DNA from: an uncultured Gammaproteobacteria bacterium
GTDB taxonomy: Bacteria > Patescibacteriota > Microgenomatia > Levybacterales > GWA1-39-11
Reading direction: 5' to 3'
DNA length: 64,000 nt
NCBI GenBank assembly: GCA_964394645.1
Contig: CAYMYC010000001.1
Location: 359,705 to 423,704 of the forward strand
Shown here in pieces: positions 1 through 64,000 of the stretch (positions are counted from its first letter, which is position 1; the number at the start of each line of letters is the position of its first letter). The notes under the pieces were generated by a model. The model made no database searches. It saw only the letters and a list, made by a program, of their open reading frames with translations, and had not been told where the DNA came from. A program made the translations under genes and the position numbers.

Positions 1-80
1 TATAATTAGTAGTAAACTATTACTTTTGTTGGAACTTACTTTTGTTATAATGTTTGCAGTAGTAGAGCATATTAGAGTTT

Positions 81-722
81 ATGAACCACAAAGCTAACCA
101 TTCGCACATAATAGAGCAAGTTCCTTTGGACTATTACCAAAAGGGAGTAAAGAATAATGCGCTACAAAGAGCTTGGCACACAAGAAAACTTGATATTGTT
201 ATATCCTCAGTTAAAAAATACCCAAAAACAATTTTAGATGTCGGGTGTGCTTCGGGGTGGTTTTTATCTAGGGTCCATAAGCAGTTCCCAAAGGCAAAAT
301 GTGTAGGTGTGGATATATACAAAGACGCGATTTTATACGGTAAAAAAAAGTATCCTCGTATTACTTTTCGTACATCAGATGCACATACGCTTCCGTTCAA
401 GGAAAATACATTTGATTTGATTATATGTACGGAAGTATTAGAGCACGTTGACGATCCGTTAATGGCACTAAAGGAAATAAGAAGAGTTCTTAAGGATGAC
501 GGTCAAGCAATTATAGAACTTGATTCTGGAAGTGCTCTTTTTTCTGTTGTTTGGTTCCTTTGGGGATTAAGTCAGGGAAGGGTATGGAATCATTCACACA
601 TACATTCATTTAATGTTCAAAAGCTCGAACGGATGTTAAAAAAGTGTGGGTTTACAATTGAGAGTAAAAAGCGTTTTAATTTAGGAATGGCAATGGTTTT
701 TTCTGCAAGGAAACATGATTAA
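81..722 (+). CDS. class I SAM-dependent methyltransferase
   Basis: Motif I 'ILDVGCASGWF' (GxGxG), acidic motif II, and 'LIICTEVLEHV' motif III. ATG start. Confidence 0.7.
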   Translation: MNHKANHSHIIEQVPLDYYQKGVKNNALQRAWHTRKLDIVISSVKKYPKTILDVGCASGWFLSRVHKQFPKAKCVGVDIYKDAILYGKKKYPRITFRTSDAHTLPFKENTFDLIICTEVLEHVDDPLMALKEIRRVLKDDGQAIIELDSGSALFSVVWFLWGLSQGRVWNHSHIHSFNVQKLERMLKKCGFTIESKKRFNLGMAMVFSARKHD

Positions 723-2196
723 CTTTGTTAAAGCACATTCCTTCTTGATACTTCTATTTCTGATAACAATTTTCGGTTCATTCCCTCGTGCAATTGAACT
801 TTTATCTGGAAACTACCTATTCGGGTTTGATCAAGGGCTGTTTTATGAAGCAGTATATAAGATTGTAGTATTACATCAGCCGACGCTTATAGGAGCAGAG
901 GTTGGTGGAATAGGTGGATTTTTCCAAGGTCCAGGATGGTATTACCTTTTGTCTTTCTTTTTTATAGCATTCAATGGAGATCCATACGGTGCGATGGTTC
1001 TTATGTTTTTATTAGGTGTTTTATCTATAGTTCTTGCCGGACTATTGTTTTATAAGCAAAATGGTATAGTTTTTGCCTTGATTTTTTCATTTTTAATAGC
1101 TCTTTCTCCCGGAATTATTTCTCAGTCCAGATTTTTTTGGCCACCATTTGTTATTACCCCTCTTACAATTTTATTTATATTTGCAATACAAAGCACTTAT
1201 AGTCACAAAAAATACTATTTACCTTTAGCGTTTTTTTTACTAGGTATTATGACTCACTTCGAGATAGCTACAGGAGGGTCACTGCTACTTTCAACTATAA
1301 TTACTCTTTTTTTCGTACGACCAAAAAACGTTATATCAGCTAGGATAATCGGTATAACCTTTATAGCATTTTTTGTAACTCAACTTCCAATTGTGCTGTT
1401 TGATTTACGTCACAATTTTATTGGAACAAAGGGACTACTGAAGTTTCTAACCATAGGATCATCTACGCATACTACATATTCGTTCTCAAACCATATAGAT
1501 ATGTATAAGGATGTCTTACTGATCGTAACAGGTAATTGGCAGCTTGCCTTACTTTGTTTAGCGCTTATTGTATATAGTACATTAAGGATTTTAAGAAAAA
1601 AAACAAAAACGCAAGAAAAAAAAATCATCCTTTTTATAATTTTGTGCCCTACTGTTCTTTTTATGTTATTCCTTCCATTAAAAGCTACGCTTTGGTCTTG
1701 GTGGTTTCTTGAATTGCCAGTGTTTCTCTGTTTTCTTTTATCGAGTTCATTTATTTATGCCTTTAGACAAAAAAAGATAAAAATTTTTGCTTTTTTAATT
1801 TTATTGTTACTATTTATATCATCTTCGTATCAAACGTACTCTTGGTATAAAAATGACTTTTTAGATTATGGTGGAACTGCAAAAATAAGGGGAAAAATTG
1901 ACGCGATTGACTATATATTTAAAGACGCAAAAAGAAAAAATTTTGGCTTATTAGTTTTTAGCCCCCCTGTATATACTTACCCATATGATTATCTTATAAA
2001 ATGGTACGCAGCAAAAAAATATAATTTTTATCCAAAACAAAAAATAACAAATGAGTTTTACTTATTAATTGAGCCCGATCCTGAAAAGCCATGGTCTTAC
2101 AAGGGGTGGATTGACACTGTGATTAAAAAAGGTAAGGTAGTTAAAACAATAACTCTTCCCAGTGGGTTTATCATCCAAAAAAGAATAACAGAGTAA
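715..2196 (+). CDS. polytopic membrane protein, GT-C-fold-like glycosyltransferase candidate
   Basis: 493 aa with more than 10 predicted TM helices. First loop has an acidic 'FGFDQGLFYEA' motif, like the D/E loop-1 motifs of ArnT/PMT-type GT-C enzymes. Confidence 0.4.
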   Translation: MINFVKAHSFLILLFLITIFGSFPRAIELLSGNYLFGFDQGLFYEAVYKIVVLHQPTLIGAEVGGIGGFFQGPGWYYLLSFFFIAFNGDPYGAMVLMFLLGVLSIVLAGLLFYKQNGIVFALIFSFLIALSPGIISQSRFFWPPFVITPLTILFIFAIQSTYSHKKYYLPLAFFLLGIMTHFEIATGGSLLLSTIITLFFVRPKNVISARIIGITFIAFFVTQLPIVLFDLRHNFIGTKGLLKFLTIGSSTHTTYSFSNHIDMYKDVLLIVTGNWQLALLCLALIVYSTLRILRKKTKTQEKKIILFIILCPTVLFMLFLPLKATLWSWWFLELPVFLCFLLSSSFIYAFRQKKIKIFAFLILLLLFISSSYQTYSWYKNDFLDYGGTAKIRGKIDAIDYIFKDAKRKNFGLLVFSPPVYTYPYDYLIKWYAAKKYNFYPKQKITNEFYLLIEPDPEKPWSYKGWIDTVIKKGKVVKTITLPSGFIIQKRITE

Positions 2197-2198
2197 GG

Positions 2199-2204
2199 TA
2201 TAAT
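2199..2204 (+). promoter_or_regulatory. -10 box TATAAT (within GGTATAAT) 8 nt upstream of ATG 2213
   Basis: The sequence 'AAGGTATAAT' begins at the upstream stop codon. The predicted TSS falls at or next to the start codon. Confidence 0.35.
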
Positions 2205-2212
2205 GACATTAC

Positions 2213-2986
2213 ATGAAAAAAATATCTATTGCACTTGCAACATATAACGAAAAAGATAATATTTCAAGATGTCTAAGATCCGTTCAAGATTGGGCTGATG
2301 AGATAGTGATAGTTGATGGTACCTCAAATGATGGCACTCCCGATATTGCAGAATCATATGGAGCAAGAATAATTACAAAACCAAATAATAAAAATTTTCA
2401 TATAAATAAACAGATAGCAATAGACGAATGCAGAGCACAGTGGATATTGCAACTTGATGCTGATGAAGTAGTGAGTACTGGACTGAGACGTGAGATTGAC
2501 GGGCTTATAGCGTCTAATTCTGAGCAGAATGGATATTGGATACCTAGAAAAAATTGGTTTCTTGGAAGGTTTTTGACTAAGGGCGGACAGTACCCTGACT
2601 ATACTCTTCGTCTATACAGAAATGGTAAAGGTAAGTTACCGCAAAAGGATGTACATGAGCAGGCTATTGTTGAGGGTGAGATTGGATTCTTAAAAGAAGA
2701 TTTGCTTCATTATCCGTATAAGGATTTTAGAGCATATTTGAAGAAGTGGCAGCGTTATAATATTTTTGCTGCTGACATTTTGGCTAAAGAGCTAAAAAAT
2801 AAACCAGCAATTGAGCACATAAAAATATTTTTGCTTGAACTCTTATTTAAACCGCTCTGGTGGTTTGTATGGACGTACGGTAGGCATAAGGGGTTTGTTG
2901 ACGGTTGGCAAGGGTTTGTTTTTTCTCTTTTCTCCTCATTACGATTTCCTGTATCATATATAGAATATTTACGTTTTAAGGTATAA
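2213..2986 (+). CDS. family 2 glycosyltransferase (GT-A fold)
   Basis: N-terminal 'ISIALATYNEKDNI' and DxD-like 'LQLDADEV'. 257 aa. Confidence 0.7.
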   Translation: MKKISIALATYNEKDNISRCLRSVQDWADEIVIVDGTSNDGTPDIAESYGARIITKPNNKNFHINKQIAIDECRAQWILQLDADEVVSTGLRREIDGLIASNSEQNGYWIPRKNWFLGRFLTKGGQYPDYTLRLYRNGKGKLPQKDVHEQAIVEGEIGFLKEDLLHYPYKDFRAYLKKWQRYNIFAADILAKELKNKPAIEHIKIFLLELLFKPLWWFVWTYGRHKGFVDGWQGFVFSLFSSLRFPVSYIEYLRFKV

Positions 2987-2987
2987 T
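2982..2987 (+). promoter_or_regulatory. -10 box TATAAT (within AAGGTATAAT) 6 nt upstream of ATG 2994, overlapping the upstream stop codon
   Basis: Same 10-mer as at 2195..2204. Last T at 2987, ATG at 2994, so the predicted TSS is the A of the ATG. Confidence 0.35.
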
Positions 2988-2993
2988 AAATAT

Positions 2994-3968
2994 ATGAAAG
3001 TACTAGTAGCTGGAGGGGGAGGATATATAGGAAGCTTTATGGTAAAAGCTCTGTGTGATCGTAATGACTCAGTTTTTGTTGTCGACAATTTTTTAAAGGG
3101 TTACTACGAATCTGTTGACAGACGAGCAAAAATCATTGAAGGAAATTTGATGGATGGAGCATTTGTCTCTGAGGCGATAAAAAGTATTGGTGATATTGAT
3201 GTAGTTATAAATTTTGCAGGGTTAATTGAGGTGGGACAGTCAGTGAAAGAACCTGGGCTTTATTTTAATACCAATATTTTAATAGCCTTGAACTTGTTGG
3301 AGAACATAAAAAATACCAAGACTAAATTTATTTTTTCATCAACTGCTGCTGTTTATGGTACCCCTGAGACCGTACCAATTCCAGAAAATCACATAAAAAA
3401 CCCTACAAACCCATATGGGGAAAGTAAGCTTATGATTGAAAAAATTTTACACTGGTATAATAAAACGTATGGACTATCCTTTACAGCATTGCGATATTTT
3501 AACGCTTCAGGCGCAGCGCTTGATGGTAGCATGGGGGAAAAACACAATCCAGAAAGTCATCTAATTCCTGTGGCAATAAAAGCACTTTTAGGCAAAAGCA
3601 CTTTTCATCTTTATGGTGATGACTATAAAACAAATGATGGAACTTGTTTGAGAGACTACATTCATGTCTTAGATTTGATTCAGGCTCATCTTCTCTCAAT
3701 TGATAAGATGAAGGATAATTCATCTGAGATATACAACGTGGGGACTGGAAAAGGGTACACAAATCGTGAGATTATAAATGCAATTGAAAAGATTAGTGGT
3801 GAAAAATTGGAAGTTATTGTAGCTGAGCGTAGACCAGGAGATCCTGATGAGCTGATAGCAGACCCTTCAAAAATAAAGACTGAATTAGGATTTGAGCCAA
3901 AATATTCAGATTTAGAAACAATAATAAAATCCGCTTACACCTGGCATGCGAATGAGCAGAGCAAATGA
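2994..3968 (+). CDS. UDP-hexose 4-epimerase (GalE/WbpP family, SDR)
   Basis: 'MKVLVAGGGGYIGS' Rossmann motif and 'YGESKLMIE' YxxxK catalytic motif. 324 aa, GalE-like length. Confidence 0.7.
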   Translation: MKVLVAGGGGYIGSFMVKALCDRNDSVFVVDNFLKGYYESVDRRAKIIEGNLMDGAFVSEAIKSIGDIDVVINFAGLIEVGQSVKEPGLYFNTNILIALNLLENIKNTKTKFIFSSTAAVYGTPETVPIPENHIKNPTNPYGESKLMIEKILHWYNKTYGLSFTALRYFNASGAALDGSMGEKHNPESHLIPVAIKALLGKSTFHLYGDDYKTNDGTCLRDYIHVLDLIQAHLLSIDKMKDNSSEIYNVGTGKGYTNREIINAIEKISGEKLEVIVAERRPGDPDELIADPSKIKTELGFEPKYSDLETIIKSAYTWHANEQSK

Positions 3969-4474
3969 AAATAAGATTTTTCCTAGCATTATTTTTTCTT
4001 ATTTTATCTCAAACACACTGCTTCGCTAGTTCATCTTACGTTCTTCCTTATCCTGGATATATGCCTGGAAATAAACTATACATATTGGATCATGGGTTTG
4101 ATAAAATACAAAACGTTCTCTCCTTTGGAAGCATCTCGCAGTTCAAGCGGAGTCTTGCATTGTCAGATAAAAACTTGGTTGAGGCAAAGACGTTATTTGA
4201 GTACGGTCAATATAAGCTTGCAATAAATGCTCTGCGTGAATCAGATTTACATTATATTAAGATCTACCCGTTGTTAAAGAAGGCTCAAAAAAAAGGGGTT
4301 GATATTTCTGAAAAAGAAAAATTACTTAAAGAGGCATCAGCCAAGCATAAGGAAATTTTACTTGAATTGCGCACTAAAGTTCCAAGCGAATTTATGTGGG
4401 AAGATGAAGAATCGACTCCGTTAAAACTTGAGATACATAAAAAAATAATAAAGTCAATTACGCTTCGCTCATGA
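3965..4474 (+). CDS. hypothetical secreted protein
   Basis: N-terminal signal-peptide-like hydrophobic segment 'FFLALFFLILSQTHCFASSS'. Lys/Glu-rich C-terminus. ATGA overlap with the upstream gene. Confidence 0.4.
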   Translation: MKIRFFLALFFLILSQTHCFASSSYVLPYPGYMPGNKLYILDHGFDKIQNVLSFGSISQFKRSLALSDKNLVEAKTLFEYGQYKLAINALRESDLHYIKIYPLLKKAQKKGVDISEKEKLLKEASAKHKEILLELRTKVPSEFMWEDEESTPLKLEIHKKIIKSITLRS

Positions 4475-5586
4475 AATATATATACGTTTTTTATGCATTA
4501 TTTCTAATTATTTTTGTCATCTTTAGTTACCTTTTTATTGATCCAAATTTATCTTATTTAAGTACGCTTTTCACAGGGTTTTCTTTTACGAATCGAACAA
4601 TCACGTCTGTATTCTTTGTGTTCATTACTTCATTGTTTTTTGTGTTTTATGTATATTTTTTAAATGCAAAAAGAAGTAGTGCACCTTTGCTTAGGAATTT
4701 AGTTTTAATTTCAGCAGTATGTTTGATATTTTCATATCCTACAGTTACATCATATGACGTATTTAATTATATGACAACGGCGAGAGTTGCGTACTTCTAT
4801 CAAGAGAACCCATATATAGTTATGCCAAATGAATTTATTGGAGATGATATGTTGAGATACACAAGGGCAGCAAACAAAACAGCACTTTACGGACCAGTAT
4901 GGATACTATTAACTTTTATTCCTTATGTATTTGGATTTTCCAGTTTTCTTATCACACTTTTTTTCTTTAAGCTTCTAGTTGGTATTTTTTATTTAGGATT
5001 AGTCTTTCTTGTATTTCGTTTTTCAAAAAAAAACATACAAAAGACTTTATTTTTTGCACTTAACCCTCTTGTATTAATTGAAACCTTTGTAGCTGGTCAC
5101 AATGATGTGGTGATGATGTTTTTTGTATTTGCTTCTCTCTACTGTTTAGCAAAAAAAAATATATTCCTCTCTGTCATATTTCTTATCATGTCCATATGTA
5201 TTAAGTTTTCTACTCTATTTTTAATACCGATATATATACACACAATTTTTAAGATGGTTAAAAAAGATAAAATAGATTTTCAGAGAATATGGAAATATTC
5301 TTTGTTATTAATGGTAATAATATTTTTACTCTCTCCTATAAGGGAGGAGCTGTATCCATGGTATGCAATATGGTTTATACCTTTTGCGGCTCTTATAGAT
5401 GGATATAAAAATTTAAAGAGAATTACAATAGCACTTTGCTTCGGCTTACTTTTGTCTTATGTTCCGTACATGCTTACAGGAGCATACTCATTTAATACAT
5501 ATTTGGCAAAGCACATTATTATTCTTGTTCCAGTTGCGGTAACGGTTGTATTTGAGTTAATCTTTAAAAATGATAAAAATATATAG
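4471..5586 (+). CDS. polytopic membrane protein, GT-C-fold-like candidate
   Basis: 371 aa with about 10 TM helices. Loop motif 'SYDVFNYMTTAR'. ATGA overlap. Confidence 0.4.
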   Translation: MKYIYVFYALFLIIFVIFSYLFIDPNLSYLSTLFTGFSFTNRTITSVFFVFITSLFFVFYVYFLNAKRSSAPLLRNLVLISAVCLIFSYPTVTSYDVFNYMTTARVAYFYQENPYIVMPNEFIGDDMLRYTRAANKTALYGPVWILLTFIPYVFGFSSFLITLFFFKLLVGIFYLGLVFLVFRFSKKNIQKTLFFALNPLVLIETFVAGHNDVVMMFFVFASLYCLAKKNIFLSVIFLIMSICIKFSTLFLIPIYIHTIFKMVKKDKIDFQRIWKYSLLLMVIIFLLSPIREELYPWYAIWFIPFAALIDGYKNLKRITIALCFGLLLSYVPYMLTGAYSFNTYLAKHIIILVPVAVTVVFELIFKNDKNI

Positions 5587-7219
5587 ATACATTTTTCCCC
5601 AATCAGGGTTGCTTTTATCCATTTTAATTGGATTATTTTCTGTCTTTCCATTATTTCAGATAGGATTGCCTCCTACACATGATGGAGAGTACCACGTGAT
5701 AAGATTTTACGAATTTGATAAAACTTTACGAGACGGGAATTGGTATCCACTATGGGCATCAGATTTAAATTATATGTATGGTTCACCTCTTTTTAATTAT
5801 GTCTATCCACTTCCCAATTATTTTGCTTCACTTTTTCATTTTTTTGGCTTAAGTTTTATAGACGCATTCAAGCTAAATTTAATTATTGCAACTGTTATAG
5901 GATCGCTTTCATCATTTTTGTATATGAAAAAAAGGTATGGGGCTTGGAATGGTTTTATGACTTCTGTTTTTTATACATATGCACCTTATCATTTTTTGGA
6001 TATATATATTAGAGGGTCTGTGGGTGAAGTTTGGGCGCTGGCGTTATTCCCATTTGCATTGATTGCAATTGACAGTATACGGAAAAAACCTACTCTTAAG
6101 CACATTTGTTTGGGAGCAATTGCGTATGCACTCATTATTTTTTCTCATAATATCCTGGCAGTAATGTTTACAATTTTTGCACTTTTTTACTGCTTGCTTG
6201 TATTACATAATGCGAAAAGTAAACCGCGTGTTGCAGTTGCATTTTTGTGCTCATTTATAATAGCGCTTTTGGTGGCTAGTGTTTTTATTTTACCTGCGCT
6301 CTTTGAGCAGAGATATGTTGTTGGTTTACAGATTTTTCAGACAACGCGAAATTTTGCTGATCTTTATCAACTACTAATTCCGTCATGGGGTTCAGGGTTT
6401 TCAGGAGGGAGCATGTCTTCGCAAATGTCGTTTCAGATAGGTGCAGCTAATATTTTGGTTTTTATTATTATTCTGATTATTTTTCTTTTTCGGAAAGTAA
6501 AAAAAGAGAAAATATATATAGCTTTTTTTATGATTTGGTTTCTACTATCATGTTTTTTAGTCACCCCGTATTCCGCATTTCTATGGGAGAATATTTCGTT
6601 TATGGATAATTTTCAATTTCCATGGCGCGTTTTAAGCATAGGTGTATTATGTGGTGCAATTCTTGCTGGGTGTATCCCTCTTATATCCAAGTTAAAAGTT
6701 TTATATGTTATACTCATAATCGCATGTATTGGATTCTCTTATTCTTACGCTCGACCGCCTTATCTTTTACCAAGAGTAGACAGTGATCTTTACACAAAAT
6801 CAAATTTTATATATGGTACCAATAGTATTGGAAATTCATTTCAAACTAAATGGTTGCCCCAACAAGAAATATTATTTTCTTCAATAGCAAATGTTCCAGT
6901 AGTATCAGTATTTGAAAATTCGACAGAAAAAAAGTATAGAGTTAGTTTAAAAAAAGAAATGGATGTTGTATTTAACATTTCTTATTTTCCCGGTTGGTTT
7001 GCGCAAGTAGATGAAAAAAAAATAAGAGTAAAGCAGAGTGGGGGAAAGATTGCAGTCACTGTGCCAAAAGGAGATCATGAAATATACTTGAGACTTTCCG
7101 ATACAAAGCTAAGAGGCGTTGCAAAGTTAGTAAGCGTAATTACAATCAGTATTATAATCATCTTTTTCATGTCTTCTGTGGTACAATATTTACATAAGAA
7201 AAATGATAAGAATTTATGA
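5570..7219 (+). CDS. YfhO-like GT-C membrane glycosyltransferase candidate
   Basis: 549 aa. N-terminal multi-TM domain with 'HDGEYHVIRF' loop motif. Extracytoplasmic C-terminal domain with 'YFPGWFAQVDEKK' motif (nt 6983..6997), then a final TM anchor. Same layout in ORFs 20808 and 32071. Confidence 0.45.
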   Translation: MIKIYRYIFPQSGLLLSILIGLFSVFPLFQIGLPPTHDGEYHVIRFYEFDKTLRDGNWYPLWASDLNYMYGSPLFNYVYPLPNYFASLFHFFGLSFIDAFKLNLIIATVIGSLSSFLYMKKRYGAWNGFMTSVFYTYAPYHFLDIYIRGSVGEVWALALFPFALIAIDSIRKKPTLKHICLGAIAYALIIFSHNILAVMFTIFALFYCLLVLHNAKSKPRVAVAFLCSFIIALLVASVFILPALFEQRYVVGLQIFQTTRNFADLYQLLIPSWGSGFSGGSMSSQMSFQIGAANILVFIIILIIFLFRKVKKEKIYIAFFMIWFLLSCFLVTPYSAFLWENISFMDNFQFPWRVLSIGVLCGAILAGCIPLISKLKVLYVILIIACIGFSYSYARPPYLLPRVDSDLYTKSNFIYGTNSIGNSFQTKWLPQQEILFSSIANVPVVSVFENSTEKKYRVSLKKEMDVVFNISYFPGWFAQVDEKKIRVKQSGGKIAVTVPKGDHEIYLRLSDTKLRGVAKLVSVITISIIIIFFMSSVVQYLHKKNDKNL

Positions 7220-8277
7220 GAATTGCTATAGATAACTCCCCCATAACATCATCGCATAGGCTTGCTGATAAGATAAGAGGAACGGGTTTTTACATAAAAA
7301 ATCTAATTGATGCATTAGAGAAATATCATCCTGAACATGAGTACATTTTTTTTCAACAAGGGGAATTTCCACCTGATGCTGATATTTACCACTATCCATA
7401 TTTTGAGCCATTTTTTTTGTCCCTTCCTTCAAGGAAGTATGGTAAGTCAATTGTGACAGTCCACGATGTTATTCCACTTGTGATGCCTGAATTATTCCCA
7501 GTTGGTTTACGTGGAAAAATAAAATTTTTTATTCAAAAAAGAAGACTTTTAAAAATGGATGGTATTATTACAGACTCGCAAGCCTCAAAGGAAGATATTA
7601 TCAAGATCTGCCGCATAAAAAGTGAAAAAATAACAAGTATTCCCTTAGCCCATTCCCCGGTATACAAAAAAACAAAAATAAATTCCGCTGACAGAAAAAA
7701 AATTTTAAGTAAATACCATATTCCAGATGATTTTGTATTATATGTTGGAGACGCAACTCCAAACAAGAACTTAAAAAGGCTTATCAACACCGCTCTAAAT
7801 CTGAAAATTCCCCTTGTTATGGTAGGTGGCGCACTTGTAAGAAATAAAGTCACTACCCATCCATGGAATAGAGACCTTTTATATGTTCAAAAAATGGCAG
7901 AGTCGTATAATAATATTTATCTTTTGGGGTATGTTTCAGATGCTGATTTATCAGTTTTATACAATATATGCAAAGTGTTTGCTTTCCCTTCACTATACGA
8001 AGGGTTTGGGCTACCTGTATTAGAGGCTGCAAGCTCAGGTGCAGCCATTGTTACATCCCACAAAGGAAGTTTGAACGAGGTTATTGGTGATAGTGCTCGG
8101 ATTGTAGACCCGTATAATGAAGATAGTATTACGATTGCTGTAGGTGAGACATTTAATAGTAGGCACTTACGTGTTAAATTAGGAAAAATGGCTTACAAAA
8201 GATCTAAGAATTATGATTGGAAAAAAACTGCTGATGCTACAGTTGACGTATATGAAAAAATTTATACAAGGAAATAA
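7216..8277 (+). CDS. family 4 glycosyltransferase (GT-B fold)
   Basis: C-terminal EX7E region 'FPSLYEGFGLPVLEAASSGAAIVTS'. 'IAIDNS' GT4 N-domain start. Confidence 0.75.
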   Translation: MRIAIDNSPITSSHRLADKIRGTGFYIKNLIDALEKYHPEHEYIFFQQGEFPPDADIYHYPYFEPFFLSLPSRKYGKSIVTVHDVIPLVMPELFPVGLRGKIKFFIQKRRLLKMDGIITDSQASKEDIIKICRIKSEKITSIPLAHSPVYKKTKINSADRKKILSKYHIPDDFVLYVGDATPNKNLKRLINTALNLKIPLVMVGGALVRNKVTTHPWNRDLLYVQKMAESYNNIYLLGYVSDADLSVLYNICKVFAFPSLYEGFGLPVLEAASSGAAIVTSHKGSLNEVIGDSARIVDPYNEDSITIAVGETFNSRHLRVKLGKMAYKRSKNYDWKKTADATVDVYEKIYTRK

Positions 8278-9358
8278 AGATGTATTAACAGTACTTCTGA
8301 TTATATTTTTTTGGAGAGTGTATTTTATAATTACCCAATCAAACGCGTTTAGGATTGCGGAACGTGAAGGCTATTTAGGCTTTCTGAGGATAGCAAATTT
8401 TGACGGAAAGTATTACTTAAATATTGCTCAGTACGGTTATCAGGGTCTTGATCAGGCGTTTTTCCCTTTTTTCCCATTAGCGATACGAACGTTAATTTTT
8501 GTTGGTCTTGAACCAATCAGTGCAGCAATAATCATAGTTTCATTTTCACTTTTTTTATTTTTGTACTTTTTAGCAAAGCTTATTCAAATAGATTATCCTG
8601 GTAATACATACATTTGGGTTCTTTTGTTTTTCTTGTCGTTTCCAACATCATTTTTTTTAGGAAATATTTATACTGAAAGTTTATTTTTATTTCTCACTAT
8701 TTTATCTTTTTACAGTGTTAGGAAGAAAAAAATATTTTTAGGTGGGGTAATTGGTGGATTTGCTGCGGGCACAAGAATAGTAGGTATATTTTTAATCCCA
8801 GCATTAGCATATGAGATATATGAACAGCAAAAAAAACAAAAGAAAAAAAGTATAAAAGCATATGTTCCGCTTTTGTTTATTCCAGTAGGTCTTTTCAGTT
8901 ATATGGGTTACCTTTGGTATAGGTATTCTGATGCCCTACTCTTCGTACATCAACAACCTTCATTTGGAGCAGGAAGAAGTGGTGGGGAGATAATACTACT
9001 TCCACAGGTAATATATAGATACTTTAAAATATTTATTTCAGTTCCACATAACGAATTGCTCTTCATTATTTCCCTGATGGAGTTTTTAACTTTTTTTATA
9101 GGTATGATTATTTTGTTTTTGTGCTATAAAAGTAACATGAGAAAAAGCTATCTTATATTTTCTTTTAGCGTATTACTTTTCCCAACACTATCTGGTACTC
9201 TTTCTTCTTTGCCCCGCTACGCATTATGTGCTTTTGCTATTTTTATTTATCTAGGTCTGCTTAGGAGCAAAATATTTAAAATATTGCTCATAATTTCGGG
9301 GTTAATTGTTGAAAGCATTTTTGCTATTTTGTTTTTCCAAGGTTATTTTGTTGCGTAA
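8252..9358 (+). CDS. polytopic membrane protein, GT-C-fold-like candidate
   Basis: Multi-TM throughout. Loop motif 'ANFDGKYYLNIAQYGY'. Start uncertain: the track ORF starts at 8213, and ATG 8252 gives a shorter overlap with the upstream gene. Confidence 0.4.
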   Translation: MKKFIQGNKDVLTVLLIIFFWRVYFIITQSNAFRIAEREGYLGFLRIANFDGKYYLNIAQYGYQGLDQAFFPFFPLAIRTLIFVGLEPISAAIIIVSFSLFLFLYFLAKLIQIDYPGNTYIWVLLFFLSFPTSFFLGNIYTESLFLFLTILSFYSVRKKKIFLGGVIGGFAAGTRIVGIFLIPALAYEIYEQQKKQKKKSIKAYVPLLFIPVGLFSYMGYLWYRYSDALLFVHQQPSFGAGRSGGEIILLPQVIYRYFKIFISVPHNELLFIISLMEFLTFFIGMIILFLCYKSNMRKSYLIFSFSVLLFPTLSGTLSSLPRYALCAFAIFIYLGLLRSKIFKILLIISGLIVESIFAILFFQGYFVA

Positions 9359-9363
9359 TTATA

Positions 9364-10623
9364 ATGAGAAAGCATATAAAAAGAGTAATATCACACCCAC
9401 TCATATCAGGAAGTACGATAATATTTGTCGGGTCATTCGGTGGGAATATTTTAAATTATCTCTTTAATCTATCCGCGGGCAGACTACTATCTATTAATGA
9501 TTATAGAATACTTATCTCACTTACTGCCTTAATAACTCTTCTTATGCTTTTTCAATCAGCGTGGATAAATGTATTTACTAAGTTAGCAGCAAAATTTGCA
9601 CATCAGGGCACTAGCTCCCAAGGATATCTTATTCGTTCAGGGGTAAAACTGACATTTGGAGTCGGAGCAGCATATTTGGTTATGCTAATTCTATTAATCC
9701 ATCCTATATCTGCGTATTTACATATTGATAATACTCTTGTGGTGATAACAATGTTTTGTTCCGTATTTTTTGCAATTGCCGGATCATTGCCTGCGGGCAT
9801 TTTGCAAGGAAATTTAAAATTTGTTTGGGCATCGCTTTCAAATATTGCAGGAGCCCTGGGAAAGTTAATTATAGGAATTATTCTTATCGTTTTGGGATGG
9901 GGATTGTTTGGTGCAGCTCTGGCAGTACTATTTGCATTTATTATTCCGTATACATTCTCAATGATCTATGTACTAAAAAAATATAATTCAGAAAACGTAA
10001 AAAATAAGACACATGTTGATTTTTTTGCGGAGTTTAAAAAAATTTCTGGAGCATTTTTTATTGCTTCAATAGCCATTACTATTCTTCAAGGGACTGACGT
10101 AATTTTTGCAAGTCATTACTTGAATGATATAGAAGCGGGTCAATATGCGGCATTATCTCTTATGGGTAAGGCAATATTCTATATTACTTCGCCTATATAT
10201 TTTGTTTTTTTTCCATTGATTGCTCACAAAAAAGAAAAAAATGAAAGCACAGCCGGAACTATTCTTTTAGCATCTACTATCATTTTTCTGTGCTCTGGGC
10301 TTCTTACTTTCATATACTTTGCACTCCCTTCCCTTGTTTTAAGAGTGTTCTTCCCGGATCCTGTCTATCAACCACTAACTGCATATCTAGGATTTTATTC
10401 TATATACATCATGATATTTTCCTTTTGCTTCTTGTTGTATAATTTCTTTTTATCAGCAGGAAAGATAGGAGTATATAAAATTAACTTAAGTATCGCAATT
10501 TTATATATTTTACTTCTCTTTGTGTATCATAAGACAATTTGGGATTTTATAATTGTACTTACTTTTTCTTCATTTTTACTTTTGATATTACTTCTTGTAT
10601 ACTACAAGCATTATGAGCATTAA
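9364..10623 (+). CDS. polysaccharide biosynthesis flippase (Wzx-like, MOP superfamily)
   Basis: 419 aa with about 12 TM helices. N-terminal 'GSTIIFVGSFGGNILNYLFNLSAGRLLSINDYRILISL' resembles the PF01943 polysaccharide-biosynthesis-protein pattern. Confidence 0.55.
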   Translation: MRKHIKRVISHPLISGSTIIFVGSFGGNILNYLFNLSAGRLLSINDYRILISLTALITLLMLFQSAWINVFTKLAAKFAHQGTSSQGYLIRSGVKLTFGVGAAYLVMLILLIHPISAYLHIDNTLVVITMFCSVFFAIAGSLPAGILQGNLKFVWASLSNIAGALGKLIIGIILIVLGWGLFGAALAVLFAFIIPYTFSMIYVLKKYNSENVKNKTHVDFFAEFKKISGAFFIASIAITILQGTDVIFASHYLNDIEAGQYAALSLMGKAIFYITSPIYFVFFPLIAHKKEKNESTAGTILLASTIIFLCSGLLTFIYFALPSLVLRVFFPDPVYQPLTAYLGFYSIYIMIFSFCFLLYNFFLSAGKIGVYKINLSIAILYILLLFVYHKTIWDFIIVLTFSSFLLLILLLVYYKHYEH

Positions 10624-11356
10624 ATTTCTTTCTTTAGTTGTACCTACGTATCAGCAAGAAAAAAGTATTGTAAAAAACATTATTTCTCTTGAAAATTCGC
10701 TGCAAACAACAGGGATACCGTATGAAATATTAGTAGTTATTGATGGTGCGGTGGATAATACTCAAAAGAAGCTAAGCAAGATAAAAAGTAAGCATGTAAA
10801 AGTTTTATCTTATGAAAAAAATCAGGGTAAAGGATTCGCCGTAAGATATGGGATGCTGCAAGCAAAGGGAGATGTTATAGGATTTATCGATGGAGGATTT
10901 GATTTGGATCCGACGGGGATACTTATGTTGTTGAATCATATGGTTTGGTATAACGCTGATATCATAGTCGGTAGCAAGCTGCATCCAGTCTCTAAAGTTA
11001 AGTATCCATTTTATAGAAAAGTACTTTCTTGGGGGTACAGAACAATTACGCATCTTCTTTTTGGTTTCAAGGTAAGAGATACACAGGTTGGACTTAAACT
11101 ATTTAAAAAAAGAGTAGTACTTGATGTTTTTCCTAGATTAGTAGTAAAAAAATTTGCTTTTGATGTAGAGGTGTTAGCTGTATCGTATAGGATGGGTTAT
11201 AAAAGAATTTATGAAGCTCCAGTAAAACTTAATTTCCGTAATACGAGTACGATAAAGACAAGTACTTTTTGGGGAATCATATCACATATGCTTTGGGACA
11301 CGCTGGGTGTGTATTATAGACTCAAGATACGACGGTACTACGATAAAGCAAAATAA
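10613..11356 (+). CDS. family 2 glycosyltransferase, Dpm1/polyprenol-phosphate-sugar-synthase-like
   Basis: 'LSLVVPTYQQEKSI' and 'FIDGGFDLDP' DxD region. The ATG at 10613 is preferred over the track start at 10595. Confidence 0.65.
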   Translation: MSIKFLSLVVPTYQQEKSIVKNIISLENSLQTTGIPYEILVVIDGAVDNTQKKLSKIKSKHVKVLSYEKNQGKGFAVRYGMLQAKGDVIGFIDGGFDLDPTGILMLLNHMVWYNADIIVGSKLHPVSKVKYPFYRKVLSWGYRTITHLLFGFKVRDTQVGLKLFKKRVVLDVFPRLVVKKFAFDVEVLAVSYRMGYKRIYEAPVKLNFRNTSTIKTSTFWGIISHMLWDTLGVYYRLKIRRYYDKAK

Positions 11357-11358
11357 TA

Positions 11359-12480
11359 ATGCATGTATTAATATTAAATTGGAGAGATATAAAAAATCCA
11401 CAATCAGGCGGAGCGGAGGTTTTAACTCATGAGATATCCAAATATCTTGTACGAAAAAAACATGAAGTAACACTATTTACTTCTGAATTTCCAGGTAGCA
11501 AGAAGCAGGAAACAATAGATGGTGTAAAGATTGTAAGAGCAGGTCATCCTGATTTAAGACATGGGTTTTCATCTGTGCATTATAATGCTTATAAATATTA
11601 TAAAAAGAAGAAGTTCGGGAATATAGATGTTGTGATAGATGAGGTTCACGGGATTCCATTTTTCACGCCACTATATATAAAAGAAAAAAAAGCAGCACTT
11701 GTTTGTGAGTATGCAGGTGATCTTTGGAAATATGCAGTCCCCTTCCCATTTAGTATTCTTGGTCAATTATTTGAACGTACCTACCCATTTTTATATAAAA
11801 AGGACAAGATTATCACAATATCTAAATCTTCTAAGCACGAATTGTGTAAATTGTTTTCAGAAAAAATGATTAGTGTAGTATCTCCCGGGTGTTCCTTTCC
11901 AGTTATTCACAAAATACCTCAAAAAATATTTCCCTTAACGTTTGTGTTTATAGCACGACTCGGGAAGACAAAGGGTGTGGAGGACGCAATTGAAATGATG
12001 AAGATAATAATAAAGTCAGAGAGGGATTCTAAACTATATATTATAGGAAGAGGAGATGGGAAATACATTGATAAGCTCAAAAAACAGATTTATAAAGATG
12101 GGCTTGGTTCAGCAATTCATTTTTTCGGTTTTGTAAGTGATCAAGAAAAATGTGAGATAATTGATAGGTCACATATATTAATTGCCCCATCCAGGAAAGA
12201 GGGATGGGGTTTAACGGTGCATGAGGTTGGAGCACGCGGAGTGCCAACAGTAGGCTACGATGTTCCAGGGTTAAACGAGGTTATAATAAAAAATGTTAAT
12301 GGTGAAATTTGCCGTACGAACACCCCTTACGAGTTAGCTAGAGTATCACTTTCTCTCTATAGAGATAAAATAAGATACAAGAAGCTGCAGAATGGTGCAC
12401 TGTCTGAGAGAATGAAGTTTACTTGGGATAAAACAGGGGAAACTTTCCTGAAACTTATTAGTGAGTATGAAAAAAAATAA
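11359..12480 (+). CDS. family 4 glycosyltransferase
   Basis: 'SRKEGWGLTVHEVGARGVPTVGYDVPGLNEVI' EX7E-type C-terminal motif. Confidence 0.75.
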   Translation: MHVLILNWRDIKNPQSGGAEVLTHEISKYLVRKKHEVTLFTSEFPGSKKQETIDGVKIVRAGHPDLRHGFSSVHYNAYKYYKKKKFGNIDVVIDEVHGIPFFTPLYIKEKKAALVCEYAGDLWKYAVPFPFSILGQLFERTYPFLYKKDKIITISKSSKHELCKLFSEKMISVVSPGCSFPVIHKIPQKIFPLTFVFIARLGKTKGVEDAIEMMKIIIKSERDSKLYIIGRGDGKYIDKLKKQIYKDGLGSAIHFFGFVSDQEKCEIIDRSHILIAPSRKEGWGLTVHEVGARGVPTVGYDVPGLNEVIIKNVNGEICRTNTPYELARVSLSLYRDKIRYKKLQNGALSERMKFTWDKTGETFLKLISEYEKK

Positions 12481-13792
12481 AAATAATATATTTTTGTTTT
12501 TATGTGTAGCTGTAATTACAGTAGGGTTTTTGCTACGTTTTCATAACTATAATATGTGGCCAAGATTTGGCGCCACTTTTGATGAATATGCATGGACATG
12601 GCAGGGAATGAATTTAATACAGCATGGTGTTCCGGTCTCATGGTCTCCACATCCTCAATACACATCTTCACAATCTGTAATTTATCAACAAACTCACTTT
12701 CGAATCGTTACACCATTTTTAGAGCATCCTCCTCTGTTTGGTATTGTTGCGGGAGAATTTGCAATTTTAAATGGGGCAACAGATATGTACAAGCTTCACC
12801 TTTCACAAATTCGTCCTTTGGCGCTTTTACTTGGAACACTTAGCTTAATATTGCTAATTGCATTAGGCACTGAATTATATGGGAAAAAAATAGGTTTATT
12901 TGTAGGCGTTCTCTATGCAACAATACCTACGATTGTTATAGGTTCAAGAATTGTACAGAATGAAAATTTCTTTATTCCCGTATGGTTATTTTCATTGCTT
13001 TTAACTGCAAGATACCTACGCAATAAGAGAAAATGGCTTAGAAATATAATCGTTTTACTGTCTACATTATTAGTTTTAGCAAAGATTCCATGGGTTGCTG
13101 CCGGATTATCAATAATTGCGATATTTTTATATTATAAAAAATATAAGGATGCAGCATTTGTCCTAAGTGGGATACTAGCTGGACTTATTCTTTTTGCACT
13201 GTATGGACTATTTTTTGATTGGAATTTATTTATAAGTCTCTGGAAACTTCAGGCGGCAAGATATGACATTTCATTTACCAGTATTTTTGCTCTATTTCAA
13301 AAGCCATTTCTTGTAGACAGGTATTACACAGATGGTTGGATGTACTTTGGATGGTTTGCAACATTTCTTTTGTTTGCAAAAGATTTAAAAAAATACATTT
13401 TTATTGTTGCGCCAATATTGTCTTATTTTCTGATATTTTTAGCAGGTATACCTGATGAGGCAGGACATGGCTGGTACAGATATCCTTTTTACCCATTTCT
13501 TATTGTATCAATTGCGTTGTTTATAAAAGAATATTATGCAAAAAATTTTCTTTTAACATTTATTTTTCTCGTGCTTATTGGATCATCTTTGTTAGGACTC
13601 ACATGGGAGGTTGTTTTTGGGTATTCATTCTATGTTTTTAGATTGGCAATCATTTCTTGGCTTTTTATTTTACTGCCTATATTTCCTTTATTTAATAAGT
13701 TAGGTGTCTTAAGCAAGCGGGTATCTTACGTATGGCTTATATGTTTTTTTCTTATGAACATTTGGGCATCTCTAATATACAATGAACAATAA
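12461..13792 (+). CDS. GT-C-fold membrane glycosyltransferase (ArnT/PMT-like, GT39/GT83-type)
   Basis: 443 aa, multi-TM. Canonical loop-1 'FDEYAWTWQG' DE motif. Confidence 0.5.
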   Translation: MSMKKNKNNIFLFLCVAVITVGFLLRFHNYNMWPRFGATFDEYAWTWQGMNLIQHGVPVSWSPHPQYTSSQSVIYQQTHFRIVTPFLEHPPLFGIVAGEFAILNGATDMYKLHLSQIRPLALLLGTLSLILLIALGTELYGKKIGLFVGVLYATIPTIVIGSRIVQNENFFIPVWLFSLLLTARYLRNKRKWLRNIIVLLSTLLVLAKIPWVAAGLSIIAIFLYYKKYKDAAFVLSGILAGLILFALYGLFFDWNLFISLWKLQAARYDISFTSIFALFQKPFLVDRYYTDGWMYFGWFATFLLFAKDLKKYIFIVAPILSYFLIFLAGIPDEAGHGWYRYPFYPFLIVSIALFIKEYYAKNFLLTFIFLVLIGSSLLGLTWEVVFGYSFYVFRLAIISWLFILLPIFPLFNKLGVLSKRVSYVWLICFFLMNIWASLIYNEQ

Positions 13793-14615
13793 AGTTTCCA
13801 TAGTTATTCCCACAAAAAATTCCGACATGTTTCTTGAAAATGCATTTAAAAGTATTAAGTCTCAAACATACAAAGATATTGAGGTGATTATTGTTGATGG
13901 CCAATCAACAGACAAAACATTGCAATTGGCAAAAAAATATAATGCTTTGGTGTATCAGTTAAAAGTAGATGTGCCAAAAGGAACGTTTGATGCTCCTTAT
14001 AGAAGAAATTATGGTGTTAAAAAATCAAAAGGAGATTATGTTTATTATCTTGATGCAGATATGGAGTTGGAAAAAAATGTTGTGAAAGAGGCTGTAGGAG
14101 CATGCATTAAGGGTGGATACGATGCAGTTATAATTCCTGAAAATTCCTTTGGGAGCGGACCATGGGCAAAAGCAAAAAACCTTGAGAGAATGTGTTATTG
14201 GGGAGATGACAGTGTTGAAGCTCCAAGGTTTTTTAAAAAGAAAGTATGGCATGAGGTGGGAGGATTAGACGTGGGCTTAGGTGGAGGTGGAGATGATTGG
14301 GATTTATATCAAAAATTACTTGATCTCAATAAGCGAATTGGAAGAACTCATAGTATGGTTAATCACAATGAAGGTCATTTAAAGATAAAAAAACTTATGA
14401 AAAAGCGCTTTATGTACGGCAGAGACTCTGCAAGATATATTTCTAAGCGCCCAAAGCAAGGACTTATTAGTTATTTTCCTATACGCCCAGCATATATCAG
14501 GAACTGGAAGCTATTTATGACGCGACCAAAAGATACTTGCAGCTTCATTGTCATGCGAAGCGCTGAATATATTGCCGGATTTTCGGGTATAATGTATTCT
14601 CTTTTAAAAAGATGA
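13782..14615 (+). CDS. family 2 glycosyltransferase
   Basis: 'VSIVIPTKNSDMFL', 'IIVDGQSTDKT', 'LDADMEL'. Confidence 0.7.
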   Translation: MNNKVSIVIPTKNSDMFLENAFKSIKSQTYKDIEVIIVDGQSTDKTLQLAKKYNALVYQLKVDVPKGTFDAPYRRNYGVKKSKGDYVYYLDADMELEKNVVKEAVGACIKGGYDAVIIPENSFGSGPWAKAKNLERMCYWGDDSVEAPRFFKKKVWHEVGGLDVGLGGGGDDWDLYQKLLDLNKRIGRTHSMVNHNEGHLKIKKLMKKRFMYGRDSARYISKRPKQGLISYFPIRPAYIRNWKLFMTRPKDTCSFIVMRSAEYIAGFSGIMYSLLKR

Positions 14616-15580
14616 AGTCTTTCTGGAAAAATAAAAAAGTTTTAGTTATGGGAGCAGGTGGGTTCATTGGGTCACATGTAGTGGACGTTCTTGTAGCAGG
14701 GGGTGCGATGGTAACTGCGCAGGTGTTTGTAAGCGGCGATAAAAATAAAAACTTAGCTCAATCAATGCATAGTATAAAAATCGTTAAAGGAGATCTTACA
14801 GATCTATCTTTTTGTTTGAAAATTGCACAAGGACAGAATATTTTATTAAATTTTGCAGGTATGGATGGTGGAACATCATTCAAGAAAGAGCATGCGGCAG
14901 AGATTTTGAGAATAAACTCATTGATAACTCTTAATGCGCTTGAAGCGGCAAGAATACACAAGCTAGAAAGAGTTTTGCTTGTAAGCTCTGTTGTTGTGTA
15001 TGCAAATTCAACACCTCAGCCCATAAAAGAAGAGTATGGATATATTCAGGATCCTTCAGATTTTGTTGATGGTTATACCTGGTCCAAAAAATTCTTAGAG
15101 TCTGCTGCAAAAACTTACAACACACAATATAATCTTAACGTAAATGTTGTGCGGTTGGGAAATGTATATGGCCCACGAGATTCTCTGGCTAAAGGGAGAG
15201 TTATACCAACTTTTATCAACCAAGCATTAAACAATGAGACAATGACTATACTAAATGGTGGTACACAGCGCATGGCTTTTCTTCATGTAGAGGATTTGGC
15301 ATTTTTTATCTTGAAATGTGTAGAAAAAGAACTTGGTTCAGATCCTCTTAACATTGGTAGTGACAAATATATTTCAATAAGGGAGCTGGCTGAAATGATA
15401 ATTAAACTTACTAGAAGCAAGAGTACGCTTAAAGATATAAAAAAATCACAAAACTTTGCAAGTAGAGTAGTAGATGTTAGCATGTCGAAAAAGTTACTTA
15501 AAATTAATGAACGCAAGGACATAGGTCAGGGTTTGATAGAGATTGTTGACGATATGAGGAAGACGTATTATCATAGGTAG
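14612..15580 (+). CDS. NAD-dependent sugar-nucleotide epimerase/dehydratase (SDR)
   Basis: 'VLVMGAGGFIGSHVVD' and 'YTWSKKFLE' YxxxK. Confidence 0.7.
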   Translation: MKSFWKNKKVLVMGAGGFIGSHVVDVLVAGGAMVTAQVFVSGDKNKNLAQSMHSIKIVKGDLTDLSFCLKIAQGQNILLNFAGMDGGTSFKKEHAAEILRINSLITLNALEAARIHKLERVLLVSSVVVYANSTPQPIKEEYGYIQDPSDFVDGYTWSKKFLESAAKTYNTQYNLNVNVVRLGNVYGPRDSLAKGRVIPTFINQALNNETMTILNGGTQRMAFLHVEDLAFFILKCVEKELGSDPLNIGSDKYISIRELAEMIIKLTRSKSTLKDIKKSQNFASRVVDVSMSKKLLKINERKDIGQGLIEIVDDMRKTYYHR

Positions 15581-15596
15581 TCTTGCATGATTCCAA

Positions 15597-16349
15597 ATGT
15601 TGCTAGATGAATTCTATATGCTATTAAAATACTTTAAAAATTATGCCCACACCGTTTTTAATGATTGGATGAGGCAAAACGTTAAGGCAGTTTTGTCGCT
15701 TATAGATCAGGGAGATTCATTTGTGGATCTTGGGTGTGGTGACGGTAGATTAACTAAGCAGTTTGCTAAAAAGGCAAAGGCTAAAACAGTTATTGGTTTG
15801 GATAGTTTGCCATCAAAAAAAAGCGGAATCAAAATAGTAAAGGGGGATCTTAATAGAAAACTTCCATTTAAGAGCAACTCGTTTGACATTGCGACAAGTC
15901 ATTATAGTCTAGAGCATCTATATAACACTGGACTTTTTATATCTGAAACACATAGAATTCTCAAAAAGGGGGGTTATACTGTTGTTGCAACTGATAACTT
16001 ATCAAATTGGCCCACAATAATCGCGTTGATATTTGGATATCAGCCTTTTTCCTTAACCTGCGGCATAAGTAAAAGATCTATAGGAAACCCTTTTGCGATA
16101 CGTTCAAACTTCGGAGAAGTGGTGAGTGACAGGAATTTAGATTTAGACTGGAGGGTTTCGGGTGAGTGGAGCCATAACAAAGTGTTGTCTTACAAAGCCC
16201 TTTTGGAGGCGTATGAAGAATATGGATTTAAAATTGAAAAAGTGATTGGAGTAGGATATCTCCCGTTTAAGGGATTTTTATCTAGGTTTTTTGCAAATTT
16301 AGATAAAAGACACGCATATCTTCTTATAATAAAGGCTCGGAAAATATGA
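15597..16349 (+). CDS. class I SAM-dependent methyltransferase
   Basis: 'FVDLGCGDGRLT' motif I. 'HYSLEHL' motif. Confidence 0.65.
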   Translation: MLLDEFYMLLKYFKNYAHTVFNDWMRQNVKAVLSLIDQGDSFVDLGCGDGRLTKQFAKKAKAKTVIGLDSLPSKKSGIKIVKGDLNRKLPFKSNSFDIATSHYSLEHLYNTGLFISETHRILKKGGYTVVATDNLSNWPTIIALIFGYQPFSLTCGISKRSIGNPFAIRSNFGEVVSDRNLDLDWRVSGEWSHNKVLSYKALLEAYEEYGFKIEKVIGVGYLPFKGFLSRFFANLDKRHAYLLIIKARKI

Positions 16350-16392
16350 TTTTCAATCATATCTATTGATAAAACGTATAGAATTATATATT

Positions 16393-17409
16393 ATGGTGAT
16401 TGTGAAAAAGAGTCCAAAAAAGATAGTCAAGAAAAAAACAATAAAAGCTGCATTAGTTTGCGGTGCAGGTGGGTTTATAGGAAGTCACTTGGTTAAGAGA
16501 CTAAAAAAAGAGGGGTACTGGGTAAGAGGCGTAGATGTTAAAAAACCTGAATATAGTAAAACACTTGCAGATGAGTTTATAATTGGTGATCTTCGTGATC
16601 AAAAAATTTGTAAAAAGGTTCTTGATAGGCCTTTTGATGAGGTGTATCAGTTGGCAGCTGATATGGGGGGAGCCGGTTATATTTTTTCAGGTGAACACGA
16701 TGCAGATGTAATGCATAATTCAGCGCAAATTAACCTTAATGTGCTGCATTATGGAAAAATAGCGGGGATTAAGAAAATATTTTTTTCCTCATCTGCTTGT
16801 ATTTACCCAGAACACAATCAGTTGGACCCAAATAATCCAAATTGTGAAGAAGAATCCGCATATCCTGCGGCACCGGACAGTGAATATGGTTGGGAAAAAC
16901 TATTTGGTGAGCGTATGTATCTAGCCTATAACAGAAATTATAAAATGCAGGTTCGTATTGCTCGTTTCCACAATGTTTTTGGCCCTGAGGGAGCATGGAA
17001 CAATGGAAAAGAAAAATCTCCTGCAGCAATTTGCCGAAAGATTGCGGAGGCAAAAGAAGGGGGTACTATTGAGATTTGGGGAGATGGTAAGCAGACAAGA
17101 TCCTATTTGTTTATAGATGAATGTCTTGTGGGGGTAAGAAAGCTTATGAATTCAAAGTTTACAGGTCCGGTTAACATTGGGTCAGACGAGATGATTTCAA
17201 TAAATGATTTGGCCAAAATGGTAATGGGGATAACTGGAAAGAAGGTAAAAATAAAGCATGTAGAGGGACCACTGGGGGTAAGAGGAAGGACTTCTGATAA
17301 TAAACTTATTAAAAAGGAGTTAAACTGGAGTCCTAGTATGCCGCTTGTAGATGGTATGACTCAAACATTTTTGTGGATTGATGAACAGGTGAGAAAGAAG
17401 AAAAAATAA
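16393..17409 (+). CDS. GDP-mannose 3,5-epimerase (GME) homolog
   Basis: Near-collinear similarity to plant/bacterial GME from memory. Matching blocks include 'VCGAGGFIGSH', 'AADMGG', 'SSACIYPE', 'RFHNVFGP', 'EKSPAAICRK', 'IWGDGKQTRS', 'FIDEC' and 'VNIGSDEMIS'. The track start at 16366 is TTG. ATG 16393 is preferred. Confidence 0.7.
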   Translation: MVIVKKSPKKIVKKKTIKAALVCGAGGFIGSHLVKRLKKEGYWVRGVDVKKPEYSKTLADEFIIGDLRDQKICKKVLDRPFDEVYQLAADMGGAGYIFSGEHDADVMHNSAQINLNVLHYGKIAGIKKIFFSSSACIYPEHNQLDPNNPNCEEESAYPAAPDSEYGWEKLFGERMYLAYNRNYKMQVRIARFHNVFGPEGAWNNGKEKSPAAICRKIAEAKEGGTIEIWGDGKQTRSYLFIDECLVGVRKLMNSKFTGPVNIGSDEMISINDLAKMVMGITGKKVKIKHVEGPLGVRGRTSDNKLIKKELNWSPSMPLVDGMTQTFLWIDEQVRKKKK

Positions 17410-17410
17410 T

Positions 17411-18238
17411 ATGATTAAAAACTTAGTTATAGGATCAGATGGATTTATTGGTGACCCATTTTGTAAATTTCTTGAAGAAAAAGGCGAGAAGGCTACAAGA
17501 TTTGACATAAAAAGAAAAAAAGTTGAAGACGGACGAACCTTTAAGTTCAATTTTAAAGAGTATGATAAGGTATATTTTCTCGCATGGGATGTAGGTGGGT
17601 CAAAATATCTTTACGAGTCAAAGCTCCAGATGTTCCAATTAAAATGGAATCTTGATTTGATGAGAAACGTTTTTGATCAATTAGAAAAACAAAAACATAC
17701 AGATTTCCTTTTTGTTTCAAGTCAGTTAGCAGAAGAGTGCGATACGGTTTATGGGGTAACAAAAAGGTTAGGTGAGGTTTGGACTCGTCAGTTGGGGGGA
17801 GTATGCATTAGAGTATGGAATGCGTATGGCTATATGGAGCCGTTAAATATTAAGAGTCACGTGATATCTGATTTTATCTATCAAGCGCTTCAAAAGAAAA
17901 AAATAAGCATGATGACAAATGGTTTAGAGTGGAGACAATTTACTCACATAAGAGATTTAAGCAACGCGTTTCATATGAGTCTTAATTCAAAAGATTTAAA
18001 AAGAACCGTGTATGATGCAAGCAGCTATGAATGGGTACGTATAGTAGATATAGCAAAAATCATAGCAGACATAACGGGCTCAAAGTTAAATCTGGGTGAC
18101 AAGATGGGGCATGATCCTCTCCCATCTGTTAATATGGGCAGAATACCAGGATGGCTTCCAAATGTGGAGTTGAGAGAAGGCATTCAGGAAATGGTAGATC
18201 AAGCAAGGGAAATGTTAAGAAATGAGAAAAAGAAGTAA
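17411..18238 (+). CDS. short SDR-family sugar-nucleotide epimerase/reductase (RmlD-like size)
   Basis: 'LVIGSDGFIGD' Rossmann variant and 'YGVTKRLGE' YxxxK. 275 aa. Confidence 0.5.
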   Translation: MIKNLVIGSDGFIGDPFCKFLEEKGEKATRFDIKRKKVEDGRTFKFNFKEYDKVYFLAWDVGGSKYLYESKLQMFQLKWNLDLMRNVFDQLEKQKHTDFLFVSSQLAEECDTVYGVTKRLGEVWTRQLGGVCIRVWNAYGYMEPLNIKSHVISDFIYQALQKKKISMMTNGLEWRQFTHIRDLSNAFHMSLNSKDLKRTVYDASSYEWVRIVDIAKIIADITGSKLNLGDKMGHDPLPSVNMGRIPGWLPNVELREGIQEMVDQAREMLRNEKKK

Positions 18239-19478
18239 AATTCCTCTGTCAAAAGAATCCTCGGTGCTTTTCGTTACATTCTCCAGGTGGACTAATAAAA
18301 AAAGATTGCCAACGAATGGCAGCATAGAACCACTTCGTGATTTTTTACTTCCAAAAGTTAAAAAGCTGGTTATTATAGATCAGCTTCATCCTGGTAGTGA
18401 TGGCGTTATGCCGCGTATAGAAGTTTTTAAAAATAACAGTCAAAAATTCAAATTATTTAAGTCATCAGGGTTAGTATATTGGCTGTATCCTTTTCTAAAA
18501 ATGTCTAAGTCTGAAAAAACTCAAATTAGATTTAAACTTCGAGATTTCTTGTCAGTAATAGACTGGGTGATACAAGACAGGGCGCACTACAATTTTTTTA
18601 TTGGTCTTGAAAGTGTAAATACTATTGCTGGAATTATTTTAAGAAGTATTGGCCGGGTTGATATAGTGGTCTATTATGTCTCTGATTATTCTCCCAACAG
18701 ATACCCCAGTAAGTTATTTAATAGTGTATACCTCTGGCTCGACAGATTCTGTGCGATGCATGCTGATTACGTTTGGGATGTGTCTCCTGCTATGCAAAAG
18801 GCACGAATTAGTGTGGGACTAAATCCACAAAAATCAGCACCAGTTATAGGTGTTGCCAACGGTCTATTTCCAGATCAAATAAGAAAGAACCCACTTTCAA
18901 AAATAAAGAGGCAGGAATTAGTTTACATGGGAACATTAGGTGCAGAAAATGGACCCGATATTGCCATAAGATCCATATCTTTACTCAAAGATACATTTAA
19001 AGATATTAGATTGCACATTGTAGGAGGAACTGAAAAAGACTCAATTTGGCTCATGGAGATAGTAAGAAAGTTAAAGCTTGAAGATTTTGTGATTTTTCAT
19101 GGATTTATTCCAAGTAGTATTGAGATGTCTGAAATTATAAGAGGATGCGCAATTGGTCTTGCTCCATACCGCAATATACCTGGATCAATTAGGAAATATG
19201 CAGATGCAGGAAAGATCAGAGCGTACTGTGCGTCTGGTCTTCCTGTAGTGTCTTCCTACGTTCCGCCCCTAGGAGTACAGCTAGAAAAAAAAGGAGGAGC
19301 TTTGCTTGCAAAAGACAATCCAAAGGATTTCGCAAAAGCAATAAATATACTTTTATCTGATAAGCATCTGTATGAGAAATTGCGAAATGATGCTTACCTT
19401 TTTGCAAAAAATAGCACATGGGACAATACTTTTTCAAATGCCTTTCGCAATATGGAGCTATTTGTATTAAAATACTAA
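18222..19478 (+). CDS. GT-B-fold glycosyltransferase (non-canonical GT4-like)
   Basis: C-terminal 'IGLAPYRNIPGSIRKYADAGKIRAYCASGLPVVSS'. Paralogous to ORF 30898..32067. Confidence 0.5.
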   Translation: MRKRSKIPLSKESSVLFVTFSRWTNKKRLPTNGSIEPLRDFLLPKVKKLVIIDQLHPGSDGVMPRIEVFKNNSQKFKLFKSSGLVYWLYPFLKMSKSEKTQIRFKLRDFLSVIDWVIQDRAHYNFFIGLESVNTIAGIILRSIGRVDIVVYYVSDYSPNRYPSKLFNSVYLWLDRFCAMHADYVWDVSPAMQKARISVGLNPQKSAPVIGVANGLFPDQIRKNPLSKIKRQELVYMGTLGAENGPDIAIRSISLLKDTFKDIRLHIVGGTEKDSIWLMEIVRKLKLEDFVIFHGFIPSSIEMSEIIRGCAIGLAPYRNIPGSIRKYADAGKIRAYCASGLPVVSSYVPPLGVQLEKKGGALLAKDNPKDFAKAINILLSDKHLYEKLRNDAYLFAKNSTWDNTFSNAFRNMELFVLKY

Positions 19479-19484
19479 AGAAGC

Positions 19485-20126
19485 ATGGGAATTAAAAAAC
19501 AAATTTCAAAATACCAGAATCTGTTCTTTATTTTTGTAATGGAGCAGCAGCTTAAAGGTTGTAGATCTGTATTAGATGTTGGATGTGGGCATAGTTCAAT
19601 AGTAGGATCTCTAAAAAAGACTTTTAGCAGTGAAGGGATAGATATTCATAAAAAGACTATAGATTTAAGTCGGAAAAATAAAACCCATGATAAATATAAG
19701 ATAGGTAACATAATGAGTCTACCCAATTTCTATAAAAAGAAAAGTTTTGATGCATGTGTATCAATCGACGTAATAGAGCACTTTACTAAAAAAGACGCAC
19801 TAAGGCTGATTAAAAATATGGAGAATGTTGCTGTAAAAAAGATTATTATTCTTACACCTAACGGGTTTTATGAGCAGCATGATTATGATGGTAATCCTCA
19901 TCAAGAACACAAATCAGGTTGGAGTAAAAATGATTTGGAAAAATTAGGATATAAAGTTTACGGGTTAAGGGGACTTAAGTACTTGCGAGATGAGCATGCA
20001 GGTATCAAATATAAGCCATGGGCATTTTGGGGGGCTTGTGGATTTATTTCAGAAATATTATTTTTTCCATTTGCTTCAGCATCATTTGATCTATTGGCAA
20101 TTAAAGATTTAAAAGAAAAAGCGTAA
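19485..20126 (+). CDS. class I SAM-dependent methyltransferase
   Basis: 'VLDVGCGHSS' motif I. 'SIDVIEHF'. Confidence 0.6.
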   Translation: MGIKKQISKYQNLFFIFVMEQQLKGCRSVLDVGCGHSSIVGSLKKTFSSEGIDIHKKTIDLSRKNKTHDKYKIGNIMSLPNFYKKKSFDACVSIDVIEHFTKKDALRLIKNMENVAVKKIIILTPNGFYEQHDYDGNPHQEHKSGWSKNDLEKLGYKVYGLRGLKYLRDEHAGIKYKPWAFWGACGFISEILFFPFASASFDLLAIKDLKEKA

Positions 20127-20196
20127 AGATTCACTGCTAAGCTTCATATAAAGTTCCTACTTCAACCCTGAAGTAAGCAGTATAATCTAAATTCAT

Positions 20197-20811
20197 ATGA
20201 AAATTAAAACTATCTTTGAAATCATTAAAAGAAAAGGTCTAATTGACACATTTTGTAGTTTACTAGGAATGTTTACGCTCAGAATTTCCTCAAGCACTAA
20301 AATAGAAGTATTGAGACTGAGAGGGTATGGTATTAGCCGTTCGGCAATACTATATGGTCAAAATGTTTTTTTTCAAAGCGAAAAAAACTCAGTAGTCATA
20401 AAAGATCACACGCGTTTGGGGCATGGTGTGCGTATTAAATCAGGGTTTCAGGGAAAAATTATTATTGGGAAAAGTGTTTTAATAGACGACAATTCATATG
20501 TCAGCGCACATGAGCGTATAGTGATTGGGGATGAGAGTATGATTGCTGCAAATGTATATATTGTAGATTTTAACCATTTATATCCTCTACAAAAATCAAA
20601 AAAACTAATCGGTAAAAAAAGTGGGTATGAAGCGGAGGCGATTGTTATTGGGAGGTATGTATGGATAGGCGCAAATGCTGTGATACTTAAGGGTGTGACA
20701 ATAGGTGATAATGCAGTTGTTGGAGCTAGTAGTGTAGTTACAAAAGATGTTCCAGAAAATACTGTGGTTGCGGGTTGTCCAGCTAAAGTAATTAAACGTA
20801 TAAATTTATGA
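20197..20811 (+). CDS. hexapeptide-repeat (LbH) sugar O-acetyltransferase (Mac/WcaF/WbbJ-like)
   Basis: Imperfect [LIV]-G-x-x-x-x repeats. C-terminal 'VVAGCPAKVIKR'. Confidence 0.7.
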   Translation: MKIKTIFEIIKRKGLIDTFCSLLGMFTLRISSSTKIEVLRLRGYGISRSAILYGQNVFFQSEKNSVVIKDHTRLGHGVRIKSGFQGKIIIGKSVLIDDNSYVSAHERIVIGDESMIAANVYIVDFNHLYPLQKSKKLIGKKSGYEAEAIVIGRYVWIGANAVILKGVTIGDNAVVGASSVVTKDVPENTVVAGCPAKVIKRINL

Positions 20812-22997
20812 AGGAAAAACTAAAGAGATTGCTTATATTTTTACTAAATTTTTCTGTAATTTTGTTTTTATTTTATCTCCCCTTTTATCTATTTGAAGGC
20901 AGACTTTTTTTAGGAGGAGATGATACGCGTTTTTATTATGCATACCCAAGTGAAGTTCTGGTTACATTTGCTTTATCTTCTTGGAATAATATATCTTCTC
21001 TTCCATTATCAATTCCTAACTTTCAGCTTGTACCATTGTTAATCGTATCCATAATCTTAGAAAATATCATTAAATCTAAGGTGATACTTTTTTATTTTTT
21101 GTTTTCACTACCTTTAGTAGTTGGTTTTATATATTTTCAGAAGTTGGTAAGGGAGTTGATAGGGAAAGACTATATTATTTCATTTACGGCAGCATTTTTA
21201 TTTGTACTATCTCCAATAACAGTAGTAAGCCACATATCGCACTTTTTAACACCAGTGTGGCTCATTGCGCTTGCTCCGATTATTTCGTATTACTACATAA
21301 GATATATTCGGGTAGGGAAAATAATAGATATTTGTAAGGTTGTGCTATGGTCTATATTTCTTTCATTTGCATACCTTGCTGTTCCATGGATGCTTGGGTT
21401 ATTGCTTCCTTTTACTTGTGGATTTTTAGTGTATTTTATTTTTGTTGAGAATCCAATTAAAAAAATACTGAGGAGATCTACTGAATTTTTGTTTTTTATT
21501 CTTGCAAGTCAATTATTTTGGTTTTTCCCATTTATAATGTCTTTGACATATTTAGGCGAAAAAGATTTGGGAGGACAAGTTGTTTCAAAAAATTTAATTG
21601 ATAGTTTTTCCCCTACGGTGTTAGCAATTGCAACAGGAAATATCATCAACCCATTATTAACCTTATACCATAGGCAAATAGCATTTGAGTATGATTGGCA
21701 TCTAAAAAAAGTCTTTTTAGATTTTTTTGATCCGTACTTACTAATAGGTACAGTCTTTATTTTTGTCATATTTTTAGGGATCATCAGATACAAGAAAGTT
21801 TTAAGGGGAGATCAAGAAAGAATGTTTTTATTCTTTTTTATAGTTTTCATTTTTGCGTTGTATTTTTTTACTGTAAACATAGGTTTTTTAGTGAACATCT
21901 TTCTTTCATTTAAAGTTATTCCAGGGTTTTCAATTTTGAGAAATTTTATTGATAAATCATCCTTGGGATATATATTTGCATATGCAATTTTTCTATCATT
22001 CTGCCTTCTAGTAGCTAAAAAAACATTTAAATTTTACCCTTTACTTGTAGTGGTAGTGGTATTGGTTATGGCAGTTAATTCAATTCCTATAAAGCAATTA
22101 GTTGATAGTCCTGTATGGACTACAAAGAGTATTAAGCAAACAGTCACAATCCCAGAAGAATATATATCATTTACAAAAGATGTAAAATCAATTGTAAAAA
22201 ATTCAAGTAATATTTTCTCATTACCACAGAACGTGGCATCATACTCTGTGATAGCAGAAACAAATGGGAGGCATGTCTATTTAGGCACCTCTCCATTTAA
22301 ATTTTTCTCCGGAATAAATGATTTAACGGGTCATTATCCAGACGCCGCTGAAAAAAGTATTCGAAAAGCAGTAATGGATAGAAACTATAGCCGCCTACTT
22401 GAGATATTTGAAAACTATAATATTGGATATTTGATGGTTACAAATAATATCCCAAAAGAAATTTATGGATCATATTTGATAGACTCTGATTACATAAAGT
22501 TTCAAGATCAAAAATTGATTGATGGGATTGAGCAAAGAAAACTATTATCCAGTAAAAACAAGAACTATGAATTGTATGAATTAAAAGTAAGGCCAAGCAT
22601 ACTTTCAAGCATAAATTCTGTCACATTTGAAAAAGTGGATTCTTCAAAGTATAAAATGAGTTTAAGTTCTGCAAACAATAATAAAAACCTAGAATTTTTG
22701 GAAACTTATCATCCTGGATGGAAATTATATGTTGAGAACGATAGCTATGGGACGAAGAATGTTTTCAATTTTTCTGATATCTCATATTTATTAAAAAAAC
22801 CCATTTTTGATGAAACACATAATACTTTATCTCCGTATGGGAATGTATGGAAAATAGAGGGCATACGTAAAAGTACACCTGTGACACTATATTTTCTCCC
22901 ACAGTCTTACTTCTATATGGGAATAGCTTTAACCATTACATTACTGTTTATAGGATTTATATACTTGGCTATAGTCTCTAAAAATAAGAAACAGTGA
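20808..22997 (+). CDS. YfhO-like GT-C membrane glycosyltransferase candidate
   Basis: 729 aa. About 430-aa multi-TM N-domain with 'LGGDDTRFYYAYP' loop motif. About 280-aa extracytoplasmic domain. 'YHPGWKLYVEN' motif (nt 22707..22721). Terminal TM anchor. Confidence 0.5.
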   Translation: MKEKLKRLLIFLLNFSVILFLFYLPFYLFEGRLFLGGDDTRFYYAYPSEVLVTFALSSWNNISSLPLSIPNFQLVPLLIVSIILENIIKSKVILFYFLFSLPLVVGFIYFQKLVRELIGKDYIISFTAAFLFVLSPITVVSHISHFLTPVWLIALAPIISYYYIRYIRVGKIIDICKVVLWSIFLSFAYLAVPWMLGLLLPFTCGFLVYFIFVENPIKKILRRSTEFLFFILASQLFWFFPFIMSLTYLGEKDLGGQVVSKNLIDSFSPTVLAIATGNIINPLLTLYHRQIAFEYDWHLKKVFLDFFDPYLLIGTVFIFVIFLGIIRYKKVLRGDQERMFLFFFIVFIFALYFFTVNIGFLVNIFLSFKVIPGFSILRNFIDKSSLGYIFAYAIFLSFCLLVAKKTFKFYPLLVVVVVLVMAVNSIPIKQLVDSPVWTTKSIKQTVTIPEEYISFTKDVKSIVKNSSNIFSLPQNVASYSVIAETNGRHVYLGTSPFKFFSGINDLTGHYPDAAEKSIRKAVMDRNYSRLLEIFENYNIGYLMVTNNIPKEIYGSYLIDSDYIKFQDQKLIDGIEQRKLLSSKNKNYELYELKVRPSILSSINSVTFEKVDSSKYKMSLSSANNNKNLEFLETYHPGWKLYVENDSYGTKNVFNFSDISYLLKKPIFDETHNTLSPYGNVWKIEGIRKSTPVTLYFLPQSYFYMGIALTITLLFIGFIYLAIVSKNKKQ

Positions 22998-24052
22998 AAG
23001 AAAGAAATAACAACAACAAATATAAATTGATATTTAAGTGGATTCTAATCCCTTTTGCACTTTTGCTATTTTGGTTTTTTGCATCATTAGTATTTAGTAC
23101 AGAGAAGGGATTTTCAGTGCTTCAATATTCTCACAATAAAGATGAGAATAACGCGTTTAATGAAAAGCAGCTGTTTAAAGGCGAAAAAGTTGAAGGCCAA
23201 TTCGTTGCAAAAGAAAATAACCTCGGAATAGTTTCTATAAGGTTTGGCAATGTACCCGATGTTGAATTTAACAAATTAGATAGGATGATTTTTAGAATTA
23301 AAGAAAAAGGGAGTAATTATTGGTATTACGAAAATATATACAGGGCAAATTTAGCTAAGCAAAATCGTTATCTTACCTTAGGCTTTGTGCCCATAGCAGA
23401 TTCCAAAGATAAGACATATCAATTTGAGTTAATTTCCTTACATGGTAATTCTCAAAATGCGGTAGAGATAAGCAATAAAGACCCCATTTACTTTTCCCTC
23501 TACAAATTTACAAAACAAGATGTATTAAATGATAAAGATTCAGTTATAAGATTTTGGCTGAATATGGTTGAAGCGTTCTTAGCAAATATTGATTCTCTTC
23601 TTTCCTCTTCATTATTTCTACTTCCGCTCGTTTTTTATATGACATGGATCATAATTGTCCAAGATCATCTAGATGAAAGATATTTGAAAAGCGGAAAAAA
23701 ACATGAATTTTATCTAAAAAAAGTACTAAAAATGTATTATAAAAATAGAAAAAGTATCTTTTCTATTATGGTTTTAGTACTATTGTTTTGTGATGCGATC
23801 CTGTTTCATGAAGAGATTACAGGATTTATACTTGGGCTAACGGGCCTTTGGATTATTGTTGTCTACATAAATAAGTTAAACAACATAGCAACATTTAAAA
23901 TTGCTTTTCTTTTAATTGCTATATCTATTATATCTACTTACTTTATGAGTTCACTATCAGTCAATAAACTTAGTATATATGCATATTTATTGTTACTAAT
24001 TGGTTGCATTCAAATGCTTGTGGCATACAAAAGACGACGTATTACTTATTGA
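22994..24052 (+). CDS. hypothetical membrane protein
   Basis: N-terminal TM segment, an extracytoplasmic domain of about 170 aa, and about 4 C-terminal TM segments. No motif I recognise. Confidence 0.4.
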   Translation: MKERNNNNKYKLIFKWILIPFALLLFWFFASLVFSTEKGFSVLQYSHNKDENNAFNEKQLFKGEKVEGQFVAKENNLGIVSIRFGNVPDVEFNKLDRMIFRIKEKGSNYWYYENIYRANLAKQNRYLTLGFVPIADSKDKTYQFELISLHGNSQNAVEISNKDPIYFSLYKFTKQDVLNDKDSVIRFWLNMVEAFLANIDSLLSSSLFLLPLVFYMTWIIIVQDHLDERYLKSGKKHEFYLKKVLKMYYKNRKSIFSIMVLVLLFCDAILFHEEITGFILGLTGLWIIVVYINKLNNIATFKIAFLLIAISIISTYFMSSLSVNKLSIYAYLLLLIGCIQMLVAYKRRRITY

Positions 24053-25016
24053 TAAGATTGTATAGATTATTTGAAATTATTTTGTGCGCATTAAGCGTAG
24101 GGTGTATATCATCAGCGTAGTCTTTGTCAGTTAGCCAAGTTGAGGTATCTATAAATTCTGCGCTATTTTTTTCAGCCACATTTTCTGCCTCACTATTATA
24201 TGAATTAATTACATCGGTGTTAATATCACTTCTTAGCAAAATTCCAACAACAAACAATTTCCCTGTGTTCCATTTTTTTAAATCTGTAAGAATTTTATTG
24301 AGCGTCGCCCCAAAAGATGCGACAGGTACGTTATTGGCTATGTCGTTTGTACCAAGAAAGATGATTGTTGCAGACGATTTATAATTTGATATATCCTTTT
24401 TATAACGATCTTGTGCGCTTGGAGTTGAAGGTATTTTAACAAGGGTAGAGCTAAGTATGCTTGAATTGTGAAGTTCATATCTTAATTTATCTGCAAGTAA
24501 TATTGTGTAGTTACCTTTTCCGTACATGGTTGAGATCGAGTCGCCAATCACCGAAATAGTCTTTTTATGGGGCTTATAAGTGGTAATTACTGCATTTGCG
24601 GGTGCACGTAAACTTGTTAGTTGTATACTGCATGGATCATAGAAATATTCACAGATGTATCGTATTGAAATTTTATTACTTTCTTCTTTATCAAGAGATA
24701 TTTTTATTGATTTATTATTTTGAGCAGGGTAGGAGTAGTATTCTTTTTTTCCATTTAGTGTTATCTCAATACTTTGAGTTGCTTTGGATACTGTGTTGAA
24801 TTTGAATTCAATAATACTTGTATTTGATATAGATAAAGCTATTTCTGAGCCTGAATATGTGCTTTGATTGTTTATCCAACTTTTACTTTTATAAAGTATC
24901 GGGTTGTAACTCATATCAATTTCTCTATTTGAGTATTGATTATGTGCGTAATAGACAGACATTGAAAAAAAAATAAAAAATAGAGTAAGTGCTATGTGCT
25001 TTTTTATATGTTTCAT
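24042..25016 (-). CDS. secreted SGNH/GDSL hydrolase (putative glycan O-acetyl esterase)
   Basis: Signal peptide. Block I 'VIGDSIS', block III 'GTNDIA', block V 'DDIHPT'. One of only two antisense genes inside the glycan locus. Confidence 0.7.
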   Translation of the reverse strand: MKHIKKHIALTLFFIFFSMSVYYAHNQYSNREIDMSYNPILYKSKSWINNQSTYSGSEIALSISNTSIIEFKFNTVSKATQSIEITLNGKKEYYSYPAQNNKSIKISLDKEESNKISIRYICEYFYDPCSIQLTSLRAPANAVITTYKPHKKTISVIGDSISTMYGKGNYTILLADKLRYELHNSSILSSTLVKIPSTPSAQDRYKKDISNYKSSATIIFLGTNDIANNVPVASFGATLNKILTDLKKWNTGKLFVVGILLRSDINTDVINSYNSEAENVAEKNSAEFIDTSTWLTDKDYADDIHPTLNAHKIISNNLYNLINK

Positions 25017-25072
25017 GGAATTGTATTATATTTGTATTTTGTTATAATTGCTACTATGCCTACTTATCTAAC

Positions 25073-26749
25073 ATGCGTAATAACATATTAACTTTCCTCA
25101 AAGTTTTCCCTGTATTTTTTTTCATAATATTCATCGCAACCTTTGGTTTACTACAAGGGTACTTTCAGCAAGATGAGTGGATGGGCATTGCAGATGTGAT
25201 GCTCTCATACTCTCGTCCATGGTGGCATCCGTATTTACCTTGGGTACATTTTTCACCAATTGGAGTATTTATTTGGAGCACATTATATAAAGTATTTCAT
25301 CTTCAAGCACAATTCTATTTTTTAATTCAACTTATTGTTCATGCTTCTTGTGCAACGCTTGTTTATATTTTAACTGTAAAAATAACCAAAAACAAAGCAA
25401 TAGCCATTTTAAGCGGTCTTCTTTTTCTAACCAACGCGCGTGCACACCAAGCTTTTACGCACCTAGCGATTTTTCATACTACAACTTTGGCCATGTTCTT
25501 CATACTGCTTTTTTTTGTTTTCCTATCTAGTATCAAAAATACAGTCTTTTCATTTAAGAGCACATTAATACTGACTTTAATATTTATTGCTACTGTTGCT
25601 ACCCGCGAAGAGGGGTTTATAATTATTCCAATTGCAGCCGTATATATATTTTGTTTTGATAAAGATAAAATTAACAAAAAAAATATTATTCCGCTAGCCC
25701 TGTTTTCTATTGGAGTCATTGCATTTCTGGGTGTAAGAATGTTTGCACAACTCTTAAATCCGGTTCCAGTTCCTTTGGAATATCAAATTGCAGGGTCCGG
25801 TGTTAAATATAACATGGCGACAGTTCCTGTAAAATTTGTTGTACAAAATTTAATTTATTCGGAAAGATTTGCTTTGTTTTTTATTGCGAATACTCAAAAG
25901 GCGTATCCAGAAATAGATTCGTTTTTTACTAGTCATGCACCAATTATGGATGCAGGATTCTTTTATGTATTTAGCATGATGGCTATCATTTTTGCCTTTT
26001 GGTTATGGCGTGTTAGGCCTAGGCGTATAGGTCCTATGCTCATTTTCTTATCCACATGGATATTTGCAAACGCATTTATACTTTCATTTGTGGGAAGGCA
26101 GCTCTCGGTAATTGAACCAAGATATTTGTATTTTTCAAGCTTTCCAGTTCTTTGCCTATTATCAATTTTTCTCTATACCATGTTTATATCGCAAGATAAA
26201 CTTAAAATTATTAATGTGATAAAGAAAATATTTGTAATAGTTATTTTAGGTTTTTTAGTTTTTACCTCAGTTGAAGAAATTAGAGTGGCAGTTCGAAGAC
26301 AAATAGTTGATGGAGAAGCCAAGAAAAAGATTATTAAGAGTTTGCTTACTGTGCACCCTACATTATCCAGGAATACGATCTTTTATGTTAGGTGCAAAGT
26401 TGAGTGTTATCGCAATACTCGCGATTTTGGTATTTCGAATCAAAATGTGTTACCTTTTTCTTCGGGACCCGGAATGAATTTTTTGGTGACATATGCAAGC
26501 GTTCAAGGACAGGAAAAAGAATGGGGGCAATTTTTTACCAATATGTTTCTCTTTAATACATTTTCAGAAGATTATAAAAAAATTGGTGACAGGAGTTTTG
26601 GCTACTTTGTTACGAAAAGTAAGCTTGAAGAAACGCTTAAGAAAAACAAATTGTCAAAAGACATTGTTGTTGCATTAGAAATAGATGAGTCTACCTATAC
26701 TTTTATTGATATTTCAGAAGAATTTAGAAAAACTATTTTCCAAAATTAA
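25073..26749 (+). CDS. GT-C-fold-like polytopic membrane protein
   Basis: Multi-TM. Loop-1 'YFQQDEWMGIADV' DE motif. The track start at 24989 would overlap the antisense gene. ATG 25073 is preferred. Confidence 0.45.
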   Translation: MRNNILTFLKVFPVFFFIIFIATFGLLQGYFQQDEWMGIADVMLSYSRPWWHPYLPWVHFSPIGVFIWSTLYKVFHLQAQFYFLIQLIVHASCATLVYILTVKITKNKAIAILSGLLFLTNARAHQAFTHLAIFHTTTLAMFFILLFFVFLSSIKNTVFSFKSTLILTLIFIATVATREEGFIIIPIAAVYIFCFDKDKINKKNIIPLALFSIGVIAFLGVRMFAQLLNPVPVPLEYQIAGSGVKYNMATVPVKFVVQNLIYSERFALFFIANTQKAYPEIDSFFTSHAPIMDAGFFYVFSMMAIIFAFWLWRVRPRRIGPMLIFLSTWIFANAFILSFVGRQLSVIEPRYLYFSSFPVLCLLSIFLYTMFISQDKLKIINVIKKIFVIVILGFLVFTSVEEIRVAVRRQIVDGEAKKKIIKSLLTVHPTLSRNTIFYVRCKVECYRNTRDFGISNQNVLPFSSGPGMNFLVTYASVQGQEKEWGQFFTNMFLFNTFSEDYKKIGDRSFGYFVTKSKLEETLKKNKLSKDIVVALEIDESTYTFIDISEEFRKTIFQN

Positions 26750-26750
26750 C

Positions 26751-27500
26751 ATGAATTTTCACGCTCTCTTCCTACAATTGAACGAAATCTACAAAAAAAA
26801 GGGTTTTTTATCTTTGCTGACCTTTTTACTTATTGGGTTCAACAATGCATTTATTAATAAATACATTAGAGGTTCGTTTAGTCAAAAAGGAGAAGACTTA
26901 ATATTAGAGAAAATATTTACACGTAAGAATAGTGGTTTTTATGTTGATGTTGGAGCAAACAATCCAGATATTTTTAACAACACGAAAAAATTCTATTTAA
27001 AAGGGTGGAGGGGAATAAATATTGAACCTAACCCAATGCTATTAAACAGGTTTAAAATCGAAAGGAAGAGAGATATAAATATAAATTTTGGAATTGGCAA
27101 AAAAAGAGGTTTTGCATCTTTTTATGAGTTTGAGATAAGTAGCATTTCTACTTTTAGTAAAAATGATAAAGAGAATAAAATTAAATTAGGCTACAGATTA
27201 AAGAGCGAATCCAAAATAAAAGTATATAGATTAGAGGATATTATGAGAAAATTCTGTAAGAAAAAAATTGATTTTATGAATGTAGACACAGAAGGAATGG
27301 ATCTTGAAGTTTTAAAAAGTAATGATTGGAAAATGTTTAGACCAAAAGCTGTATGCGTGGAAACAGGCGATGTCTGGTCTACACTATCAAATGAGTTGGA
27401 GAATAATAAAAAGAGACTAATAGACAGATTTATGAAAAATAACAGTTATAGAATTTTTTATTCAAACGATTTAAACACAATATATGTAGAAAATGATTAA
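26751..27500 (+). CDS. FkbM-family methyltransferase
   Basis: 'FYVDVGANNPDIFNNT', 'GINIEPNP', 'IDFMNVDTEGMDLEVL' are hallmark PF05050-type motifs. ATG 26751 lies right after the upstream stop. Confidence 0.7.
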   Translation: MNFHALFLQLNEIYKKKGFLSLLTFLLIGFNNAFINKYIRGSFSQKGEDLILEKIFTRKNSGFYVDVGANNPDIFNNTKKFYLKGWRGINIEPNPMLLNRFKIERKRDININFGIGKKRGFASFYEFEISSISTFSKNDKENKIKLGYRLKSESKIKVYRLEDIMRKFCKKKIDFMNVDTEGMDLEVLKSNDWKMFRPKAVCVETGDVWSTLSNELENNKKRLIDRFMKNNSYRIFYSNDLNTIYVEND

Positions 27501-28156
27501 CGAGGTAGCATGTCCCTATAAATTGATTTATCATATTTGGCTTTTTTTACTTTTTCTGCTACAAAATACATGCCTCTTGAAAGGGGTTTAAATCTTCCAT
27601 ATTCCCCGTATGAAAGAATAGAAAATCCATGAGACTGTAACAGCGTTGAGAGACTTTTCTTAGTAAAGAATCTAATGTGTTGAGAGTAGGGATTGTAAAC
27701 AATCTCAAATCCTATAAGTGCAATCACAAGATTTTTTATTGTCCCATGATAGGGGGTGCTAATAAAAATTTTCCCGCCTTTTTTGAGGCAACGATTCATT
27801 TCAAGTAGGTAATTGGAAACATCAAATATATGTTCAATTACGTCTGCAGCTAAAATAAAATCAACGCTCTCATTTTTTATTGGAATCTTTTCATCTCCAG
27901 AAAGAGCGTAGAACTTAGCCTTAGGGAATCTTTTTTTTGCTTTATTTATAGCATAAGAGGAAATATCTATTCCAACAATTTTGTAAGGATTTACTTTTAG
28001 AAATTCTTCTATGTATCTACCTTCCCCACACCCAAAGTCTAGTATGGTACTATTCTTGGAAGGAAGAACACTTTTTATTTTTGGCCATTTCCATTTAAAA
28101 TCATGACCTTCTGCTAAGCCGCCTTCTTTCCACCATAAGTCATAAATTTTCTTCAT
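27497..28156 (-). CDS. class I SAM-dependent methyltransferase
   Basis: 'ILDFGCGEGRY' motif I. 'ADVIEHI'. Antisense to the locus. Confidence 0.7.
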   Translation of the reverse strand: MKKIYDLWWKEGGLAEGHDFKWKWPKIKSVLPSKNSTILDFGCGEGRYIEEFLKVNPYKIVGIDISSYAINKAKKRFPKAKFYALSGDEKIPIKNESVDFILAADVIEHIFDVSNYLLEMNRCLKKGGKIFISTPYHGTIKNLVIALIGFEIVYNPYSQHIRFFTKKSLSTLLQSHGFSILSYGEYGRFKPLSRGMYFVAEKVKKAKYDKSIYRDMLPR

Positions 28157-28256
28157 ACAAAATTATACCATAATTTCTAATGCAAATTAGAGAGGAATAT
28201 ATTATAATCACTGATATGCAAAAATTCTGCCAAAAAATTGTATACGTCTATTAACG

Positions 28257-29123
28257 ATGAAGAGTAAAATTTTAGTTTCGATAATAATCCCTACGTATAA
28301 GAACTCTCTAAGTATTATAGATATTCCTCTTGAAAGTATTAGCAAGCAGACCTGCTCTAAACATTTATATGAAATTATTATTTCAAATAATCATTGGTCT
28401 AAAAGCGAATCGTTGAAAAGTAAGATTTTAAAATATAAAGCTAAATTTATTGAGGTTTACGGAAAGCCTCCTCAGGTATGTAATCAAATTAATGCAGGTG
28501 TTAAGGTTGCAAAAGGAAAATACATTTTAATTTTAGACCATGACGTTGAGCTAAGCCCAAGATTAATAGAAAATTTCTCTAAGCTTGAGAAAAGATTTTC
28601 AAGTGTAGACTCATGGTACATGCCATATAAAGTAATTGCTAGAGGATTTTTAAATAAAGTCAGAAATTTTGAAGAAAAATTTTATCAACATTCTATCATT
28701 GCAGCACCTAGAATTACTAAGAAATCAGTTATTTTAAAAACTGAAAAGATGTATGACCCAATTCTAAATGGTGGTCCCGCAGATTGGGATTTTACAAATC
28801 AACTCAGAGAGATTTCTGCTAAATTTAAATACATTGATGAATACGCTTTTCATCACGAAGAGGCTTTAACTTTTTGGGAGTTTATTTTAAAGAAAAAAAT
28901 TTATGCAGAAGGTGGAGAGTTATATAAAGAAAAATGGGCAAAAAAAAATAAAAAAATATATGATGAAATTGTTAAAAAACAGTACTCGCCCACTTATAGA
29001 CTGATACAAATTTTTATAGAAAATGGAAAATGGAAATTTTTTAACTTGCAAAATTACTTGTTGTTTTTAATAATGAAAAGCTTAATGGCTGTAAATTATT
29101 TTTACTATGTCAAGAAAAGATAA
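28257..29123 (+). CDS. family 2 glycosyltransferase
   Basis: 'VSIIIPTYKNS', 'ILILDHDVEL' DxD. Confidence 0.65.
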   Translation: MKSKILVSIIIPTYKNSLSIIDIPLESISKQTCSKHLYEIIISNNHWSKSESLKSKILKYKAKFIEVYGKPPQVCNQINAGVKVAKGKYILILDHDVELSPRLIENFSKLEKRFSSVDSWYMPYKVIARGFLNKVRNFEEKFYQHSIIAAPRITKKSVILKTEKMYDPILNGGPADWDFTNQLREISAKFKYIDEYAFHHEEALTFWEFILKKKIYAEGGELYKEKWAKKNKKIYDEIVKKQYSPTYRLIQIFIENGKWKFFNLQNYLLFLIMKSLMAVNYFYYVKKR

Positions 29124-29790
29124 AATTTTTACTAATGAGCCAAGAAAAGTATATATTTTGGGAGCTGGAGGTATGGCTAGTGAGGTGCTTGAGATGTATA
29201 GGTCGTCTGGGCGCATAGATGAAATAGAAGGGTTTGTTGTTAGCGAGAAGAAGCGAGCAGGAAAGATAAAAAATAAAAAAATTTTTATAGATAAAGAGAT
29301 TACTTTAGAAAATAAGCGCGGTTTTTTTATTGGTGCGATTGGTAACCCAATAAGAAGAAAATGGATTGAAAAACTTATAGATAGAGGTGGCGAATTTGAC
29401 AATATTATTCATGCTACTGCAGTCATAGGGAAAAGTGTTAAGCATGGAGTGGGAAGTATTATTTGTGCCAATTCAGTTCTTACAGATAATATAGTTATTT
29501 CAGATCATGTAATTATCAATGTGGGGGCAACAATAAACCATGATTGTAAGATTGGAAGTTATGTAACAATTGGTCCAGGAGTACATATTGGAGGTAGAGT
29601 ATCGATAGGTGACGGAACCTTTATAGGAATAGGAGTTTTGATAAAAGAACAAATAAAGATTGGCAGTAATGTTTTTATAGGTGCCGGAGCTGTAGTTGTA
29701 GATGATATTCCTGACAATGTACTCGTGTATGGATCCCCGGCAAGAGTAATAAAAAAAATCGATGAAGATTATTTAAAGGATTTAATATAG
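29107..29790 (+). CDS. NeuD/PglD-family sugar N-acetyltransferase (LbH)
   Basis: N-terminal 'VYILGAGGMASEVLEM' Rossmann-like domain plus C-terminal hexapeptide repeats ending 'VYGSPARVIKK'. Confidence 0.7.
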   Translation: MSRKDKIFTNEPRKVYILGAGGMASEVLEMYRSSGRIDEIEGFVVSEKKRAGKIKNKKIFIDKEITLENKRGFFIGAIGNPIRRKWIEKLIDRGGEFDNIIHATAVIGKSVKHGVGSIICANSVLTDNIVISDHVIINVGATINHDCKIGSYVTIGPGVHIGGRVSIGDGTFIGIGVLIKEQIKIGSNVFIGAGAVVVDDIPDNVLVYGSPARVIKKIDEDYLKDLI

Positions 29791-29792
29791 GA

Positions 29793-30884
29793 ATGATAAA
29801 TGTAACAAAAACATACTTACCTCCCTTAAACCTCTATATAAAGTATCTTAGGAAAATATGGAAAAATAATTGGGTAACAAATGACGGCGAGTTTAGCCAG
29901 CAATTAGAGGCGGAATTAAAGAAATTTCTTGAGGTTAAAAATATAGTTTTACTTGGAAATGGAACTCTCGCCTTGCAACTTACATATAGAGCTTTAGATT
30001 TAAAGGGTGAGGTGATAACTACTCCTTTCACTTTTCCAGCGACTACTAATTCTCTAATTTGGGAAGGAATAAAACCGGTATTTGTAGACATAGATCCCAA
30101 TACGTTTAATATAGATCCAAAAGAAGTCGAGAAAAAGATTAATAAAGACACATCTGCAATACTCGCAGTTCATGTCTTTGGTAACCCATGTGATGTAGAA
30201 AGTCTTTCAAAGATAGCTAAGAAATATAACTTGAAACTTATTTACGATGCGGCTCATGTATTTGGGGTTGAGTATAAAAGAAAGTCAATATTGGAATGGG
30301 GTAATGCAAGTACCCTAAGTTTCCATGCGGCAAAAACTTTTCATACGATTGAAGGAGGAGCAGTTGTAAGTAGAAATAAGATTACAAGAGATAAAATTAA
30401 ATTGCTTTCAAATCATGGTATTAAATCAAAGGATGAAATAGTGATGGCAGGCATAAATGCCAGAATGAATGAGTTTGAGGCAGTGATGGGATTATTGCAG
30501 TTAAAGAATTACAGAAGTAGGGCGGAGAAGAGAAAGAAAATTTATGATTTTTACGCCTCTCAATTTAGAAACAATCCACGATTAAAACTACAAAGTTTAA
30601 ATAAAAATTTAACTTATTTTACATACCCTTATTTCCCAGTTTGCTTTGAGAGCGAAAAGATTACAAAGAAAGTTTTAGGTGTTCTTTTAAGAAATGCAAT
30701 AATTCCGAGAAGATATTTTTATCCTTCCATTCACGAATTTTCCTATATTAATAAAAAATATAATTTGAAAAACAGTGAAAAAATTTCTCATACAATTTTA
30801 TGTCTTCCGCTTTATGAAGAACTTTCAATGCAAGAAGCATCAACAATAGTTAATTTAGTAGATAAGGTTATTAAATCAACTTAA
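29793..30884 (+). CDS. DegT/DnrJ/EryC1/StrS-family PLP-dependent sugar aminotransferase
   Basis: 'SFHAAKTFHTIEGGAVV' PLP-lysine region. 363 aa. Confidence 0.75.
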   Translation: MINVTKTYLPPLNLYIKYLRKIWKNNWVTNDGEFSQQLEAELKKFLEVKNIVLLGNGTLALQLTYRALDLKGEVITTPFTFPATTNSLIWEGIKPVFVDIDPNTFNIDPKEVEKKINKDTSAILAVHVFGNPCDVESLSKIAKKYNLKLIYDAAHVFGVEYKRKSILEWGNASTLSFHAAKTFHTIEGGAVVSRNKITRDKIKLLSNHGIKSKDEIVMAGINARMNEFEAVMGLLQLKNYRSRAEKRKKIYDFYASQFRNNPRLKLQSLNKNLTYFTYPYFPVCFESEKITKKVLGVLLRNAIIPRRYFYPSIHEFSYINKKYNLKNSEKISHTILCLPLYEELSMQEASTIVNLVDKVIKST

Positions 30885-30897
30885 TCCGCATATCATT

Positions 30898-32067
30898 ATG
30901 AGTACTAGTGGTAAAAAAACCATAATTTATCTTAATTATTCCCCTTACGAAAATTCTGGAAAGATACTCGATTATTTATTAGAAAACTTTGAGAATGTTT
31001 GCCTTTTTTCAATTGGGTTTTATAATTTGGAAAACAAAAAGAATTATAACAATCTTTCAATCTACAAAAATGGAATACTTATAAAAACATATTCATTATT
31101 TCAAATCCCCATTTCCTCACATTTAGTTTATTTATTAATTCCGGTTCGTTCCGTGATTACATTTATTGAAATATTCGTTTATTCCTACTGGTTAAGCAAA
31201 AAATATAAAAGAATTGATGCTTATTTTACAGCGAATGCGTTTACAGCATGGGTTGGTATGCTGCTTAAAAAGGCAGGAGTTGTTAAAAAGACTGTGTTTT
31301 GGGTGTGGGACTATTATCCTCCAATTCATGAAAGCAAATCTGTAATGCTTATGAGATATGTGTATTGGCAGTTTGACAAAGTAAGTTCACATTCAGATGT
31401 TGTGGCATTTGTAAATAAAAGACTTCTCAATTTAAGAAAAGATATGGGGATTTATAAAAACAACGTGAAATACCCCATTGTACCAATTGGAGCTGACAAA
31501 ATTGTTTTGTCAAAAAATAGAGAAATAAAGAATAGAAAGCCTGTTTTTGGATTTATTGGTGTTTTAAAAAAGACTCAAGGAGTGGATATAGTATTTGATA
31601 ATGCAACAAGACTCATAAGAGAATTTGGCAGTGTTAAGTATGAAATAGTAGGTTCTGGTCCTGATGAAATATATTTTAAGGCAAGAGCTAAGAAGTCTAA
31701 AATTAATACAAAGTTTTATGGATACTTAGAAGGTGATTCGTTTAATGATGTACTAAGGGAATGCACGATTGGGATTGCAACATACACTTCTGATGCAGGG
31801 AATGTTTCTCAGTATGGGGATCCTGGGAAAATTAAACGGTATTTAAGCTTGGGGATTCCAATTATAACTACTGATCTTATAGAATTCGCAGAAGAAATTG
31901 AGAGATCAGGCGCAGGCATAGTGGTTGATTATAATAACGGAGAGGCATTTATTGAAGCAGTCAATAAAATTATGAAAAACCAGGGAGTTTATAGTAAAAA
32001 TGCTTACAAGTTAAGTCAAAAATTCTATTACAGGAAAATTTATCCTAAAATGTTTGATACTATATAA
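30898..32067 (+). CDS. GT-B-fold glycosyltransferase (non-canonical GT4-like)
   Basis: 'IGIATYTSDAGNVSQYGDPGKIKRYLSLGIPIITT' parallels ORF 18222's 'IGLAPYRN...DAGKIRAYCASGLPVVSS'. Confidence 0.5.
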   Translation: MSTSGKKTIIYLNYSPYENSGKILDYLLENFENVCLFSIGFYNLENKKNYNNLSIYKNGILIKTYSLFQIPISSHLVYLLIPVRSVITFIEIFVYSYWLSKKYKRIDAYFTANAFTAWVGMLLKKAGVVKKTVFWVWDYYPPIHESKSVMLMRYVYWQFDKVSSHSDVVAFVNKRLLNLRKDMGIYKNNVKYPIVPIGADKIVLSKNREIKNRKPVFGFIGVLKKTQGVDIVFDNATRLIREFGSVKYEIVGSGPDEIYFKARAKKSKINTKFYGYLEGDSFNDVLRECTIGIATYTSDAGNVSQYGDPGKIKRYLSLGIPIITTDLIEFAEEIERSGAGIVVDYNNGEAFIEAVNKIMKNQGVYSKNAYKLSQKFYYRKIYPKMFDTI

Positions 32068-32070
32068 ATA

Positions 32071-34101
32071 ATGGGTGCCATACAAAAATATCTTGCTTTT
32101 TGTTTTATAGTTATATTTTTTCTGGTAGTTTTTAGAGGGTGGTTTTCATCTGGTGTGTTATCCAGTGGAGATTGGCCCTATCTTTACCCCTCCTCAATTA
32201 GTCAGATAGTTTCATTTTCTTCTTGGGATGTTTTATTTAATAATGGCATGGGTCAGAGCTCATTGCCCAAGATTTGGTTTGATTCCTATGCTTTAAGTCT
32301 TGTAAAGATCGCAAACACACTCTCATGGCCTGTATTTGAGAGACTAATTTGGTTTTTTCCGTATGTGCTCCTATCTTTCAGCGGCGCATATTTACTCTCA
32401 AGAAAAATTGGACTAAGTTACTATTCCAACTTGTTGTCTGGACTCATTTACAGTAGTAACACATACATAATTTTGATAGTTTCAGGAGGGCAGGTGGGCG
32501 TATTTACTGCATATGCTTTTCTCCCTTATGCTTTTTACGGACTCTATCATTTATTTAATAATTTTTCTATTAAAAATTCTGTAATTTTTGGGTTACTCAC
32601 CTCTATAGTTATTCTTCTTGATTTACGAATAGGATATATGTTTCTTTTGGCTGTTTGCGTATTTTCCTTGTTTTATCTTTTACTTAATTCAAAAGACCTA
32701 GTAAAAAAAGCTATTTACTTATTTATTATTCCCGGGGTGATTGCATTTCTTCTCCATTTTTACTGGATTTTTCCAATTCTTTTAATGGGTAGAAGTCCTG
32801 TTTCTGAGCTAAGTGATATTTATGCGTCATCTGATTCACTTAGTTTTTTTAGCTTTGCAAAACTGGAAACTGCTGCAGGGTTGCTGCATCCCAATTGGCC
32901 AGAAAATATATTTGGGAAAGTATCATTTTTAAGGCCAGAGTTTTTAATTCTTCCAATTCTTGGATTCATGTCATTATTGTTCATTGATAAAGAATCTAAG
33001 CCGCTAAAATTATCTATATTGTCTTTTACAGTTTTGGGACTTGTGGGAATTTTTCTTTCAAAAGGTACAAATGATCCTTTTGGGGAAGTTTATAGGGCAA
33101 TGTTTGATTTTCTTCCTGGTTTTGTTATGTTTCGAGATCCTACCAAATGGTATCTGTTTATTGCACTTTTTTTTTGCATTTTGATTCCTTACTGTTTAGA
33201 AAAATTATCAAAGATTAACGTGACAAGCAAAACAATTAAAAATAGTAGTTTTATTTTCTTTGTTCTCTTTTTTGTTTTTTGGAATTTCCTTATAAAGGAC
33301 GCATATAACGGTGTTTTGAAAGGTACACTCGTCTCAAGAAATATTCCTGAAAATTATAAGACTCTAGCTTCAGACTTGCAAAAAGATGGTAAATTTTACA
33401 GGACATTATGGGTCCCACAGTTTTCTACATTTGGATATGTTTCTGGCTTGAAACCGGCTATTCCAGCTATGGATTTCTTTTCTGCAACGTCTCAAAAAGA
33501 TTTAAAAAAGAAGTTAAAACACCCCGTAACTGAAAAGATCTTAAAAGAGGCTTCAGTAAAATACATTATTATTCCAGATGATATAGATGGCAAGATTTTT
33601 ACAAATGGTAGAAAATATGATGAAAGGGTTTACCAAAAAACTTTAAAAGACCTTGAGGGCATAGAGTATTTATCAAAAACAAATGAGTACGGAAAGCTAG
33701 TAGTTTTTGAGTTAAAAAATCCGAAAGACCATTTTTGGAGCACATCAGCAAATGTCGGAATTGCATATGAATCCAAACACCCCACAAGGTATGTGATTTC
33801 TTTAAGTAATGTTAAGAAGGGAGACAAGTTAATTTTTACTGAAAGTTATGATAGGTTTTGGAGCGCTACAAGAAAACCTAATGACCCATCTCAGAGAGCA
33901 ATGATACCAAGTGTGGTTTATAAATCAGGCAATCAAGGGTTAAATAGTTTTGTCCTTCCAGACAATGGTTCATACATGCTTGAAGTGTACTACCAGCCCC
34001 AAAAATGGATAAATAGTGGAATTTTGGTGAGCGGGTTTGCTTTGGCCGCTATAATAGTTTTTTTAAGCTTTAAGACATGGAAAGGATTTAAAAAATCATG
34101 A
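32071..34101 (+). CDS. YfhO-like GT-C membrane glycosyltransferase candidate
   Basis: 676 aa. Multi-TM N-domain with 'LSSGDWPYLYP'. Extracytoplasmic domain with 'YDRFWSATRKP' (nt 33847..33861). Terminal TM anchor. Confidence 0.5.
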   Translation: MGAIQKYLAFCFIVIFFLVVFRGWFSSGVLSSGDWPYLYPSSISQIVSFSSWDVLFNNGMGQSSLPKIWFDSYALSLVKIANTLSWPVFERLIWFFPYVLLSFSGAYLLSRKIGLSYYSNLLSGLIYSSNTYIILIVSGGQVGVFTAYAFLPYAFYGLYHLFNNFSIKNSVIFGLLTSIVILLDLRIGYMFLLAVCVFSLFYLLLNSKDLVKKAIYLFIIPGVIAFLLHFYWIFPILLMGRSPVSELSDIYASSDSLSFFSFAKLETAAGLLHPNWPENIFGKVSFLRPEFLILPILGFMSLLFIDKESKPLKLSILSFTVLGLVGIFLSKGTNDPFGEVYRAMFDFLPGFVMFRDPTKWYLFIALFFCILIPYCLEKLSKINVTSKTIKNSSFIFFVLFFVFWNFLIKDAYNGVLKGTLVSRNIPENYKTLASDLQKDGKFYRTLWVPQFSTFGYVSGLKPAIPAMDFFSATSQKDLKKKLKHPVTEKILKEASVKYIIIPDDIDGKIFTNGRKYDERVYQKTLKDLEGIEYLSKTNEYGKLVVFELKNPKDHFWSTSANVGIAYESKHPTRYVISLSNVKKGDKLIFTESYDRFWSATRKPNDPSQRAMIPSVVYKSGNQGLNSFVLPDNGSYMLEVYYQPQKWINSGILVSGFALAAIIVFLSFKTWKGFKKS

Positions 34102-34334
34102 AAATACAAGACATTATTTTTCTTGTCATTTTTGTAGCGTTGGTTGTAACAAGTTTAAAAAATCCTAGGCGATTTGTGTATGCAGGATTAACCTGTATTA
34201 TTTTATCAATTCCATTATTTTATCTATGGATTTTTTTCACAGCACAACGCCTTCTTTATTATGGATTAGCATTCTTACTAATAGCGGTAGTGATTTTCCT
34301 TTATTTTTTAATCATGAAAGGCTATAATAAATAA
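34098..34334 (+). CDS. small membrane protein (2-3 TM), possible GtrA-like accessory
   Basis: 78 aa, almost entirely hydrophobic helices. ATGA-coupled to the YfhO-like gene. Confidence 0.3.
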   Translation: MKIQDIIFLVIFVALVVTSLKNPRRFVYAGLTCIILSIPLFYLWIFFTAQRLLYYGLAFLLIAVVIFLYFLIMKGYNK

Positions 34335-34335
34335 G

Positions 34336-35355
34336 ATGAAAGTTTTAGTAACTGGAGCAGGTGGATTTATGGGAAGCCATTTAGTGGATGCCTTATTGGA
34401 TTTGGGTCATGAGGTATATTCTCTGGATGACCTTTCATGGGGATACAAAGAAAATGTAAATCCAAAAAGTACTTTTATACAACTAGACTTGCAAGATAAG
34501 GCAAAAACAGAAAAGTATATAACTGAAATAAAACCAGAATATGTATTTCACCTGGCAGCGGATGCAACTGAGGGAAGAAGTCAATTCACCCCTATTAATT
34601 CAACGCAAAGAAATTATGGAGCATATCTTAATTTGCTTGTTCCCAGTATAAAAAATGGAATGAAAAAAATGATTTTAACTTCATCTATGAGCGTTTATGG
34701 TGCACAGAAGCCCCCTTTCTCCGAGGAGATGGAAAGACGCCCTGAGGATATTTATGCAATCTCTAAATCTGCAATGGAACATGCAACTGAAATATTGTCT
34801 AAGGTGTTTAAATTTGAATATACAATAATTCGTCCCCATAACGTATATGGTCCTAGGCAGAATTTGGCAGATCCCTATAGAAATGTTATCGCAATTTTTA
34901 TAAATAGACTTTTACAAAATAAAAACTTTTTTATCTACGGAGATGGAAATCAGAAGCGGGCATTTTCATATATTGATGATTTTACGCCATACATTATAAA
35001 AGCAGGATTTGAGGACCTAGCAAACAATCAGATATTTAATGTTGGTCCGGTTGAGGAATGCACGATTAATGAATTAGGAGAGATAGTTTTGGATGTATTT
35101 TTTAATGGGGCTGTTCCTGAGGAAATGCGGCCGCAACACCTACCGCCTAGACCTCTGGAAGTATCTGATGCTTGGTGCACAGCTGAAAAGGCAGAAAAAA
35201 TATTAGGGTATAAGACTACGATAAACCTTAAAGATGGAATTCATAAGATGGTTGAATGGGCTCGATCAGTAGGTCCAATGCCATTTAAGTATTTGGATAA
35301 TTTGGAGCTCGTATCTGACGCGACTCCTACTACCTGGAAAGACAAACTTCTTTAA
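34336..35355 (+). CDS. NAD-dependent sugar-nucleotide epimerase/dehydratase (SDR)
   Basis: 'MKVLVTGAGGFMGSHLVD' and 'YAISKSAME' YxxxK. Confidence 0.7.
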   Translation: MKVLVTGAGGFMGSHLVDALLDLGHEVYSLDDLSWGYKENVNPKSTFIQLDLQDKAKTEKYITEIKPEYVFHLAADATEGRSQFTPINSTQRNYGAYLNLLVPSIKNGMKKMILTSSMSVYGAQKPPFSEEMERRPEDIYAISKSAMEHATEILSKVFKFEYTIIRPHNVYGPRQNLADPYRNVIAIFINRLLQNKNFFIYGDGNQKRAFSYIDDFTPYIIKAGFEDLANNQIFNVGPVEECTINELGEIVLDVFFNGAVPEEMRPQHLPPRPLEVSDAWCTAEKAEKILGYKTTINLKDGIHKMVEWARSVGPMPFKYLDNLELVSDATPTTWKDKLL

Positions 35356-35426
35356 CCTCATACTGAGAAGTACTTTTTAGACGAATGCATATTTTTTTAT
35401 CATAAATTGGGGTAGAATATAATTAC

Positions 35427-35966
35427 ATGAAAATTGGAATTGATATATCTCAGTTAGCATATAAAGATACCGGAGTTGCCAACTATCTTGAAAATTTAGT
35501 AGCAGAGTTAATTGAAAAAGATAGGAAGAATGAATATATTCTGTTTTTCTCATCATTACGTGGCAATATGAATCACACAAAGCTTACTATTCTAGGTAAT
35601 AATTCAAAGGTTACAATAAGAAAGTTTAAATTTCCGCTCTTTTTACTCGATATCATTTGGAATAGAATGCATATTTTCCCTATAGAATGGTTTGTAGGGA
35701 ATATAGATTTGTATATAACATCTGATTGGATTGAGCCACCTGTAAGAAAAGCTAAAAAAGCTACAATCTTGTATGACCTTGTCGTATCTCTCTATCCAAA
35801 TGAAACAGCAAAAAAAATAATTCAAACACAGAAAAGAAAATTATCTTGGGTAAAAAATGAGAGCAGTATAATTTTCTGTATCTCAAGCTCAACTGCAAAA
35901 GATGCTAAAAGAATTCTTGGAATTGATGAAAACAAATTTCGGGTGATATACCCGGGAGTGTCATAA
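35427..35966 (+). CDS. GT4 N-terminal-domain-only protein (truncated glycosyltransferase, possible pseudogene)
   Basis: 'MKIGIDISQLAYKDTGVANYLENL' is a GT4 N-domain start shared with ORFs 7216, 36018 and 45425. The ORF ends at 179 aa, before any EX7E catalytic domain. Confidence 0.4.
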   Translation: MKIGIDISQLAYKDTGVANYLENLVAELIEKDRKNEYILFFSSLRGNMNHTKLTILGNNSKVTIRKFKFPLFLLDIIWNRMHIFPIEWFVGNIDLYITSDWIEPPVRKAKKATILYDLVVSLYPNETAKKIIQTQKRKLSWVKNESSIIFCISSSTAKDAKRILGIDENKFRVIYPGVS

Positions 35967-36017
35967 TAAAAACTGTAACAAGTATAATTACCGTTATTTA
36001 ATCAAGATGAAATTTAT

Positions 36018-37145
36018 ATGAAAATAGGAATAAATGGATACGAAGCAGTGGTTCCTCGTTTTGGTTACACAAGTGAAGGATTTCCTAACCGTGTGGGGAG
36101 CGCTGAGGTTTGCTTCCAGCTTTTATTAGAATTATCAAAACTTGATAAAAAAAATTCATACATTATTTATCTCCCATCCCTTCCAACGAAGGATATGCCT
36201 GAAGAGTCAGCAACCTGGGAATATAGAGTGGTGCCCGCTAAAAGATTTTGGACCCTTATTGCACTTCCTATGGCGCTACGTCGGGATAGACCCGATATAT
36301 TTTTCTCTCCAACGCATTATTCACCTCTTTTTATGCCCATAAAGACGGTACTTACCATACTAGACGTATCTTATAAATATTTCCCTGAAATGTTTACAAA
36401 GAAAGATTTATATAAACTGTCCTGGTGGGGGAAATATTCTGTTAAAAAGTCAAAGAAAATTATAACAATAAGTGAAAGCAGCAAAGATGATATAATAATA
36501 ACATACGGTATAAGCCCGAAAAATGTTAATGTTATCCATCTGGGAATAAAAAATTTACCAACAGTCAGCATGACAAAAGAAGAATTATTTAAAAAATATT
36601 CAGTTAATACGCCTTACATATTATTTGTGGGAACGCTACAGCCAAGAAAAAATGTTAAACGTTTGATACAGGCAATTTCATTGCTAAAAAATAAAGAAGT
36701 TAAGCTTGTTATTATTGGTAAAAAGGGATGGATGTATGAGGAAATTCTTTCAGCTCCTGAAAAATTTGATATCTTAAATCGTGTCACTTTTTTGCATGAA
36801 GTTGTAAATGCTGAGCTTCCTTTTTTCTATAAACACGCGTCACTATTTGTTCTCCCTAGTTTATACGAGGGTTTTGGTTTGCCAATTCTTGAAGCGATGA
36901 AATATAAATGTCCGGTAGTGACAAGTAATGTAAGTAGCTTGCCGGAAGCAGGAGGAGACGCAGCTCTTTATGTTAATCCGGAAGATGTTTCAGAGATTGC
37001 AGAAAAAATTGATGAAGTACTTGGAAACACAAAATTAAGGGATAGAATGATAAAATTAGGAGACGCTCAAGTTAAAAAATTTTCGTGGGATAAAGCAGCT
37101 AGAGAAGTAATAACGGTTTTTGAGGAAACCTTTGGAAAAGAATAG
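36018..37145 (+). CDS. family 4 glycosyltransferase
   Basis: 'PSLYEGFGLPILEAMKYKCPVVTSNVSSLPE'. Confidence 0.75.
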   Translation: MKIGINGYEAVVPRFGYTSEGFPNRVGSAEVCFQLLLELSKLDKKNSYIIYLPSLPTKDMPEESATWEYRVVPAKRFWTLIALPMALRRDRPDIFFSPTHYSPLFMPIKTVLTILDVSYKYFPEMFTKKDLYKLSWWGKYSVKKSKKIITISESSKDDIIITYGISPKNVNVIHLGIKNLPTVSMTKEELFKKYSVNTPYILFVGTLQPRKNVKRLIQAISLLKNKEVKLVIIGKKGWMYEEILSAPEKFDILNRVTFLHEVVNAELPFFYKHASLFVLPSLYEGFGLPILEAMKYKCPVVTSNVSSLPEAGGDAALYVNPEDVSEIAEKIDEVLGNTKLRDRMIKLGDAQVKKFSWDKAAREVITVFEETFGKE

Positions 37146-37192
37146 GATCTTTGTATTTGAAAACGATTGAAATAAAATCGTATTCATGATTT

Positions 37193-37744
37193 ATGAAAAA
37201 AATAGTTAGAAGACTTAAAGCAATAACACTGGAAGCAGACAATATGATATTAAGGTGGGTAGGGCATGTTCCTTCGCACCATTTTAGAAGATTTTGTTAC
37301 AGACTGGAAGGTTTTAAAATCGGACATGGATCAGCAATTCATATGGGGGCAGTATTTTATAATATAAAAAATATAAAAGTTGGTTCGGATACAATTATTG
37401 GAGAAAATGCTGTTTTGGATGGAAGAGATACTCTTAGTATAGGTAGTCATGTAGACATAGCAAGTGAAGTGATGATTTATAATGCTCAGCATGATTTATC
37501 AGATCCATCATTTAAAGCGGTAAATGCTCCTGTTGTAATAGAAGACTATGTTTTTATTGGTCCAAGAGCTATAATTCTTCCTGGTGTAAGTGTGGGCAAG
37601 GGGGCAGTAATTGGTGCGGGAGCAATAGTAACAAAAGATGTTCCAGAGTTTATGATTGTGGGAGGAGTTCCTGCAAAAGTTATAGGAGAGCGAAAATTGA
37701 AAAATCCTTCTTATAGACTTGGTCGCGCTGCTTGGTTTCGATAA
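37193..37744 (+). CDS. hexapeptide-repeat (LbH) O-acetyltransferase
   Basis: '[44 protein letters not shown]'. Confidence 0.7.
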
Positions 37745-37750
37745 ATCTAC

Positions 37751-38611
37751 ATGAATGTTTCAATAATTATTTTAACGTTTAATTCATCAAAATACATAGA
37801 TGAACTTCTTGAGAGCATCGTACACAAATATAAAGGAGAGATCAAAAGTAAAGAGTTGGAAATAATTGTTGCTGATAATTCATCCAAAGATGATACGGTA
37901 AAGAAGGCTAAAACGCATAAAGAAGTAAGAGTAATTAACACTGGAGGAAATTTTGGGTATGCAAGAGGTAATAATATAGCTTCTAATTTAGCATTAGGTG
38001 ATGTTTTGATATTCTTAAATCCTGATACTAAATATTTATCAGGTGACATGTTGAAATTGGCGGATGAATTGAAAAATGAGGAAATTGGTGTTGTGGGCGG
38101 AGAAATAATAAATTTCGAAGGAGAAAGGGAGCTTTCTTGCGGAAAATTTTACAATGCAGTAAATACTTTCCTTCTATCAATGGGTCTTGAAGAGTTATGC
38201 GGCGTGCGTTTCTCGCCTAAAAGAAGACGGAAGGTACAATTTGTTAGTGGGGCTTTTTTTGCTGTAAGAAAGAAACTATTCCATGAGCTAAAAGGATTTG
38301 ATGAGCATTATTTTATGTACATTGAAGATAGTGATTTTTGTTTCAGGGCAAAACTTGCGGGGTATTCAACATTTTTTTCACCTGTTGCTGCAATAAAACA
38401 TGTCGGACAAGGAAGCTCAAATAGGTCGTTTGCTGTCGTAAATATTTATAAAGGGTTGCTATTTTTTAATAAAAAGCATATGGGTAAATTTTCTTATAAA
38501 TTTGTTAAAGCCCTCTTAAAAGTAAAGGCAGCTGTACTTGTAAACTATGGAAAAGTAAGCAATAATCAATATTTAGTCACGACTTATGAAGAAGCTATTA
38601 AAGCGACTTAG
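37751..38611 (+). CDS. family 2 glycosyltransferase
   Basis: 'VSIIILTFNSSKYI', 'IIVADNSSKDDT', 'YIEDSDF'. Confidence 0.7.
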   Translation: MNVSIIILTFNSSKYIDELLESIVHKYKGEIKSKELEIIVADNSSKDDTVKKAKTHKEVRVINTGGNFGYARGNNIASNLALGDVLIFLNPDTKYLSGDMLKLADELKNEEIGVVGGEIINFEGERELSCGKFYNAVNTFLLSMGLEELCGVRFSPKRRRKVQFVSGAFFAVRKKLFHELKGFDEHYFMYIEDSDFCFRAKLAGYSTFFSPVAAIKHVGQGSSNRSFAVVNIYKGLLFFNKKHMGKFSYKFVKALLKVKAAVLVNYGKVSNNQYLVTTYEEAIKAT

Positions 38612-41600
38612 CAATAGAAATAACTTAACACAAAGTAGGTTACTGTTTTTTTTAGTTGCAGTTTCCATTTTGTTTATACCACTTTATCCGAAGCTTCCAG
38701 CAATCGGGGTAAATAATACGTGGGTATACATAAGGTTTGAAGATTTTCTAATTGCATTTACAACTTTTGTCTTTTTGATACAGTTGTTGAGGAGACGGGT
38801 TCATGTAAGTCGGCCCCTTGGGATTCCAATAGTTGCATACTGGATTGCGGGACTTCTATCTCTTTTAATTAGTATAGTATTTATCGCACCTCATCTTGCA
38901 AATTTTTTTCCTCATGTAGCAATCCTTTCTTATTTGAGAAGAATTGAGTATATGGTGCTTTTCTTTATAGGATACGCAGTTATTAAGGAAGAAAAGGATT
39001 TGAGACGCCTATTTTGGGTATTGGCACTGGCTGCAGGAGTAGCTTTTGTATACGGAATAGGTCAAAGGTATTATATAAACGTATGGGCAGCATTTCCAGA
39101 TTTTTTTCAAAAATACTCATTCTGTTTCCCTTCATTTCAGACTACAAATGAAGAGTTTGCAAAAGGTATTCCGCTTTGTTTGCCATCAGACGGGAGAATA
39201 ACTTCACTCTTTGGAGGGCATTATGATCTTTCAGCATATCTTGTGTTGGTAATTCCAATTATTTTTTCAGTTGCGTTTGCAATGAGGAAAAAAATATATC
39301 AAGCTGTTTTGTTACTTTTAGGCACAGGGCTTATATACCTACTTATACTAACTGCTTCTAGGATATCATTCGGTGCATATATTGTAGGGCTTATTTTTGC
39401 ACTCATATTTATCAGAAAAAAAATGTTTATTGTTCCCATACTTATTATTTCTTTATTTTTTCTTGTAACATCAAGTTCAAGCGTATTGCAGCGTTTTACG
39501 CAAACCTTTAGATTTACAAACCTCGTAATAAACAGTCAGGGTCAGGTAGTCGGTGAAGCAGTGAATAAGTTGCCGGAGCAGTTAAAGAAAAAAATTTCAC
39601 ATGAGCCAATTATTGTGGAGGCTCCACCGCCAACTCAAGAGTTACCTACTGGCTCAAGCTACATTGCTCTTCCCGGGAAAACTGAGTCTACGTCTTCAGC
39701 AGTGCTGAAATCATCACCAAAATTATCAAAAGAGGAAAAAAGCAAATATAAATTTGGTGCTGTTGAGATATCAAACGTTCTGGGTAATTTCTTGATTCAG
39801 AGAGCGCTTGTATATGATATTTCTTTCACAACTAGATTTCAGGGAGAATGGCCGAATACTTGGAATGCTTTTATGAGAAACCCAGTGTTTGGGAGTGGAT
39901 ACGCAACTATCACCTTATCCTCAGATAATAGTTTTCTAAGAGCTTTAGGAGAAGTTGGAGTACTGGGCTTTATTACGTTCTTCTCATTTTTTATTATTTG
40001 GTACATTTATATTAAGAATAACTATAAGGAAGCAGACATATTCACAAGAAATTTTGCTCTTGGTCTATCAGCCGGAGTAATTGGTCTTTTTTTGAATGCT
40101 GTGCTGATTGACGTTTTTGAAGCTTCAAAAGTTGCAGAGTCTATGTGGTTGCTTTTAGGTATAGGAGCAGGAGGAATTGCATTACACGCTAAAAATAAAT
40201 TTTCATATGTTCATGAGTTAAAAAATATACTTTCCTCGGGTCTATTTTTGATGATCTATTTATTGATCTTGTTTTTTATATTCTTGGGACCATCGTTTAA
40301 TAATTTTTTTGTTGGAGACGACTTTACCTGGTTAAGGTGGGCTGCACAATCGGACAATACAACTTTAGTTAAAAACTTCTACGATGCTCAGGGATTTTTC
40401 TTGAGGCCAATTGATAAATTATTAATCTTTATGCAATATACACTTTTTAATTTAAAGCCCTTACCCCATCACCTATTCAATCTTTTTTATAATTTTGGGG
40501 TTACTGTAGCAGTATATTTATTACTTTTTAGGGTATTCAAAAAGAGAAGCATTGCGTTTTTAGGAGCATTTATCTTTTCATTTATACCTTCACACTCACA
40601 AAACTTGTTTTGGATGTCTACAATCTCTACTACTGTCTCCAGTCTCTTTGTCTTGCTTGGGCTCCTCTCTTATTTAACAGCTCGTAGATCGAAAAAAATA
40701 GTCTATTATATTTGCGCGTTTGTTCTTTTTCTGTTATCCGTATTCTCATACGAGAATGCAATTATTTTTATTGGTCTTATGGTTGTTTTTGATTTTTTTA
40801 TTGCGGAGAATAATGATAAGCACCATAAGAAGCAAATATTTTTGCCATATCTTTTTGCCTTAGTAATAGTAGGCTTTTACTTACTGGTTCGAATGAACGC
40901 ACATGCAGCTGGTTTTTCCGGAGATTATAATTACAATCTTTTGAAGTTAATTCCTAACTCAATTGGTAATTATCTAGGATATATTGCCTTATTTTTTGGA
41001 AGTGAGTCGACTCTATCCTCATATACATTTTTAAGAAACTTTATGAAGCAGTATGTTCTGGTACTCAGCTTTATTGGATTTATGTTTATAGCATTTGTCG
41101 CAGGTTTTGTTATAGAGCATAAAGAGAAAATATCTATTTCAAGAGGTAAGAAAATATTTATCTTCGGCTTTATTTTTTCAGTTATCGCGCTGCTTCCATA
41201 TTTGCCCTTGGGTAACATTACTCTACGGTATCTTTACCTTCCGTCTTTTGGTTTTGTAGTGATGATACTAGCGGTTTTTGACTTTCTGTTTTCAAAAATC
41301 ACTACAAGGAAATGGTTTATGGTAGCCTATGGTTTAGTAATTATAGTACTCGGGATAACTTTCTATAGTGGTTTAACACGTGCAGAGCAGTATTGGGATC
41401 AAGCTTCAAAAATTACTTATGACACGCTAGTTCGATTCAGACTAGATTTTGATCTTAAAAATAATACGAATCTTTATTTCTATAATGTTCCTATTAAAAA
41501 TGGTGAGGCGTATATATTTCCTGTGGGTCTTCCAGATGCAATCTATTTTGTTAATACTGATAAATCTGTAAAGGTGTATCAAGTTAAGGATAGAAAGACA

Positions 41601-41708
41601 GCTGAAATCTTGAGAGACGCCACTTCTGCAAAAGTACTGCATACAGGGATATTTACTTTTGACAAAAATAAGATGTTAGATCTTATAGAGTACTCGAGTA
41701 AAGAATAA
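38586..41708 (+). CDS. fusion protein: Wzy/O-antigen-ligase-like (Wzy_C) N-terminal domain plus GT-C-like C-terminal membrane domain
   Basis: 1040 aa. The N-terminal half is multi-TM with a periplasmic loop carrying 'RNPVFGSGYATI...DNSFLRALGEVGVLG', a Wzy_C/WaaL-like motif, around nt 39880..39960. The C-terminal half is about 12 more TM helices with a 'VGDDFTWLRW' acidic loop motif. Confidence 0.5.
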   Translation: MKKLLKRLSNRNNLTQSRLLFFLVAVSILFIPLYPKLPAIGVNNTWVYIRFEDFLIAFTTFVFLIQLLRRRVHVSRPLGIPIVAYWIAGLLSLLISIVFIAPHLANFFPHVAILSYLRRIEYMVLFFIGYAVIKEEKDLRRLFWVLALAAGVAFVYGIGQRYYINVWAAFPDFFQKYSFCFPSFQTTNEEFAKGIPLCLPSDGRITSLFGGHYDLSAYLVLVIPIIFSVAFAMRKKIYQAVLLLLGTGLIYLLILTASRISFGAYIVGLIFALIFIRKKMFIVPILIISLFFLVTSSSSVLQRFTQTFRFTNLVINSQGQVVGEAVNKLPEQLKKKISHEPIIVEAPPPTQELPTGSSYIALPGKTESTSSAVLKSSPKLSKEEKSKYKFGAVEISNVLGNFLIQRALVYDISFTTRFQGEWPNTWNAFMRNPVFGSGYATITLSSDNSFLRALGEVGVLGFITFFSFFIIWYIYIKNNYKEADIFTRNFALGLSAGVIGLFLNAVLIDVFEASKVAESMWLLLGIGAGGIALHAKNKFSYVHELKNILSSGLFLMIYLLILFFIFLGPSFNNFFVGDDFTWLRWAAQSDNTTLVKNFYDAQGFFLRPIDKLLIFMQYTLFNLKPLPHHLFNLFYNFGVTVAVYLLLFRVFKKRSIAFLGAFIFSFIPSHSQNLFWMSTISTTVSSLFVLLGLLSYLTARRSKKIVYYICAFVLFLLSVFSYENAIIFIGLMVVFDFFIAENNDKHHKKQIFLPYLFALVIVGFYLLVRMNAHAAGFSGDYNYNLLKLIPNSIGNYLGYIALFFGSESTLSSYTFLRNFMKQYVLVLSFIGFMFIAFVAGFVIEHKEKISISRGKKIFIFGFIFSVIALLPYLPLGNITLRYLYLPSFGFVVMILAVFDFLFSKITTRKWFMVAYGLVIIVLGITFYSGLTRAEQYWDQASKITYDTLVRFRLDFDLKNNTNLYFYNVPIKNGEAYIFPVGLPDAIYFVNTDKSVKVYQVKDRKTAEILRDATSAKVLHTGIFTFDKNKMLDLIEYSSKE

Positions 41709-41709
41709 T

Positions 41710-43164
41710 ATGATAAAAAAAATAGAACTTGCAATTTTTGTATTTATACTTATTCTGGCATTTGTGTTAAGGTTGTACCGTTTTGATAATCCCATTGGTG
41801 ACTGGCATGCGTTCCGGCAAGCAGATACCTCAGCCGTTGCGAAAGTCTATGTTTCAAATGGAATAAACCTTTTATCACCAAAATATTTTGACATATCAAA
41901 TATTCAATCTGGGAAAGATAACCCTGAGGGGTATAGATTTGTTGAATTTCCCGTAATGAGTGCTATTCAGGCAAGTACATTCATGTATATAGGGGTATTG
42001 AGTCTTGAGGAGTGGGGAAGACTGATTACTATCTTGTCGTCCTTGGGAAGTCTAACCTTTATATATTTACTTGTTCGTAGGCACCTTGATCCTGTTTCTG
42101 GCTTGTTTTCAGCCTTTTTTTATGCCATTCTTCCTTATTCAATTTTTTATGGACGTGTGATACTTCCAGATCCCGCTTGCGCTTGTGCTATTCTTGGCGG
42201 GATATATTTTTTTGATGTTGCAATGTCATATAAAAAACATAAGATGCTTTTGCTGAATATATTTTTCTGGCTTGCTCTTGTTTTTACAGCTATATCATTT
42301 TTATTAAAGCCTTTTGCGTTATTTTTTACCTTACCTATGTTTATTCTTGCATGGAAGAGGTACGGTTTTAGGGTTTTTCTTCGATGGGAGTTGTATATCT
42401 TTGCTTTTTTATCAATTCTTCCGCTTGTGCTTTGGAGGATTTGGATAACTCAACATCCCGAAGGGATACCAGTATCAAACTGGTTATTTAATGAAGGTGG
42501 CATACGATTTACCGGTGCGTTTTTTCACTGGATATTAGCAGAAAGAGTAGCAAAGCTTATACTTGGGTACTTCGGGATTGTTCTTTTATTGTTAGGTCTA
42601 TTTAAAAGAAATGAAAAAAACTATTTGTTTTTCTTGTCATTCTTAGTTTCATCAATTATCTATGTAATTGTAATCGCACGAGGAAATGTTCAGCATGACT
42701 ATTATCAAATATTAATATTGCCTACAATATGTATTTTCCTAGGAAGGGGAGCGACCTATTTACTGTCCATTCCCGTGAAGACAGGTGAGAATATTGGGAT
42801 AAACACATTCATTTCATTATTTACGCTCACAGTAATAATTATCCTTTCTTTTATGCTCTCCTGGTATCATGTTCGTGATTATTTTAATATTAATAACAGG
42901 GGGCTAATTAATGCTGGAATTGTTGCTGATAAGCTGCTGCCGAAAAATGCAAAAGTAATAGCGGCAAACGATGGAGACACTTCATTTTTGTATTATATAA
43001 ATAGAAAAGGGTGGCCTGCATATGAAAAAAGCGTAGAGGGCTTGCAGGAGTTAGGTGCAACTCACATAGTCGTTCCAAGCCCAACTGAAAATGACATTAA
43101 AGGTTTAGGAACGATTTACAAGCGTTTGTATACGTCGAAAGATGTATTGATTCTTAAATTATGA
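41710..43164 (+). CDS. polytopic membrane protein, GT-C-fold-like candidate
   Basis: 484 aa, about 11 TM helices. Loop 'WHAFRQADTSAVAKVY'. C-terminal soluble domain. Confidence 0.4.
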   Translation: MIKKIELAIFVFILILAFVLRLYRFDNPIGDWHAFRQADTSAVAKVYVSNGINLLSPKYFDISNIQSGKDNPEGYRFVEFPVMSAIQASTFMYIGVLSLEEWGRLITILSSLGSLTFIYLLVRRHLDPVSGLFSAFFYAILPYSIFYGRVILPDPACACAILGGIYFFDVAMSYKKHKMLLLNIFFWLALVFTAISFLLKPFALFFTLPMFILAWKRYGFRVFLRWELYIFAFLSILPLVLWRIWITQHPEGIPVSNWLFNEGGIRFTGAFFHWILAERVAKLILGYFGIVLLLLGLFKRNEKNYLFFLSFLVSSIIYVIVIARGNVQHDYYQILILPTICIFLGRGATYLLSIPVKTGENIGINTFISLFTLTVIIILSFMLSWYHVRDYFNINNRGLINAGIVADKLLPKNAKVIAANDGDTSFLYYINRKGWPAYEKSVEGLQELGATHIVVPSPTENDIKGLGTIYKRLYTSKDVLILKL

Positions 43165-44333
43165 AGCTATTAATCCTAACATATGATTTTCCTTATCCTA
43201 TTACAAGTGGGGGTAAGAGTAGGATATACAACCTTATAAAGTTTCTAAAGAAAAAAGATACAGAAATTTATTTATTATCTTTTATTCGCGATACATACAA
43301 AAAAAAATATGACGATTCAATTTTAAATATAGGAGTATCAGAAATATTCCACTTTAAAAGAAAAAAGGTAATATCCCCATCTATAATTATGAAGACTTCG
43401 TTTTCATCAGGATCTGTGTTTAAAGCTTTATATAAGGATCAAAGAGTTGAAAAAAAAATAATGCAGATAATTTGCGAAAAAGATATAGATGTTATTCTAT
43501 TTGAGTCTTTTTATACGTCATTCTTTATATCTGAAGAAATAAAAAGAATGAACGTAAAACAGATTTTTGGCACAGAAAATATTGAGCATATTCTCTATCA
43601 GGATTTTGCACTACAGAAATCAAGAATTGCAAAAGGCTTGTACATGTCTCAAGTTAAAAAAATCAAAAAAGAGGAAGAGATTGCTTATAATAAGTCAGAC
43701 TTAGTTCTTGCTATTACGGAAGAAGAAAAAAACAATATTTCTAAAAAGACAAAGACAAATATAGAGGTTATTCCAAATGGAGTTGATAGTTCTTCTCTAT
43801 CTTTCAAATCTCATTTTTCTGGCGGAAAGAAACTTTTATTCGTAGGAAATTTTTCTTATTTTCCAAATATTGATGCAATGGATTTCTTCTATAAAAATGT
43901 TTTTTTAAATATTCCTGACGCAACACTTACCGTTGTAGGAAGAAGTCAAAATAAATTACCATTTCTAATCTCTGACAGTAGAATTCGTAATATAGAATAT
44001 ATTGAGGATATTGCAAGCGTGTATTATGATTCTGATATATTCGTTTTTCCAGTTCGTTTTGGGGGTGGAACTAATTTCAAAGTACTAGAGGCAGCGAGCT
44101 GTGGCACCCCTATTATTGCAATTCCTAACCGTGTAAAGGGTTTAGGTTTTATTGCCGATACTCACTATGTTGAAGCATCATCTCCTGTAGATTTTATGAG
44201 GGGTATACGGAGATTGTCGGAGGAGAGAGAATTACAGAGGAAAATAACAAAAAACGCACGTACTTTAATAGAGAAGGATTATGACTGGAAAAAAATAGGA
44301 GAAAAACTGGGGGAGATTTTCCATAGTATATAA
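43161..44333 (+). CDS. family 4-like glycosyltransferase
   Basis: 'FPVRFGGGTNFKVLEAASCGTPIIAIPN'. Confidence 0.65.
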   Translation: MKLLILTYDFPYPITSGGKSRIYNLIKFLKKKDTEIYLLSFIRDTYKKKYDDSILNIGVSEIFHFKRKKVISPSIIMKTSFSSGSVFKALYKDQRVEKKIMQIICEKDIDVILFESFYTSFFISEEIKRMNVKQIFGTENIEHILYQDFALQKSRIAKGLYMSQVKKIKKEEEIAYNKSDLVLAITEEEKNNISKKTKTNIEVIPNGVDSSSLSFKSHFSGGKKLLFVGNFSYFPNIDAMDFFYKNVFLNIPDATLTVVGRSQNKLPFLISDSRIRNIEYIEDIASVYYDSDIFVFPVRFGGGTNFKVLEAASCGTPIIAIPNRVKGLGFIADTHYVEASSPVDFMRGIRRLSEERELQRKITKNARTLIEKDYDWKKIGEKLGEIFHSI

Positions 44334-44361
44334 AGAAGGCAATAGCCTCTATGAAGACACA

Positions 44362-45273
44362 ATGAAAACAATAGATTTATCAATTATTACTGTTGCGTTT
44401 AATTCCCAGAACGAGATTAAGAAATGGGTAGAAGTAATCGATAGAACTGTCAGCAAATATTCATTTGAGATGATTATATCCGATAACAGTCCGAATGAAG
44501 CAACTGAAAAAGTAGTGGTAGAGCTTCAGAAAAAGCACCCTGAGTTAATTTACATACATAATCATGATAATCTTGGTTTTTCTCGAGCGAATAACGTAGC
44601 AATAAGAAAAGCAAAAGGAAAATACCTGCTATTCTTGAACCCGGATATGGAAGTAGGTGAGGGTGCAATTGATGGGGCTTTATCATTCCTTTTGGCACAT
44701 AGCGATGCAGGTTCTGTAACTCCTGCTGTTTATCTTCCGAACGGTATGCTTGATGACTCATGTCATCGCGGATTTCCTACTCCATGGAATTCTTTCACTT
44801 ATTTTTCAGGATTGTCCAGAAAATTTCCAAAAATTAAACTTCTTGCAGGGTATAACATGACGTATCTGGATTTCACAAAAGAACATACGATAGATTCGCT
44901 GGCTGGTTCTTTTCTTATTATTTCAAGAGATTTAGGTGAAAAATTAAAATGGTGGGATGATGATTATTTTTTTTATGGAGAAGATATAGATTTTTGTTAC
45001 AGAATAAATAAGGCAGGGTATAAGATTTATTATCTTCCACAGTATAAGGCGCTTCACTATAAAGGAATGTCATCGGGGATTAAGGATATTTCTAGGCAAG
45101 AGTCAAAAGCTACAAATGAAACTAAGATATGGGCTACTAACCAAAGATTTAAAGCAATGGAAATTTTTTATAAAAAACACTATGAAAGAAGATATCCATG
45201 GGCACTAAATAAATTAGTATTTATTGCGATAAAAATAAAACACAAGATGGCTCTTAAAAATTTAAACGGTTAA
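44362..45273 (+). CDS. family 2 glycosyltransferase
   Basis: 'LSIITVAFNSQNEI', 'MIISDNSPNEAT', 'YGEDIDFCYR'. Confidence 0.7.
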   Translation: MKTIDLSIITVAFNSQNEIKKWVEVIDRTVSKYSFEMIISDNSPNEATEKVVVELQKKHPELIYIHNHDNLGFSRANNVAIRKAKGKYLLFLNPDMEVGEGAIDGALSFLLAHSDAGSVTPAVYLPNGMLDDSCHRGFPTPWNSFTYFSGLSRKFPKIKLLAGYNMTYLDFTKEHTIDSLAGSFLIISRDLGEKLKWWDDDYFFYGEDIDFCYRINKAGYKIYYLPQYKALHYKGMSSGIKDISRQESKATNETKIWATNQRFKAMEIFYKKHYERRYPWALNKLVFIAIKIKHKMALKNLNG

Positions 45274-45424
45274 ATGCTAACGGGTACTCAGTTGGTAGTA
45301 ATAGTTATTATATATTTTAAGGGTTTGTAACAGCAACTTCGATTAATAATATCTTCATGGTAAATTTTTAATCGCCATTACTTAGTTTGTTGATTAATTC
45401 AATCAAATCAAGGATAATGGTGGA

Positions 45425-46579
45425 ATGATAGATGAGGGAATAATTCAAAAAATAGGTATCGATATAAGGTTATGGAATGAGACTGGAATCGGACGATATA
45501 TACGAAATTTAATTTTTGAGTTAGCCAAAATTGAACAAAAAAACAAATACGTTTTATTCGCAAGACCAGATGATATACCAGAAATTAACAGATTAAGTAA
45601 CATAAGTGAGGCAAAGGAAAAATTTATTATTATTCCGACAAGCATTAAATGGCACTCAATACAGGAGCAAGTAGAATTTCCTAGGATTTTGATGAAATAT
45701 AAGTTAGATTTAATGCATTTCCCATATTTTTCTGTACCAGTTTTTTATAGAAGATCATTTGTTGTAACTGTTCATGATTTGATTATTAATCATTTCCCAA
45801 CTGGACGTGCAACCACACTCCCGTTGCCTCTATATAGAATAAAACGTGTCGGATATGAACTTATTTTAAAGTCTGCGGTTTCAGGCGCTAAAAAAATTAT
45901 TGTACCATCAGAAGCAACGAGGCGTGAATTAGTTGAACACTACCAGATAAAGGAAGATAAGATTATTGTAACCCAGGAAGGAATTGATGAAAACATAAAT
46001 TCTTTCACTCCTGTAGTATTTAAAGATAAACACCCATATTTTCTTTATGTGGGGAATGTATATCCTCACAAAAATATTGAAGTAATGCTTGAAGCATTTA
46101 AGATATTTTCAATACAGCATCCAGGTGTCGTAATCAAATTAGTCGGAAAACAGGACTATTTTTATAAACGATTAAGAATGTATGTAGAAAAACACAAGAT
46201 ATCTCACGTTGAATTTATGGGGTATGTAGATGATTCTAAGTTGTCCAATCTTTATTCAAATGCTGTAGCTACAGTTATTCCTTCTCTTATGGAGGGTTTC
46301 GGTTTGACTGCGTTGGAGGCAATGAAAATGAAATCTTTAGTAGTTGTTTCAAAAATTCCTTCACTTCAGGAAGTATGCGGTAAGAATGCAATATATTTTG
46401 ACCCGAATGATACTTTAAGTATTGTGGATGCCATGAATATTTCACTAAATCTTAAAAGTGAAGATAAGAAGAAGATGTTAAGCAGTGCAATGGAGCATTC
46501 AGAAACATTTACCTGGGAAAAAATGGCTAAGCAAACGATTGCAGTATACGATTCCTGCCTCAAAAAGCATAAGATATAA
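45425..46579 (+). CDS. family 4 glycosyltransferase
   Basis: 'PSLMEGFGLTALEAMKMKSLVVVS'. Confidence 0.75.
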   Translation: MIDEGIIQKIGIDIRLWNETGIGRYIRNLIFELAKIEQKNKYVLFARPDDIPEINRLSNISEAKEKFIIIPTSIKWHSIQEQVEFPRILMKYKLDLMHFPYFSVPVFYRRSFVVTVHDLIINHFPTGRATTLPLPLYRIKRVGYELILKSAVSGAKKIIVPSEATRRELVEHYQIKEDKIIVTQEGIDENINSFTPVVFKDKHPYFLYVGNVYPHKNIEVMLEAFKIFSIQHPGVVIKLVGKQDYFYKRLRMYVEKHKISHVEFMGYVDDSKLSNLYSNAVATVIPSLMEGFGLTALEAMKMKSLVVVSKIPSLQEVCGKNAIYFDPNDTLSIVDAMNISLNLKSEDKKKMLSSAMEHSETFTWEKMAKQTIAVYDSCLKKHKI

Positions 46580-46596
46580 GAAAAATTTAAGATCAA

Positions 46597-46612
46597 AACC
46601 TAAGCTTAGGTT
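46597..46612. promoter_or_regulatory. perfect 16-bp palindrome AACCTAAGCTTAGGTT (operator or weak terminator)
   Basis: Exact inverted repeat 18 nt after the stop of GT4 45425..46579 and 54 nt before the start of GT4 46666. Abuts a TTGAGA hexamer. Confidence 0.3.
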
Positions 46613-46665
46613 GAGATATTGGTTATTCCAATAGTATGTGATCTCTATTATACTCGAACGATAGT

Positions 46666-47766
46666 ATGAAAGTAGCTTTAGTATACGATCGGATAAATAA
46701 ATGGGGAGGGGCTGAACGGTTATTGCTTCTCTTGCATGAGATTTTCCCTAATGCTCCAGTATTCACTTCTGTATATGATCCCCATGCTGCACCCTGGGCT
46801 AAAAATCTTGATATTAGAACTTCATTTTTAGAGCACATTCCGTATGCACGAAGACATCACGAATTTTTTGCCCTTTTTATGCCTTTGGCTTTCGAGTCAT
46901 TTCAGTTTGATGAATTTGATTTAGTAATTTCTCTTAGTTCAGAGGCGGCAAAAGGGATAATTACACCTCCCCACACAAAACATATATGTATATGCTTAAC
47001 ACCAACAAGGTATTTATGGAGCGAATACGATTTATATTTTGCAAACGAACCATTACGAACTCTGTCTTTACCTTTAGTTTGGTATTTAAGGAGATGGGAT
47101 TTAGTAGCTTCATCAAGACCGGACTTTTATATTGCAATTTCACAAACGGTCAGTGATAGGATAAAAAAATATTATAATAAAAATTCAAGTGTTATTTATC
47201 CACCCTTGCTTCTTGATAGCAATAAAGAAGAAGCGCAGATGACTAGTCGTAATTATTTTCTTGTCGTATCTCGTTTGTCTCGTTTTACACCTCAGAAGCG
47301 GGTTGAACTTGCCATAAAAGCTGCAAATAAGCTAAAGTTACCGTTAGTAGTTGTTGGAGATGGAGATGTAGCTCATTTTAAACATATTGCAGGCAAAACC
47401 GTATCTATTGTAGGTAAGGCGACTGATTATGAGTTGGCTAATTATTATAAAAATTGTATAGCTCTTATATTTCCGGGTGTGGAGGATTTTGGTTTAGTGA
47501 TGGTTGAAGCTCAAAGTTTTGGTAGACCTGTGATAGCATTTAAGCAAGGTGGAGCTTTGGAGATTATTCAGGAAGGTAAGACTGGAGACTTTTTTGATAA
47601 ACCTACTATTTCTTCTCTTGTCAATACGTTGAAATTGTTTGACAAGAGAAGATATAATAGTAAAGATTGTGTTATAAATGCAGCTAGATTTAATAAAGAC
47701 ACATTTATAAATCAAATACATATGTCAATTCAAAAATTAAAAGTAATGGAGGATGAAGAAAATTGA
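46666..47766 (+). CDS. family 4 glycosyltransferase
   Basis: 'FPGVEDFGLVMVEAQSFGRPVIAFKQGGALEII'. Confidence 0.75.
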   Translation: MKVALVYDRINKWGGAERLLLLLHEIFPNAPVFTSVYDPHAAPWAKNLDIRTSFLEHIPYARRHHEFFALFMPLAFESFQFDEFDLVISLSSEAAKGIITPPHTKHICICLTPTRYLWSEYDLYFANEPLRTLSLPLVWYLRRWDLVASSRPDFYIAISQTVSDRIKKYYNKNSSVIYPPLLLDSNKEEAQMTSRNYFLVVSRLSRFTPQKRVELAIKAANKLKLPLVVVGDGDVAHFKHIAGKTVSIVGKATDYELANYYKNCIALIFPGVEDFGLVMVEAQSFGRPVIAFKQGGALEIIQEGKTGDFFDKPTISSLVNTLKLFDKRRYNSKDCVINAARFNKDTFINQIHMSIQKLKVMEDEEN

Positions 47767-48845
47767 AAGCAGTAATATTTGCTGGTGGAGTAGGAACGAG
47801 ATTGTGGCCATTATCACGTAAGAATAGTCCAAAACAATTTGAGAAAATTATAGGTGAGAATTCCACACTTCAAGAGACTGTGCAAAGATTACTTCCCGAG
47901 CTATCCCATAAAGATATTTTTATTGCGACAGGAAAACGATACGAAGAAATAATTAAGGGACAATTGTCAGATATACCTCATGAAAACTTTATATTTGAGC
48001 CTGAGATGAGAGATGTTGGTCCTGCGATAGGATTAGTTGCTGCAATGTTGGCTGAAAAATTTCCCGATGAACCGATTGCGATATTGTGGAGTGATCATAT
48101 GGTAAAGAATGTGGAAGCCTTTAAGAGCGCACTTTCTTTTGCCGAACAAGCAATAAAAGATGATGAATCAAAATTTGTTTTTATAGCACAAAAACCACGA
48201 TTTCCAAACCAGAATATGGGATGGATTGAGGTGGGTGATGAGTTAAGCGAAGAAAAAAATATTAAAGCTTTTTTATTTAAAGGCTTTAAGTATAGACCAA
48301 CACTTGAAGAAGCATCCCAATTTTTTAAAAGTGAAAAATTTTATTGGAATCTCGGATATTTTGTGACAACCCCTTCATATCTCCTATCACTTTTTAAAGA
48401 CTTTGCTCCAGACGTATACTCAACACTAATTACCATAAGAGAAGCAAAAAGAAATTCAAATTTTGAAACCGTATTGCAAGAGAACTATAGTAAATTAGAA
48501 AAGATTAGTTTTGACGATCTAATACTGATGAAGATACCACCTGCGGGTTTGGAGGTAGTTGCTTGCGATTTGGGTTGGAGTGATATAGGAGCTTGGGAGT
48601 CGTTGAAAGAGGCATTAGCAGAGCATATAGATGAGAATGTTACAAAAGGAAACGTTATATTAAAAGATTCGCGTGATTCTTTAGTTTATAATTATACAAA
48701 TCAAATGGTCGTAGGAATTGATTTAGATGAGCTACTGGTTGTAAATACGCAAGATGTAGTATTAATATGTCCCAAAAGATCAGTTCCTAAGATAAAAAAA
48801 CTTGTCGAGAGTTTGTCCGATACAGAACACGAGCACCTAACTTAA
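47763..48845 (+). CDS. mannose-1-phosphate guanylyltransferase-like sugar nucleotidyltransferase
   Basis: 'MKAVIFAGGVGTRLWPLSRKNSPKQF' nucleotidyltransferase signature. 360 aa, ManC-like length. Confidence 0.65.
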   Translation: MKAVIFAGGVGTRLWPLSRKNSPKQFEKIIGENSTLQETVQRLLPELSHKDIFIATGKRYEEIIKGQLSDIPHENFIFEPEMRDVGPAIGLVAAMLAEKFPDEPIAILWSDHMVKNVEAFKSALSFAEQAIKDDESKFVFIAQKPRFPNQNMGWIEVGDELSEEKNIKAFLFKGFKYRPTLEEASQFFKSEKFYWNLGYFVTTPSYLLSLFKDFAPDVYSTLITIREAKRNSNFETVLQENYSKLEKISFDDLILMKIPPAGLEVVACDLGWSDIGAWESLKEALAEHIDENVTKGNVILKDSRDSLVYNYTNQMVVGIDLDELLVVNTQDVVLICPKRSVPKIKKLVESLSDTEHEHLT

Positions 48846-48850
48846 AACTT

Positions 48851-49486
48851 ATGTACTATTTTGAAAAAAGAATTCTTGATATAGTCTCATCGCTTCTTTT
48901 GCTGTTAGTTTTTTCCCCAATCATTATACTTACGGCAATAGCTATAAAAATTGATTCGAGAGGTCCGATTTTTGCTGATACTCCTATGCGCGTAGGAAGA
49001 CGCGGTAAACTTTTTAGAATGTACAAATTCAGATCTATGGTTCAAAATGCCTATGAAATTCTTTCAACTGATCCGAAATATAAAGAATTATATGATGAAT
49101 ATAAGAAAAGTGGGTTTAAATTAAGAAATGATCCAAGAGTGACTAGTGTAGGGCACTTTATCAGAAAATATTCCCTTGATGAGATACCGCAGTTTATAAA
49201 CGTATTAAAAGGAGATATGAGCATGGTTGGACCACGGGCGTACTATGCTGACGAACTAAATTATCAACAAAAAAAATATCCGCTCACACAGGATGCTGTA
49301 AAAGTTGTGCTTTCAGTAAAACCTGGCATAACAGGACTTTGGCAAGTTTCAGGACGGAGTCAGATTAATTTTGATAAACGTATTCAGATGGATGCAAAAT
49401 ACGCAAGGCGACACTCCATATTTTATGATGTCTATATAATGGCTAAAACACCCAAGGCGATGCTTTCGGCAAGAGGTGCAATGTGA
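48851..49486 (+). CDS. polyprenyl-phosphate sugar-1-phosphate transferase (PglC/WecP-like small 'bacterial sugar transferase')
   Basis: '[22 protein letters not shown]' re-entrant helix, '[19 protein letters not shown]', '[21 protein letters not shown]'. PF02397-type. 211 aa like PglC. Confidence 0.75.
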
Positions 49487-49555
49487 TAGGAAAAAAGCAA
49501 AACTTGATTTTAAATTCAAAACTGTGCTTTAATATACTATTAGACTTTTACTTGA

Positions 49556-51508
49556 ATGGAAGAATCAGGATTTACTAAAATAGATGTGAGTAATGCTCCG
49601 GTAAGGAAGTCTACCTTTGTAAGCTCACAACCACAAATGAAAAAAAAACGATTTGGCTTTTTTAAAACACGTAAGCAAAAAATTATTGGAATTATAGTTT
49701 TGGCAATAATTATTCTGGTTGTGTATATAGGAGTAAATACTTTTATATTTCTTAATGATGCCAATAAGACTTATGCGCAGGCAAAAATTGCATATGATGC
49801 AATAAAGCAACAAAATGTTGTAGTAGCAAAAGAAGAGTTGGTAAAAACTCAAAAGCAGATTTCTGTTTTGCAGCACGACTTATTACCAATTGCATTTTTG
49901 GGTTATATTCCATTTTTCGGTGGGTACTATAATGATGTTAAAAATTTAGTAGATGCATCTAGTCATGGGATAAATGCAGGTATAACTGCTACAGACTCAC
50001 TTATTCCCTACGCTGATGTTTTGGGATTAAAAGGGGATAAGAGTTTTGCCCAGGGAAGTGCAGAGGATAGAATTCGGCTTGCTATAAAAACGATGGATAA
50101 GGTTGTGCCTAAGATTGACACGATAGAAAAAGATTTGATTGCAGCAAAGAAGGCAACGGATAAAGTTAACCCAAACAGATATCCCTCAATTGGTAAATTG
50201 AAAAAGGTACACGACAGCTTGCAGGATTTAAAAAATATAGTTGACGGATCTGTTATAGCAGTTGAGCAAGGAAAGCCTTTGATTAAGTTATTGCCTGATT
50301 TATTAGGTGCAAACGGTGAGAAAAAATATTTGGTATTATTCCAAAATGATAAAGAGTTAAGACCTACAGGTGGATTTATGACCTTTTATGCTGTTTTTAG
50401 GCTTGAGCAGGGTGTAATACATGTTGATAAGGCAGGAGACATATACACATTAGATGATTCTTTACCGTCCCACCAGGCTGCTCCACCAATTATTGCGAAA
50501 TATCTTCCCAAGGTAGACACATTTAATATACGGGATAGTAATCTTTCTCCTGATTTTGTTGAATCCATGAAGACATTTAACAAAATGTATAACACCTCAA
50601 GAGATAAGGCTGATATTGATGGAATTATTGCAATTGATACGCATTTTCTGGTTTCGATTTTAGATGTTTTGGGAGATGTACAAGCTGGGGGTCTTACCTT
50701 TAATTCAAAAAATGATCCTCGATGTGATTGTCCTCAGGCGGTTTTTGTTCTTGAGGATAATACCACAAAGCCTGTTAACTACATTAAAACGAATAGAAAA
50801 GGGTTATTGGCGGAATTGCTATTTGCAATTATCCAAAAGGCTCTGTCTTCATCCCCGAAGGAATATTGGGGGAATTTGATGCAGACTGCAATTAATGATG
50901 CGCAAGAAAAACACGTTATGTTCTATCTATTTAATCCTGAAGCACAAAAAGGCATAGATGCGTTAGGTTGGTCCGGGGCAATTAAGCCATTTGATGGAGA
51001 TTACCTTCACATTAATGACTCCAACTTTGGCGGCGCAAAATCAAATTTATTTGTGGAACAAAACGTTCGGGTTGACTTCAAGATTGACGGGAATGGAGAA
51101 GTTGCAAAAACATTAACTATCTCCTATAAAAATCCTAAACCCCACTCTGATTGTAACTTAGAGCATGGTGAATTATGTTTGAACGCGACCTTAAGAGATT
51201 TTCAAAGAGTGTACGTTCCAAAAGGGTCTACGCTCGTTTCATCCAAGGGTTCTGAAGTGAAAACGACTGTTAAGGAAGATTTAGGAAAAACAGACTTTGA
51301 GTCGTTCTTAACCGTTAATCCTTTAGGCTCGGCTAAGATAATATACGAATATAAGCTTCCGTTTAAAGTTGAAGGCAAAACTTTACCTTTTCTTATACAG
51401 AAACAGCCAGGGACAGACGCTGTTCCTTATGAAATCTATGTAAACGGAAACAAGACAGATGCATTCAATTTGGTAACTGATCGTGAGATTCAAGTTCCTG
51501 TCCGATGA
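49556..51508 (+). CDS. DUF4012-like membrane-anchored extracytoplasmic protein
   Basis: N-terminal TM. Core 'KYLVLFQNDKELRPTGGFMTFYAVF' resembles the DUF4012 signature ('NNAELRxTGG'). Confidence 0.5.
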   Translation: MEESGFTKIDVSNAPVRKSTFVSSQPQMKKKRFGFFKTRKQKIIGIIVLAIIILVVYIGVNTFIFLNDANKTYAQAKIAYDAIKQQNVVVAKEELVKTQKQISVLQHDLLPIAFLGYIPFFGGYYNDVKNLVDASSHGINAGITATDSLIPYADVLGLKGDKSFAQGSAEDRIRLAIKTMDKVVPKIDTIEKDLIAAKKATDKVNPNRYPSIGKLKKVHDSLQDLKNIVDGSVIAVEQGKPLIKLLPDLLGANGEKKYLVLFQNDKELRPTGGFMTFYAVFRLEQGVIHVDKAGDIYTLDDSLPSHQAAPPIIAKYLPKVDTFNIRDSNLSPDFVESMKTFNKMYNTSRDKADIDGIIAIDTHFLVSILDVLGDVQAGGLTFNSKNDPRCDCPQAVFVLEDNTTKPVNYIKTNRKGLLAELLFAIIQKALSSSPKEYWGNLMQTAINDAQEKHVMFYLFNPEAQKGIDALGWSGAIKPFDGDYLHINDSNFGGAKSNLFVEQNVRVDFKIDGNGEVAKTLTISYKNPKPHSDCNLEHGELCLNATLRDFQRVYVPKGSTLVSSKGSEVKTTVKEDLGKTDFESFLTVNPLGSAKIIYEYKLPFKVEGKTLPFLIQKQPGTDAVPYEIYVNGNKTDAFNLVTDREIQVPVR

Positions 51509-52047
51509 ACTACCTAAAAGACACTGGATATGTGGTTAAACGCGTTAATTATTCTGAGGCGGATAAGTACATAACAATTCTTACACAAAGTAACGGAAAA
51601 ATTGAAGTTTTGGCAAAAGGCGTAAGAAAACTTACAAGTCGTCGATCTCCACAATTAGAATTATTGAATAAAATTTCGTTTCAAGCCGTTTCACGTGGAC
51701 AAAACTCTCGGTATGTACTTGCTGACACAAGACTTTTAACAACGCATGCTACCTTAAAGGAAGATTTAGATTGCGTAAAAACCTTATTTACAATGTGTGA
51801 GTTGGTATCTACTCTTTGTCCTTCATATCAAAAACAGGATGAGGCATTTTTTCTCTTGGACAAGACACTCTCATGTATGAAGGCGAATACGCATGCTTTT
51901 GATCTTCAGGGATTTCAGGTAAAATTGCTATCAATTTTAGGATTTTGGGATGCCCGTCACCCTTTTGTAGACGCGTCTGATATAACTCAATTCACAGAGC
52001 GCATAATGGAACGGAAAATAAAAACCACTGAATACTTCAAGAGCTAG
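51505..52047 (+). CDS. recO: DNA repair protein RecO (short form)
   Basis: N-terminal OB-fold 'GYVVKRVNYSEADKYITILTQSNGKIEVLAKGVRK' matches the RecO N-domain. 180 aa. Confidence 0.6.
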   Translation: MNYLKDTGYVVKRVNYSEADKYITILTQSNGKIEVLAKGVRKLTSRRSPQLELLNKISFQAVSRGQNSRYVLADTRLLTTHATLKEDLDCVKTLFTMCELVSTLCPSYQKQDEAFFLLDKTLSCMKANTHAFDLQGFQVKLLSILGFWDARHPFVDASDITQFTERIMERKIKTTEYFKS

Positions 52048-52181
52048 TAACAATACTGAATTTTACCATGAGTGCTTATTCAAATAATTTTTGGTATACT
52101 TACTTCAATAATAAGTGGTTAGCAGATTTAGATATAGCTCAAGATGAGTATTTCTGACATGCACACTTTTATTATAGACGT

Positions 52182-53690
52182 ATGGTTGATGATAATAACA
52201 AGCAAGAAAAATTTGAAAAAATTATTTCTCTTTCAAAAAGAAGAGGATTTATTTTCCCTGGGTCAGAAATATATGGAGGTCTTGCAAACACATATGATTA
52301 TGGTCCTATGGGAGTTGAGTTGATGCGGAATATTAGGAATCTCTGGTGGAAGGAGTTTGTTCACCAACGAGATAATATAGTGGGACTTGAGGCTAGTCTT
52401 ATCTCACATCAAGAAATATGGAAAGCTTCAGGTCACGTAGGTGGATTCTCCGATGCTCAGGTAGATTGTAAAAAATGCAAAACCCGCATGAGAGCAGACC
52501 ATCTCATAGAAGGATATTATGATGAACAATTAAGACTTCAAGACGAAAATGATAAAAAGGGTAATGGATCTTCTGTTCCAATATTTACGGTAGATGAAAA
52601 AAATTGGATATCAAATATTCTTGATAAAAAAACAAGGAATAGGCAGGTTGAGGGATTAACACCTGAACAGATGGACGAGGTCATAAAGCACTTCAAGATT
52701 AAATGCCCGAGTTGTAACGAGCATGACTGGACAAGTGTTAGAAAATTCAATCTTCTTTTTCCTGTTCATGTGGGAATTATAGAGGGTGATCAGGATTTAG
52801 CATATTTACGTGGGGAAACAGCTCAGGGTATGTTTGTTGCTTTTAAAAATATTCTTGACTCTTCTCGGGTTAAACTTCCTTTTGGTGTTGCCCAGGTTGG
52901 TAAAAGTTTCAGAAATGAAATTACTCCTGGAAATTCAGTTTTTAGAACTCTCGTATTTGAGCAGGCGGAAATTGAATATTTTTTTGATCCTGAAGCACAG
53001 GATTGGGAAAATCTTTACGAAGACTGGAAAAGTAAGTTGCTCACCTTCGTATCTGAAAAATTGGGTATAAAGCAAGAAAATTTAAGATGGAGAGTTCATA
53101 CTGATGATGAACGCTCGTTTTATAGTAGGCGTACTGAAGATTTAGAGTATAACTACCCTTTTGGGTTTAAAGAGTTGTGGGGTCTTGCCTATAGAACTGA
53201 CTATGACCTTTCGCAGCATGAAAAGTTTTCAGGAAAAGAATTGCGTGTTGTTGATTCGTCTACTGGTCAAAAAATTCTTCCTCATGTGATTGAGCCAGCC
53301 GTAGGTGTAGACAGGATGTTTTTAATGGTTCTCTCTGACGCATATTTTGAAGAAGATGCAAGAATTGTTTTAAAGATTGCTCCAAGAATTGCTCCTGTAA
53401 AGGTTGCTGTTTTTCCGTTACTTGCCAATAAAGAAGGGTTAATGAATCGTGCACGAGAAATATATTTAAATTTAAAAGCGCATACTCACGGTATGGTTAT
53501 GTTTGACGCAAGAGGAAATATCGGGAAAAGATATCTTTCACAAGACGAAATCGGAACCCCTTTTTGTGTTACAGTGGACTTTGAATCATTAGAAAATGAT
53601 ACTGTTACAATAAGAGAGCGTGATAGCGCAGAGCAGGTGCGAGTGAAAGCAGATGAATTGGTCTCATATATCACAAAAAAAATAGAGTAA
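52182..53690 (+). CDS. glyQS: glycine--tRNA ligase (alpha2 class II GlyRS)
   Basis: 'RRGFIFPGSEIYGGLANTYDYGPMGVELMRNIRNLWWKEFV' is the diagnostic GlyRS N-terminus. 502 aa. Confidence 0.85.
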   Translation: MVDDNNKQEKFEKIISLSKRRGFIFPGSEIYGGLANTYDYGPMGVELMRNIRNLWWKEFVHQRDNIVGLEASLISHQEIWKASGHVGGFSDAQVDCKKCKTRMRADHLIEGYYDEQLRLQDENDKKGNGSSVPIFTVDEKNWISNILDKKTRNRQVEGLTPEQMDEVIKHFKIKCPSCNEHDWTSVRKFNLLFPVHVGIIEGDQDLAYLRGETAQGMFVAFKNILDSSRVKLPFGVAQVGKSFRNEITPGNSVFRTLVFEQAEIEYFFDPEAQDWENLYEDWKSKLLTFVSEKLGIKQENLRWRVHTDDERSFYSRRTEDLEYNYPFGFKELWGLAYRTDYDLSQHEKFSGKELRVVDSSTGQKILPHVIEPAVGVDRMFLMVLSDAYFEEDARIVLKIAPRIAPVKVAVFPLLANKEGLMNRAREIYLNLKAHTHGMVMFDARGNIGKRYLSQDEIGTPFCVTVDFESLENDTVTIRERDSAEQVRVKADELVSYITKKIE

Positions 53691-53731
53691 ACTCTTGACA
53701 GACATGTGTTGGTATGTCAGGATAGTTATGT

Positions 53732-54223
53732 ATGAAATTTAATAAGAAAATTGTTATAGTTGTATCTATAATTTTTCTCTTCATTGCAGTTGGGGCAGGT
53801 GTTGCCTTCTTTTTGTTATCACAAGAGCCAACAGTTTCCACAAATACACTGAATGGCACACGGGAAATTAAAAAAATTTCAGCGTCAGATATTGGTCTTG
53901 AGATTAAGGTAAGACAGGACAAGAAAGGACTTGTGATGACGTTAAGTAATCTGGATGGTATTGACTCAGTTGAGTATAGTATTTCTTACGACGCAGAAGT
54001 TGAGGACGAGGGAGAAACCATAACAGTTCCCCGTGGGGTTGAGGGGAGTCCAATTAATGCCTCAGGGCAAAGCAAGATATCAAAAGATCTTGATCTTGGC
54101 ACATGCTCAAGAAATGTTTGCAAGTATGACAAAGTTGTAAGCGATGTTACTGTTACAATTAGAGTTAACTACAAAGACGGAACAGTAGGTGGTCTTGAGG
54201 AAAAAATTTCATTAAACAATTAG
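53732..54223 (+). CDS. hypothetical membrane-anchored protein
   Basis: N-terminal TM 'IVIVVSIIFLFIAVGAGVAFFLL', acidic soluble domain. Confidence 0.35.
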   Translation: MKFNKKIVIVVSIIFLFIAVGAGVAFFLLSQEPTVSTNTLNGTREIKKISASDIGLEIKVRQDKKGLVMTLSNLDGIDSVEYSISYDAEVEDEGETITVPRGVEGSPINASGQSKISKDLDLGTCSRNVCKYDKVVSDVTVTIRVNYKDGTVGGLEEKISLNN

Positions 54224-54344
54224 GTGTACATCTTCTCAGATTCTTAATCTAGTAAAAAATCTCCTTATAATTAAAATATTTTCACGGCAACACTACATAT
54301 AGTGTATCATGTGATTTTTGAACCTAAAAATGTTAAATAAGGGG

Positions 54345-54373
54345 TTGACATACCGTGAAAAGTTATTTATAAA
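54345..54373 (+). promoter_or_regulatory. sigma70-type promoter upstream of mraZ (TTGACA-17 nt-TATAAA)
   Basis: TTGACA at 54345..54350. Exactly 17-nt spacer. TATAAA at 54368..54373. Confidence 0.5.
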
Positions 54374-54390
54374 TATATAGTACATTAAAA

Positions 54391-54410
54391 AGTAGGAATA
54401 AGTAGGATAA
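54391..54410 (+). promoter_or_regulatory. tandem 10-bp direct repeat AGTAGGAATA/AGTAGGATAA (candidate MraZ operator)
   Basis: Two adjacent 10-bp repeats (9/10 identical). They lie 18 to 37 nt downstream of the -10 box, between the promoter and mraZ. Confidence 0.35.
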
Positions 54411-54461
54411 CTGATCTAAAAAGATATAGATTTCTTGAGTACGAGAGCGTATAATTACACA

Positions 54462-54911
54462 ATGTACTTGGGTTTTTACAATTCAACAGTAACAAAAAAA
54501 TATCAGTTGTCTTTTCCCGCCAGATTTAAAGAACTGACTGGGGAAAAACTTTTAATAACCACTTGGTTTGAAAAATCTTTACTTATTCTTCCATGTAACA
54601 CGGGAAAGAGTATGCTAGATAAGATGATTTCTGACGCATCAAGTTTACTTCCAGAGGTAAGAGACTTAGAAAGATTTTTTTATGGAAACGCGCAAGAAGT
54701 GAGAATAGGAGACAAAAACAGATTTTATCTTTCGCAAATGCATAGAGAATACGCCCAAATAGAAAAGGAAGCTATCTTTATTGGGGTTTCTGAGCGCATT
54801 GAATTGTGGGACAAGAATGTATATGAAAATTACGGGAAAATACGGGAAGTTCAGATAAGAGACACTGCCATTTCGCACTATAACCGTATTTTTAGTTTTA
54901 AACATAAATAA
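54462..54911 (+). CDS. mraZ: transcriptional regulator MraZ
   Basis: 'MYLGFYNSTVTKKYQLSFPARFKELTGEKLLIT' matches the MraZ N-terminus. The track start is TTG at 54435. ATG 54462 is preferred. Confidence 0.75.
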   Translation: MYLGFYNSTVTKKYQLSFPARFKELTGEKLLITTWFEKSLLILPCNTGKSMLDKMISDASSLLPEVRDLERFFYGNAQEVRIGDKNRFYLSQMHREYAQIEKEAIFIGVSERIELWDKNVYENYGKIREVQIRDTAISHYNRIFSFKHK

Positions 54912-55795
54912 TGAAGGAGTTTAGTCATATACCAGTTCTTATGCGTCAGGTGCTTGATTGGTTGAGTCCTGTGCCTGATGGGAAATACATAGACGCGACA
55001 CTCGGAGGAGGAGGACATACTGAAGAGATAGCTAAAAGAGGGGGAATAATATTGGGTATAGATCAGGATATTGATGCAATTGAATTTGTAATAAAAAGTA
55101 AGCAAGACTTAATTAATAATAACAAATTACGAATTTTTAAAGGGAACTTCAGAGACATAAAACAAATTGCAACGGAAAACGGTTTTGGTGAGGTTCTAGG
55201 AATACTTTTCGATTTGGGGGTGTCAAGTCACCAGTTAGATGATGGAAGTCGAGGGTTTAGCCTTAAGAAAAACGCAGTTTTAGATATGAGAATGGATGAG
55301 GGAACAAGAGTGCTGGCGAAGGATATAGTAAACACATACAGTAAAGAGGAGCTAACGGATATTTTCTTAAGGTATGGGGAGGAGGAGAATGCTAAAAAAA
55401 TTGCACAAGAGATAGTAGATGCAAGGCATATATCAAAGATTGAAACTACCCAAGACCTTGCGACAATTGTGAATAGAGTAGTCATTGGGGGCGGGAAGAT
55501 ACATCCTGCTACTCGTGTATTTCAAGCATTGCGTATTGAGGTAAATAATGAGCTAACTTCACTACAGGAAGGAATAGGTGATGCGTTTGATTTACTACTT
55601 CCTGGAGGGAAAATATTAGTTATATCATTTCATTCACTTGAAGACAGAATTGTTAAAAGAACATTTTCTGAGTGGGAGACAAAAGGTTGGGGAAGTAATA
55701 AGACAAAAAAACCAGTTGTTGCAGACCAAGAGGAATTAACGATAAATCCGCGTGCAAGAAGCGCAAAATTACGAATATTTGAAAAAACAAAATAA
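54911..55795 (+). CDS. rsmH: 16S rRNA (cytosine1402-N4)-methyltransferase RsmH (MraW)
   Basis: 'HIPVLMRQVLDWL', 'DATLGGGGHTEEI', 'FDLGVSSHQLD'. TAATG overlap with mraZ. Confidence 0.85.
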   Translation: MKEFSHIPVLMRQVLDWLSPVPDGKYIDATLGGGGHTEEIAKRGGIILGIDQDIDAIEFVIKSKQDLINNNKLRIFKGNFRDIKQIATENGFGEVLGILFDLGVSSHQLDDGSRGFSLKKNAVLDMRMDEGTRVLAKDIVNTYSKEELTDIFLRYGEEENAKKIAQEIVDARHISKIETTQDLATIVNRVVIGGGKIHPATRVFQALRIEVNNELTSLQEGIGDAFDLLLPGGKILVISFHSLEDRIVKRTFSEWETKGWGSNKTKKPVVADQEELTINPRARSAKLRIFEKTK

Positions 55796-55797
55796 CT

Positions 55798-56082
55798 ATG
55801 AAATTAAAACTAATATTTACCCTTATGATAACACTGATAGTCCTTCTCCAATGTGTGCAAGTTTATTTGTCAAATAGAATTGCAGGAACGAGCATAGAGG
55901 TTGCTAAATTAAGACAAGATATAGAGTTACTTGATGAGAAGAATACGAGTCTAAAAACACAGCTACTTGCGCACTCATCATTTACCTCAGTTGCATCCAG
56001 AGCAGCAGAGCTTGGGTTTACTGAAACAAAAAATAATGTTATTCTTTTAAAAGCTCCGCTGCCAGTTGCTGTTTCTTACTAA
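55798..56082 (+). CDS. ftsL: cell division protein FtsL-like
   Basis: 94 aa. Single N-terminal TM plus coiled-coil. Positioned between rsmH and ftsI as in dcw clusters. Confidence 0.5.
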   Translation: MKLKLIFTLMITLIVLLQCVQVYLSNRIAGTSIEVAKLRQDIELLDEKNTSLKTQLLAHSSFTSVASRAAELGFTETKNNVILLKAPLPVAVSY

Positions 56083-56084
56083 CA

Positions 56085-57770
56085 ATGCCAACAAGAAGTA
56101 CAAAGTTTCGTCTCATATTTGTCTTAAGTTTTTTTGCTGTATTATATTTATTGGTTTTACTCCGTTTATTTTATTGGCAAGTTGTTCGAGCCGATGAGTT
56201 AAAAACTATTGGTGAGAAGCAAAGTTCTGATAGAATAATCATTAACGCAACACGAGGTGAAATTCTTGCTTCTGATTCATTCCCGCTTGCCACAAATAAA
56301 ATTTCGTATCTTCTGTATGCAAATCCTAAGGTGGTAAGTAATGTAGAGGACTATGCAAAGGTGTTATCTCCCGTACTGACAATTGATGAGTCTTCAATAG
56401 CTGCAAAACTAAAGCAGAATCTTTTTTGGGTACGGATTGCCCAAAAACTTCATGATACAAAAAAACAAGAAGTTGAGAGGTTAGATCTTGCTGGACTTGG
56501 ATTTTATGAACAGTCTGATAGATATTACCCTGAAGCATCTATGGCAGCACAACTAATTGGTTTTTTAGGGATTGATAAGAGTGGGGGAAATAGGGGATTT
56601 TTTGGGTTGGAAGGTTATTATAACGATCAGTTAAGCGGAAGAAGTGGAAGTTTATATGTTGTAAAAGATGCGTTGGGTCACCCTGTGGTAAATGATATAC
56701 GTGAAGAAAAAAAGATTGACGGTAGAAGTATACAGTTAACAATGGATCGAACGATTCAATATCTTTCTCAAAAAAGATTGTTAGACGGAGTAAGTAAGTA
56801 TGAGGCAGAGGGTGGAAGTATTATTGTTTTAAATACTAAAACGGGAGGGATTTTAGCTGCTGCTTCAACTCCAAACTTTGATCCACAACATTACTATGAC
56901 TTCGATCCGAAATCATTAAAAAACCCAATAATATCTGATCTTTATGAGCCAGGCTCTACATTTAAAGTGCTTGTAATGGCAGCAGCACTTGATTTAGGAA
57001 AGGTAAAGCCAGATACAAAATGTGATATTTGTTCAGGTCCTGTATCTATAGGTGAGTATGATATAAGAACATGGAATAATAAATATTTTCCTAATACTAC
57101 AATGACTGATGTCATTCAGCACTCTGACAACACGGGAATGGTATTTGTAGGGAGAAGATTGGGGGAAAAAAATCTTTTATCATATATTAAACAATTTGGT
57201 ATTGGAGATGTAACGGGTGTCGATCTTCAGGGTGAAACGTCAGGTGAGTTAAGGACTGACTGGCATGATATTGATTATGCTACTACTACTTTTGGGCAGG
57301 GAATTTCAGTTACTCCATTGCAGTTGATAACTTCTGTGAATAGTATTGCAAATAGTGGAAAGTTGGTAAAGCCGTACATTGTTTCAAAAATAATAACCGA
57401 GGATGGAAAAGTCATCCCAATGAAGACGAATTCCTATAAGCGTGTTGTCAAAGAGTCTACTGCCAAGGTGGTAACGTGGATGATGGTAAATGCAGTAGAG
57501 AAGGGAGAAGCAAAATGGACAAAACTTCCACACTATTCAATAGCAGGGAAAACAGGAACAGCGCAAATTCCAGTTGCAGGTCATTATGATCCGAACCAAA
57601 CTGTTACATCATTTGTAGGTTTTTTCCCTGCAGAAGACCCGCAAATAACTATGTTGGTTGTAGTTCATAAGCCAAAAACATCAATATATGGATCAGAAAC
57701 AGCAGCACCAATATTTTTTGCTGCGGCAAAAGACATCATACAGTATTTGGGAATTCCCCCTTCAAATTAA
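56085..57770 (+). CDS. ftsI: penicillin-binding protein 2/3 (FtsI-type transpeptidase)
   Basis: N-terminal TM. 'GSTFKVLVMAAAL' (SxxK), 'HSDNTG' (SxN), 'GKTGTA' (KTG) motifs. Confidence 0.8.
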   Translation: MPTRSTKFRLIFVLSFFAVLYLLVLLRLFYWQVVRADELKTIGEKQSSDRIIINATRGEILASDSFPLATNKISYLLYANPKVVSNVEDYAKVLSPVLTIDESSIAAKLKQNLFWVRIAQKLHDTKKQEVERLDLAGLGFYEQSDRYYPEASMAAQLIGFLGIDKSGGNRGFFGLEGYYNDQLSGRSGSLYVVKDALGHPVVNDIREEKKIDGRSIQLTMDRTIQYLSQKRLLDGVSKYEAEGGSIIVLNTKTGGILAAASTPNFDPQHYYDFDPKSLKNPIISDLYEPGSTFKVLVMAAALDLGKVKPDTKCDICSGPVSIGEYDIRTWNNKYFPNTTMTDVIQHSDNTGMVFVGRRLGEKNLLSYIKQFGIGDVTGVDLQGETSGELRTDWHDIDYATTTFGQGISVTPLQLITSVNSIANSGKLVKPYIVSKIITEDGKVIPMKTNSYKRVVKESTAKVVTWMMVNAVEKGEAKWTKLPHYSIAGKTGTAQIPVAGHYDPNQTVTSFVGFFPAEDPQITMLVVVHKPKTSIYGSETAAPIFFAAAKDIIQYLGIPPSN

Positions 57771-58381
57771 AATAATTCAGGGTATTTTTCGCGAAGAGTA
57801 GTTGTATTTTTATCACGATCAGATACCACGATATCCTTTTTCTCTAGTGGCCATTGTATATGTAGTTCAGGATCAAAAAGTGATATAGCTACATCATTTT
57901 TAGAATCCCTCGTTCTATATAGTTCATCAACTGCATAGATATAGTCTACTGGTGCTTCTATTACGCATAAAGAGTTTGCGATTCCCTTCGTGATAAATAA
58001 AGAACCGGGTAAGGCGCTATCTCCAAATCCTAATAAAATATATTCTGTTTTAGTGAATGTTTGAGATTCAGGTCGTATATCTGCCAAGACACAGAGGCAA
58101 ACGCCGTGCGTTACCGTGATAAGTTTATTCCAATCTTCTGCATGGAAACCCCTTATAACATTTTTTACTGAACGTGCGTGATTTAATTGTTTTATGGCAA
58201 ATCTTGATCCAATAACCTTTTCCAAATCTGGAATGAGAGCCTCTTCACGATAGAAACCTCTTTCATCCTTATGTAGTACGGTATCAATATAGTATAAGCC
58301 GGGAATAGATGTTTTATATATCCTATCCGAAACCATATTTTTTTCGTCAACTGTGTAAAGTGGAATGTTTTCGAGCTGCAT
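57767..58381 (-). CDS. rfbC: dTDP-4-dehydrorhamnose 3,5-epimerase (RmlC, cupin)
   Basis: 'IPGLYYIDTVLHKDERGFYREE' and 'GFHAEDWNKLITV' match RmlC. Convergent 4-nt overlap with ftsI. Confidence 0.75.
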   Translation of the reverse strand: MQLENIPLYTVDEKNMVSDRIYKTSIPGLYYIDTVLHKDERGFYREEALIPDLEKVIGSRFAIKQLNHARSVKNVIRGFHAEDWNKLITVTHGVCLCVLADIRPESQTFTKTEYILLGFGDSALPGSLFITKGIANSLCVIEAPVDYIYAVDELYRTRDSKNDVAISLFDPELHIQWPLEKKDIVVSDRDKNTTTLREKYPELF

Positions 58382-58450
58382 GATTGTATTGTAGCATAAA
58401 TAGTGTGAATAGAAAATTAGGCATAAGATTGGGCTTTATGTATCTATTCT

Positions 58451-58459
58451 TGGTATAAT
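58451..58459 (+). promoter_or_regulatory. extended -10 promoter element TGgTATAAT upstream of murC
   Basis: TG at 58451..58452, TATAAT at 58454..58459, 12 nt before the murC ATG (58472). Confidence 0.4.
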
Positions 58460-58471
58460 AGCTATAGGAAA

Positions 58472-59977
58472 ATGATTAGACGGATATATTTTGTAGGAAT
58501 AAAAGGAGTTGGGATGACGGCTCTTTCATTAATAGCAAAAGAAGCAGGGTTTATGGTTCGTGGGTCAGATGTTTCGGAAGAGTTTATTACTGATTCTGTG
58601 TTACAACATGCGGATATACCCATAGATGAGGGATTTGAGATTGAAAGCTTAGAAACCTTTATAGGTGATGCCTACTCTGAATCTTTAGTTATAACGACAG
58701 CTGCGCATGGAGGTTTGGAAAACCCACAATCATTATATGCGAAAAAGCAGGGAATATCTGTATTAACACACGGGCAAGCGCTCGGATTATTTATGGATGG
58801 GAAAATAGTAAAGAAAAATTTTAGTGGGATATCAGTTTTAGGTTGTCATGGAAAAACAACTATTACCGCTATGTGTGCTACAGCGTTTTCTAAATTAAAA
58901 CTTAATCCCACATACGCAGTAGGTACATCTGAAATTTTTCCCTTGGGAAACCCTGGACACTTTGGAAATGGAAAATATTTTATTTCTGAGGCAGATGAAT
59001 TTATCTCAGACATAAATCATGATAAGACAGTAAAATTTTTTTATCAGCATCCCAAATTTGCTATTTTAAATAATATAGACTTTGACCATCCTGATGTTTA
59101 TAAAGATTTGAATGAGGTAAATCTTACTTTTAAGAAGTTTTGCAGTGAGAACATAGCGCATGCAGGAGTACTTATAGCAAACGGAGATGATAAAAACGTT
59201 AGAAGTATTATACAAAGTCTTATAAGTATGCGACCTGACGTGCGGGTAATAACATACGGTCAGGATCAGGTAAATAATATTCAACTCGTAAATTTTAGTG
59301 AAGAGAATTGGGAAAGTAGTTTTGAGGTTATTCAAAATGGTAAAAACCTTGGAAAGTTTAAATTATGTGTTCCTGGCTTTCATAACGCAAAGAACGCACT
59401 TTCAGTATTTGGGATTTTATTAGAACTAGGATTTAGTTCTCAAGAGATTCAGATGGCGCTTTTGGAGTATAAAGGAGGCAAAAGGAGACAGGAATATATT
59501 GGGGAGACAAAGAATGGGGCAATTGTAATAGATGATTATGCGCATCATCCCGATGAAATAGACAAAACATTGCAGGCTGTAAAAAACGCTTATAAAACAA
59601 GAAAAATAGTTTGTGTTTTTCAGCCTCATACACTTTCAAGAACTAAATCACTCTGGCGCAACTTCGCAGAATCTTTTACATCAGCTAACGAAGTCTTATT
59701 TTTGCCAATCTTTACATCCAAAAGAGAGGGTGAGACAGACTATAGTGATTTATATGACTCAATTAAAAAATTAATGAAGGAAAAAGGTAGTGATGCAACG
59801 TTTTTTGAAGATACAAGAAGTTCTGAGGATAAGAATTTTCCACCGTTTTTTTATGAGAAAAATCGTCTTTTTGTGATAAAATACATACATTCCCACTTTG
59901 ACTCATCCCAATGGGTTATTGTGACCTTAGGTGCTGGCGATTTGTACAGAATTTCTTATGACCTGGTACAAAAATAA
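58472..59977 (+). CDS. murC: UDP-N-acetylmuramate--L-alanine ligase (MurC/Mpl family)
   Basis: 'IYFVGIKGVGMTALSLIAKEAGFMVRGSD' MurC N-terminus. 'GCHGKTT' P-loop. Confidence 0.75.
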   Translation: MIRRIYFVGIKGVGMTALSLIAKEAGFMVRGSDVSEEFITDSVLQHADIPIDEGFEIESLETFIGDAYSESLVITTAAHGGLENPQSLYAKKQGISVLTHGQALGLFMDGKIVKKNFSGISVLGCHGKTTITAMCATAFSKLKLNPTYAVGTSEIFPLGNPGHFGNGKYFISEADEFISDINHDKTVKFFYQHPKFAILNNIDFDHPDVYKDLNEVNLTFKKFCSENIAHAGVLIANGDDKNVRSIIQSLISMRPDVRVITYGQDQVNNIQLVNFSEENWESSFEVIQNGKNLGKFKLCVPGFHNAKNALSVFGILLELGFSSQEIQMALLEYKGGKRRQEYIGETKNGAIVIDDYAHHPDEIDKTLQAVKNAYKTRKIVCVFQPHTLSRTKSLWRNFAESFTSANEVLFLPIFTSKREGETDYSDLYDSIKKLMKEKGSDATFFEDTRSSEDKNFPPFFYEKNRLFVIKYIHSHFDSSQWVIVTLGAGDLYRISYDLVQK

Positions 59978-59981
59978 AAAT

Positions 59982-61310
59982 ATGAAGAAATACATTATTA
60001 ATGGAGGAAGAAAACTGAGCGGTGAGGTAGCTATTTCAGGTGCAAAAAATATTGCCTTGAAGGCAATTGTTGCAGCATGTTTAACTAAGGAAAAAGTTGT
60101 AATACGAAATGTTCCTAAAATTTCTGATGTGTACAGCATGTTGGATCTTGTAAAAAGTATAGGGGGGAGTGTAATTATTGATGGTCATATAGTAACTATT
60201 GAAGCGGGGAAACTGAGTACGTTTACGATTCCACTTGAGGCAGGAGCAAAAACAAGAACATCTACTTTATTTCTGGCACCTCTTTTAGCACGAGCAAGAG
60301 AAGCAATTATTCCAAATCCTGGTGGATGCAGAATAGGAGCCCGTCCTATAGATAGAATTGTCGATGGTCTTGAGAAGATGAATGTTGAGATTCTTTATAA
60401 TTCGGAAGATGGATATTTTCACGCAAAAACACAGGGACTAAAAGGAGCTGTATACCGTTTCTCAAAAAACTCACACACAGGGACTGAAACGATGATTTTA
60501 ACAGCCGTTTTGGCTGATGGAAAAACCGTAATACAAAACGCAGCATTGGAGCCTGAGGTAGACAGTCTTATTGAGCTGTTGAACATGATGGGTGCAAAGG
60601 TTAGAAGAGGAGAGGGAAAAGAAATTGTAGTTATTGGTGTTAAAGAACTTCATGGAGCAGAATATACCTTGCCTCAGGATAGAAATGAGGTTGTAACCTT
60701 TGCAATTGCAAGCATTCTTACAGGTGGAGATATTTTCATTCGAGATGTTGACTTGAAGTCTCTTGAGGCATTTCTCATGGAATGTAAGAAGGCAGGTGTT
60801 AGTTTTGAGACACGAGGGTCTGATATCCGATTCTATAAAACAGGAAAAATTTTACCCACAAACATTACGACAAATCCCCATCCGGGATTTATGACGGATT
60901 GGCAGGGTGTATGGGCATTATTAATGACTCAAGCAAATGGAACTTCATATGTCCATGAGACAGTTTATGAGAATAGATTTGGGTATATGAAAGAGTTGAA
61001 TAAAATGGGTGCGGAAATTTCTTTTGTAGATTCAGAAAGTGAGAACTATGATGAAATATATAATTTTAATTATGATCCAAAACGGATATACCGTCAAAAG
61101 ATTGAAATAAATGGACCTACTTTATTACATAATGCTGTGCTATCAATGTCTGACTTGCGCGCCGGAGCTACCCTAGTTCTTGCGTCTCTAATTGCAACCG
61201 GCACGAGTGTGATTTATGGAATTGAGCAAGTTCAAAGAGGGTATGAAAAGTTTGATGAGAGACTGAAAATGCTAGGTGCAGATATAGAATATAAGGAGGA
61301 GAAACAATGA
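59982..61310 (+). CDS. murA: UDP-N-acetylglucosamine 1-carboxyvinyltransferase
   Basis: 'KYIINGGRKLSGEVAISGAKNIALK' MurA N-terminus. ATG 59982 is preferred over the track start at 59931, which overlaps murC. Confidence 0.85.
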   Translation: MKKYIINGGRKLSGEVAISGAKNIALKAIVAACLTKEKVVIRNVPKISDVYSMLDLVKSIGGSVIIDGHIVTIEAGKLSTFTIPLEAGAKTRTSTLFLAPLLARAREAIIPNPGGCRIGARPIDRIVDGLEKMNVEILYNSEDGYFHAKTQGLKGAVYRFSKNSHTGTETMILTAVLADGKTVIQNAALEPEVDSLIELLNMMGAKVRRGEGKEIVVIGVKELHGAEYTLPQDRNEVVTFAIASILTGGDIFIRDVDLKSLEAFLMECKKAGVSFETRGSDIRFYKTGKILPTNITTNPHPGFMTDWQGVWALLMTQANGTSYVHETVYENRFGYMKELNKMGAEISFVDSESENYDEIYNFNYDPKRIYRQKIEINGPTLLHNAVLSMSDLRAGATLVLASLIATGTSVIYGIEQVQRGYEKFDERLKMLGADIEYKEEKQ

Positions 61311-62545
61311 TAGCAGTATTGCTTGCAGCTGGAGAATCATCTAGGTTTTATCCGTATAATGAGTTGGGACATAAAAGTCTCGTTTCTCTTTGTGGGAAAA
61401 AACTGATTGTTCACACTATGGATTCTTTACGGGAATCAAATATCAAAAATGTGATTATAGTTGAAAATAAGAATAGGTCTGTCTCAAAAAGTCTTTCAGA
61501 GGAGGATATGTATGGTCTATCAGTAAGATTTATTGTTCAGGAGAGTCCAACAGGGATGGGGGATGCAGTACTTCTTTGTAAACCTTTCATAAAAGAACCT
61601 TTTTTCCTTTTAAATGCATATCATTTTGAGTTTCCAGAAGTAGCTAGGGACTTGTTAAAGATGAGTAAAAAAGATCAAGTTGTACTTTTAACAAAAGAGG
61701 AAAAAGACGCAAAAGAATTTGGATCTGTTGAGTTAAAAAACGGAAAGATGGTTATTTCAGAGAAAAAAAATAACGAAGCAAAGGATCGGATTGTTGGCAT
61801 ATACTCTTTGTCAGTAAAGTTTCTTAATGTGTTAGAGAAAGAAAAAAAAGATCACTATAGTTTTGAAAATGCCCTTGCATCTTACTTACAAGAAAATAAA
61901 GTAGAACTTGTGCAAACAAAAAAGGAGACGCTTTCATTAAAATATCCTTGGGATCTTCTAAAAATAAAAGACTATATGCTTGAACGCTTAAAGAAGCACA
62001 AAGGGAGAGGTGTCACTATTTCAAAGCGAGCAATTCTGCATGGTGAGGTGTATATTGATGATGGAGCAACTGTTATGGATGGCGCAGTTATAACTGGACC
62101 ATGTTATATTGGAAAAAACTCATACATAGGAACAAATTCTATAATAAGAGGGGGGAGTCTGATTGAGGAAAAGGTGGTAGTAGGTGCAGGACTAGAAATT
62201 AAAAACAGTATTCTTATGAAGGGGGTTAAAACACACTCAGGGTTTATTGGCGATTCTTTGGTTGGGGAAAATACTAAGATTGCAGCAGGATATAACAGTG
62301 CTAATGTAAGATTGGATAAAGAAAATGTGAGGGTGAAAGTAAAAGGTGAATATATAAGCACTGGTCGTAAATATTTTGGGGCAATCATAGGTTCAAGGGT
62401 TTCATTTGGGATACGAGTCGGTACAATGCCAGGAGTAGTAATTGGAAATAATGATTTGGTTGGTCCCGGAACAACAGTTATGGAAAATTTGGAAGACAAC
62501 ATTACTTATTACACGGAAATAAAAGGGGTTATTAAAAAACGTTAA
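61307..62545 (+). CDS. bifunctional sugar-1-phosphate nucleotidyltransferase/acetyltransferase (GlmU-like)
   Basis: N-terminal 'AVLLAAGESSRFYP' nucleotidyltransferase motif. C-terminal LbH 'AAGYNSANVRL...IGNNDLVGPGTTV' parallels the GlmU C-terminus. Confidence 0.55.
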   Translation: MIAVLLAAGESSRFYPYNELGHKSLVSLCGKKLIVHTMDSLRESNIKNVIIVENKNRSVSKSLSEEDMYGLSVRFIVQESPTGMGDAVLLCKPFIKEPFFLLNAYHFEFPEVARDLLKMSKKDQVVLLTKEEKDAKEFGSVELKNGKMVISEKKNNEAKDRIVGIYSLSVKFLNVLEKEKKDHYSFENALASYLQENKVELVQTKKETLSLKYPWDLLKIKDYMLERLKKHKGRGVTISKRAILHGEVYIDDGATVMDGAVITGPCYIGKNSYIGTNSIIRGGSLIEEKVVVGAGLEIKNSILMKGVKTHSGFIGDSLVGENTKIAAGYNSANVRLDKENVRVKVKGEYISTGRKYFGAIIGSRVSFGIRVGTMPGVVIGNNDLVGPGTTVMENLEDNITYYTEIKGVIKKR

Positions 62546-63549
62546 AGATTTGTGATTTTTTTCCACAAAAAAGGTGCATTTTGGGGTAGATACCACTCAG
62601 AATTATTTGCTCCGTATTTAAAAAATGCAATATCGGTTTTTCTTCCAAACTCTTTTACTTGTCTTATATCATTCTCAAAATGTTTTATTGAAGGAAAAGT
62701 CCATAGAGGAGGCTCAGACCATGCTCCAAGAGCAACTATAAATTGTATATTTTTATCAATTTTTTTAATTTCTGAAATCGAACGGTTCGTAACAGTTGTA
62801 ACAAAACTAGAGTAGTAGTCATCTACATTTGAATATGCATTGATCATGACTATATCAGCTACATTTATACCAAATGGATTTCCTTGCCTAAAAAAATTGT
62901 TTGTATAGTCATAAAAAAACCAACCATTCATTCGTATAAGAACGGGATGATTGGGGTCAGTATTTTTTACATCATTGTATGCGGTTTGAAGTTGGAGGAG
63001 GGTTAGATAGTATTTCTTGTCTGCATTTGGCAGTACAGATCCTGCTTCGTTTGACGTATCCCATGCGTATAGTGCAGGATGGTCTTTGTATGTATTAACA
63101 AAACGTATAACTTTTTCTTTTTGCCATTGTGGCTTTTGATCTTTAGGGTATGTGTCCATGTTGCATTCATATCCCCATTCAGCTTCTCCTGAGCCTGCAG
63201 GAAGAATAACTTTTAAATTAAATCTATGAGCGCTATCTAAAAAAGAACGTACATCATCTTCTGATTCGCATATGTCAAAATTTCCTTCAATAATATCAAT
63301 TTTTGCTTTTTGTAAAATTGAGAAGTCGTTGTCTGTAAGACCAAAATTGTCCATGTATGTTTCGCCAACATCTTTCAGTAGTTTTTTTTGAGGAAGGTCT
63401 GTTATTTTTTGAGTTGGAGATATACGGTTTATTTGCGCACTGTTTTTCTCCACTCCTTTTGAAATTCTTGAAACAAACTGGATTGGTTGGTTAAGGAATA
63501 TAATGATAAATGATGCCAAAATTGAAAAAAAAAGTAATGGCTTTATCAT
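62542..63549 (-). CDS. membrane-anchored/secreted glycoside hydrolase, clan GH-A-like (GH5/GH26/GH113-type)
   Basis: N-terminal TM/signal. 'YAWDTSNEAGS' (NE acid/base-like) and 'LGAWSEPPLW' (nucleophile-like E). Confidence 0.4.
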   Translation of the reverse strand: MIKPLLFFSILASFIIIFLNQPIQFVSRISKGVEKNSAQINRISPTQKITDLPQKKLLKDVGETYMDNFGLTDNDFSILQKAKIDIIEGNFDICESEDDVRSFLDSAHRFNLKVILPAGSGEAEWGYECNMDTYPKDQKPQWQKEKVIRFVNTYKDHPALYAWDTSNEAGSVLPNADKKYYLTLLQLQTAYNDVKNTDPNHPVLIRMNGWFFYDYTNNFFRQGNPFGINVADIVMINAYSNVDDYYSSFVTTVTNRSISEIKKIDKNIQFIVALGAWSEPPLWTFPSIKHFENDIRQVKEFGRKTDIAFFKYGANNSEWYLPQNAPFLWKKITNL

Positions 63550-63561
63550 GTGTAGGGTTTC

Positions 63562-64000
63562 TTACTGTTTGATAAATGTTACGGAGTCTATAAGTACATT
63601 TCCGGTAGTGGTTGCTGTGGTATAGAACTGAACCCTTATTTTTTTAACTGATGTGTTTGTTGGGATGTAGCTAAACTGCTTGATGCCTGTGAGGGCAGTA
63701 TTTATCATCCCCTTCCACTGTCCTGATATCCAATTATCTGATGCGTCATACTCATCTATGTAAAACCCAAATTCACCCGTTAAATTAGTTGTCTTTATGT
63801 ATGATGTCCAAACATACTGAAATGTGGCATCTATAGGAGTTAACACTGAGAAGAAATGAGTTCTTATGCTATTTACGTTTATGGAAACACTATTTGTTCC
63901 ATCATTTCCTTCAGAAAGTGAATTTATTATCCAATTAGATGAATCGGATGTCCAGGAAGTTGGAAGATTCCCTGATACTGATTCAAAAGATGAGTTTTCA
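63562..64000 (-). CDS. C-terminal part of a larger secreted protein (5' end beyond window)
   Basis: The reading frame stays open upstream of the track 'start', which is actually GTG, through to the window edge. Thr-rich beta-strand-like composition. Confidence 0.35.
   Translation of the reverse strand, partial: ENSSFESVSGNLPTSWTSDSSNWIINSLSEGNDGTNSVSINVNSIRTHFFSVLTPIDATFQYVWTSYIKTTNLTGEFGFYIDEYDASDNWISGQWKGMINTALTGIKQFSYIPTNTSVKKIRVQFYTTATTTGNVLIDSVTFIKQ

Follow-up and report, generated by a model that had tools for sequence, protein, structure and literature searches.

The 64,000-nucleotide stretch analysed here (the window) probably carries the main envelope-glycan region of a bacterium of the Levyibacteriota (CPR/Patescibacteria, Microgenomates), with a vertically inherited core, a strain-variable middle and activities divided between two compartments. 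Its product is best read as a methylated and acetylated envelope glycopolymer. Families, folds, gene synteny and the pattern of conservation (Table 1) were observed directly; from them we infer substrates, the order of steps, product and acceptor. The enzyme types themselves are known; the region is unusual in its richness in GT-C glycosyltransferases, several of them from families described in no database.

Table 1. Features of the glycan region, with genes numbered along the window
Feature	Positions	Strand	Assignment	Basis or remark
G1-G12	81-12480	+	5' block	Continues past left window edge
G1-G6		+	G1 SAM methyltransferase; G2 PMT_2-like GT-C; G3 GT2; G4 GalE; G5 DUF5667; G6 MptA/B-like GT-C	Pfam, NCBIfam, homologs' Pfam
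G7-G9, G11-G12		+	G7 YfhO/PTPS_related GT-C; G8 GT4; G9 polytopic; G11 GT2; G12 GT4	Pfam, NCBIfam
G10	9364-10623	+	Wzx-like flippase	Pfam
G13-G21	12461-20811	+		Pfam
G13-G16, G18		+	G13 PMT_2 GT-C; G14 GT2; G15 SDR; G16 SAM methyltransferase; G18 short SDR	Pfam
G17	16366-17409	+	GDP-mannose 3,5-epimerase homolog	PDB 2c59
G19-G21		+	G19 non-canonical GT-B; G20 SAM methyltransferase; G21 WbbJ-like hexapeptide O-acetyltransferase	Pfam
G22	20808-22997	+	GT-C-fold enzyme, 729 aa, 14 TM helices	Predicted fold
G23	22994-24052	+	Membrane protein without family assignment	
G24	24042-25016	-	Exported SGNH/GDSL esterase or acyl-transferase	Pfam; N-terminal anchor
G25-G31	24989-32067	mixed	Variable cassette	Pfam, NCBIfam
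G25-G26, G28-G31			G25 GT-C-like; G26 FkbM methyltransferase; G28 GT2; G29 NeuD/PglD-family N-acetyltransferase; G30 DegT; G31 non-canonical GT-B	
G27	27497-28156	-	SAM methyltransferase	Pfam
G32	32071-34101	+	AftD-like GT-C, 676 aa, 10 TM helices	
Intergenic gap	34102-34335		234 nt	Terminator-like hairpin at 34180-34198 (+)
G33-G37	34336-38611	+	G33 SDR; G34 GT4 N-half; G35 GT4; G36 hexapeptide acetyltransferase; G37 GT2	Pfam
G34	35427-35966	+	Stand-alone GT4 N-terminal half only	
G38	38586-41708	+	Fusion, 1040 aa: WaaL/Wzy_C-like N-half, GT-C C-half	
G39-G45	41710-49486	+	G39 PMT_2 GT-C; G40 GT-B; G41 GT2; G42 GT4; G43 GT4; G44 ManC-like GDP-mannose pyrophosphorylase; G45 small monotopic phosphoglycosyl transferase (Bac_transf)	Pfam, NCBIfam
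G46	49556-51508	+	DUF4012	Conserved 3' end of locus; followed by RecO, an aaRS and the dcw/peptidoglycan cluster

Searches against Pfam and NCBIfam upheld the family calls of the initial annotation. Six GT2 enzymes (G3, G11, G14, G28, G37 and G41) were found, as had been counted. Eight full-length Glycos_transf_1 proteins (GT-B, GT4) are also present, but the division into eight EX7E enzymes and two non-canonical paralogs did not stand: the canonical E[GD]FGxxxxE motif occurs in five (G8, G12, G35, G42 and G43) and is lacking in G19, G31 and G40. The earlier totals were correct for five SAM methyltransferases (G26 being of FkbM type), three hexapeptide acetyltransferases and five SDRs. G29 is the NeuD/PglD-type acetyltransferase (NCBIfam NeuD/PglB/VioB family, 188 bits against a cutoff of 161), and the SDRs include GalE (G4, 369 bits against 262) and the GDP-mannose 3,5-epimerase (GME) homolog G17 (E 1e-98 to PDB 2c59). 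DegT (G30), Wzx/Polysacc_synt (G10), the PglC-like Bac_transf protein (G45), the ManC-like protein (G44) and SGNH (G24) are single copies and were all recovered, as was DUF4012 in G46 (Pfam, 88.8 bits). This census bears out the combination of numerous GT-C enzymes with numerous methyl- and acetyltransferases, and the view that the layout departs from that of a standard Wzx/Wzy O-antigen or capsule cluster was also supported.

A hydropathy scan identified 12 polytopic proteins, about ten of them GT-C-like, in agreement with the earlier estimate, on evidence that ranges from Pfam matches above cutoff down to a hint. G7 (YfhO/PTPS_related), G13 and G39 (both PMT_2) exceed the Pfam cutoff, while G2 (PF13231) and G6 (PF26314) are assigned through the Pfam matches of their homologs. 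Predicted fold supports a GT-C assignment for G22 and G38, the two proteins tested by structure prediction; G25 resembles the C-half of G38, indicating paralogy, and a GT87 match of G9 (E 0.08) is a GT-C hint only. G23 is not GT-C-like. No polytopic protein other than Wzx was assigned by Pfam/HMM to a transporter family, so the concern that these proteins might prove to be transporters does not apply.

No Pfam or NCBIfam model was found for the G22 family. Its GGDD motif (residues 36-39), directly after TM1, is invariant (alignment A1); a homolog search gave 67 clusters, and the family profile matches 607 representatives at E ≤ 1e-30. With the AF2 model (pLDDT 85.6, pTM 0.88) the top 21 Foldseek matches in the PDB are all GT-C (STT3, AftD, PglB, AftA and ArnT), beyond which E values jump to more than 0.2. 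Judged by this predicted structure, G22 is a GT-C-fold enzyme of a family that the two databases do not model. G32, which matches Pfam GT-C_AftD below cutoff (E 4e-4), is a distant paralog of G22, and its homolog in contig L012 also matches G22. In L008, counterparts of G23, G32 and the SGNH protein G24 are fused in a single protein of 1344 aa (a Rosetta-stone fusion).

The Wzy_C-like domain called earlier is present as the N-half of G38. This half shares with the WaaL/PglL/Wzy_C family a layout of nine TM helices, an outside loop and three further TM helices. Homologs fall into at least 1520 Patescibacteria protein clusters, many of them with PF04932, although G38 itself scores below the Pfam Wzy_C cutoff (18 against 31.7 bits). 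Its AF2 model (pLDDT 78.6) matched STT3, WaaL (7tpg, TM-score 0.60 on target), ArnT, PglB, Pmt4 and FtsW in Foldseek. Unlike members of that family, G38 forms a permanent fusion with a GT-C_A module of roughly 500 aa, in which a DD pair (578-579), after the first TM helix of the C-half, is invariant (alignment A2). To our knowledge lipid A-core is absent in this lineage, in contrast to the hosts of WaaL.

Positions 81 to 49486 hold 45 ORFs of at least 100 aa (ORF listing and Pfam) and are 98% coding. The initial annotation's count of about 46 genes, nearly all on the plus strand, is closely matched: 43 of the 45 lie on the plus strand (the exceptions being G24 and G27), but the DUF4012 gene it included lies beyond 49486. 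Junctions comprise 21 overlaps, 14 gaps of 0 to 20 nt and nine gaps of more than 40 nt, the widest of which (234 nt) exceeds the spacing of 0 to 150 nt proposed. The start of the locus is an artefact of the window, whose left edge cuts the 5' block. Upstream of G1, a 99%-identical contig (L010) carries three additional polytopic genes, of which two are PMT_2, and a relative with 59 to 72% identity (L013) carries six, adding at least three to six GT-C genes to those of the window. Nor is co-directionality a special property of the locus, since strand bias extends throughout the window: 53 of its 57 genes are co-oriented, including RecO, an aaRS and dcw genes, as are 19 of 20 in a housekeeping region of one relative. 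Cumulative GC skew rises monotonically along the window. No IS elements or repeats were found in a scan of the window, and its promoter and terminator scans gave signals at chance level. More than 55 kb of the window is uninterrupted by any non-glycan gene, as is also the case in L013, L012 and L014. Given near-complete contigs of relatives of 0.76 to 1.17 Mb, a region of at least 55 kb would amount to roughly 5% of the genome, in keeping with the large investment for a small genome suggested previously.

The best-matching MAGs are Levyibacteriota (96% identity), and comparison with relatives reveals a locus that is kept but is a mosaic, with conserved ends and a centre that one close relative has exchanged or carries in divergent form. 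The 5' block G1-G12 is collinear in L013 (50 to 72% amino acid identity). The central module G17-G25 is kept in the distant relatives L007 and L008, where G17, G18, G19 and G21 adjoin a G22-family gene (45 to 78% identity) and module order differs. The 3' block G34-G46 is collinear down to about 43% identity, RecO included (43 to 57%), and the order PGT-DUF4012-RecO is kept at 51 to 57%. Within it, G34-G37 are collinear in L012 (75 to 89%) and L014 (41 to 67%), and G39-G45 in L002, L012, L005 and L014; G33 is 97% identical in L012 and has no counterpart in L014. The single indivisible super-locus first envisaged is contradicted by L012/L002, a close relative in which G33-G46 are 75 to 99% identical yet homologs of G22, G23 and G32 are only 30 to 38% identical. 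G24-G31 are absent from L012, which has a lone methyltransferase between its G23 and G32 homologs, whereas cassette G25-G31 is present in L006, a 93% relative. GC is lower across 20 to 32 kb (0.30 to 0.325 in the cassette). At the nucleotide level, similarity to L012 sets in at 34329, within the 234-nt gap, an evolutionary breakpoint and possibly also a transcript boundary. The gap contains the sole intergenic plus-strand terminator-like hairpin. A related contig labelled Gammaproteobacteria shows the Levyibacteria gene order and so is probably mislabelled.

This mosaic structure could mean that three or more unrelated glycan pathways (the PMT_2/GT-C array, the Wzx-linked block, a GME-centred module and the core PGT block are candidates) merely lie side by side, gene density and strand bias giving the look of one locus. 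We consider this somewhat unlikely. It would account for a strand bias shared with unrelated regions, for the differing conservation of the blocks, with the centre swapped independently of the 3' block, and for the altered order in L007 and L008. Furthermore, a G2-family gene stands alone among housekeeping genes in L011, which means that the genes do not all have to contribute to a single product. However, the window has a single priming transferase (G45) and a single flippase (G10), about 39 kb apart, which the blocks therefore appear to share, and the long run without non-glycan genes also argues for one region. In the window the 5', central and 3' blocks follow one another directly; fetched relatives each hold one or two blocks in the same order, and the L013 contig also holds a G38 homolog.

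In the favoured reading, an envelope glycopolymer would be built in two compartments. From their families, G44 may supply GDP-mannose in the cytoplasm, G17 and G18 GDP-L-galactose or L-gulose-type sugars, G4 UDP-Gal or UDP-GalNAc, and G30 with G29 a 4-acetamido-4,6-dideoxyhexose. G45 would prime polyprenyl phosphate, with G46 as a possible accessory by analogy with Gram-positive EPS loci. Eight GT-B and six GT2 enzymes would extend the chain in the cytoplasm, where five methyltransferases and two WbbJ-type acetyltransferases could decorate it. After flipping by G10, the WaaL/Wzy_C-like half of G38 may polymerise the lipid-linked glycan or ligate it to an acceptor, be it a glycoprotein, a lipoglycan or a wall polymer. 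Further sugars would be added outside by the approximately ten GT-C enzymes of the window and the three to six or more upstream, from polyprenyl-phosphate-monosaccharide donors, and exported G24 may edit O-acetylation. The variable middle (G24-G31, with divergent G22, G23 and G32 alleles) would alter decoration between strains in the manner of a serotype cassette. The CPR envelope is considered Gram-positive-like, which supports this reading (PMC6744442). Counting against it, the window has no chain-length regulator (Wzz/PCP), LCP ligase, acceptor gene (S-layer or pilin) or GtrA-type small flippase, and none of its GT2s can be clearly recognised as a polyprenyl-P-sugar synthase. G11 matches such synthases only weakly and has no C-terminal TM helices, which leaves the approximately ten GT-C enzymes with no evident source of donors.

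The same enzymes might serve general O-glycosylation of S-layer proteins and/or type IV pilins, which we regard as unlikely. G45 and the GT-B/GT2 enzymes would make a lipid-linked glycan that G10 flips and the Wzy_C half of G38 attaches en bloc to Ser/Thr, and PMT_2-type GT-Cs (G2, G13, G39 and the upstream array) would directly O-mannosylate secreted proteins. The O-oligosaccharyltransferases PglL and PilO belong to the Wzy_C family, to which the PF04932 homologs and WaaL-like model link G38, and the lack of LCP ligase and Wzz in the window fits a non-polymer product. Several PMT_2 proteins are present, but PMT_2 is not protein-specific and also includes ArnT-like lipid and glycan glycosyltransferases. 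Pili and S-layers occur on CPR cells, whose pilins are suspected to be glycosylated (10.1101/2024.11.25.624915; PMC5220378). Against this, no gene for a pilin, an S-layer protein or a sortase substrate lies in the 64-kb window or the fetched flanks, the STT3/PglB motif WWDxG is missing from G22 and G32, and 14 cytoplasmic glycosyltransferases plus about ten GT-Cs far exceed the needs of known protein-glycosylation systems.

The claim that the region is without precedent was overstated, because the rfb locus of Leptospira serovar Lai (88 proteins) has a comparable layout, with a conserved 5' part, a conserved 3' Wzy/processing block and an exchange-prone variable interior (PMC10958091). Both are very large and have many glycosyltransferases, methyltransferases and sugar-nucleotide enzymes. 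The Leptospira product is an LPS O-antigen in a diderm host and its locus is not GT-C-rich, whereas here a monoderm-like CPR host has about ten GT-Cs and a WaaL-GT-C fusion. That the region is itself an rfb-type locus, with G38 ligating O-antigen to lipid A-core, is extremely improbable: superficial likeness to rfb in size and architecture, the WaaL-like fold, 'O-antigen ligase' annotations and one Gammaproteobacteria label (on a contig with Levyibacteria gene order) are outweighed by nearest genomes that are Levyibacteriota, by the absence of lpx, kdo, lpt and Wzz genes within the window, and by the lack of PilQ and Gram-positive-like envelope of CPR (PMC6744442).

The division of labour proposed here resembles that in LM/LAM/arabinogalactan synthesis in Corynebacterineae (MptA/B, PimE, AftA-D, Emb), where cytoplasmic GT-B/GT2 steps are followed by outside GT-Cs using polyprenyl-P sugars. 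The MptA/B family is matched by G6 and its homolog, AftD and STT3 are nearest to G22 and G32 by fold and HMM matches, and GDP-mannose supply (G44) is present. However, all matches are weak or fold-level, with no sequence-level orthology. Unlike those systems, the region has no Ppm1-type synthase, decaprenyl-P-arabinose pathway or mycolate genes; it is contiguous and has far more methylation and acetylation enzymes. As in three-component extracytoplasmic glycosylation (GtrA/GtrB/GtrC, CsbB-GtcA-YfhO and ArnC-ArnT), YfhO/PTPS_related G7 and the PMT_2/ArnT-like enzymes G2, G13 and G39 adjoin small GT2s. The GT2s, however, have none of the C-terminal TM helices usual in GtrB and CsbB, a flippase of GtrA/GtcA type is missing, and GT-C number is an order of magnitude higher. 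In the eps cluster of Bifidobacterium longum 105-A, as here, the priming PGT gene directly adjoins a DUF4012 gene (PMC5412050). Such Gram-positive Wzx/Wzy EPS/CPS loci likewise have GT4/GT2 genes, a Wzx-type flippase and a Wzy_C-type membrane protein; in contrast, the window has no Wzz, tyrosine-kinase or LCP/CpsA genes, its Wzy_C module is fused to a GT-C, and the locus is two to three times larger.

The stretch between 81 and 49486 is part of a surface-glycan locus whose enzymes belong to known classes; its distinctive features are the density of GT-C enzymes, a WaaL-GT-C fusion that is near-universal in CPR (Patescibacteria) and GT-C families that lack curated models. When all 57 gene-like ORFs of ≥ 100 aa in the window (G1 to G57, left to right) were scanned against Pfam, and selected sets against NCBIfam, the enzyme families assigned in the initial annotation were very largely recovered, although NCBIfam supplied no specific name for any GT2, Wzx, DUF4012 or PMT_2 protein. 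The locus encodes six GT2 proteins (none with TM helices), three hexapeptide acetyltransferases, five SAM methyltransferases (G26 being of the FkbM type), five SDRs, a DegT aminotransferase, a ManC-like guanylyltransferase and an N-terminally anchored SGNH protein. The flippase G10 matched Polysacc_synt (Wzx; 48.8 bits, cutoff 28.2) and has at least nine TM helices, while the 211-aa Bac_transf protein G45 is a priming phosphoglycosyl transferase (PGT; 207 bits, cutoff 27). The number of GT-B enzymes needed revision: ten (eight plus two) had been counted, whereas eight are full-length and just five of these eight carry the canonical EX7E motif.

Several assignments bear on the sugars used. G17 matched plant GDP-mannose 3,5-epimerase (GME) structures from end to end (E = 1e-98). 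G4 passed the cutoff of the GalE equivalog model, which rules it out as a GDP-mannose dehydratase. G29 scored above the cutoff of the NeuD/PglB/VioB model and G30 matched DegT with 313 bits so that, with G45, there are counterparts of the PglC-like PGT, the PglE-like aminotransferase and the PglD-like acetyltransferase. As the best DegT matches of G30 were DesI-type dTDP-sugar aminotransferases, the sugar could equally well be of the viosamine type.

G34 stands alone and corresponds to just the N-terminal half of a GT4 enzyme (see table of features). An ORF of this size is kept in two related contigs, with 89% identity in L012 and 63% in L014 (174 aa); a fresh pseudogene fragment is thereby ruled out and G34 looks like a functional half-glycosyltransferase.

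Features of the glycan locus and its surroundings, with positions in the window unless another contig is named
Feature	Position	Strand	Description
G5	3965-4474		Small secreted/anchored DUF5667 protein inside the locus
G17 and G18	16366-18238		GME homologue and 275-aa short SDR
Hairpin plus T-run	34180-34198	+	Sole intergenic plus-strand example, inside the 234-nt gap
Start of nucleotide similarity to L012/L002	34329		7 nt before G33
G34	35427-35966		179 aa, N-terminal Rossmann half (Glyco_transf_4), just upstream of full GT4 G35
DUF4012 gene	49556-51508		Just past the 81-49486 stretch
G49	53732-54223		163-aa small secreted/anchored protein, no family match, next to the locus
RmlC gene	57767-58381	-	dTDP-4-dehydrorhamnose 3,5-epimerase
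GlmU-like gene	61307-62545	+	NTP_transferase plus hexapeptide
G57	62542-63549		335-aa secreted/anchored protein, weak DUF4434 (glycoside-hydrolase-like) match
G23-G32-G24 fusion	12181-16215 of L008 (GCA_002430675.1, DJCT01000001.1)		Single 1344-aa protein

A hydropathy scan revealed 12 proteins with at least six TM helices, one of which is Wzx. The proposal that about ten are GT-C-like stands, with evidence that differs in grade from protein to protein, and HMM searches neither moved the polytopic proteins to transporter families nor showed the glycosyltransferase calls to be spurious. Only G7, G13 and G39 passed curated GT-C models outright: G7 matched YfhO (44 bits, cutoff 28.5) and also PTPS_related, and G13 and G39 matched PMT_2 (36.1 and 29.1 bits, cutoff 26.1). 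G2 itself has no Pfam match, but many of its homologues, which fill at least 665 clusters, contain PF13231 and have ArnT-like names, while G6 matched MptA weakly and has a homologue with 50% identity that carries PF26314 (MptA_B_family). Below cutoff on GT-C models were G32, a distant paralogue of G22 with a weak GT-C_AftD match, G25, which is similar to the C-terminal half of G38, G22 itself and G9, for which there is only a hint (GT87, E = 0.08, and an FDGxxY-type loop). G23 is not GT-C-like. In G2, G6, G7, G9, G13, G25 and G32, D/E motifs were identified by eye in single sequences. Searches of G32, G38 and G2 against PDB sequences with phmmer returned nothing at E ≤ 1, and single-sequence hhalign comparisons lacked the power to relate the polytopic proteins to one another (G7 versus the G22 family, probability 5%). 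Structural models (AF2) were used to test the GT-C fold in two proteins, G22 and G38, and their significant PDB matches were confined to GT-C enzymes (STT3, AftD, PglB, AftA, ArnT, Pmt4 and WaaL).

G22 (729 aa, 14 TM helices) matched no library, and the 67 clusters of its family found by word-indexed search are all annotated as 'hypothetical' and have no Pfam domains. Its AlphaFold model is confident (pLDDT 85.6, pTM 0.88) and every one of its best 21 PDB matches is a GT-C enzyme (STT3/OST, AftD, PglB, AftA and ArnT), after which E exceeds 0.2. The sequence GGDD, which includes D38 and D39, directly follows TM helix 1 and does not vary in an alignment of 41 family members. A profile of the family, searched against 1.84 billion proteins, detected 607 representatives at E ≤ 1e-30. 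Many representatives are longer: some, at about 1040 to 1065 aa, are extended N-terminally by about 320 aa, and others, at about 1220 to 1250 aa, are extended at the C terminus. Fusions built on G22-type GT-C enzymes thus seem common, possibly with G23-like parts. Neither WWDxG nor WWD was present in G22, G32, G38, G25 or G7 and, as G22 and G32 do not have the WWDxG motif of STT3/PglB, they were not filed as oligosaccharyltransferases.

G38 (1040 aa, approximately 20 TM helices) is a two-part fusion, with homologues of 42 to 50% identity in at least 1520 clusters from Levybacteria, 'Patescibacteria group' and Saccharimonadales, often annotated as PF04932 or 'O-antigen ligase family'. Its model (pLDDT 78.6) has nine TM helices, an outside loop, three TM helices, a second membrane module and a C-terminal β domain, and its PDB matches are STT3, WaaL (7tpg, TM-score 0.60 on target), ArnT, PglB, Pmt4, DPY19 and FtsW. 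Of two aspartates that directly follow TM helix 1 of the C-terminal half, D579 does not vary in 52 sequences and D578 is conserved in at least 90% of them. The N-terminal half is Wzy_C/WaaL-like; sequence and fold do not separate polymerase from ligase activity.

The initial annotation described a co-directional super-locus of about 46 genes with no precedent-style operon boundaries. There are 45 densely packed genes between 81 and 49486 (98% coding), 43 on the plus strand and two on the minus strand, but the DUF4012 gene lies just beyond the right-hand coordinate. Spacings of 0 to 150 nt or overlaps were reported, and indeed 21 junctions overlap and 14 have gaps of 0 to 20 nt; nine gaps exceed 40 nt and the largest, at 234 nt, is outside the range. 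Co-orientation is not peculiar to the locus since the non-glycan genes of the window lie on the same strand (53 of the 57 ORFs are on the plus strand). Cumulative GC skew climbs across the entire window, and in a housekeeping region of a relative 19 of 20 genes are co-oriented. The left coordinate reflects the edge of the window, as related contigs carry more polytopic genes upstream: in L010 (99.4% identical) G1 is preceded by PMT_2 (563 aa) and PMT_2-like (499 aa) proteins and, encoded on the opposite strand, a polytopic protein of 485 aa, and in L013 (a 59 to 72% relative) four tandem PMT_2 genes and two further polytopic genes are followed by G1 to G12 in the order of the window. In both contigs the gene for G5 occupies the same position.

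The right end has a clear and conserved boundary: the genes for ManC, the PGT and DUF4012 are followed by those for RecO, an aminoacyl-tRNA synthetase (aaRS) and mraZ-rsmH-ftsI-mur, an order kept in relatives down to 51 to 57% identity. Scans of 1 to 60 kb for σ70 consensus promoters and intrinsic terminators gave counts at or below shuffle expectation, so operons cannot be defined from them. The claim of an unprecedented, boundary-less super-operon is unsupported. The window (GC about 33%) contains no detectable tRNA, Rfam match or repeat.

The locus comes from a member of the Patescibacteria. The DUF4012 protein shares 95 to 96% identity with proteins from two Candidatus Levyibacteriota MAGs and 71% and 57% with those in two further contigs, the last of them labelled Gammaproteobacteria but with the gene order in common, and all named homologues of other locus proteins are from Patescibacteria. 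Near-complete contigs of relatives are 0.76 to 1.17 Mb, which makes it reasonable to regard the locus as a large investment for a small genome, as was suggested earlier, although this remains inference. A 452-kb contig titled 'uncultured Gammaproteobacteria bacterium' (L005, CAZIAP010000001.1) has the Levyibacteria-type gene order from G39 to G52 (31 to 73% amino acid identity); that MAG is probably taxonomically mislabelled.

Comparison with related contigs reveals a mosaic. The 5' block (G1 to G12) is collinear in L013, and the 3' block (G34 to G46) is collinear in L014, including the 174- to 179-aa GT4 half, with the G38 homologue there only 43% identical. A central module (G17, G18, G19, G21, G22, G23 and the G25 family) is adjacent in L007 and L008 at 34 to 78% identity, within similar long arrays of glycosyltransferase, methyltransferase and SDR genes. 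Its best conserved members are G17 and G18 (70 to 78%, compared with 34 to 59% for their neighbours), which suggests that a sugar of the L-galactose or L-gulose type, uncommon in bacteria, is a constant component.

In L008 three proteins of this region are joined, with residues 18 to 315 corresponding to G23, 347 to 994 to the GT-C protein G32 and 1023 to 1344 to the SGNH protein G24. In the window these are separate genes, with G24 on the opposite strand, and the fusion is a Rosetta-stone link among the three putative partners.

The interior is variable. Compared with the close relative L012/L002, G33 to G46 are 75 to 99% identical, whereas the homologues of G22, G23 and G32 are only 36, 30 and 38% identical and a lone methyltransferase replaces G24 to G31 (SGNH, G25, FkbM methyltransferase, methyltransferase, GT2, PglD-like, DegT and GT-B). 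L006, a 93% relative, has the same version of the variable region as the window. GC content is lower over 20 to 32 kb; no IS elements, long repeats or mobile-element signatures were found at the cassette borders. Conserved flanks around a variable interior are the pattern shown by serotype-determining loci.

The closest precedent in size and architecture is the Leptospira rfb locus, which encodes 88 proteins and in which the 3' Wzy block is conserved and the interior varies (PMC10958091). In mechanism, mycobacterial lipoglycan assembly by extracytoplasmic GT-C enzymes and YfhO/ArnT-type three-component systems are closest, a comparison drawn from established family knowledge together with weak HMM and fold matches. 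The adjacency of PGT and DUF4012 genes resembles that in the exopolysaccharide (EPS) locus of Bifidobacterium longum (PMC5412050). DUF4012 is among the families common to CPR and Gram-positives, and the CPR envelope is regarded as Gram-positive-like (PMC6744442).

Other known systems fit in part. The Wzx/Wzy pathway is matched by the priming PGT (G45) and the flippase (G10), but Pfam detected no chain-length regulator (Wzz/PCP or CpsC/D kinase) in any of the window's 57 ORFs. In the Campylobacter Pgl system (bacillosamine, N-linked), G45, G30 and G29 have counterparts, but the WWDxG motif of STT3/PglB is absent from G22, G32, G38, G25 and G7, though the fold of G22 resembles these enzymes. Gtr/CsbB-YfhO systems have a GtrA/GtcA-type flippase, whereas neither strand of the window has an 80- to 180-aa ORF with three or more TM helices. 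There is no clear polyprenyl-P-sugar synthase among the six GT2s of the window, of which G11 and G3 gave weak, below-cutoff matches to PgfS, ArnC, AglJ and dolichyl-P hexose transferases, and the window contains no LCP or acceptor gene. An LPS O-antigen (rfb) locus with a lipid A-core acceptor is disfavoured, the host being a member of the Levyibacteriota and lpx and kdo genes being absent from the window.

Judged from the enzyme families present, the pathway most likely spans two compartments. Inside the cell, GDP-Man, the GME product, UDP-Gal(NAc) and a 4-acetamido-4,6-dideoxyhexose would be supplied, G45 would prime polyprenyl phosphate, and the eight GT-B and six GT2 enzymes would extend the chain, to which methyl and acetyl groups would be added. 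G10 would then flip the glycan and the Wzy_C/WaaL-like half of G38, judged by its sequence and model, may polymerise or ligate it. Subsequently, the GT-C set would elaborate it extensively outside the membrane from predicted polyprenyl-phosphate-linked donors, with the exported SGNH protein presumably editing O-acetyl groups.

CPR bacteria, which live attached to other cells, account for a large fraction of bacterial diversity. For the chemistry of their surface the locus provides a concrete, lineage-conserved parts list: one priming enzyme, one flippase, a near-universal WaaL-GT-C fusion, a swap-prone cassette and, including the upstream array, at least 13 to 16 GT-C enzymes, all within a genome of roughly 1 Mb. 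Curated models are lacking for at least one GT-C family of considerable size (G22 type) and for one conserved fusion (G38 type). The CPR literature searched notes 'many glycosyltransferases' and 'unexplored glycosylation', and mentions neither this locus nor a G38-type fusion or G22-type family; nothing specific was found on 'Levyibacteria'. With this parts list it becomes possible to test what forms the CPR cell coat, which genes belong to the core and which behave like serotype genes, and whether the variable region is related to host or phage specificity. It is conceivable, though we consider it rather unlikely, that the G38-type fusion and the G22/G23/G32/SGNH module constitute a CPR-wide undescribed pathway of largely extracytoplasmic GT-C chemistry, which builds the principal envelope glycopolymer of monoderm-like, teichoic-acid-lacking bacteria and in which the strain-variable cassette sets host or phage specificity in episymbiosis.

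Beyond the right end of the locus, the genes for RmlC and the GlmU-like protein lie within one division/peptidoglycan cluster (mraZ, rsmH, ftsI, Mur ligase and murA), and both may feed the glycan locus.

Follow-up and report, generated by a model that had tools for sequence, protein, structure and literature searches.

The window analysed here, a stretch of 64,000 nucleotides from a Levybacteria bacterium of the candidate phyla radiation (Patescibacteria, Microgenomates), encodes between positions 715 and 43164 a series of polytopic membrane proteins. This raises the question of whether these proteins are glycosyltransferases of the GT-C type and in which pathway they might act. A sequence-only reading had counted about ten GT-C-like proteins next to six GT2 enzymes and had proposed an unusually elaborate glycan pathway outside the membrane. 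The contigs of relatives suggest that the host genome is about 1.2 Mb in size.

Gene content of the locus

The region is part of a single-strand, operon-like glycan locus that runs from position 81 to about 51500. In the window, 45 tightly packed plus-strand ORFs lie between 81 and 51508; 19 of the 44 junctions between them overlap, and 34 of the 44 measure at most 20 nt. According to Pfam assignments, the locus encodes, besides the polytopic proteins, about ten GT4 and six GT2 soluble glycosyltransferases, seven epimerases/dehydratases, one aminotransferase, one sugar nucleotidyltransferase, six plus-strand methyltransferases, four hexapeptide acyltransferases, a DUF4012 protein and an initiating phosphoglycosyltransferase. 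Two genes within the locus, one of the GDSL/SGNH type and one for a methyltransferase (27497-28156), run on the minus strand. The downstream edge is marked by housekeeping genes (RecO, an aminoacyl-tRNA synthetase and MraW) from 51505 on, and at least six additional PMT_2-like genes are located immediately upstream of the window. GT-C genes make up 17.2 kb of the 42.5-kb region (40%). Counting the upstream genes, the ten GT-C domains of the window become at least 16 within about 52 kb. On balance, we probably see here the central part of a locus for a cell-surface glycan that extends over at least 60 kb.

GT-C domains and their loop-1 residues

In agreement with the earlier estimate, we found ten GT-C domains, namely o715, o4471, o5570, o8252, o12461, o20808, o25073, o32071, the C-terminal half of o38586 and o41710, all on the plus strand. 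All ORFs listed in the sequence-only reading exist and are polytopic, with 7-18 hydrophobic segments each in a Kyte-Doolittle estimate. Most N-termini carry Lys or Arg, consistent with an N-in orientation that places loop 1 outside. The starts 8252 and 25073 were favoured over those of the longest ORFs (8213 and 24989) because of homologue alignments and the overlap with a minus-strand gene.

Three proteins passed a Pfam gathering cut-off. These are o5570 (5570-7219, 549 aa), a YfhO-family protein whose N-terminal TM bundle is followed by an external domain and a last TM (PF09586, 44.1 bits, cut-off 28.5; PTPS_related, 33.9 bits), and the PMT_2 proteins o12461 (12461-13792, 443 aa) and o41710 (41710-43164, 484 aa), which reached 36.1 and 29.1 bits, respectively, on PF13231 (cut-off 26.1). 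The proposed PF13231 search was therefore successful for o12461 and o41710, whereas o20808, o25073 and o715 had no Pfam match. The latter protein (715-2196, 493 aa) is a divergent member of the PMT_2/ArnT clan of GT-Cs and ends in a conserved soluble domain; its homologues gave 665 matches in Patescibacteria, with PF13231 in about a third of the 120 listed, and some are named ArnT-like. MptA/MptB-like (GT87-related) features were found in o4471 (4471-5586, 371 aa), which has a precomputed PF26314 MptA_B_family match and a TIGR03459 match under the cut-off (1.4e-6). PIG-V (GT76)/GT87-like is the most fitting description of o8252 (8252-9358): members of its family match PF04188 Mannosyl_trans2 (best 8.8e-12) and GT87 (best 4.4e-5), while the window protein alone gave an E-value of 0.08. 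The AftD/YfhO-like o20808 (20808-22997, 729 aa) belongs to a family without Pfam model; none of its 67 homologues carries a Pfam domain, and the few with a source name are from Patescibacteria. Its homologue o32071 (32071-34101, 676 aa), with 2206 cluster representatives, matched PF11847 GT-C_AftD under the cut-off (E 4e-4), and AftD or YfhO was reached at E <0.01 by just two of 32 family members. Finally, o25073 (25073-26749, 558 aa) is a member of a small family without Pfam model.

Structure modelling covered two of the ten proteins, o20808 (pLDDT 86, pTM 0.88) and o25073 (pLDDT 90). Both AlphaFold models are confident and show the GT-C fold, and their solved matches were GT-C enzymes only. 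For o20808, the best Foldseek match was AftD (6w98, 3e-7), followed by STT3, PglB and ArnT, all with probability 1.00. At the sequence level, no PDB matches were found for the six GT-C/Wzy_C family profiles tried. Profile-profile comparison with hhalign connected o715 (100% and 96%) to the upstream PMT_2-like proteins u6161 and u2832, respectively, o12461 to u2832 (96.7%), o5570 to u6161 (96.9%), o25073 to the C-terminal half of o38586 (98.3%) and o32071 to o20808 (99.9%, E 2.8e-32, 630 columns). Through the Pfam passes, the family-level matches, the two models and this profile network, a predicted GT-C family or fold was established for each of the ten proteins. They share the fold, the loop-1 Asp/Glu and 9-13 TM helices with the Pfam families PMT_2 (PF13231)/ArnT-PMT clan, YfhO (PF09586) and GT-C_AftD (PF11847), and differ from them in the incomplete Pfam coverage described above. 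All-vs-all similarity was mostly insignificant, and the set comprises at least five distant lineages rather than the recent paralogues that the term 'swarm' in the earlier reading had hinted at.

The three acidic motifs quoted in that reading were all found immediately behind TM1, namely FDEYAW (o12461, aa 40), QQDEW (protein from 25073, aa 32) and VGDDF (o38586, aa 576). In alignments of 26-32 sequences with identities down to 21-42%, the loop-1 acidic residues are invariant for o715 (E28, D39, Q40 and G41), o25073, o20808 (G36, G37, D38 and D39) and o32071 (D34, inside a GGD motif). They are invariant too for o8252 (D64 in ANFDG..Y..IA..GY..QAFFP), o12461 (F40, D41 and E42 in three homologues), o38586 and o41710 (D31, W32, H33 and D39 in five homologues), in shallower sets of 3-8 sequences, which account for four or five of those used. 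In local alignments they are at least 90% conserved for o4471 (D24 after TM1, 30 homologues) and o5570 (H37 and D38, 46 homologues). As judged from these alignments, every GT-C family retains an acidic residue in the loop that follows TM1.

The C-terminal half of o38586 (40218-41708), which the sequence-only reading had singled out as GT-C-like, is indeed a predicted GT-C domain of the o25073 type (blastp 1.5e-5). Both Asp residues of its FV(G/A)DDF(T/S/V)WL motif are invariant in all seven homologues that cover the motif. The N-terminal half (38586-40217) is a Wzy_C (O-antigen ligase/polymerase-like) domain. On PF04932 the window protein scored 19 bits (cut-off 31.7), and all eight homologues match (best 2.8e-8). 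Within this half R50, E52, D53, H212, R259, R417, D447 and N448 are invariant; the C-terminal Wzy_C motif, which we take to carry usually a His, has an Asp in o38586. The fusion is conserved, as at least four relatives (L073, L074, L075 and L079) have it at full length with 44-46% identity, and o41710 always comes after the fusion gene.

Soluble glycosyltransferases and other neighbours

The count of six GT2 genes was correct (starts at 2213, 10595, 13782, 28257, 37751 and 44362). Their suggested function as lipid-phosphate-sugar synthases, on the other hand, was not supported: none of the six has a TM helix or membrane anchor, their NCBIfam matches are generic and under the cut-off, the locus has no GtrA-like flippase gene, and no polyprenyl-phosphate-sugar synthase of the GtrB/CsbB/ArnC type could be recognised in it. 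Among the soluble genes of the island, o2213 (2213-2986, plus strand, 257 aa) is the most conserved. We found 63 related loci, 31 of them with full flanks. An o2213 orthologue is present in 28 of these 31. In 27 of them it follows the o715 orthologue at a distance of 1.5-5 kb downstream, and in one it lies about 9 kb upstream. In the relative L065, the orthologue is fused N-terminally to a PMT_2-like GT-C. Among solved structures, o2213 is closest to GmaR (4.8e-25) and SunS, and its match to DPMS and GtrB is weak and restricted to the N-terminal 100 aa. The protein is more similar to protein/peptide glycosyltransferases than to DPMS or GtrB, and we consider it a candidate donor-sugar enzyme.

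Two further polytopic proteins were not included among the GT-Cs. The first, o9364 (9364-10623, plus strand), was rejected as it is a Wzx-type flippase by Pfam (PF01943 Polysacc_synt, 48.8 bits, cut-off 28.2) without hhalign link to any GT-C family. The other, o22994 (22994-24052, plus strand, 352 aa), is built of a single TM, a soluble domain and, at the C-terminus, five more TMs. It has neither a Pfam or NCBIfam match nor an hhalign link and is probably not a GT-C. Its slot beside the o20808 homologue is occupied in L082 by a protein without Pfam match that is alike in size and position, and in L083 by a 1344-aa GDSL-domain protein that is alike in position. Between the o20808 and o25073 families lies the minus-strand GDSL/SGNH hydrolase or acyltransferase-like gene (24042-25016; PF13472, 2.6e-14). 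The small ORF at 34098-34334 (plus strand, 78 aa) has three predicted TM helices and no Pfam family at E ≤1 except for one at a chance-level 0.09; a 73-aa homologue is found in the same place in L083, upstream of an epimerase. The initiating enzyme is a small WbaP-type polyprenyl-phosphate phosphoglycosyltransferase (48851-49486, plus strand; PF02397 Bac_transf, 1.6e-61; TIGR03025, 9e-75). Neither a chain-length regulator (Wzz/PCP) nor a ligase-type attachment enzyme was found in the locus.

Proposed pathway, alternatives and conservation in relatives

We think it reasonably likely that these genes encode a surface-glycan pathway with GT-C elaboration outside the membrane; if these bacteria possess just one membrane, the word 'periplasmic' used earlier is a misnomer. 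Epimerases, the aminotransferase, acyltransferases and methyltransferases would tailor sugar nucleotides, and the WbaP-type enzyme and soluble GT4/GT2 enzymes would build a polyprenyl-diphosphate-linked unit in the cytoplasm. Wzx would flip this lipid-linked unit across the membrane, where the Wzy_C domain of o38586 may polymerise or ligate it. The ten GT-C domains of the window and at least six upstream would act at the outer face, where they would add single sugars, drawn from polyprenyl-phosphate-sugar donors, to the growing glycan or a surface protein, with the conserved Asp/Glu after TM1 as a putative catalytic or metal-binding residue. We infer which donors and acceptor are used, in what order the steps occur, that all enzymes serve one product and that the GT-Cs act on the Wzx/Wzy product rather than on other acceptors. 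In favour of this pathway, Bac_transf, Wzx, Wzy_C, GT4/GT2 and sugar-modifying enzymes are found together in one single-strand block, and the L065 fusion ties the conserved GT2 to a GT-C. Against it count the Wzy_C score under the Pfam cut-off and the Asp in its C-terminal motif, the GT2s without TM, the likeness of o2213 to protein/peptide glycosyltransferases, and the lack of a GtrA-like flippase, a recognisable lipid-phosphate-sugar synthase, a chain-length regulator and a ligase-type attachment enzyme in the locus.

Extracytoplasmic glycosylation by GT-C enzymes using lipid-linked donors is a general scheme (PMC8035078, PMC11127046), known for instance from the three-component systems GtrA/GtrB/GtrC of Shigella and Salmonella, CsbB/GtcA/YfhO of Bacillus and Listeria and GacI/J/K/L of Streptococcus (PMC8035078, PMC5836110, PMC11127046). 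As in these systems, an outer-face GT-C adjoins a glycan-assembly locus and a YfhO-family member is present; as for GacK, a Wzx-type flippase is available. By analogy with GacI/GacJ, a soluble GT2 of the window could pair with a small membrane helper; a Pfam-wide comparison of the 3-TM ORF gave nothing beyond the chance-level match. However, three-component systems have one to three GT-Cs per locus, far fewer than the locus studied here, and the window has neither a membrane-anchored GT2 synthase nor GtrA. The locus also resembles Wzx/Wzy O-antigen and capsule loci, with a phosphoglycosyltransferase, cytoplasmic GT4/GT2, Wzx, a Wzy_C protein and tailoring genes in one block. It differs from them by the Wzy_C/GT-C fusion, the proposed His to Asp change and the absence of a detectable Wzz/PCP, and its extracytoplasmic GT-Cs outnumber those of any Wzx/Wzy-type locus that we found described.

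It is very improbable that the polytopic proteins are transporters, permeases or Wzy-type polymerases instead of GT-C(A) glycosyltransferases. Several indeed have no Pfam match of their own, and the locus does contain a Wzy_C half (o38586) and a Wzx transporter (o9364). In the fold searches with both models, however, transporters reached a probability of at most 0.3 and a TM-score of about 0.1, compared to a probability of 1.00 for GT-C enzymes, which refutes this reading for o25073 and o20808. In addition, hhalign links the families to PMT_2 and YfhO, and the loop-1 acidic residues are kept. The assignment of the polytopic set as GT-C-type glycosyltransferases and not permeases is largely right. 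A more serious alternative concerns the acceptor: most GT-Cs might be PMT-like O-glycosyltransferases or OST-like enzymes decorating emerging S-layer, pilin or other secreted proteins, and would then not add branches to a polysaccharide. PMT_2 is the family found most often in the locus, o20808 aligns with STT3 and PglB, and GmaR and SunS, closest to the conserved GT2, are flagellin/peptide glycosyltransferases. We nevertheless regard this as doubtful, as the acceptor cannot be read from the GT-C fold alone, a WWDxG-type motif is absent from o5570, o20808 and o32071, and the locus has a full lipid-linked oligosaccharide assembly set with flippase and Wzy_C domain. Protein glycosylation and the surface-glycan pathway are not mutually exclusive.

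The families also mirror the envelope set of mycobacteria and corynebacteria (PimE, MptA/B/C, EmbA-C, AftA-D and Pmt), in which many different GT-C lineages work together outside the membrane with polyprenyl-phosphate sugars as donors: o4471 is MptA/B-like, o8252 GT87/PIG-V-like, o20808 and o32071 AftD-like, with AftD as the best structural match of the o20808 model, and many proteins are PMT_2. In mycobacteria, most GT-C genes lie dispersed and the emb-aft region has about five at most, whereas those of the window form one contiguous conserved island. By this comparison, the GT-Cs themselves, in the manner of the LM/LAM and arabinan enzymes, could use polyprenyl-phosphate sugars to polymerise a lipoglycan or wall polysaccharide outside the membrane, and Wzx/Wzy would make only a primer or a separate product. 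At least 16 GT-Cs are far above the side-chain decoration needs of known three-component systems (PMC8035078, PMC11127046). Still, we consider such a pathway unlikely: the likeness is at family level only, and neither DPA nor PPM donor synthesis was recognised. A decaprenyl-phosphoribose-type pathway (UbiA-like DPPRS, DprE1/2) was not seen in the window, and there is no clear Ppm1-like synthase.

Irrespective of the product, which in the preferred reading is a surface glycan, the island is conserved across Microgenomates. In the 31 full-flank loci, the 21 kb around the o715 orthologue contain on average 9.2 and at most 12 polytopic ORFs, and a similarly crowded, partly syntenic cluster is found in most relatives sampled. 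Two further modules recur in relatives, one consisting of a hexapeptide transferase, o20808 and o25073, the other of GT2, the fusion, PMT_2 and GT4. Our literature search found no description of such a GT-C-dense island. As compared across these loci, high GT-C density is a conserved trait of the Microgenomates and not a peculiarity of the host genome.

Layout and gene content of the glycan locus

Between position 81 and about 51500, the window (G+C about 33%) carries 45 plus-strand ORFs in a single tightly packed block, where 19 of the 44 ORF junctions overlap and 34 are no longer than 20 nt. Judged by Pfam and NCBIfam matches, this block is predicted to be a very large glycan-biosynthesis locus; it is rich in GT-C candidates, and we refer to it and its counterparts in relatives as the island. 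It encodes about ten GT4 and six GT2 glycosyltransferases, seven NAD-dependent epimerases/dehydratases, one DegT aminotransferase, four hexapeptide acyltransferases, one sugar nucleotidyltransferase and seven methyltransferases (one on the minus strand). Both an initiating phosphoglycosyltransferase of the small WbaP type (48851-49486; Bac_transf, 1.6e-61) and a Wzx flippase (9364-10623; Polysacc_synt, 48.8 bits, cut-off 28.2) are present. No Pfam match to a chain-length regulator (Wzz/PCP) was found among ORFs of at least 150 aa between 81 and 55795. Two proteins from uncharacterised families may be exported and belong to the same surface structure. One is a DUF5667 protein (3965-4474), whose N-terminus resembles a signal peptide and whose gene lies within the island in 21 of 31 relatives; the other is a 650-aa DUF4012 protein (49556-51508) encoded by the last gene of the locus. 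From 51505 on, housekeeping genes follow (RecO, a class II aminoacyl-tRNA synthetase and MraW). A tRNA scan of the window returned no genes.

Ten GT-C proteins in the island

The polytopic ORFs named in the sequence-only reading (written here as o plus start position) were all found, and all are polytopic by hydropathy; the starts it had assumed at 8252 and 25073 are the better ones. Its estimate of about ten GT-C candidates also holds: we count o715, o4471, o5570, o8252, o12461, o20808, o25073, o32071, the C-terminal half of o38586 (o38586C, 40218-41708) and o41710, together 17.2 kb or 40% of 715-43164. The GT-C superfamily is defined by 7-13 transmembrane helices (PMC11127046), and 7-13 hydrophobic segments per GT-C domain were seen in all ten. 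A GT-C family or fold could be shown for each of them, by different routes.

Family profiles identified part of the set. With the Pfam gathering cut-offs (PMT_2, PF13231, 26.1 bits; YfhO, PF09586, 28.5 bits), PMT_2 was recovered in o12461 (36.1 bits) and o41710 (29.1 bits), whereas o715 and o25073 gave no PMT_2 match. The o715 protein itself has no Pfam match at all; among the 120 homologues listed (of 665), PMT_2 is present in about one third, and ArnT-like appears in the names of some. The proposed trio of YfhO-like proteins shrank to one true member, o5570 (44.1 bits, with an additional PTPS_related match), and two remote relatives, since o20808 and o32071 fall short of the YfhO cut-off. 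For o4471, a precomputed MptA_B_family match was accompanied by a sub-threshold match to TIGR03459. On its own, o8252 matches only GT87 (E 0.08); its orthologues match PIG-V Mannosyl_trans2 (8.8e-12) and GT87 (4.4e-5), and the motif ANFDG..Y..IA..GY..QAFFP is invariant in the family. Relaxed searches of the no-hit proteins against Pfam (E up to 10) and NCBIfam (E up to 1) gave sub-threshold hints only.

The families of o25073 (55 homologues) and o20808 (67 homologues) are essentially without Pfam annotation, and the few homologues with a source name are Patescibacteria. Sequence-profile searches of the PDB with the o715, o25073, o8252, o32071, o20808 and N-terminal o38586 families gave no relevant match, nor did the N-terminal half of o38586 as a single sequence; fold comparison alone worked. 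Alignment-based AlphaFold models were obtained for o25073 (pLDDT 90, pTM 0.90) and o20808 (pLDDT 86, pTM 0.88), and the helical bundle is visible by DSSP in both. In Foldseek comparisons of these models with the PDB, the matches at probability 1.00 were solely GT-C enzymes (STT3, ArnT, AglB, PglB, DPY19, Pmt4, ALG12, AftB and AftD, the latter at 3e-7), and transporters reached a probability of at most 0.3. Permeases, the alternative named in the sequence-only reading, are thereby ruled out for o25073 and o20808 and are unlikely for the remaining eight proteins. A check for the OST-type WWDxG signature found neither WW[DE] nor W[WF]D[YF]G in o5570, o20808 or o32071; the resemblance to STT3 is confined to the fold.

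The ten proteins had also been described as a swarm, suggesting a paralogous expansion. Similarity in all-vs-all blastp and phmmer comparisons was mostly insignificant, so this idea was dropped and profiles were needed to relate the proteins. Homology is clear between o32071 and o20808 (hhalign 99.9%, E 2.8e-32, 630 columns) and between o38586C and o25073 (blastp 1.5e-5, hhalign 98.3%). A profile-profile network links o715, o5570, o12461, o20808, o25073, o32071, o38586C and the genes upstream of the window, and o4471 and o8252 stand apart as a more weakly linked pair. The link between o25073 and o715 surfaced only via intermediate upstream families, the first direct hhalign comparison having given a probability of 11%.

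The acidic motifs quoted in the sequence-only reading are located directly after the first transmembrane helix, and a conserved acidic residue in this loop is retained in the homologue alignments of every one of the ten proteins, five of these conservation sets being shallow (3-8 homologues each). The residues are D39 in o715, D24 in o4471, D38 in o5570, D64 in o8252, D41/E42 in o12461, D38/D39 in o20808, D34/E35 in o25073, D34 in o32071, both Asp of VGDDF (aa 578-579) in o38586 and D31/D39 in o41710.

Extension of the island and its conservation in relatives

A strain whose DNA is 98.6% identical shows what lies in the 9.3 kb immediately upstream of the window: a tandem array of five further PMT_2 genes, which share 25-32% identity and have precomputed PMT_2 matches, and an additional PMT_2-like gene on the opposite strand. 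For u7672, a PMT_2-like gene upstream of the window, scores of 18.9-23.6 bits fall below the PMT_2 cut-off. When the upstream genes are added, at least 16 GT-C(A) domains, along with one Wzy_C domain, fall within about 52 kb. In this near-identical strain, the gene call of the upstream minus-strand PMT_2-like gene (L001:7672-9129) is 46 aa shorter than that of its orthologue (L007:7678-9273, minus strand). As called, it is without the first transmembrane helix and the loop-1 motif GGDSGRD; the gene may be truncated or start elsewhere.

Screening species-representative genomes with a profile of the o715 family gave 63 loci, of which 31 have full 10-kb flanks. In these 31, the 21 kb around the o715 orthologue contain on average 9.2 and at most 12 polytopic ORFs (at least 300 aa and at least seven predicted transmembrane helices). 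The PMT_2 array, o715, YfhO-like, MptA/B-like, PIG-V-like and Wzx genes recur, and the middle module of the island is also kept in relatives. Exact-sequence look-ups in public assemblies found o715 on at least 26 blocks, o22994 on six contigs and o38586 on one. Contigs with the middle module at 100% protein identity are thus much scarcer than those with o715, a hint of strain variability, and the middle of the locus (20808-41708) may be variable between strains like the serotype-determining parts of O-antigen loci. The contigs found with o22994 and o38586 were short and gave no further annotation.

The nearest named genome, judged by o715, is a Candidatus Levyibacteriota MAG (83% identity), and relatives with a proper name all belong to Levy-, Gottesman-, Roizman- or Woesebacteria or to Patescibacteria. 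Many island-bearing MAG records (L008, L009, L013-L016 and others) are titled 'uncultured Gammaproteobacteria bacterium', while gene content and relatives are those of Microgenomates; these titles are probably placeholder taxonomy.

The sequence-only reading of o38586 was right for the C-terminal half, which is GT-C. The N-terminal half (38586-40217) is a predicted Wzy_C domain of either a polymerase or a ligase: it scores 19 bits, below the cut-off of 31.7, and eight of eight homologues match Wzy_C (best 2.8e-8). The fusion is full-length in four metagenome relatives, always in the gene order GT2, fusion, PMT_2, GT4. In the Wzy_C C-terminal motif GSGY..I.L..DN..LRALGE.G..G (aa 445-452 of o38586), D447 is an invariant Asp in all eight homologues. 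O-antigen ligases usually have a conserved His at this position.

Between the two new GT-C families lie a GDSL/SGNH gene (24042-25016, minus strand) and o22994 (22994-24052), for which no family could be assigned and whose product consists of one transmembrane helix, a soluble domain and five further helices. In a relative, this position is taken by one 1344-aa protein that contains GDSL domains (L083:12181-16215). From the position of the GDSL domains in both loci, the adjoining GT-C enzymes may be linked to an O-acyl transfer or esterase step outside the cytoplasm.

Sugar donors and a possible extracytoplasmic pathway

The six GT2 enzymes had been proposed as lipid-phosphate-sugar synthases, which our results do not bear out. 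None of the six has a predicted transmembrane helix, so that a membrane-anchored synthase of the GtrB/CsbB/ArnC type was not found, and their NCBIfam matches to ArnC, DPMS and PpgS are generic and far below cut-off. A small GtrA-type flippase with three to four transmembrane helices was not found either, a Wzx-type flippase being present instead. Without these genes the canonical lipid-phosphate-sugar route is not visible, and the island raises the question of where its lipid-phosphate-sugar donors come from. The sole small multi-helix ORF (34098-34334, plus strand; 78 aa, three predicted helices, no Pfam match) fills the gap between o32071 and the next epimerase; in a Gottesmanbacteria-type relative, a clear homologue of 73 aa likewise precedes an epimerase (L083:21946-22167). 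One might speculate that it acts as a small flippase or as a helper like GacJ.

Among the GT2 enzymes, o2213 (2213-2986, 257 aa) is the most conserved, with an orthologue in 28 of 31 related islands. In one relative, a 760-aa fusion (L065:13123-15405) has an o2213 orthologue at residues 4-255 and, after it, a PMT_2-like GT-C of the u7672 family. This putative Rosetta-stone link between the conserved GT2 of the island and a GT-C is a single instance. Conservation and fusion together make o2213 the best candidate donor synthase, though its nearest solved relatives in the PDB, GmaR and SunS, are protein or peptide glycosyltransferases.

The analysis shows gene content, GT-C family or fold of each protein, residue conservation and synteny across relatives; the pathway is inferred. 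By analogy with multi-component transmembrane glycosylation systems and mycobacterial GT-C enzymes (PMC8035078, PMC5836110, PMC11127046, PMC12041525), a polyprenyl-phosphate-based glycan would be assembled in the cytoplasm, the unit flipped by Wzx and polymerised or ligated by the Wzy_C domain, and the GT-C enzymes would add sugars extensively on the outer face of the membrane. Either a polysaccharide or a surface protein would serve as acceptor.

Tentatively, and with more doubt than confidence, we propose a conserved 'GT-C island' in Microgenomates (Levy-, Gottesman-, Roizman- and Woesebacteria), one that may be the densest GT-C cluster of any genome. It would comprise at least two Pfam-less families, so far of Patescibacteria type only, and a conserved Wzy_C-GT-C fusion, and much of the surface glycan would be assembled outside the membrane from lipid-linked sugars by a donor route without the canonical GtrB/GtrA pair. 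Glycosylation outside the cytoplasm is well known, as are GT-C enzymes. In the literature searched, whose coverage was incomplete and which thus offers absence of evidence only, we found no description of a conserved dense GT-C island in Microgenomates, of the two Pfam-less families or of the Wzy_C-GT-C fusion. With these two families, which lack a Pfam model as well as sequence-level relatives in the PDB, and with the fusion, the GT-C catalogue gains new members.

Bacteria of the candidate phyla radiation have genomes of about 1 Mb and miss many biosynthetic pathways; this lineage devotes about 5% of its genome (taken as about 1.2 Mb from relatives' contigs) to one glycan locus. To our knowledge, their cell-surface composition, host attachment and phage resistance are largely unknown. 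The conserved and easily recognised island offers a concrete target, both for heterologous expression and for analysing the glycans of the few relatives in culture. If the proposal is true, these ultra-small, genome-reduced bacteria would build much of their surface glycan outside the membrane, as is done by mycobacteria and in the ER lumen.

Follow-up and report, generated by a model that had tools for sequence, protein, structure and literature searches.

Start-codon-proximal TATAAT boxes and the probable use of leaderless mRNAs in a Levyibacteriota genome

Genes and boxes in the window

The window analyzed here, a stretch of 64,000 nucleotides, comes from a genome of the candidate phylum Levyibacteriota (CPR) with ~66% A+T (~33% GC), in which intergenic DNA is 69.5% A+T. 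Near its left edge lie a family-2 glycosyltransferase (GT2) gene and an epimerase gene, each preceded by an exact TATAAT, and further boxes precede genes on both strands as far as mraZ and murE (Table 1). Gene starts were assigned by a crude rule, the first ATG of the longest open reading frame (ORF). A preliminary description of this DNA had paired six TATAAT hexamers with start codons, and every one of the coordinate pairs is exact. Its figure of "at least six" such starts also stands, with three unlisted exact cases in addition to the six when both strands are included, those at 25025 and 28162 on the minus strand and at 34323 on the plus strand.

Several boxes have particular surroundings. 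The box at 2199 is located in a 16-nt gap 3′ of the stop codon of the gene at 715-2196. The box at 2982 overlaps the upstream stop codon, as had been described, the GT2 stop TAA (2984-2986) falling within the hexamer. The two boxes do share a common word, but it is the 11-mer TAAGGTATAAT rather than a 10-mer. The TATAAT closest to ATG 35427 is too near to initiate there, and the overlapping TAGAAT fits better. The minus-strand box at 25025 belongs to a pair of divergent promoters; downstream of the plus-strand box at 25043, an 11-codon ORF begins at 25056, 7 nt past the hexamer.

Table 1. Start-proximal boxes, related promoter-like elements and selected genes in the window
Feature	Coordinates	Strand	Description
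TGTTATAAT promoter	46..51	+	29 nt 5′ of ATG 81; predicted leader ~22 nt without Shine-Dalgarno (SD) sequence
TATAAT −10 box	2199..2204	+	Exact; 8 nt 5′ of GT2 ATG 2213
GT2 gene, 257 aa	2213..2986	+	ORF; Pfam PF00535
TATAAT	2982..2987	+	Exact; 6 nt 5′ of epimerase ATG 2994
NAD-dependent epimerase/dehydratase gene, 324 aa	2994..3968	+	ORF; Pfam
TATACT	10598..10603	+	9 nt 5′ of ATG 10613, within 3′ end of preceding gene; weak internal-promoter candidate
TAGAAT	16379..16384	+	8 nt 5′ of ATG 16393; weak internal-promoter candidate
TATAAT	20181..20186	+	Exact; 10 nt 5′ of ATG 20197; 70-nt gap upstream
TATAAT	25025..25030	−	Exact; 8 nt 5′ of ATG 25016 (gene 24042-25016)
TATAAT	25043..25048	+	24 nt 5′ of ATG 25073; short predicted leader without SD
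GGTATAAT	28162..28167	−	5 nt 5′ of ATG 28156 (gene 27497-28156)
TATAAT	34323..34328	+	7 nt 5′ of epimerase ATG 34336; 234-nt gap upstream
TAGAATATAAT	35413..35423	+	TATAAT (35418-35423) 3 nt and overlapping TAGAAT (35413-35418) 8 nt from ATG 35427
TATAAT	35983..35988	+	29 nt 5′ of ATG 36018; short predicted leader without SD
GATAAT	45413..45418	+	6 nt 5′ of GT4 ATG 45425; same layout in L007
TATACT	46649..46654	+	11 nt 5′ of ATG 46666; kept in L007
TATACT	49533..49538	+	17 nt 5′ of ATG 49556; predicted leader ~10 nt without SD
TATTAT	52170..52175	+	6 nt 5′ of class II aminoacyl-tRNA synthetase ATG 52182
TTGACA, 17-nt spacer, CAGGAT	53695..53723	+	8 nt 5′ of ATG 53732; kept in L007 and L008
TATAAT	54450..54455	+	Exact; 6 nt 5′ of mraZ ATG 54462 (MraZ Pfam match)
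TACAAT	58388..58393	−	6 nt 5′ of rmlC-like gene ATG 58381; kept in L007 and L008
TGGTATAAT (extended −10)	58454..58459	+	12 nt 5′ of murE ATG 58472

TATAAT is concentrated at gene starts

Exact TATAAT at a spacer of 3 to 12 nt precedes 9/57 gene starts in the window, compared with 27/2249 other ATGs (1.2%; Fisher p = 1e-7). Mononucleotide shuffling of the 40 nt upstream of each start left a mean of 1.0 start with the hexamer, and none of 5000 shuffles reached nine; over the same spacers the same-composition controls TAATAT and ATTATA were found at two starts and one, respectively. Globally, TATAAT is not enriched in the window (66 occurrences on the plus and 61 on the minus strand, ~83 expected per strand), nor is the loose pattern TAnnnT enriched there over its reverse or complement, and the signal is confined to hexamers matching TATAAT at ≥5/6 positions. 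Approximately 18 genes follow gaps of at least 40 nt; 10 to 12 of these have a strong −10 at a spacer of 5 to 12 nt, and the others have one at 14 to 48 nt.

The comparison of TATAAT-to-start spacing with a control that the preliminary description had proposed was run at the level of the clade, on 72 metagenomic contigs (775 kb) taken as related, alongside 887 kb of AT-rich non-CPR loci, and it gave a sharp peak at 6 to 8 nt. Between TATAAT and the first ATG of ORFs of at least 100 codons, spacers of 6, 7, and 8 nt were found 16, 12, and 10 times, respectively, with 0 to 2 at neighboring spacers, although ∼13 of the peak matches are the GT2 gene, which was used to retrieve the contigs. The corresponding counts were 0/0/1 for ATTATA, 3/0/1 for TAATAT, and 2/0/1 for TATAAT in the non-CPR loci. 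The excess of TATAAT over control is limited to spacers of 5 to 9 nt (46 versus 6), apart from a small one at 15 to 19 nt. The variants TATCAT, TACAAT, TATACT, and TATGAT, all of which keep T1, A2, and T6, peak at the same spacing in the related loci, and no such peak is seen for TAATAT, ATTATA, or TATATA. The codon found past the box at spacers of 6, 7, and 8 nt is mostly ATG (16/10/12), with few GTG (2/2/0) and TTG (1/0/0).

The box also distinguishes genes by their position in a transcription unit. In the 20 nt upstream of first-in-unit genes, TATAAT is the most enriched hexamer (32/165 genes, 2.1 expected), compared with 23/421 internal genes. The frequency of −10-like hexamers depends on the upstream gap, from 10% at overlapping genes to 33% at genes that follow gaps of 21 to 50 nt or are divergently oriented. 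Promoters lying away from gene ATGs and driving leaderless mini-ORFs (those at 25056 and 28216 were considered) found no support at clade level, where the excess of short-ORF ATGs at spacers of 5 to 7 nt is weak and unconvincing.

Promoter signatures

As a class, the start-proximal boxes keep T1, A2, and T6 and carry the flanking signals of a sigma-70-type −10 element. An extended −10 (TGn) accompanies 26 to 31% of them, compared with 4.5% of other −10-like hexamers (p = 1e-14), and TTG at a 17-nt spacing accompanies 11 to 17%, compared with 1.8%, with control spacings flat. Among the six boxes first described, taken singly, TGn is present only at 58454 and a good −35 at none; GG, not TGn, precedes the hexamers at 2199 and 2982. 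When 60 kb of the window were scanned with a generic −35/−10 consensus and for intrinsic terminators, neither gave enrichment over dinucleotide shuffles. The generic promoter scans missed the start-proximal boxes and are thus uninformative for them. For mraZ there is, in addition, a canonical distal promoter that is conserved (TTGACA, 17 nt, TATAAA; 54345-54373); on its transcripts the proximal TATAAT would fall within a 5′ untranslated region of ∼85 nt. Rfam searches (whole window at gathering thresholds; region upstream of mraZ in E-value mode) and tRNA scans returned no matches.

Shine-Dalgarno sequences are essentially absent

The statement that no SD lies between box and ATG agrees with the window as a whole, in which only 2/57 genes have a strong SD, namely those at 61307 (AAGGAGG) and 47763 (GGAGG), and the spacers between box and ATG are too short to hold one. 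Pairing with the anti-SD is on average weaker before genes, with mean duplex energies of −1.65 kcal/mol at their starts and −2.46 kcal/mol at other ATGs. Across the window and CPR loci, the SD 4-mer core is found at 7 to 8% of genes and at 11 to 12% of background ATGs, whereas the same crude gene caller recovered it at 48% of genes versus 12% background in Firmicutes control loci. Internal genes likewise lack SD enrichment, and no gene class is enriched. The AAGG in AAGGTATAAT was considered as an SD and rejected: its end lies 12 to 14 nt away from the start codon, and the position just 5′ of the box favors G in general.

Conservation in orthologues

The box-to-ATG layout of the GT2 gene is kept in 4/4 genomes despite diverged flanks, at a spacer of 8 nt in the window and 6 nt in the three related loci L140, L141, and L142. 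Among 55 distinct GT2 orthologues, 28 have a −10 matching at ≥5/6 positions at a spacer of 5 to 9 nt. The mraZ box and its 6-nt spacing are likewise found in L007 and L008 (3/3), with differing spacer and upstream sequences, and the layout is kept at rmlC in 3/3 and at murE in 2/3. In L007 and L008, murE is preceded by TATAAT, 6 nt, and ATG, whereas the window has AGG (58466-58468) in place of the ancestral ATG and a start shifted two codons downstream; the N termini align as RK-MIRR versus MKKIRR. The 12-nt spacing at murE stems from the loss of an ancestral ATG at a spacer of 6 nt and would leave a leader of ∼6 nt.

The box at 2982 is conserved in L140, an 85% relative, and absent in L141, and in most of the more distant loci the GT2 and epimerase genes meet in an ATGA overlap that has no box. 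Other sites vary in detail: in relatives the −10-like boxes of the class II aminoacyl-tRNA synthetase gene lie at 7 and 13 nt, the L141 orthologue of the gene at ATG 81 has TATAAT 19 nt upstream, and the L008 counterpart of the box at 49533 is TATAAT at unchanged spacing. The TATACT at 10598 is also present in L141, there inside coding sequence. All boxes are invariant in L001 to L006, but at 98.6 to 99.7% identity these loci diverge too little for this to carry weight. A search of the GTDB representative genomes with a 43-mer of the window gave no exact match.

Proposed mode of initiation

We consider it likely that the TATAAT boxes are sigma-70 −10 elements and that they make the first genes of many transcription units leaderless or nearly so. 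The boxes would be the −10 elements of housekeeping (sigma-70-type) promoters, often with TGn and usually with a weak −35. RNA polymerase, initiating ∼7 nt past the box, would begin at or a few nucleotides from the A of the ATG, so that the first gene of many units would yield a leaderless or near-leaderless mRNA whose 5′-terminal AUG could be bound directly by the ribosome, with no SD pairing. Downstream genes have no SD, and most of them overlap with or directly adjoin a neighbor (ATGA-like junctions); they would be reached by coupling, re-initiation, or SD-independent entry. Since the boxes of many genes lie 6 to 8 nt before the ATG and SDs are essentially absent, the start codon is probably the very 5′ end of many mRNAs.

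The earlier suggestion of wide use of leaderless translation thus draws support from the spacing peak and its start-codon specificity, the positional enrichment, the promoter signatures, the absence of SDs, and the conservation in orthologues; from these we infer where transcription starts and how the ribosome is loaded. The accompanying claim that transcription starts at or near the ATG fits spacers of 6 to 8 nt, whereas spacers of 3, 10, and 12 nt would not be strictly leaderless. The GT2 gene is predicted to be leaderless or to have a leader of 1 to 2 nt, and ATG 20197 a leader of ∼3 to 4 nt.

That the locus is punctuated by internal promoters, as the preliminary description held, is consistent with the box at 2199, a candidate internal promoter kept in four genomes. 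It is less secure at 2982, where conservation in the 85% relative only makes an internal promoter uncertain; that box would be a candidate lineage-specific one. The related view that the locus is not one operon is correct and, for 49 kb with two strand switches, unsurprising.

A wider generalization, to which we give even chances, is that in Levyibacteriota, and probably beyond them in part of Microgenomates/CPR, translation initiates essentially without SDs, with leaderless mRNAs the default for first cistrons and coupling or re-initiation serving those downstream. The proposed default derives from the observation that about three quarters of the consensus-promoter excess lies 5 to 9 nt from an ATG.

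Alternative explanations

The boxes could instead be SD-independent, A/U-rich ribosome-binding or standby elements, comparable to the Bacteroidetes non-SD motif (GeneMarkS-2 group B), on leadered mRNAs whose transcription starts further upstream. Without SDs another initiation signal is needed, a strong and conserved distal promoter lies 5′ of the proximal TATAAT of mraZ, and −10-like hexamers reach approximately twice the background even at overlapping internal genes (10%). Yet hexamers of the same composition show no peak, TGn and TTG at a 17-nt spacing are DNA signals for RNA polymerase, transcription starts at just this distance, 6 to 8 nt, from a −10 box, and the motif does not mark all genes alike but clusters at those that are first in unit or divergent (19 to 33%). 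We regard this explanation as unlikely. Less probable still is that the boxes are real promoters whose true start codons lie downstream of the annotated ATGs, which would give the messages ordinary leaders. The first-ATG rule by which starts were assigned and the position of the window's murE ATG, 6 nt past the ancestral one, leave some room for it, but the MraZ and MurE N termini align across orthologues from the box-adjacent ATG, SDs are found neither downstream nor upstream, and the peak is specific to ATG or GTG codons opening long ORFs, short ORFs having no clear peak.

It is highly improbable that the boxes are AT-only hexamers occurring by chance in intergenic DNA of high A+T content and at TAA stops. 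An A+T content of 66% without overall enrichment of TATAAT, a TAnnnT pattern no more frequent than its reverse, and a box at 2982 that includes the upstream stop and is not kept in distant relatives would all suit such an origin. Against it stand the Fisher test and the shuffles, an intergenic A+T content of merely 69.5%, a sharp clade-level peak missing in the controls, and orthologues that keep the box in spite of diverged flanks. For the class as a whole chance is refuted, while it is possible for single sites such as 2982, 10598, and 16379. Promoters that start transcription at or close to the ATG remain our preferred explanation of the class.

If confirmed, this explanation would make a deep-branching bacterial group with a reduced ribosome one of the users of leaderless mRNA and would combine leaderless first cistrons with no detectable SD elsewhere, which is unusual for bacteria. 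If the wider generalization is true, bacteria whose ribosomes are reduced would have a haloarchaeon-like regime, which has a bearing on the question whether leaderless initiation is ancestral and on how start codons are called in CPR genomes. A −10-to-ATG rule could fix start codons and delimit transcription units in uncultured CPR genomes from sequence alone, mark internal promoters within tightly packed glycosylation loci (e.g., 2199), and predict promoter fragments likely to work in heterologous hosts.

Comparison with known systems

Bacterial extended −10 promoters (TGnTATAAT) combine a consensus −10 and TGn with a weak or missing −35. Among the start-proximal boxes described here only a minority have TGn, the murE box (TGGTATAAT) being one. 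Non-SD initiation in Bacteroidetes (GeneMarkS-2 group B) is similar in that SDs are unused and A/T-rich sequence precedes the starts; the group B motif, however, is no promoter and stands before every gene of a leadered mRNA, first or internal, whereas the motif here is promoter-type and found mainly at first-in-unit genes.

Haloarchaea such as Haloferax volcanii and Halobacterium salinarum (GeneMarkS-2 group D) resemble the proposed regime in that most first cistrons are leaderless and SD pairing plays a small part overall, leadered mRNAs being translated SD independently. The haloarchaeal promoter differs, being a TATA box ∼22 to 26 nt upstream that is served by another polymerase and other initiation factors, compared with the bacterial −10 at 6 to 8 nt found here.

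In a literature search, no paper turned up that connects leaderless expression with CPR, Patescibacteria, Saccharibacteria, Microgenomates, or Parcubacteria; one paper reports loss of the anti-SD, in a Parcubacteria subgroup only (PMC9297842). The closest counterparts are the "TA-led" genes, which are defined by the same positional signal (PMC3160421), and GeneMarkS-2 group C, with a Pribnow box 6 to 8 nt from the start (PMC6028130). In these systems (Actinobacteria, e.g., Mycobacterium tuberculosis and Streptomyces; Deinococcus-Thermus), as in the window, a −10 box lies 6 to 8 nt before operon-first genes, the start is AUG or GUG with no SD between, and leaderlessness is inferred from position. 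Group C genomes are mostly GC rich, whereas the present genome has 33% GC and near-perfect TATAAT, and group C uses SDs at leadered and internal genes (a dual model), whereas genes of this kind in the window and CPR loci have no SD enrichment. Since the type of signal is well known from GeneMarkS-2 group C, Actinobacteria, and Deinococcus, and the clade is new, the advance concerns the taxonomic scope and the way the features are combined, not the principle.

TATAAT hexamers at gene starts in the window

The 64-kb window has a GC content of 33% and carries nearly all of its genes on the plus strand. Its RsmH is 87% and 79% identical to those of L007 and L008, two MAGs named Candidatus Levyibacteriota that are both syntenic with the window over 45-64 kb; NCBI classes Levyibacteriota within the Microgenomates group, Patescibacteria/CPR. 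Near-identical strains (98.6-99.7%) are contained in six other assemblies. At an FtsL-like position in the rsmH-ftsI interval, a small membrane-protein ORF of ~94 aa (55798-56082) occupies an apparent 289-nt gap before ftsI, and ORFs of 95 and 94 aa occupy the same place in L007 and L008, respectively.

The preliminary description had placed TATAAT 3 to 12 nt upstream of six gene starts and proposed leaderless mRNAs and internal promoters. All six pairs of box and ATG coordinates were exact on checking, and further exact and near-consensus boxes were found (see the table). The first two sites do share a word, although it is the 11-mer TAAGGTATAAT and not a 10-mer, and the second box, at 2982, overlaps the upstream stop as described, containing the stop codon of the GT2 gene (2213-2986).

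Features of the window and of related contigs
Feature	Position	Strand	Remarks
Glycosyltransferase, PMT_2 and sugar-nucleotide locus	1-49 kb
recO, class II aminoacyl-tRNA synthetase, mraZ-rsmH-ftsL-ftsI, rmlC-like (minus strand), murE, murA, glmU-like	downstream of the 49-kb sugar locus		listed in order
TATAAT	25025-30	-	exact, before ATG 25016; additional to the six
TATAAT	28162-67	-	exact, before ATG 28156; additional to the six
TATAAT	34323-28	+	exact, before ATG 34336; additional to the six
GATAAT	6 nt before 45425		near-consensus box
TATTAT	6 nt before 52182		near-consensus box
TACAAT	6 nt before 58381	-	near-consensus box
Tandem 7-nt units in GT2-epimerase gap	L098 971-991; L100 927-947; L136 10781-10801; L094 10661-10681; L095 987-1014; L072 10218-10245		related contigs
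Repeat in GT2-epimerase gap	L074 10774-10799		two 12-nt copies instead of 7-nt units

Taken over the entire window, TATAAT shows no excess (66 and 61 copies on the two strands versus ~83 expected per strand). It was found at a spacer (the distance between the -10 hexamer and the start codon) of 3-12 nt before 9/57 gene starts versus 27/2249 other ATGs (Fisher p = 1e-7). Shuffled upstream regions gave a mean of 1.0 such starts, with 0/5000 shuffles reaching 9, and the identical-composition hexamers TAATAT and ATTATA preceded two starts and one start, respectively. Among the ~18 genes preceded by a gap of at least 40 nt or by a divergent neighbor, 10-12 possess a strong -10 at a spacer of 5-12; for most of the others the -10 lies at 14-29 nt, and for a single gene at 48 nt, implying very short leaders. 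The units at 81, 25073, 36018, 49556, and 28257 are predicted to have leaders of 10-40 nt that lack a Shine-Dalgarno (SD) sequence. At 35427, where TATAAT is too close (3 nt), an overlapping TAGAAT, 8 nt away, is the better fit. The ORF that begins there (35427-35966, 179 aa) encodes only an N-terminal Glyco_transf_4 domain and is followed 51 nt on by a complete 375-aa GT4/GT1 gene (36018-37145); the short ORF could represent either a truncated duplicate or a split gene.

At 25056-25091 and 28216-28254, TATAAT does not adjoin a gene ATG, and 7 nt on lies the ATG of an ORF of 11-12 codons whose end coincides with, or immediately precedes, the start of the main gene (25073 and 28257). They are possible leaderless upstream mini-ORFs; scanning the clade for such mini-ORFs after TATAAT revealed no convincing excess.

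Spacing of TATAAT and start codons across related loci

Homologs of the GT2 gene at 2213 (47-66% identity) were used to fetch 80 metagenomic loci, of which 72 with a GC content of <40% were retained (the CPR loci; 775 kb, contigs without taxonomic assignment). The spacing scan outlined in the preliminary description was run on these loci without reliance on annotated starts, measuring the spacer from each TATAAT on both strands to any ATG that is the first of an ORF of at least 100 codons. Matches were sharply concentrated at three spacers, with 16 at 6 nt, 12 at 7 nt, and 10 at 8 nt against 0-2 at adjoining spacers; about one-third of the matches in this peak are the GT2 gene used for fetching. 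The peak is missing from the controls: ATTATA gave 0, 0, and 1 and TAATAT 3, 0, and 1 at these spacers, and TATAAT gave 2, 0, and 1 in 887 kb of non-CPR dcw loci (Clostridia, Bacteroidetes, Proteobacteria, and others). Over a 150-nt range, TATAAT exceeded the control only at spacers 5-9 (46 versus 6) and in a small shoulder at 15-19 (13 versus 4). A motif-free count over positions -20 to -1 of first-in-unit genes returned TATAAT as the top enriched hexamer (32/165 versus 2.1 expected), and SD-like words were absent from the enriched list. AT-rich Firmicutes control loci (among the non-CPR dcw loci L009-L059) showed a spike of 8-9 matches at spacer 16, probably a conserved arrangement at one gene of the dcw cluster that served to fetch them.

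With start codons assigned by simple rules, the share of genes in the CPR loci with a -10 at spacer 5-9 was 10% for overlapping neighbors, 22% for gaps of 1-20 nt, 33% for gaps of 21-50 nt and divergent pairs, 26% for 51-150 nt, and 15% for >150 nt. The rise with gap class (10% to 22% to 33%) indicates that promoters squeezed into short junctions are a real class, and stop-codon artifacts will account for some 5/6 matches where gaps are short.

Promoter signatures and Shine-Dalgarno use

The enrichment could be a composition effect, or the boxes could act in the mRNA as an A/U-rich ribosome signal. Both explanations are disfavored by a comparison of the start-proximal boxes with ~11,000 other -10-like hexamers and by the codon that follows the box. 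TGn lies directly 5′ of 26-31% of start-proximal boxes versus 4.5% of the others (p ~1e-14), and TTG at a 17-nt spacing accompanies 11-17% versus 1.8% (p 1e-5 to 4e-13), with no enrichment of TTG at spacings of 10-12 or 24-26 nt; these enrichments persist when the GT2 matches are removed. Such differences are exactly as expected for RNA polymerase sites. The box is followed by ATG, in some cases by GTG, and almost never by TTG, which fits transcription initiating at a purine that doubles as the opening base of the start codon.

No SD sequence intervenes at the flagged starts, as had been claimed; strong SDs occur in the window only at 61307 (AAGGAGG) and 47763 (GGAGG), and anti-SD pairing is weaker before window genes than before random ATGs. 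With genes called by a single crude method, 7% of those in the window, 8% of those in the CPR loci, and 13% of those in L007 and L008 together had an SD 4-mer core upstream, compared with 11-15% for ATGs overall; Firmicutes loci treated likewise gave 48% of genes versus 12% of ATGs. Overlaps or gaps of ≤7 nt make up 33/56 window junctions, ten junctions being ATGA, which suggests translational coupling of internal genes. The AAGGAGG before the glmU-like gene (within 61285-61306, 5-6 nt before ATG 61307) is kept in L007 and L008; because it lies in the coding end of murA (…KEE…), its conservation may reflect protein rather than SD constraint.

Conservation of individual boxes

For the first flagged region, syntenic loci with GT2 identities of 85%, 70%, and 68% (L140, L141, and L142) were compared. 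TATAAT precedes the GT2 gene in 4/4 genomes, the spacer being 8 nt in the window and 6 nt elsewhere; it lies within a 14- to 22-nt gap after the upstream gene, amid completely diverged flanking sequence. A -10 matching at least 5/6 at spacer 5-9 was present in 28/55 distinct GT2 ortholog upstreams. Given this conservation, the 2199 box is very likely a real internal promoter. The 2982 box is kept only in L140 and missing from L141, and the GT2-epimerase junction is an ATGA overlap in the majority of distant loci; this box could have arisen recently as a promoter or could result incidentally from the TAA stop. Several related contigs have 3-4 tandem 7-nt units (TTCATAA, GTTCATR, or ATACATA, depending on lineage) filling the short GT2-epimerase gap, which could constitute a slippage-prone, phase-variable junction or promoter.

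Among the three Levyibacteriota genomes, mraZ has TATAAT, 6 nt, and ATG in 3/3, with differing spacer and upstream sequences, and the rmlC-like gene has TACAAT, 6 nt, and ATG in 3/3. For murE, L007 and L008 possess TGGTATAAT, 6 nt, and ATG. In the window (58466-58474) the ancestral codon reads AGG, and a new ATG lies in frame two codons further on (AGG AAA ATG versus ATG AAA AAG; N-termini RK-MIRR versus MKKIRR), a start-codon migration that explains the 12-nt spacing noted earlier. Boxes are also retained at GT4 45425 (6 nt), GT4 46666 (11 nt), and DUF4012 49556 (17 nt).

L007 and L008 share with the window a canonical promoter 5′ of mraZ (TTGACA, 17 nt, TATAAA; 54345-54373). Directly after it come three direct repeats recurring every 10 nt, AGTACATTAA AAGTAGGAAT AAGTAGGATA (54379-54410), a layout like that of MraZ operator arrays. 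By this analogy, mraZ may have a distal autoregulated promoter besides the ATG-adjoining box; because the conserved distal promoter lies upstream, the proximal box may be a second promoter or lie inside the leader. A further block at 54270-54330, aaaatattttcacggcaacactacatatagtgtatcatgtgatttttgaacctaaaaa, is conserved in the three genomes and contains the inverted repeat cactacatatagtg; it had no Rfam match at E ≤ 1.

Probable leaderless initiation and comparison with known systems

Consensus -10 hexamers with promoter-type accessory signals lie at a distance from ATG equal to the canonical distance from -10 to transcription start, without an SD, and the arrangement is under selection. At spacers of 6-7, transcription would start at the A of ATG, and spacers of 8-12 would leave a leader of 1-6 nt; ribosomes would recognize the 5′-terminal AUG directly, in the manner of other leaderless systems. 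The original observation holds, and the spacing peak, promoter signatures, lack of SDs, and ortholog conservation, all drawn from sequence, support its interpretation as leaderless or near-leaderless starts.

In the literature searched, no paper linked leaderless expression to CPR, Patescibacteria, Saccharibacteria, Microgenomates, or Parcubacteria, and one paper describes anti-SD loss only in a Parcubacteria subgroup (PMC9297842). A positional signal of this type has previously served to predict leaderless genes across bacteria ("TA-led" genes, PMC3160421), and it defines group C of GeneMarkS-2, found in 90% of Actinobacteria and 97% of Deinococcus-Thermus, in which the Pribnow box and the start are 6-8 nt apart (PMC6028130). 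The window genome resembles group C in box position and start codons but differs in that its other genes do not show the SD use expected in that group. In this it resembles haloarchaea, in which SDs are little used. The leaderless signal is of an already-known kind, to which the window genome adds a further case.
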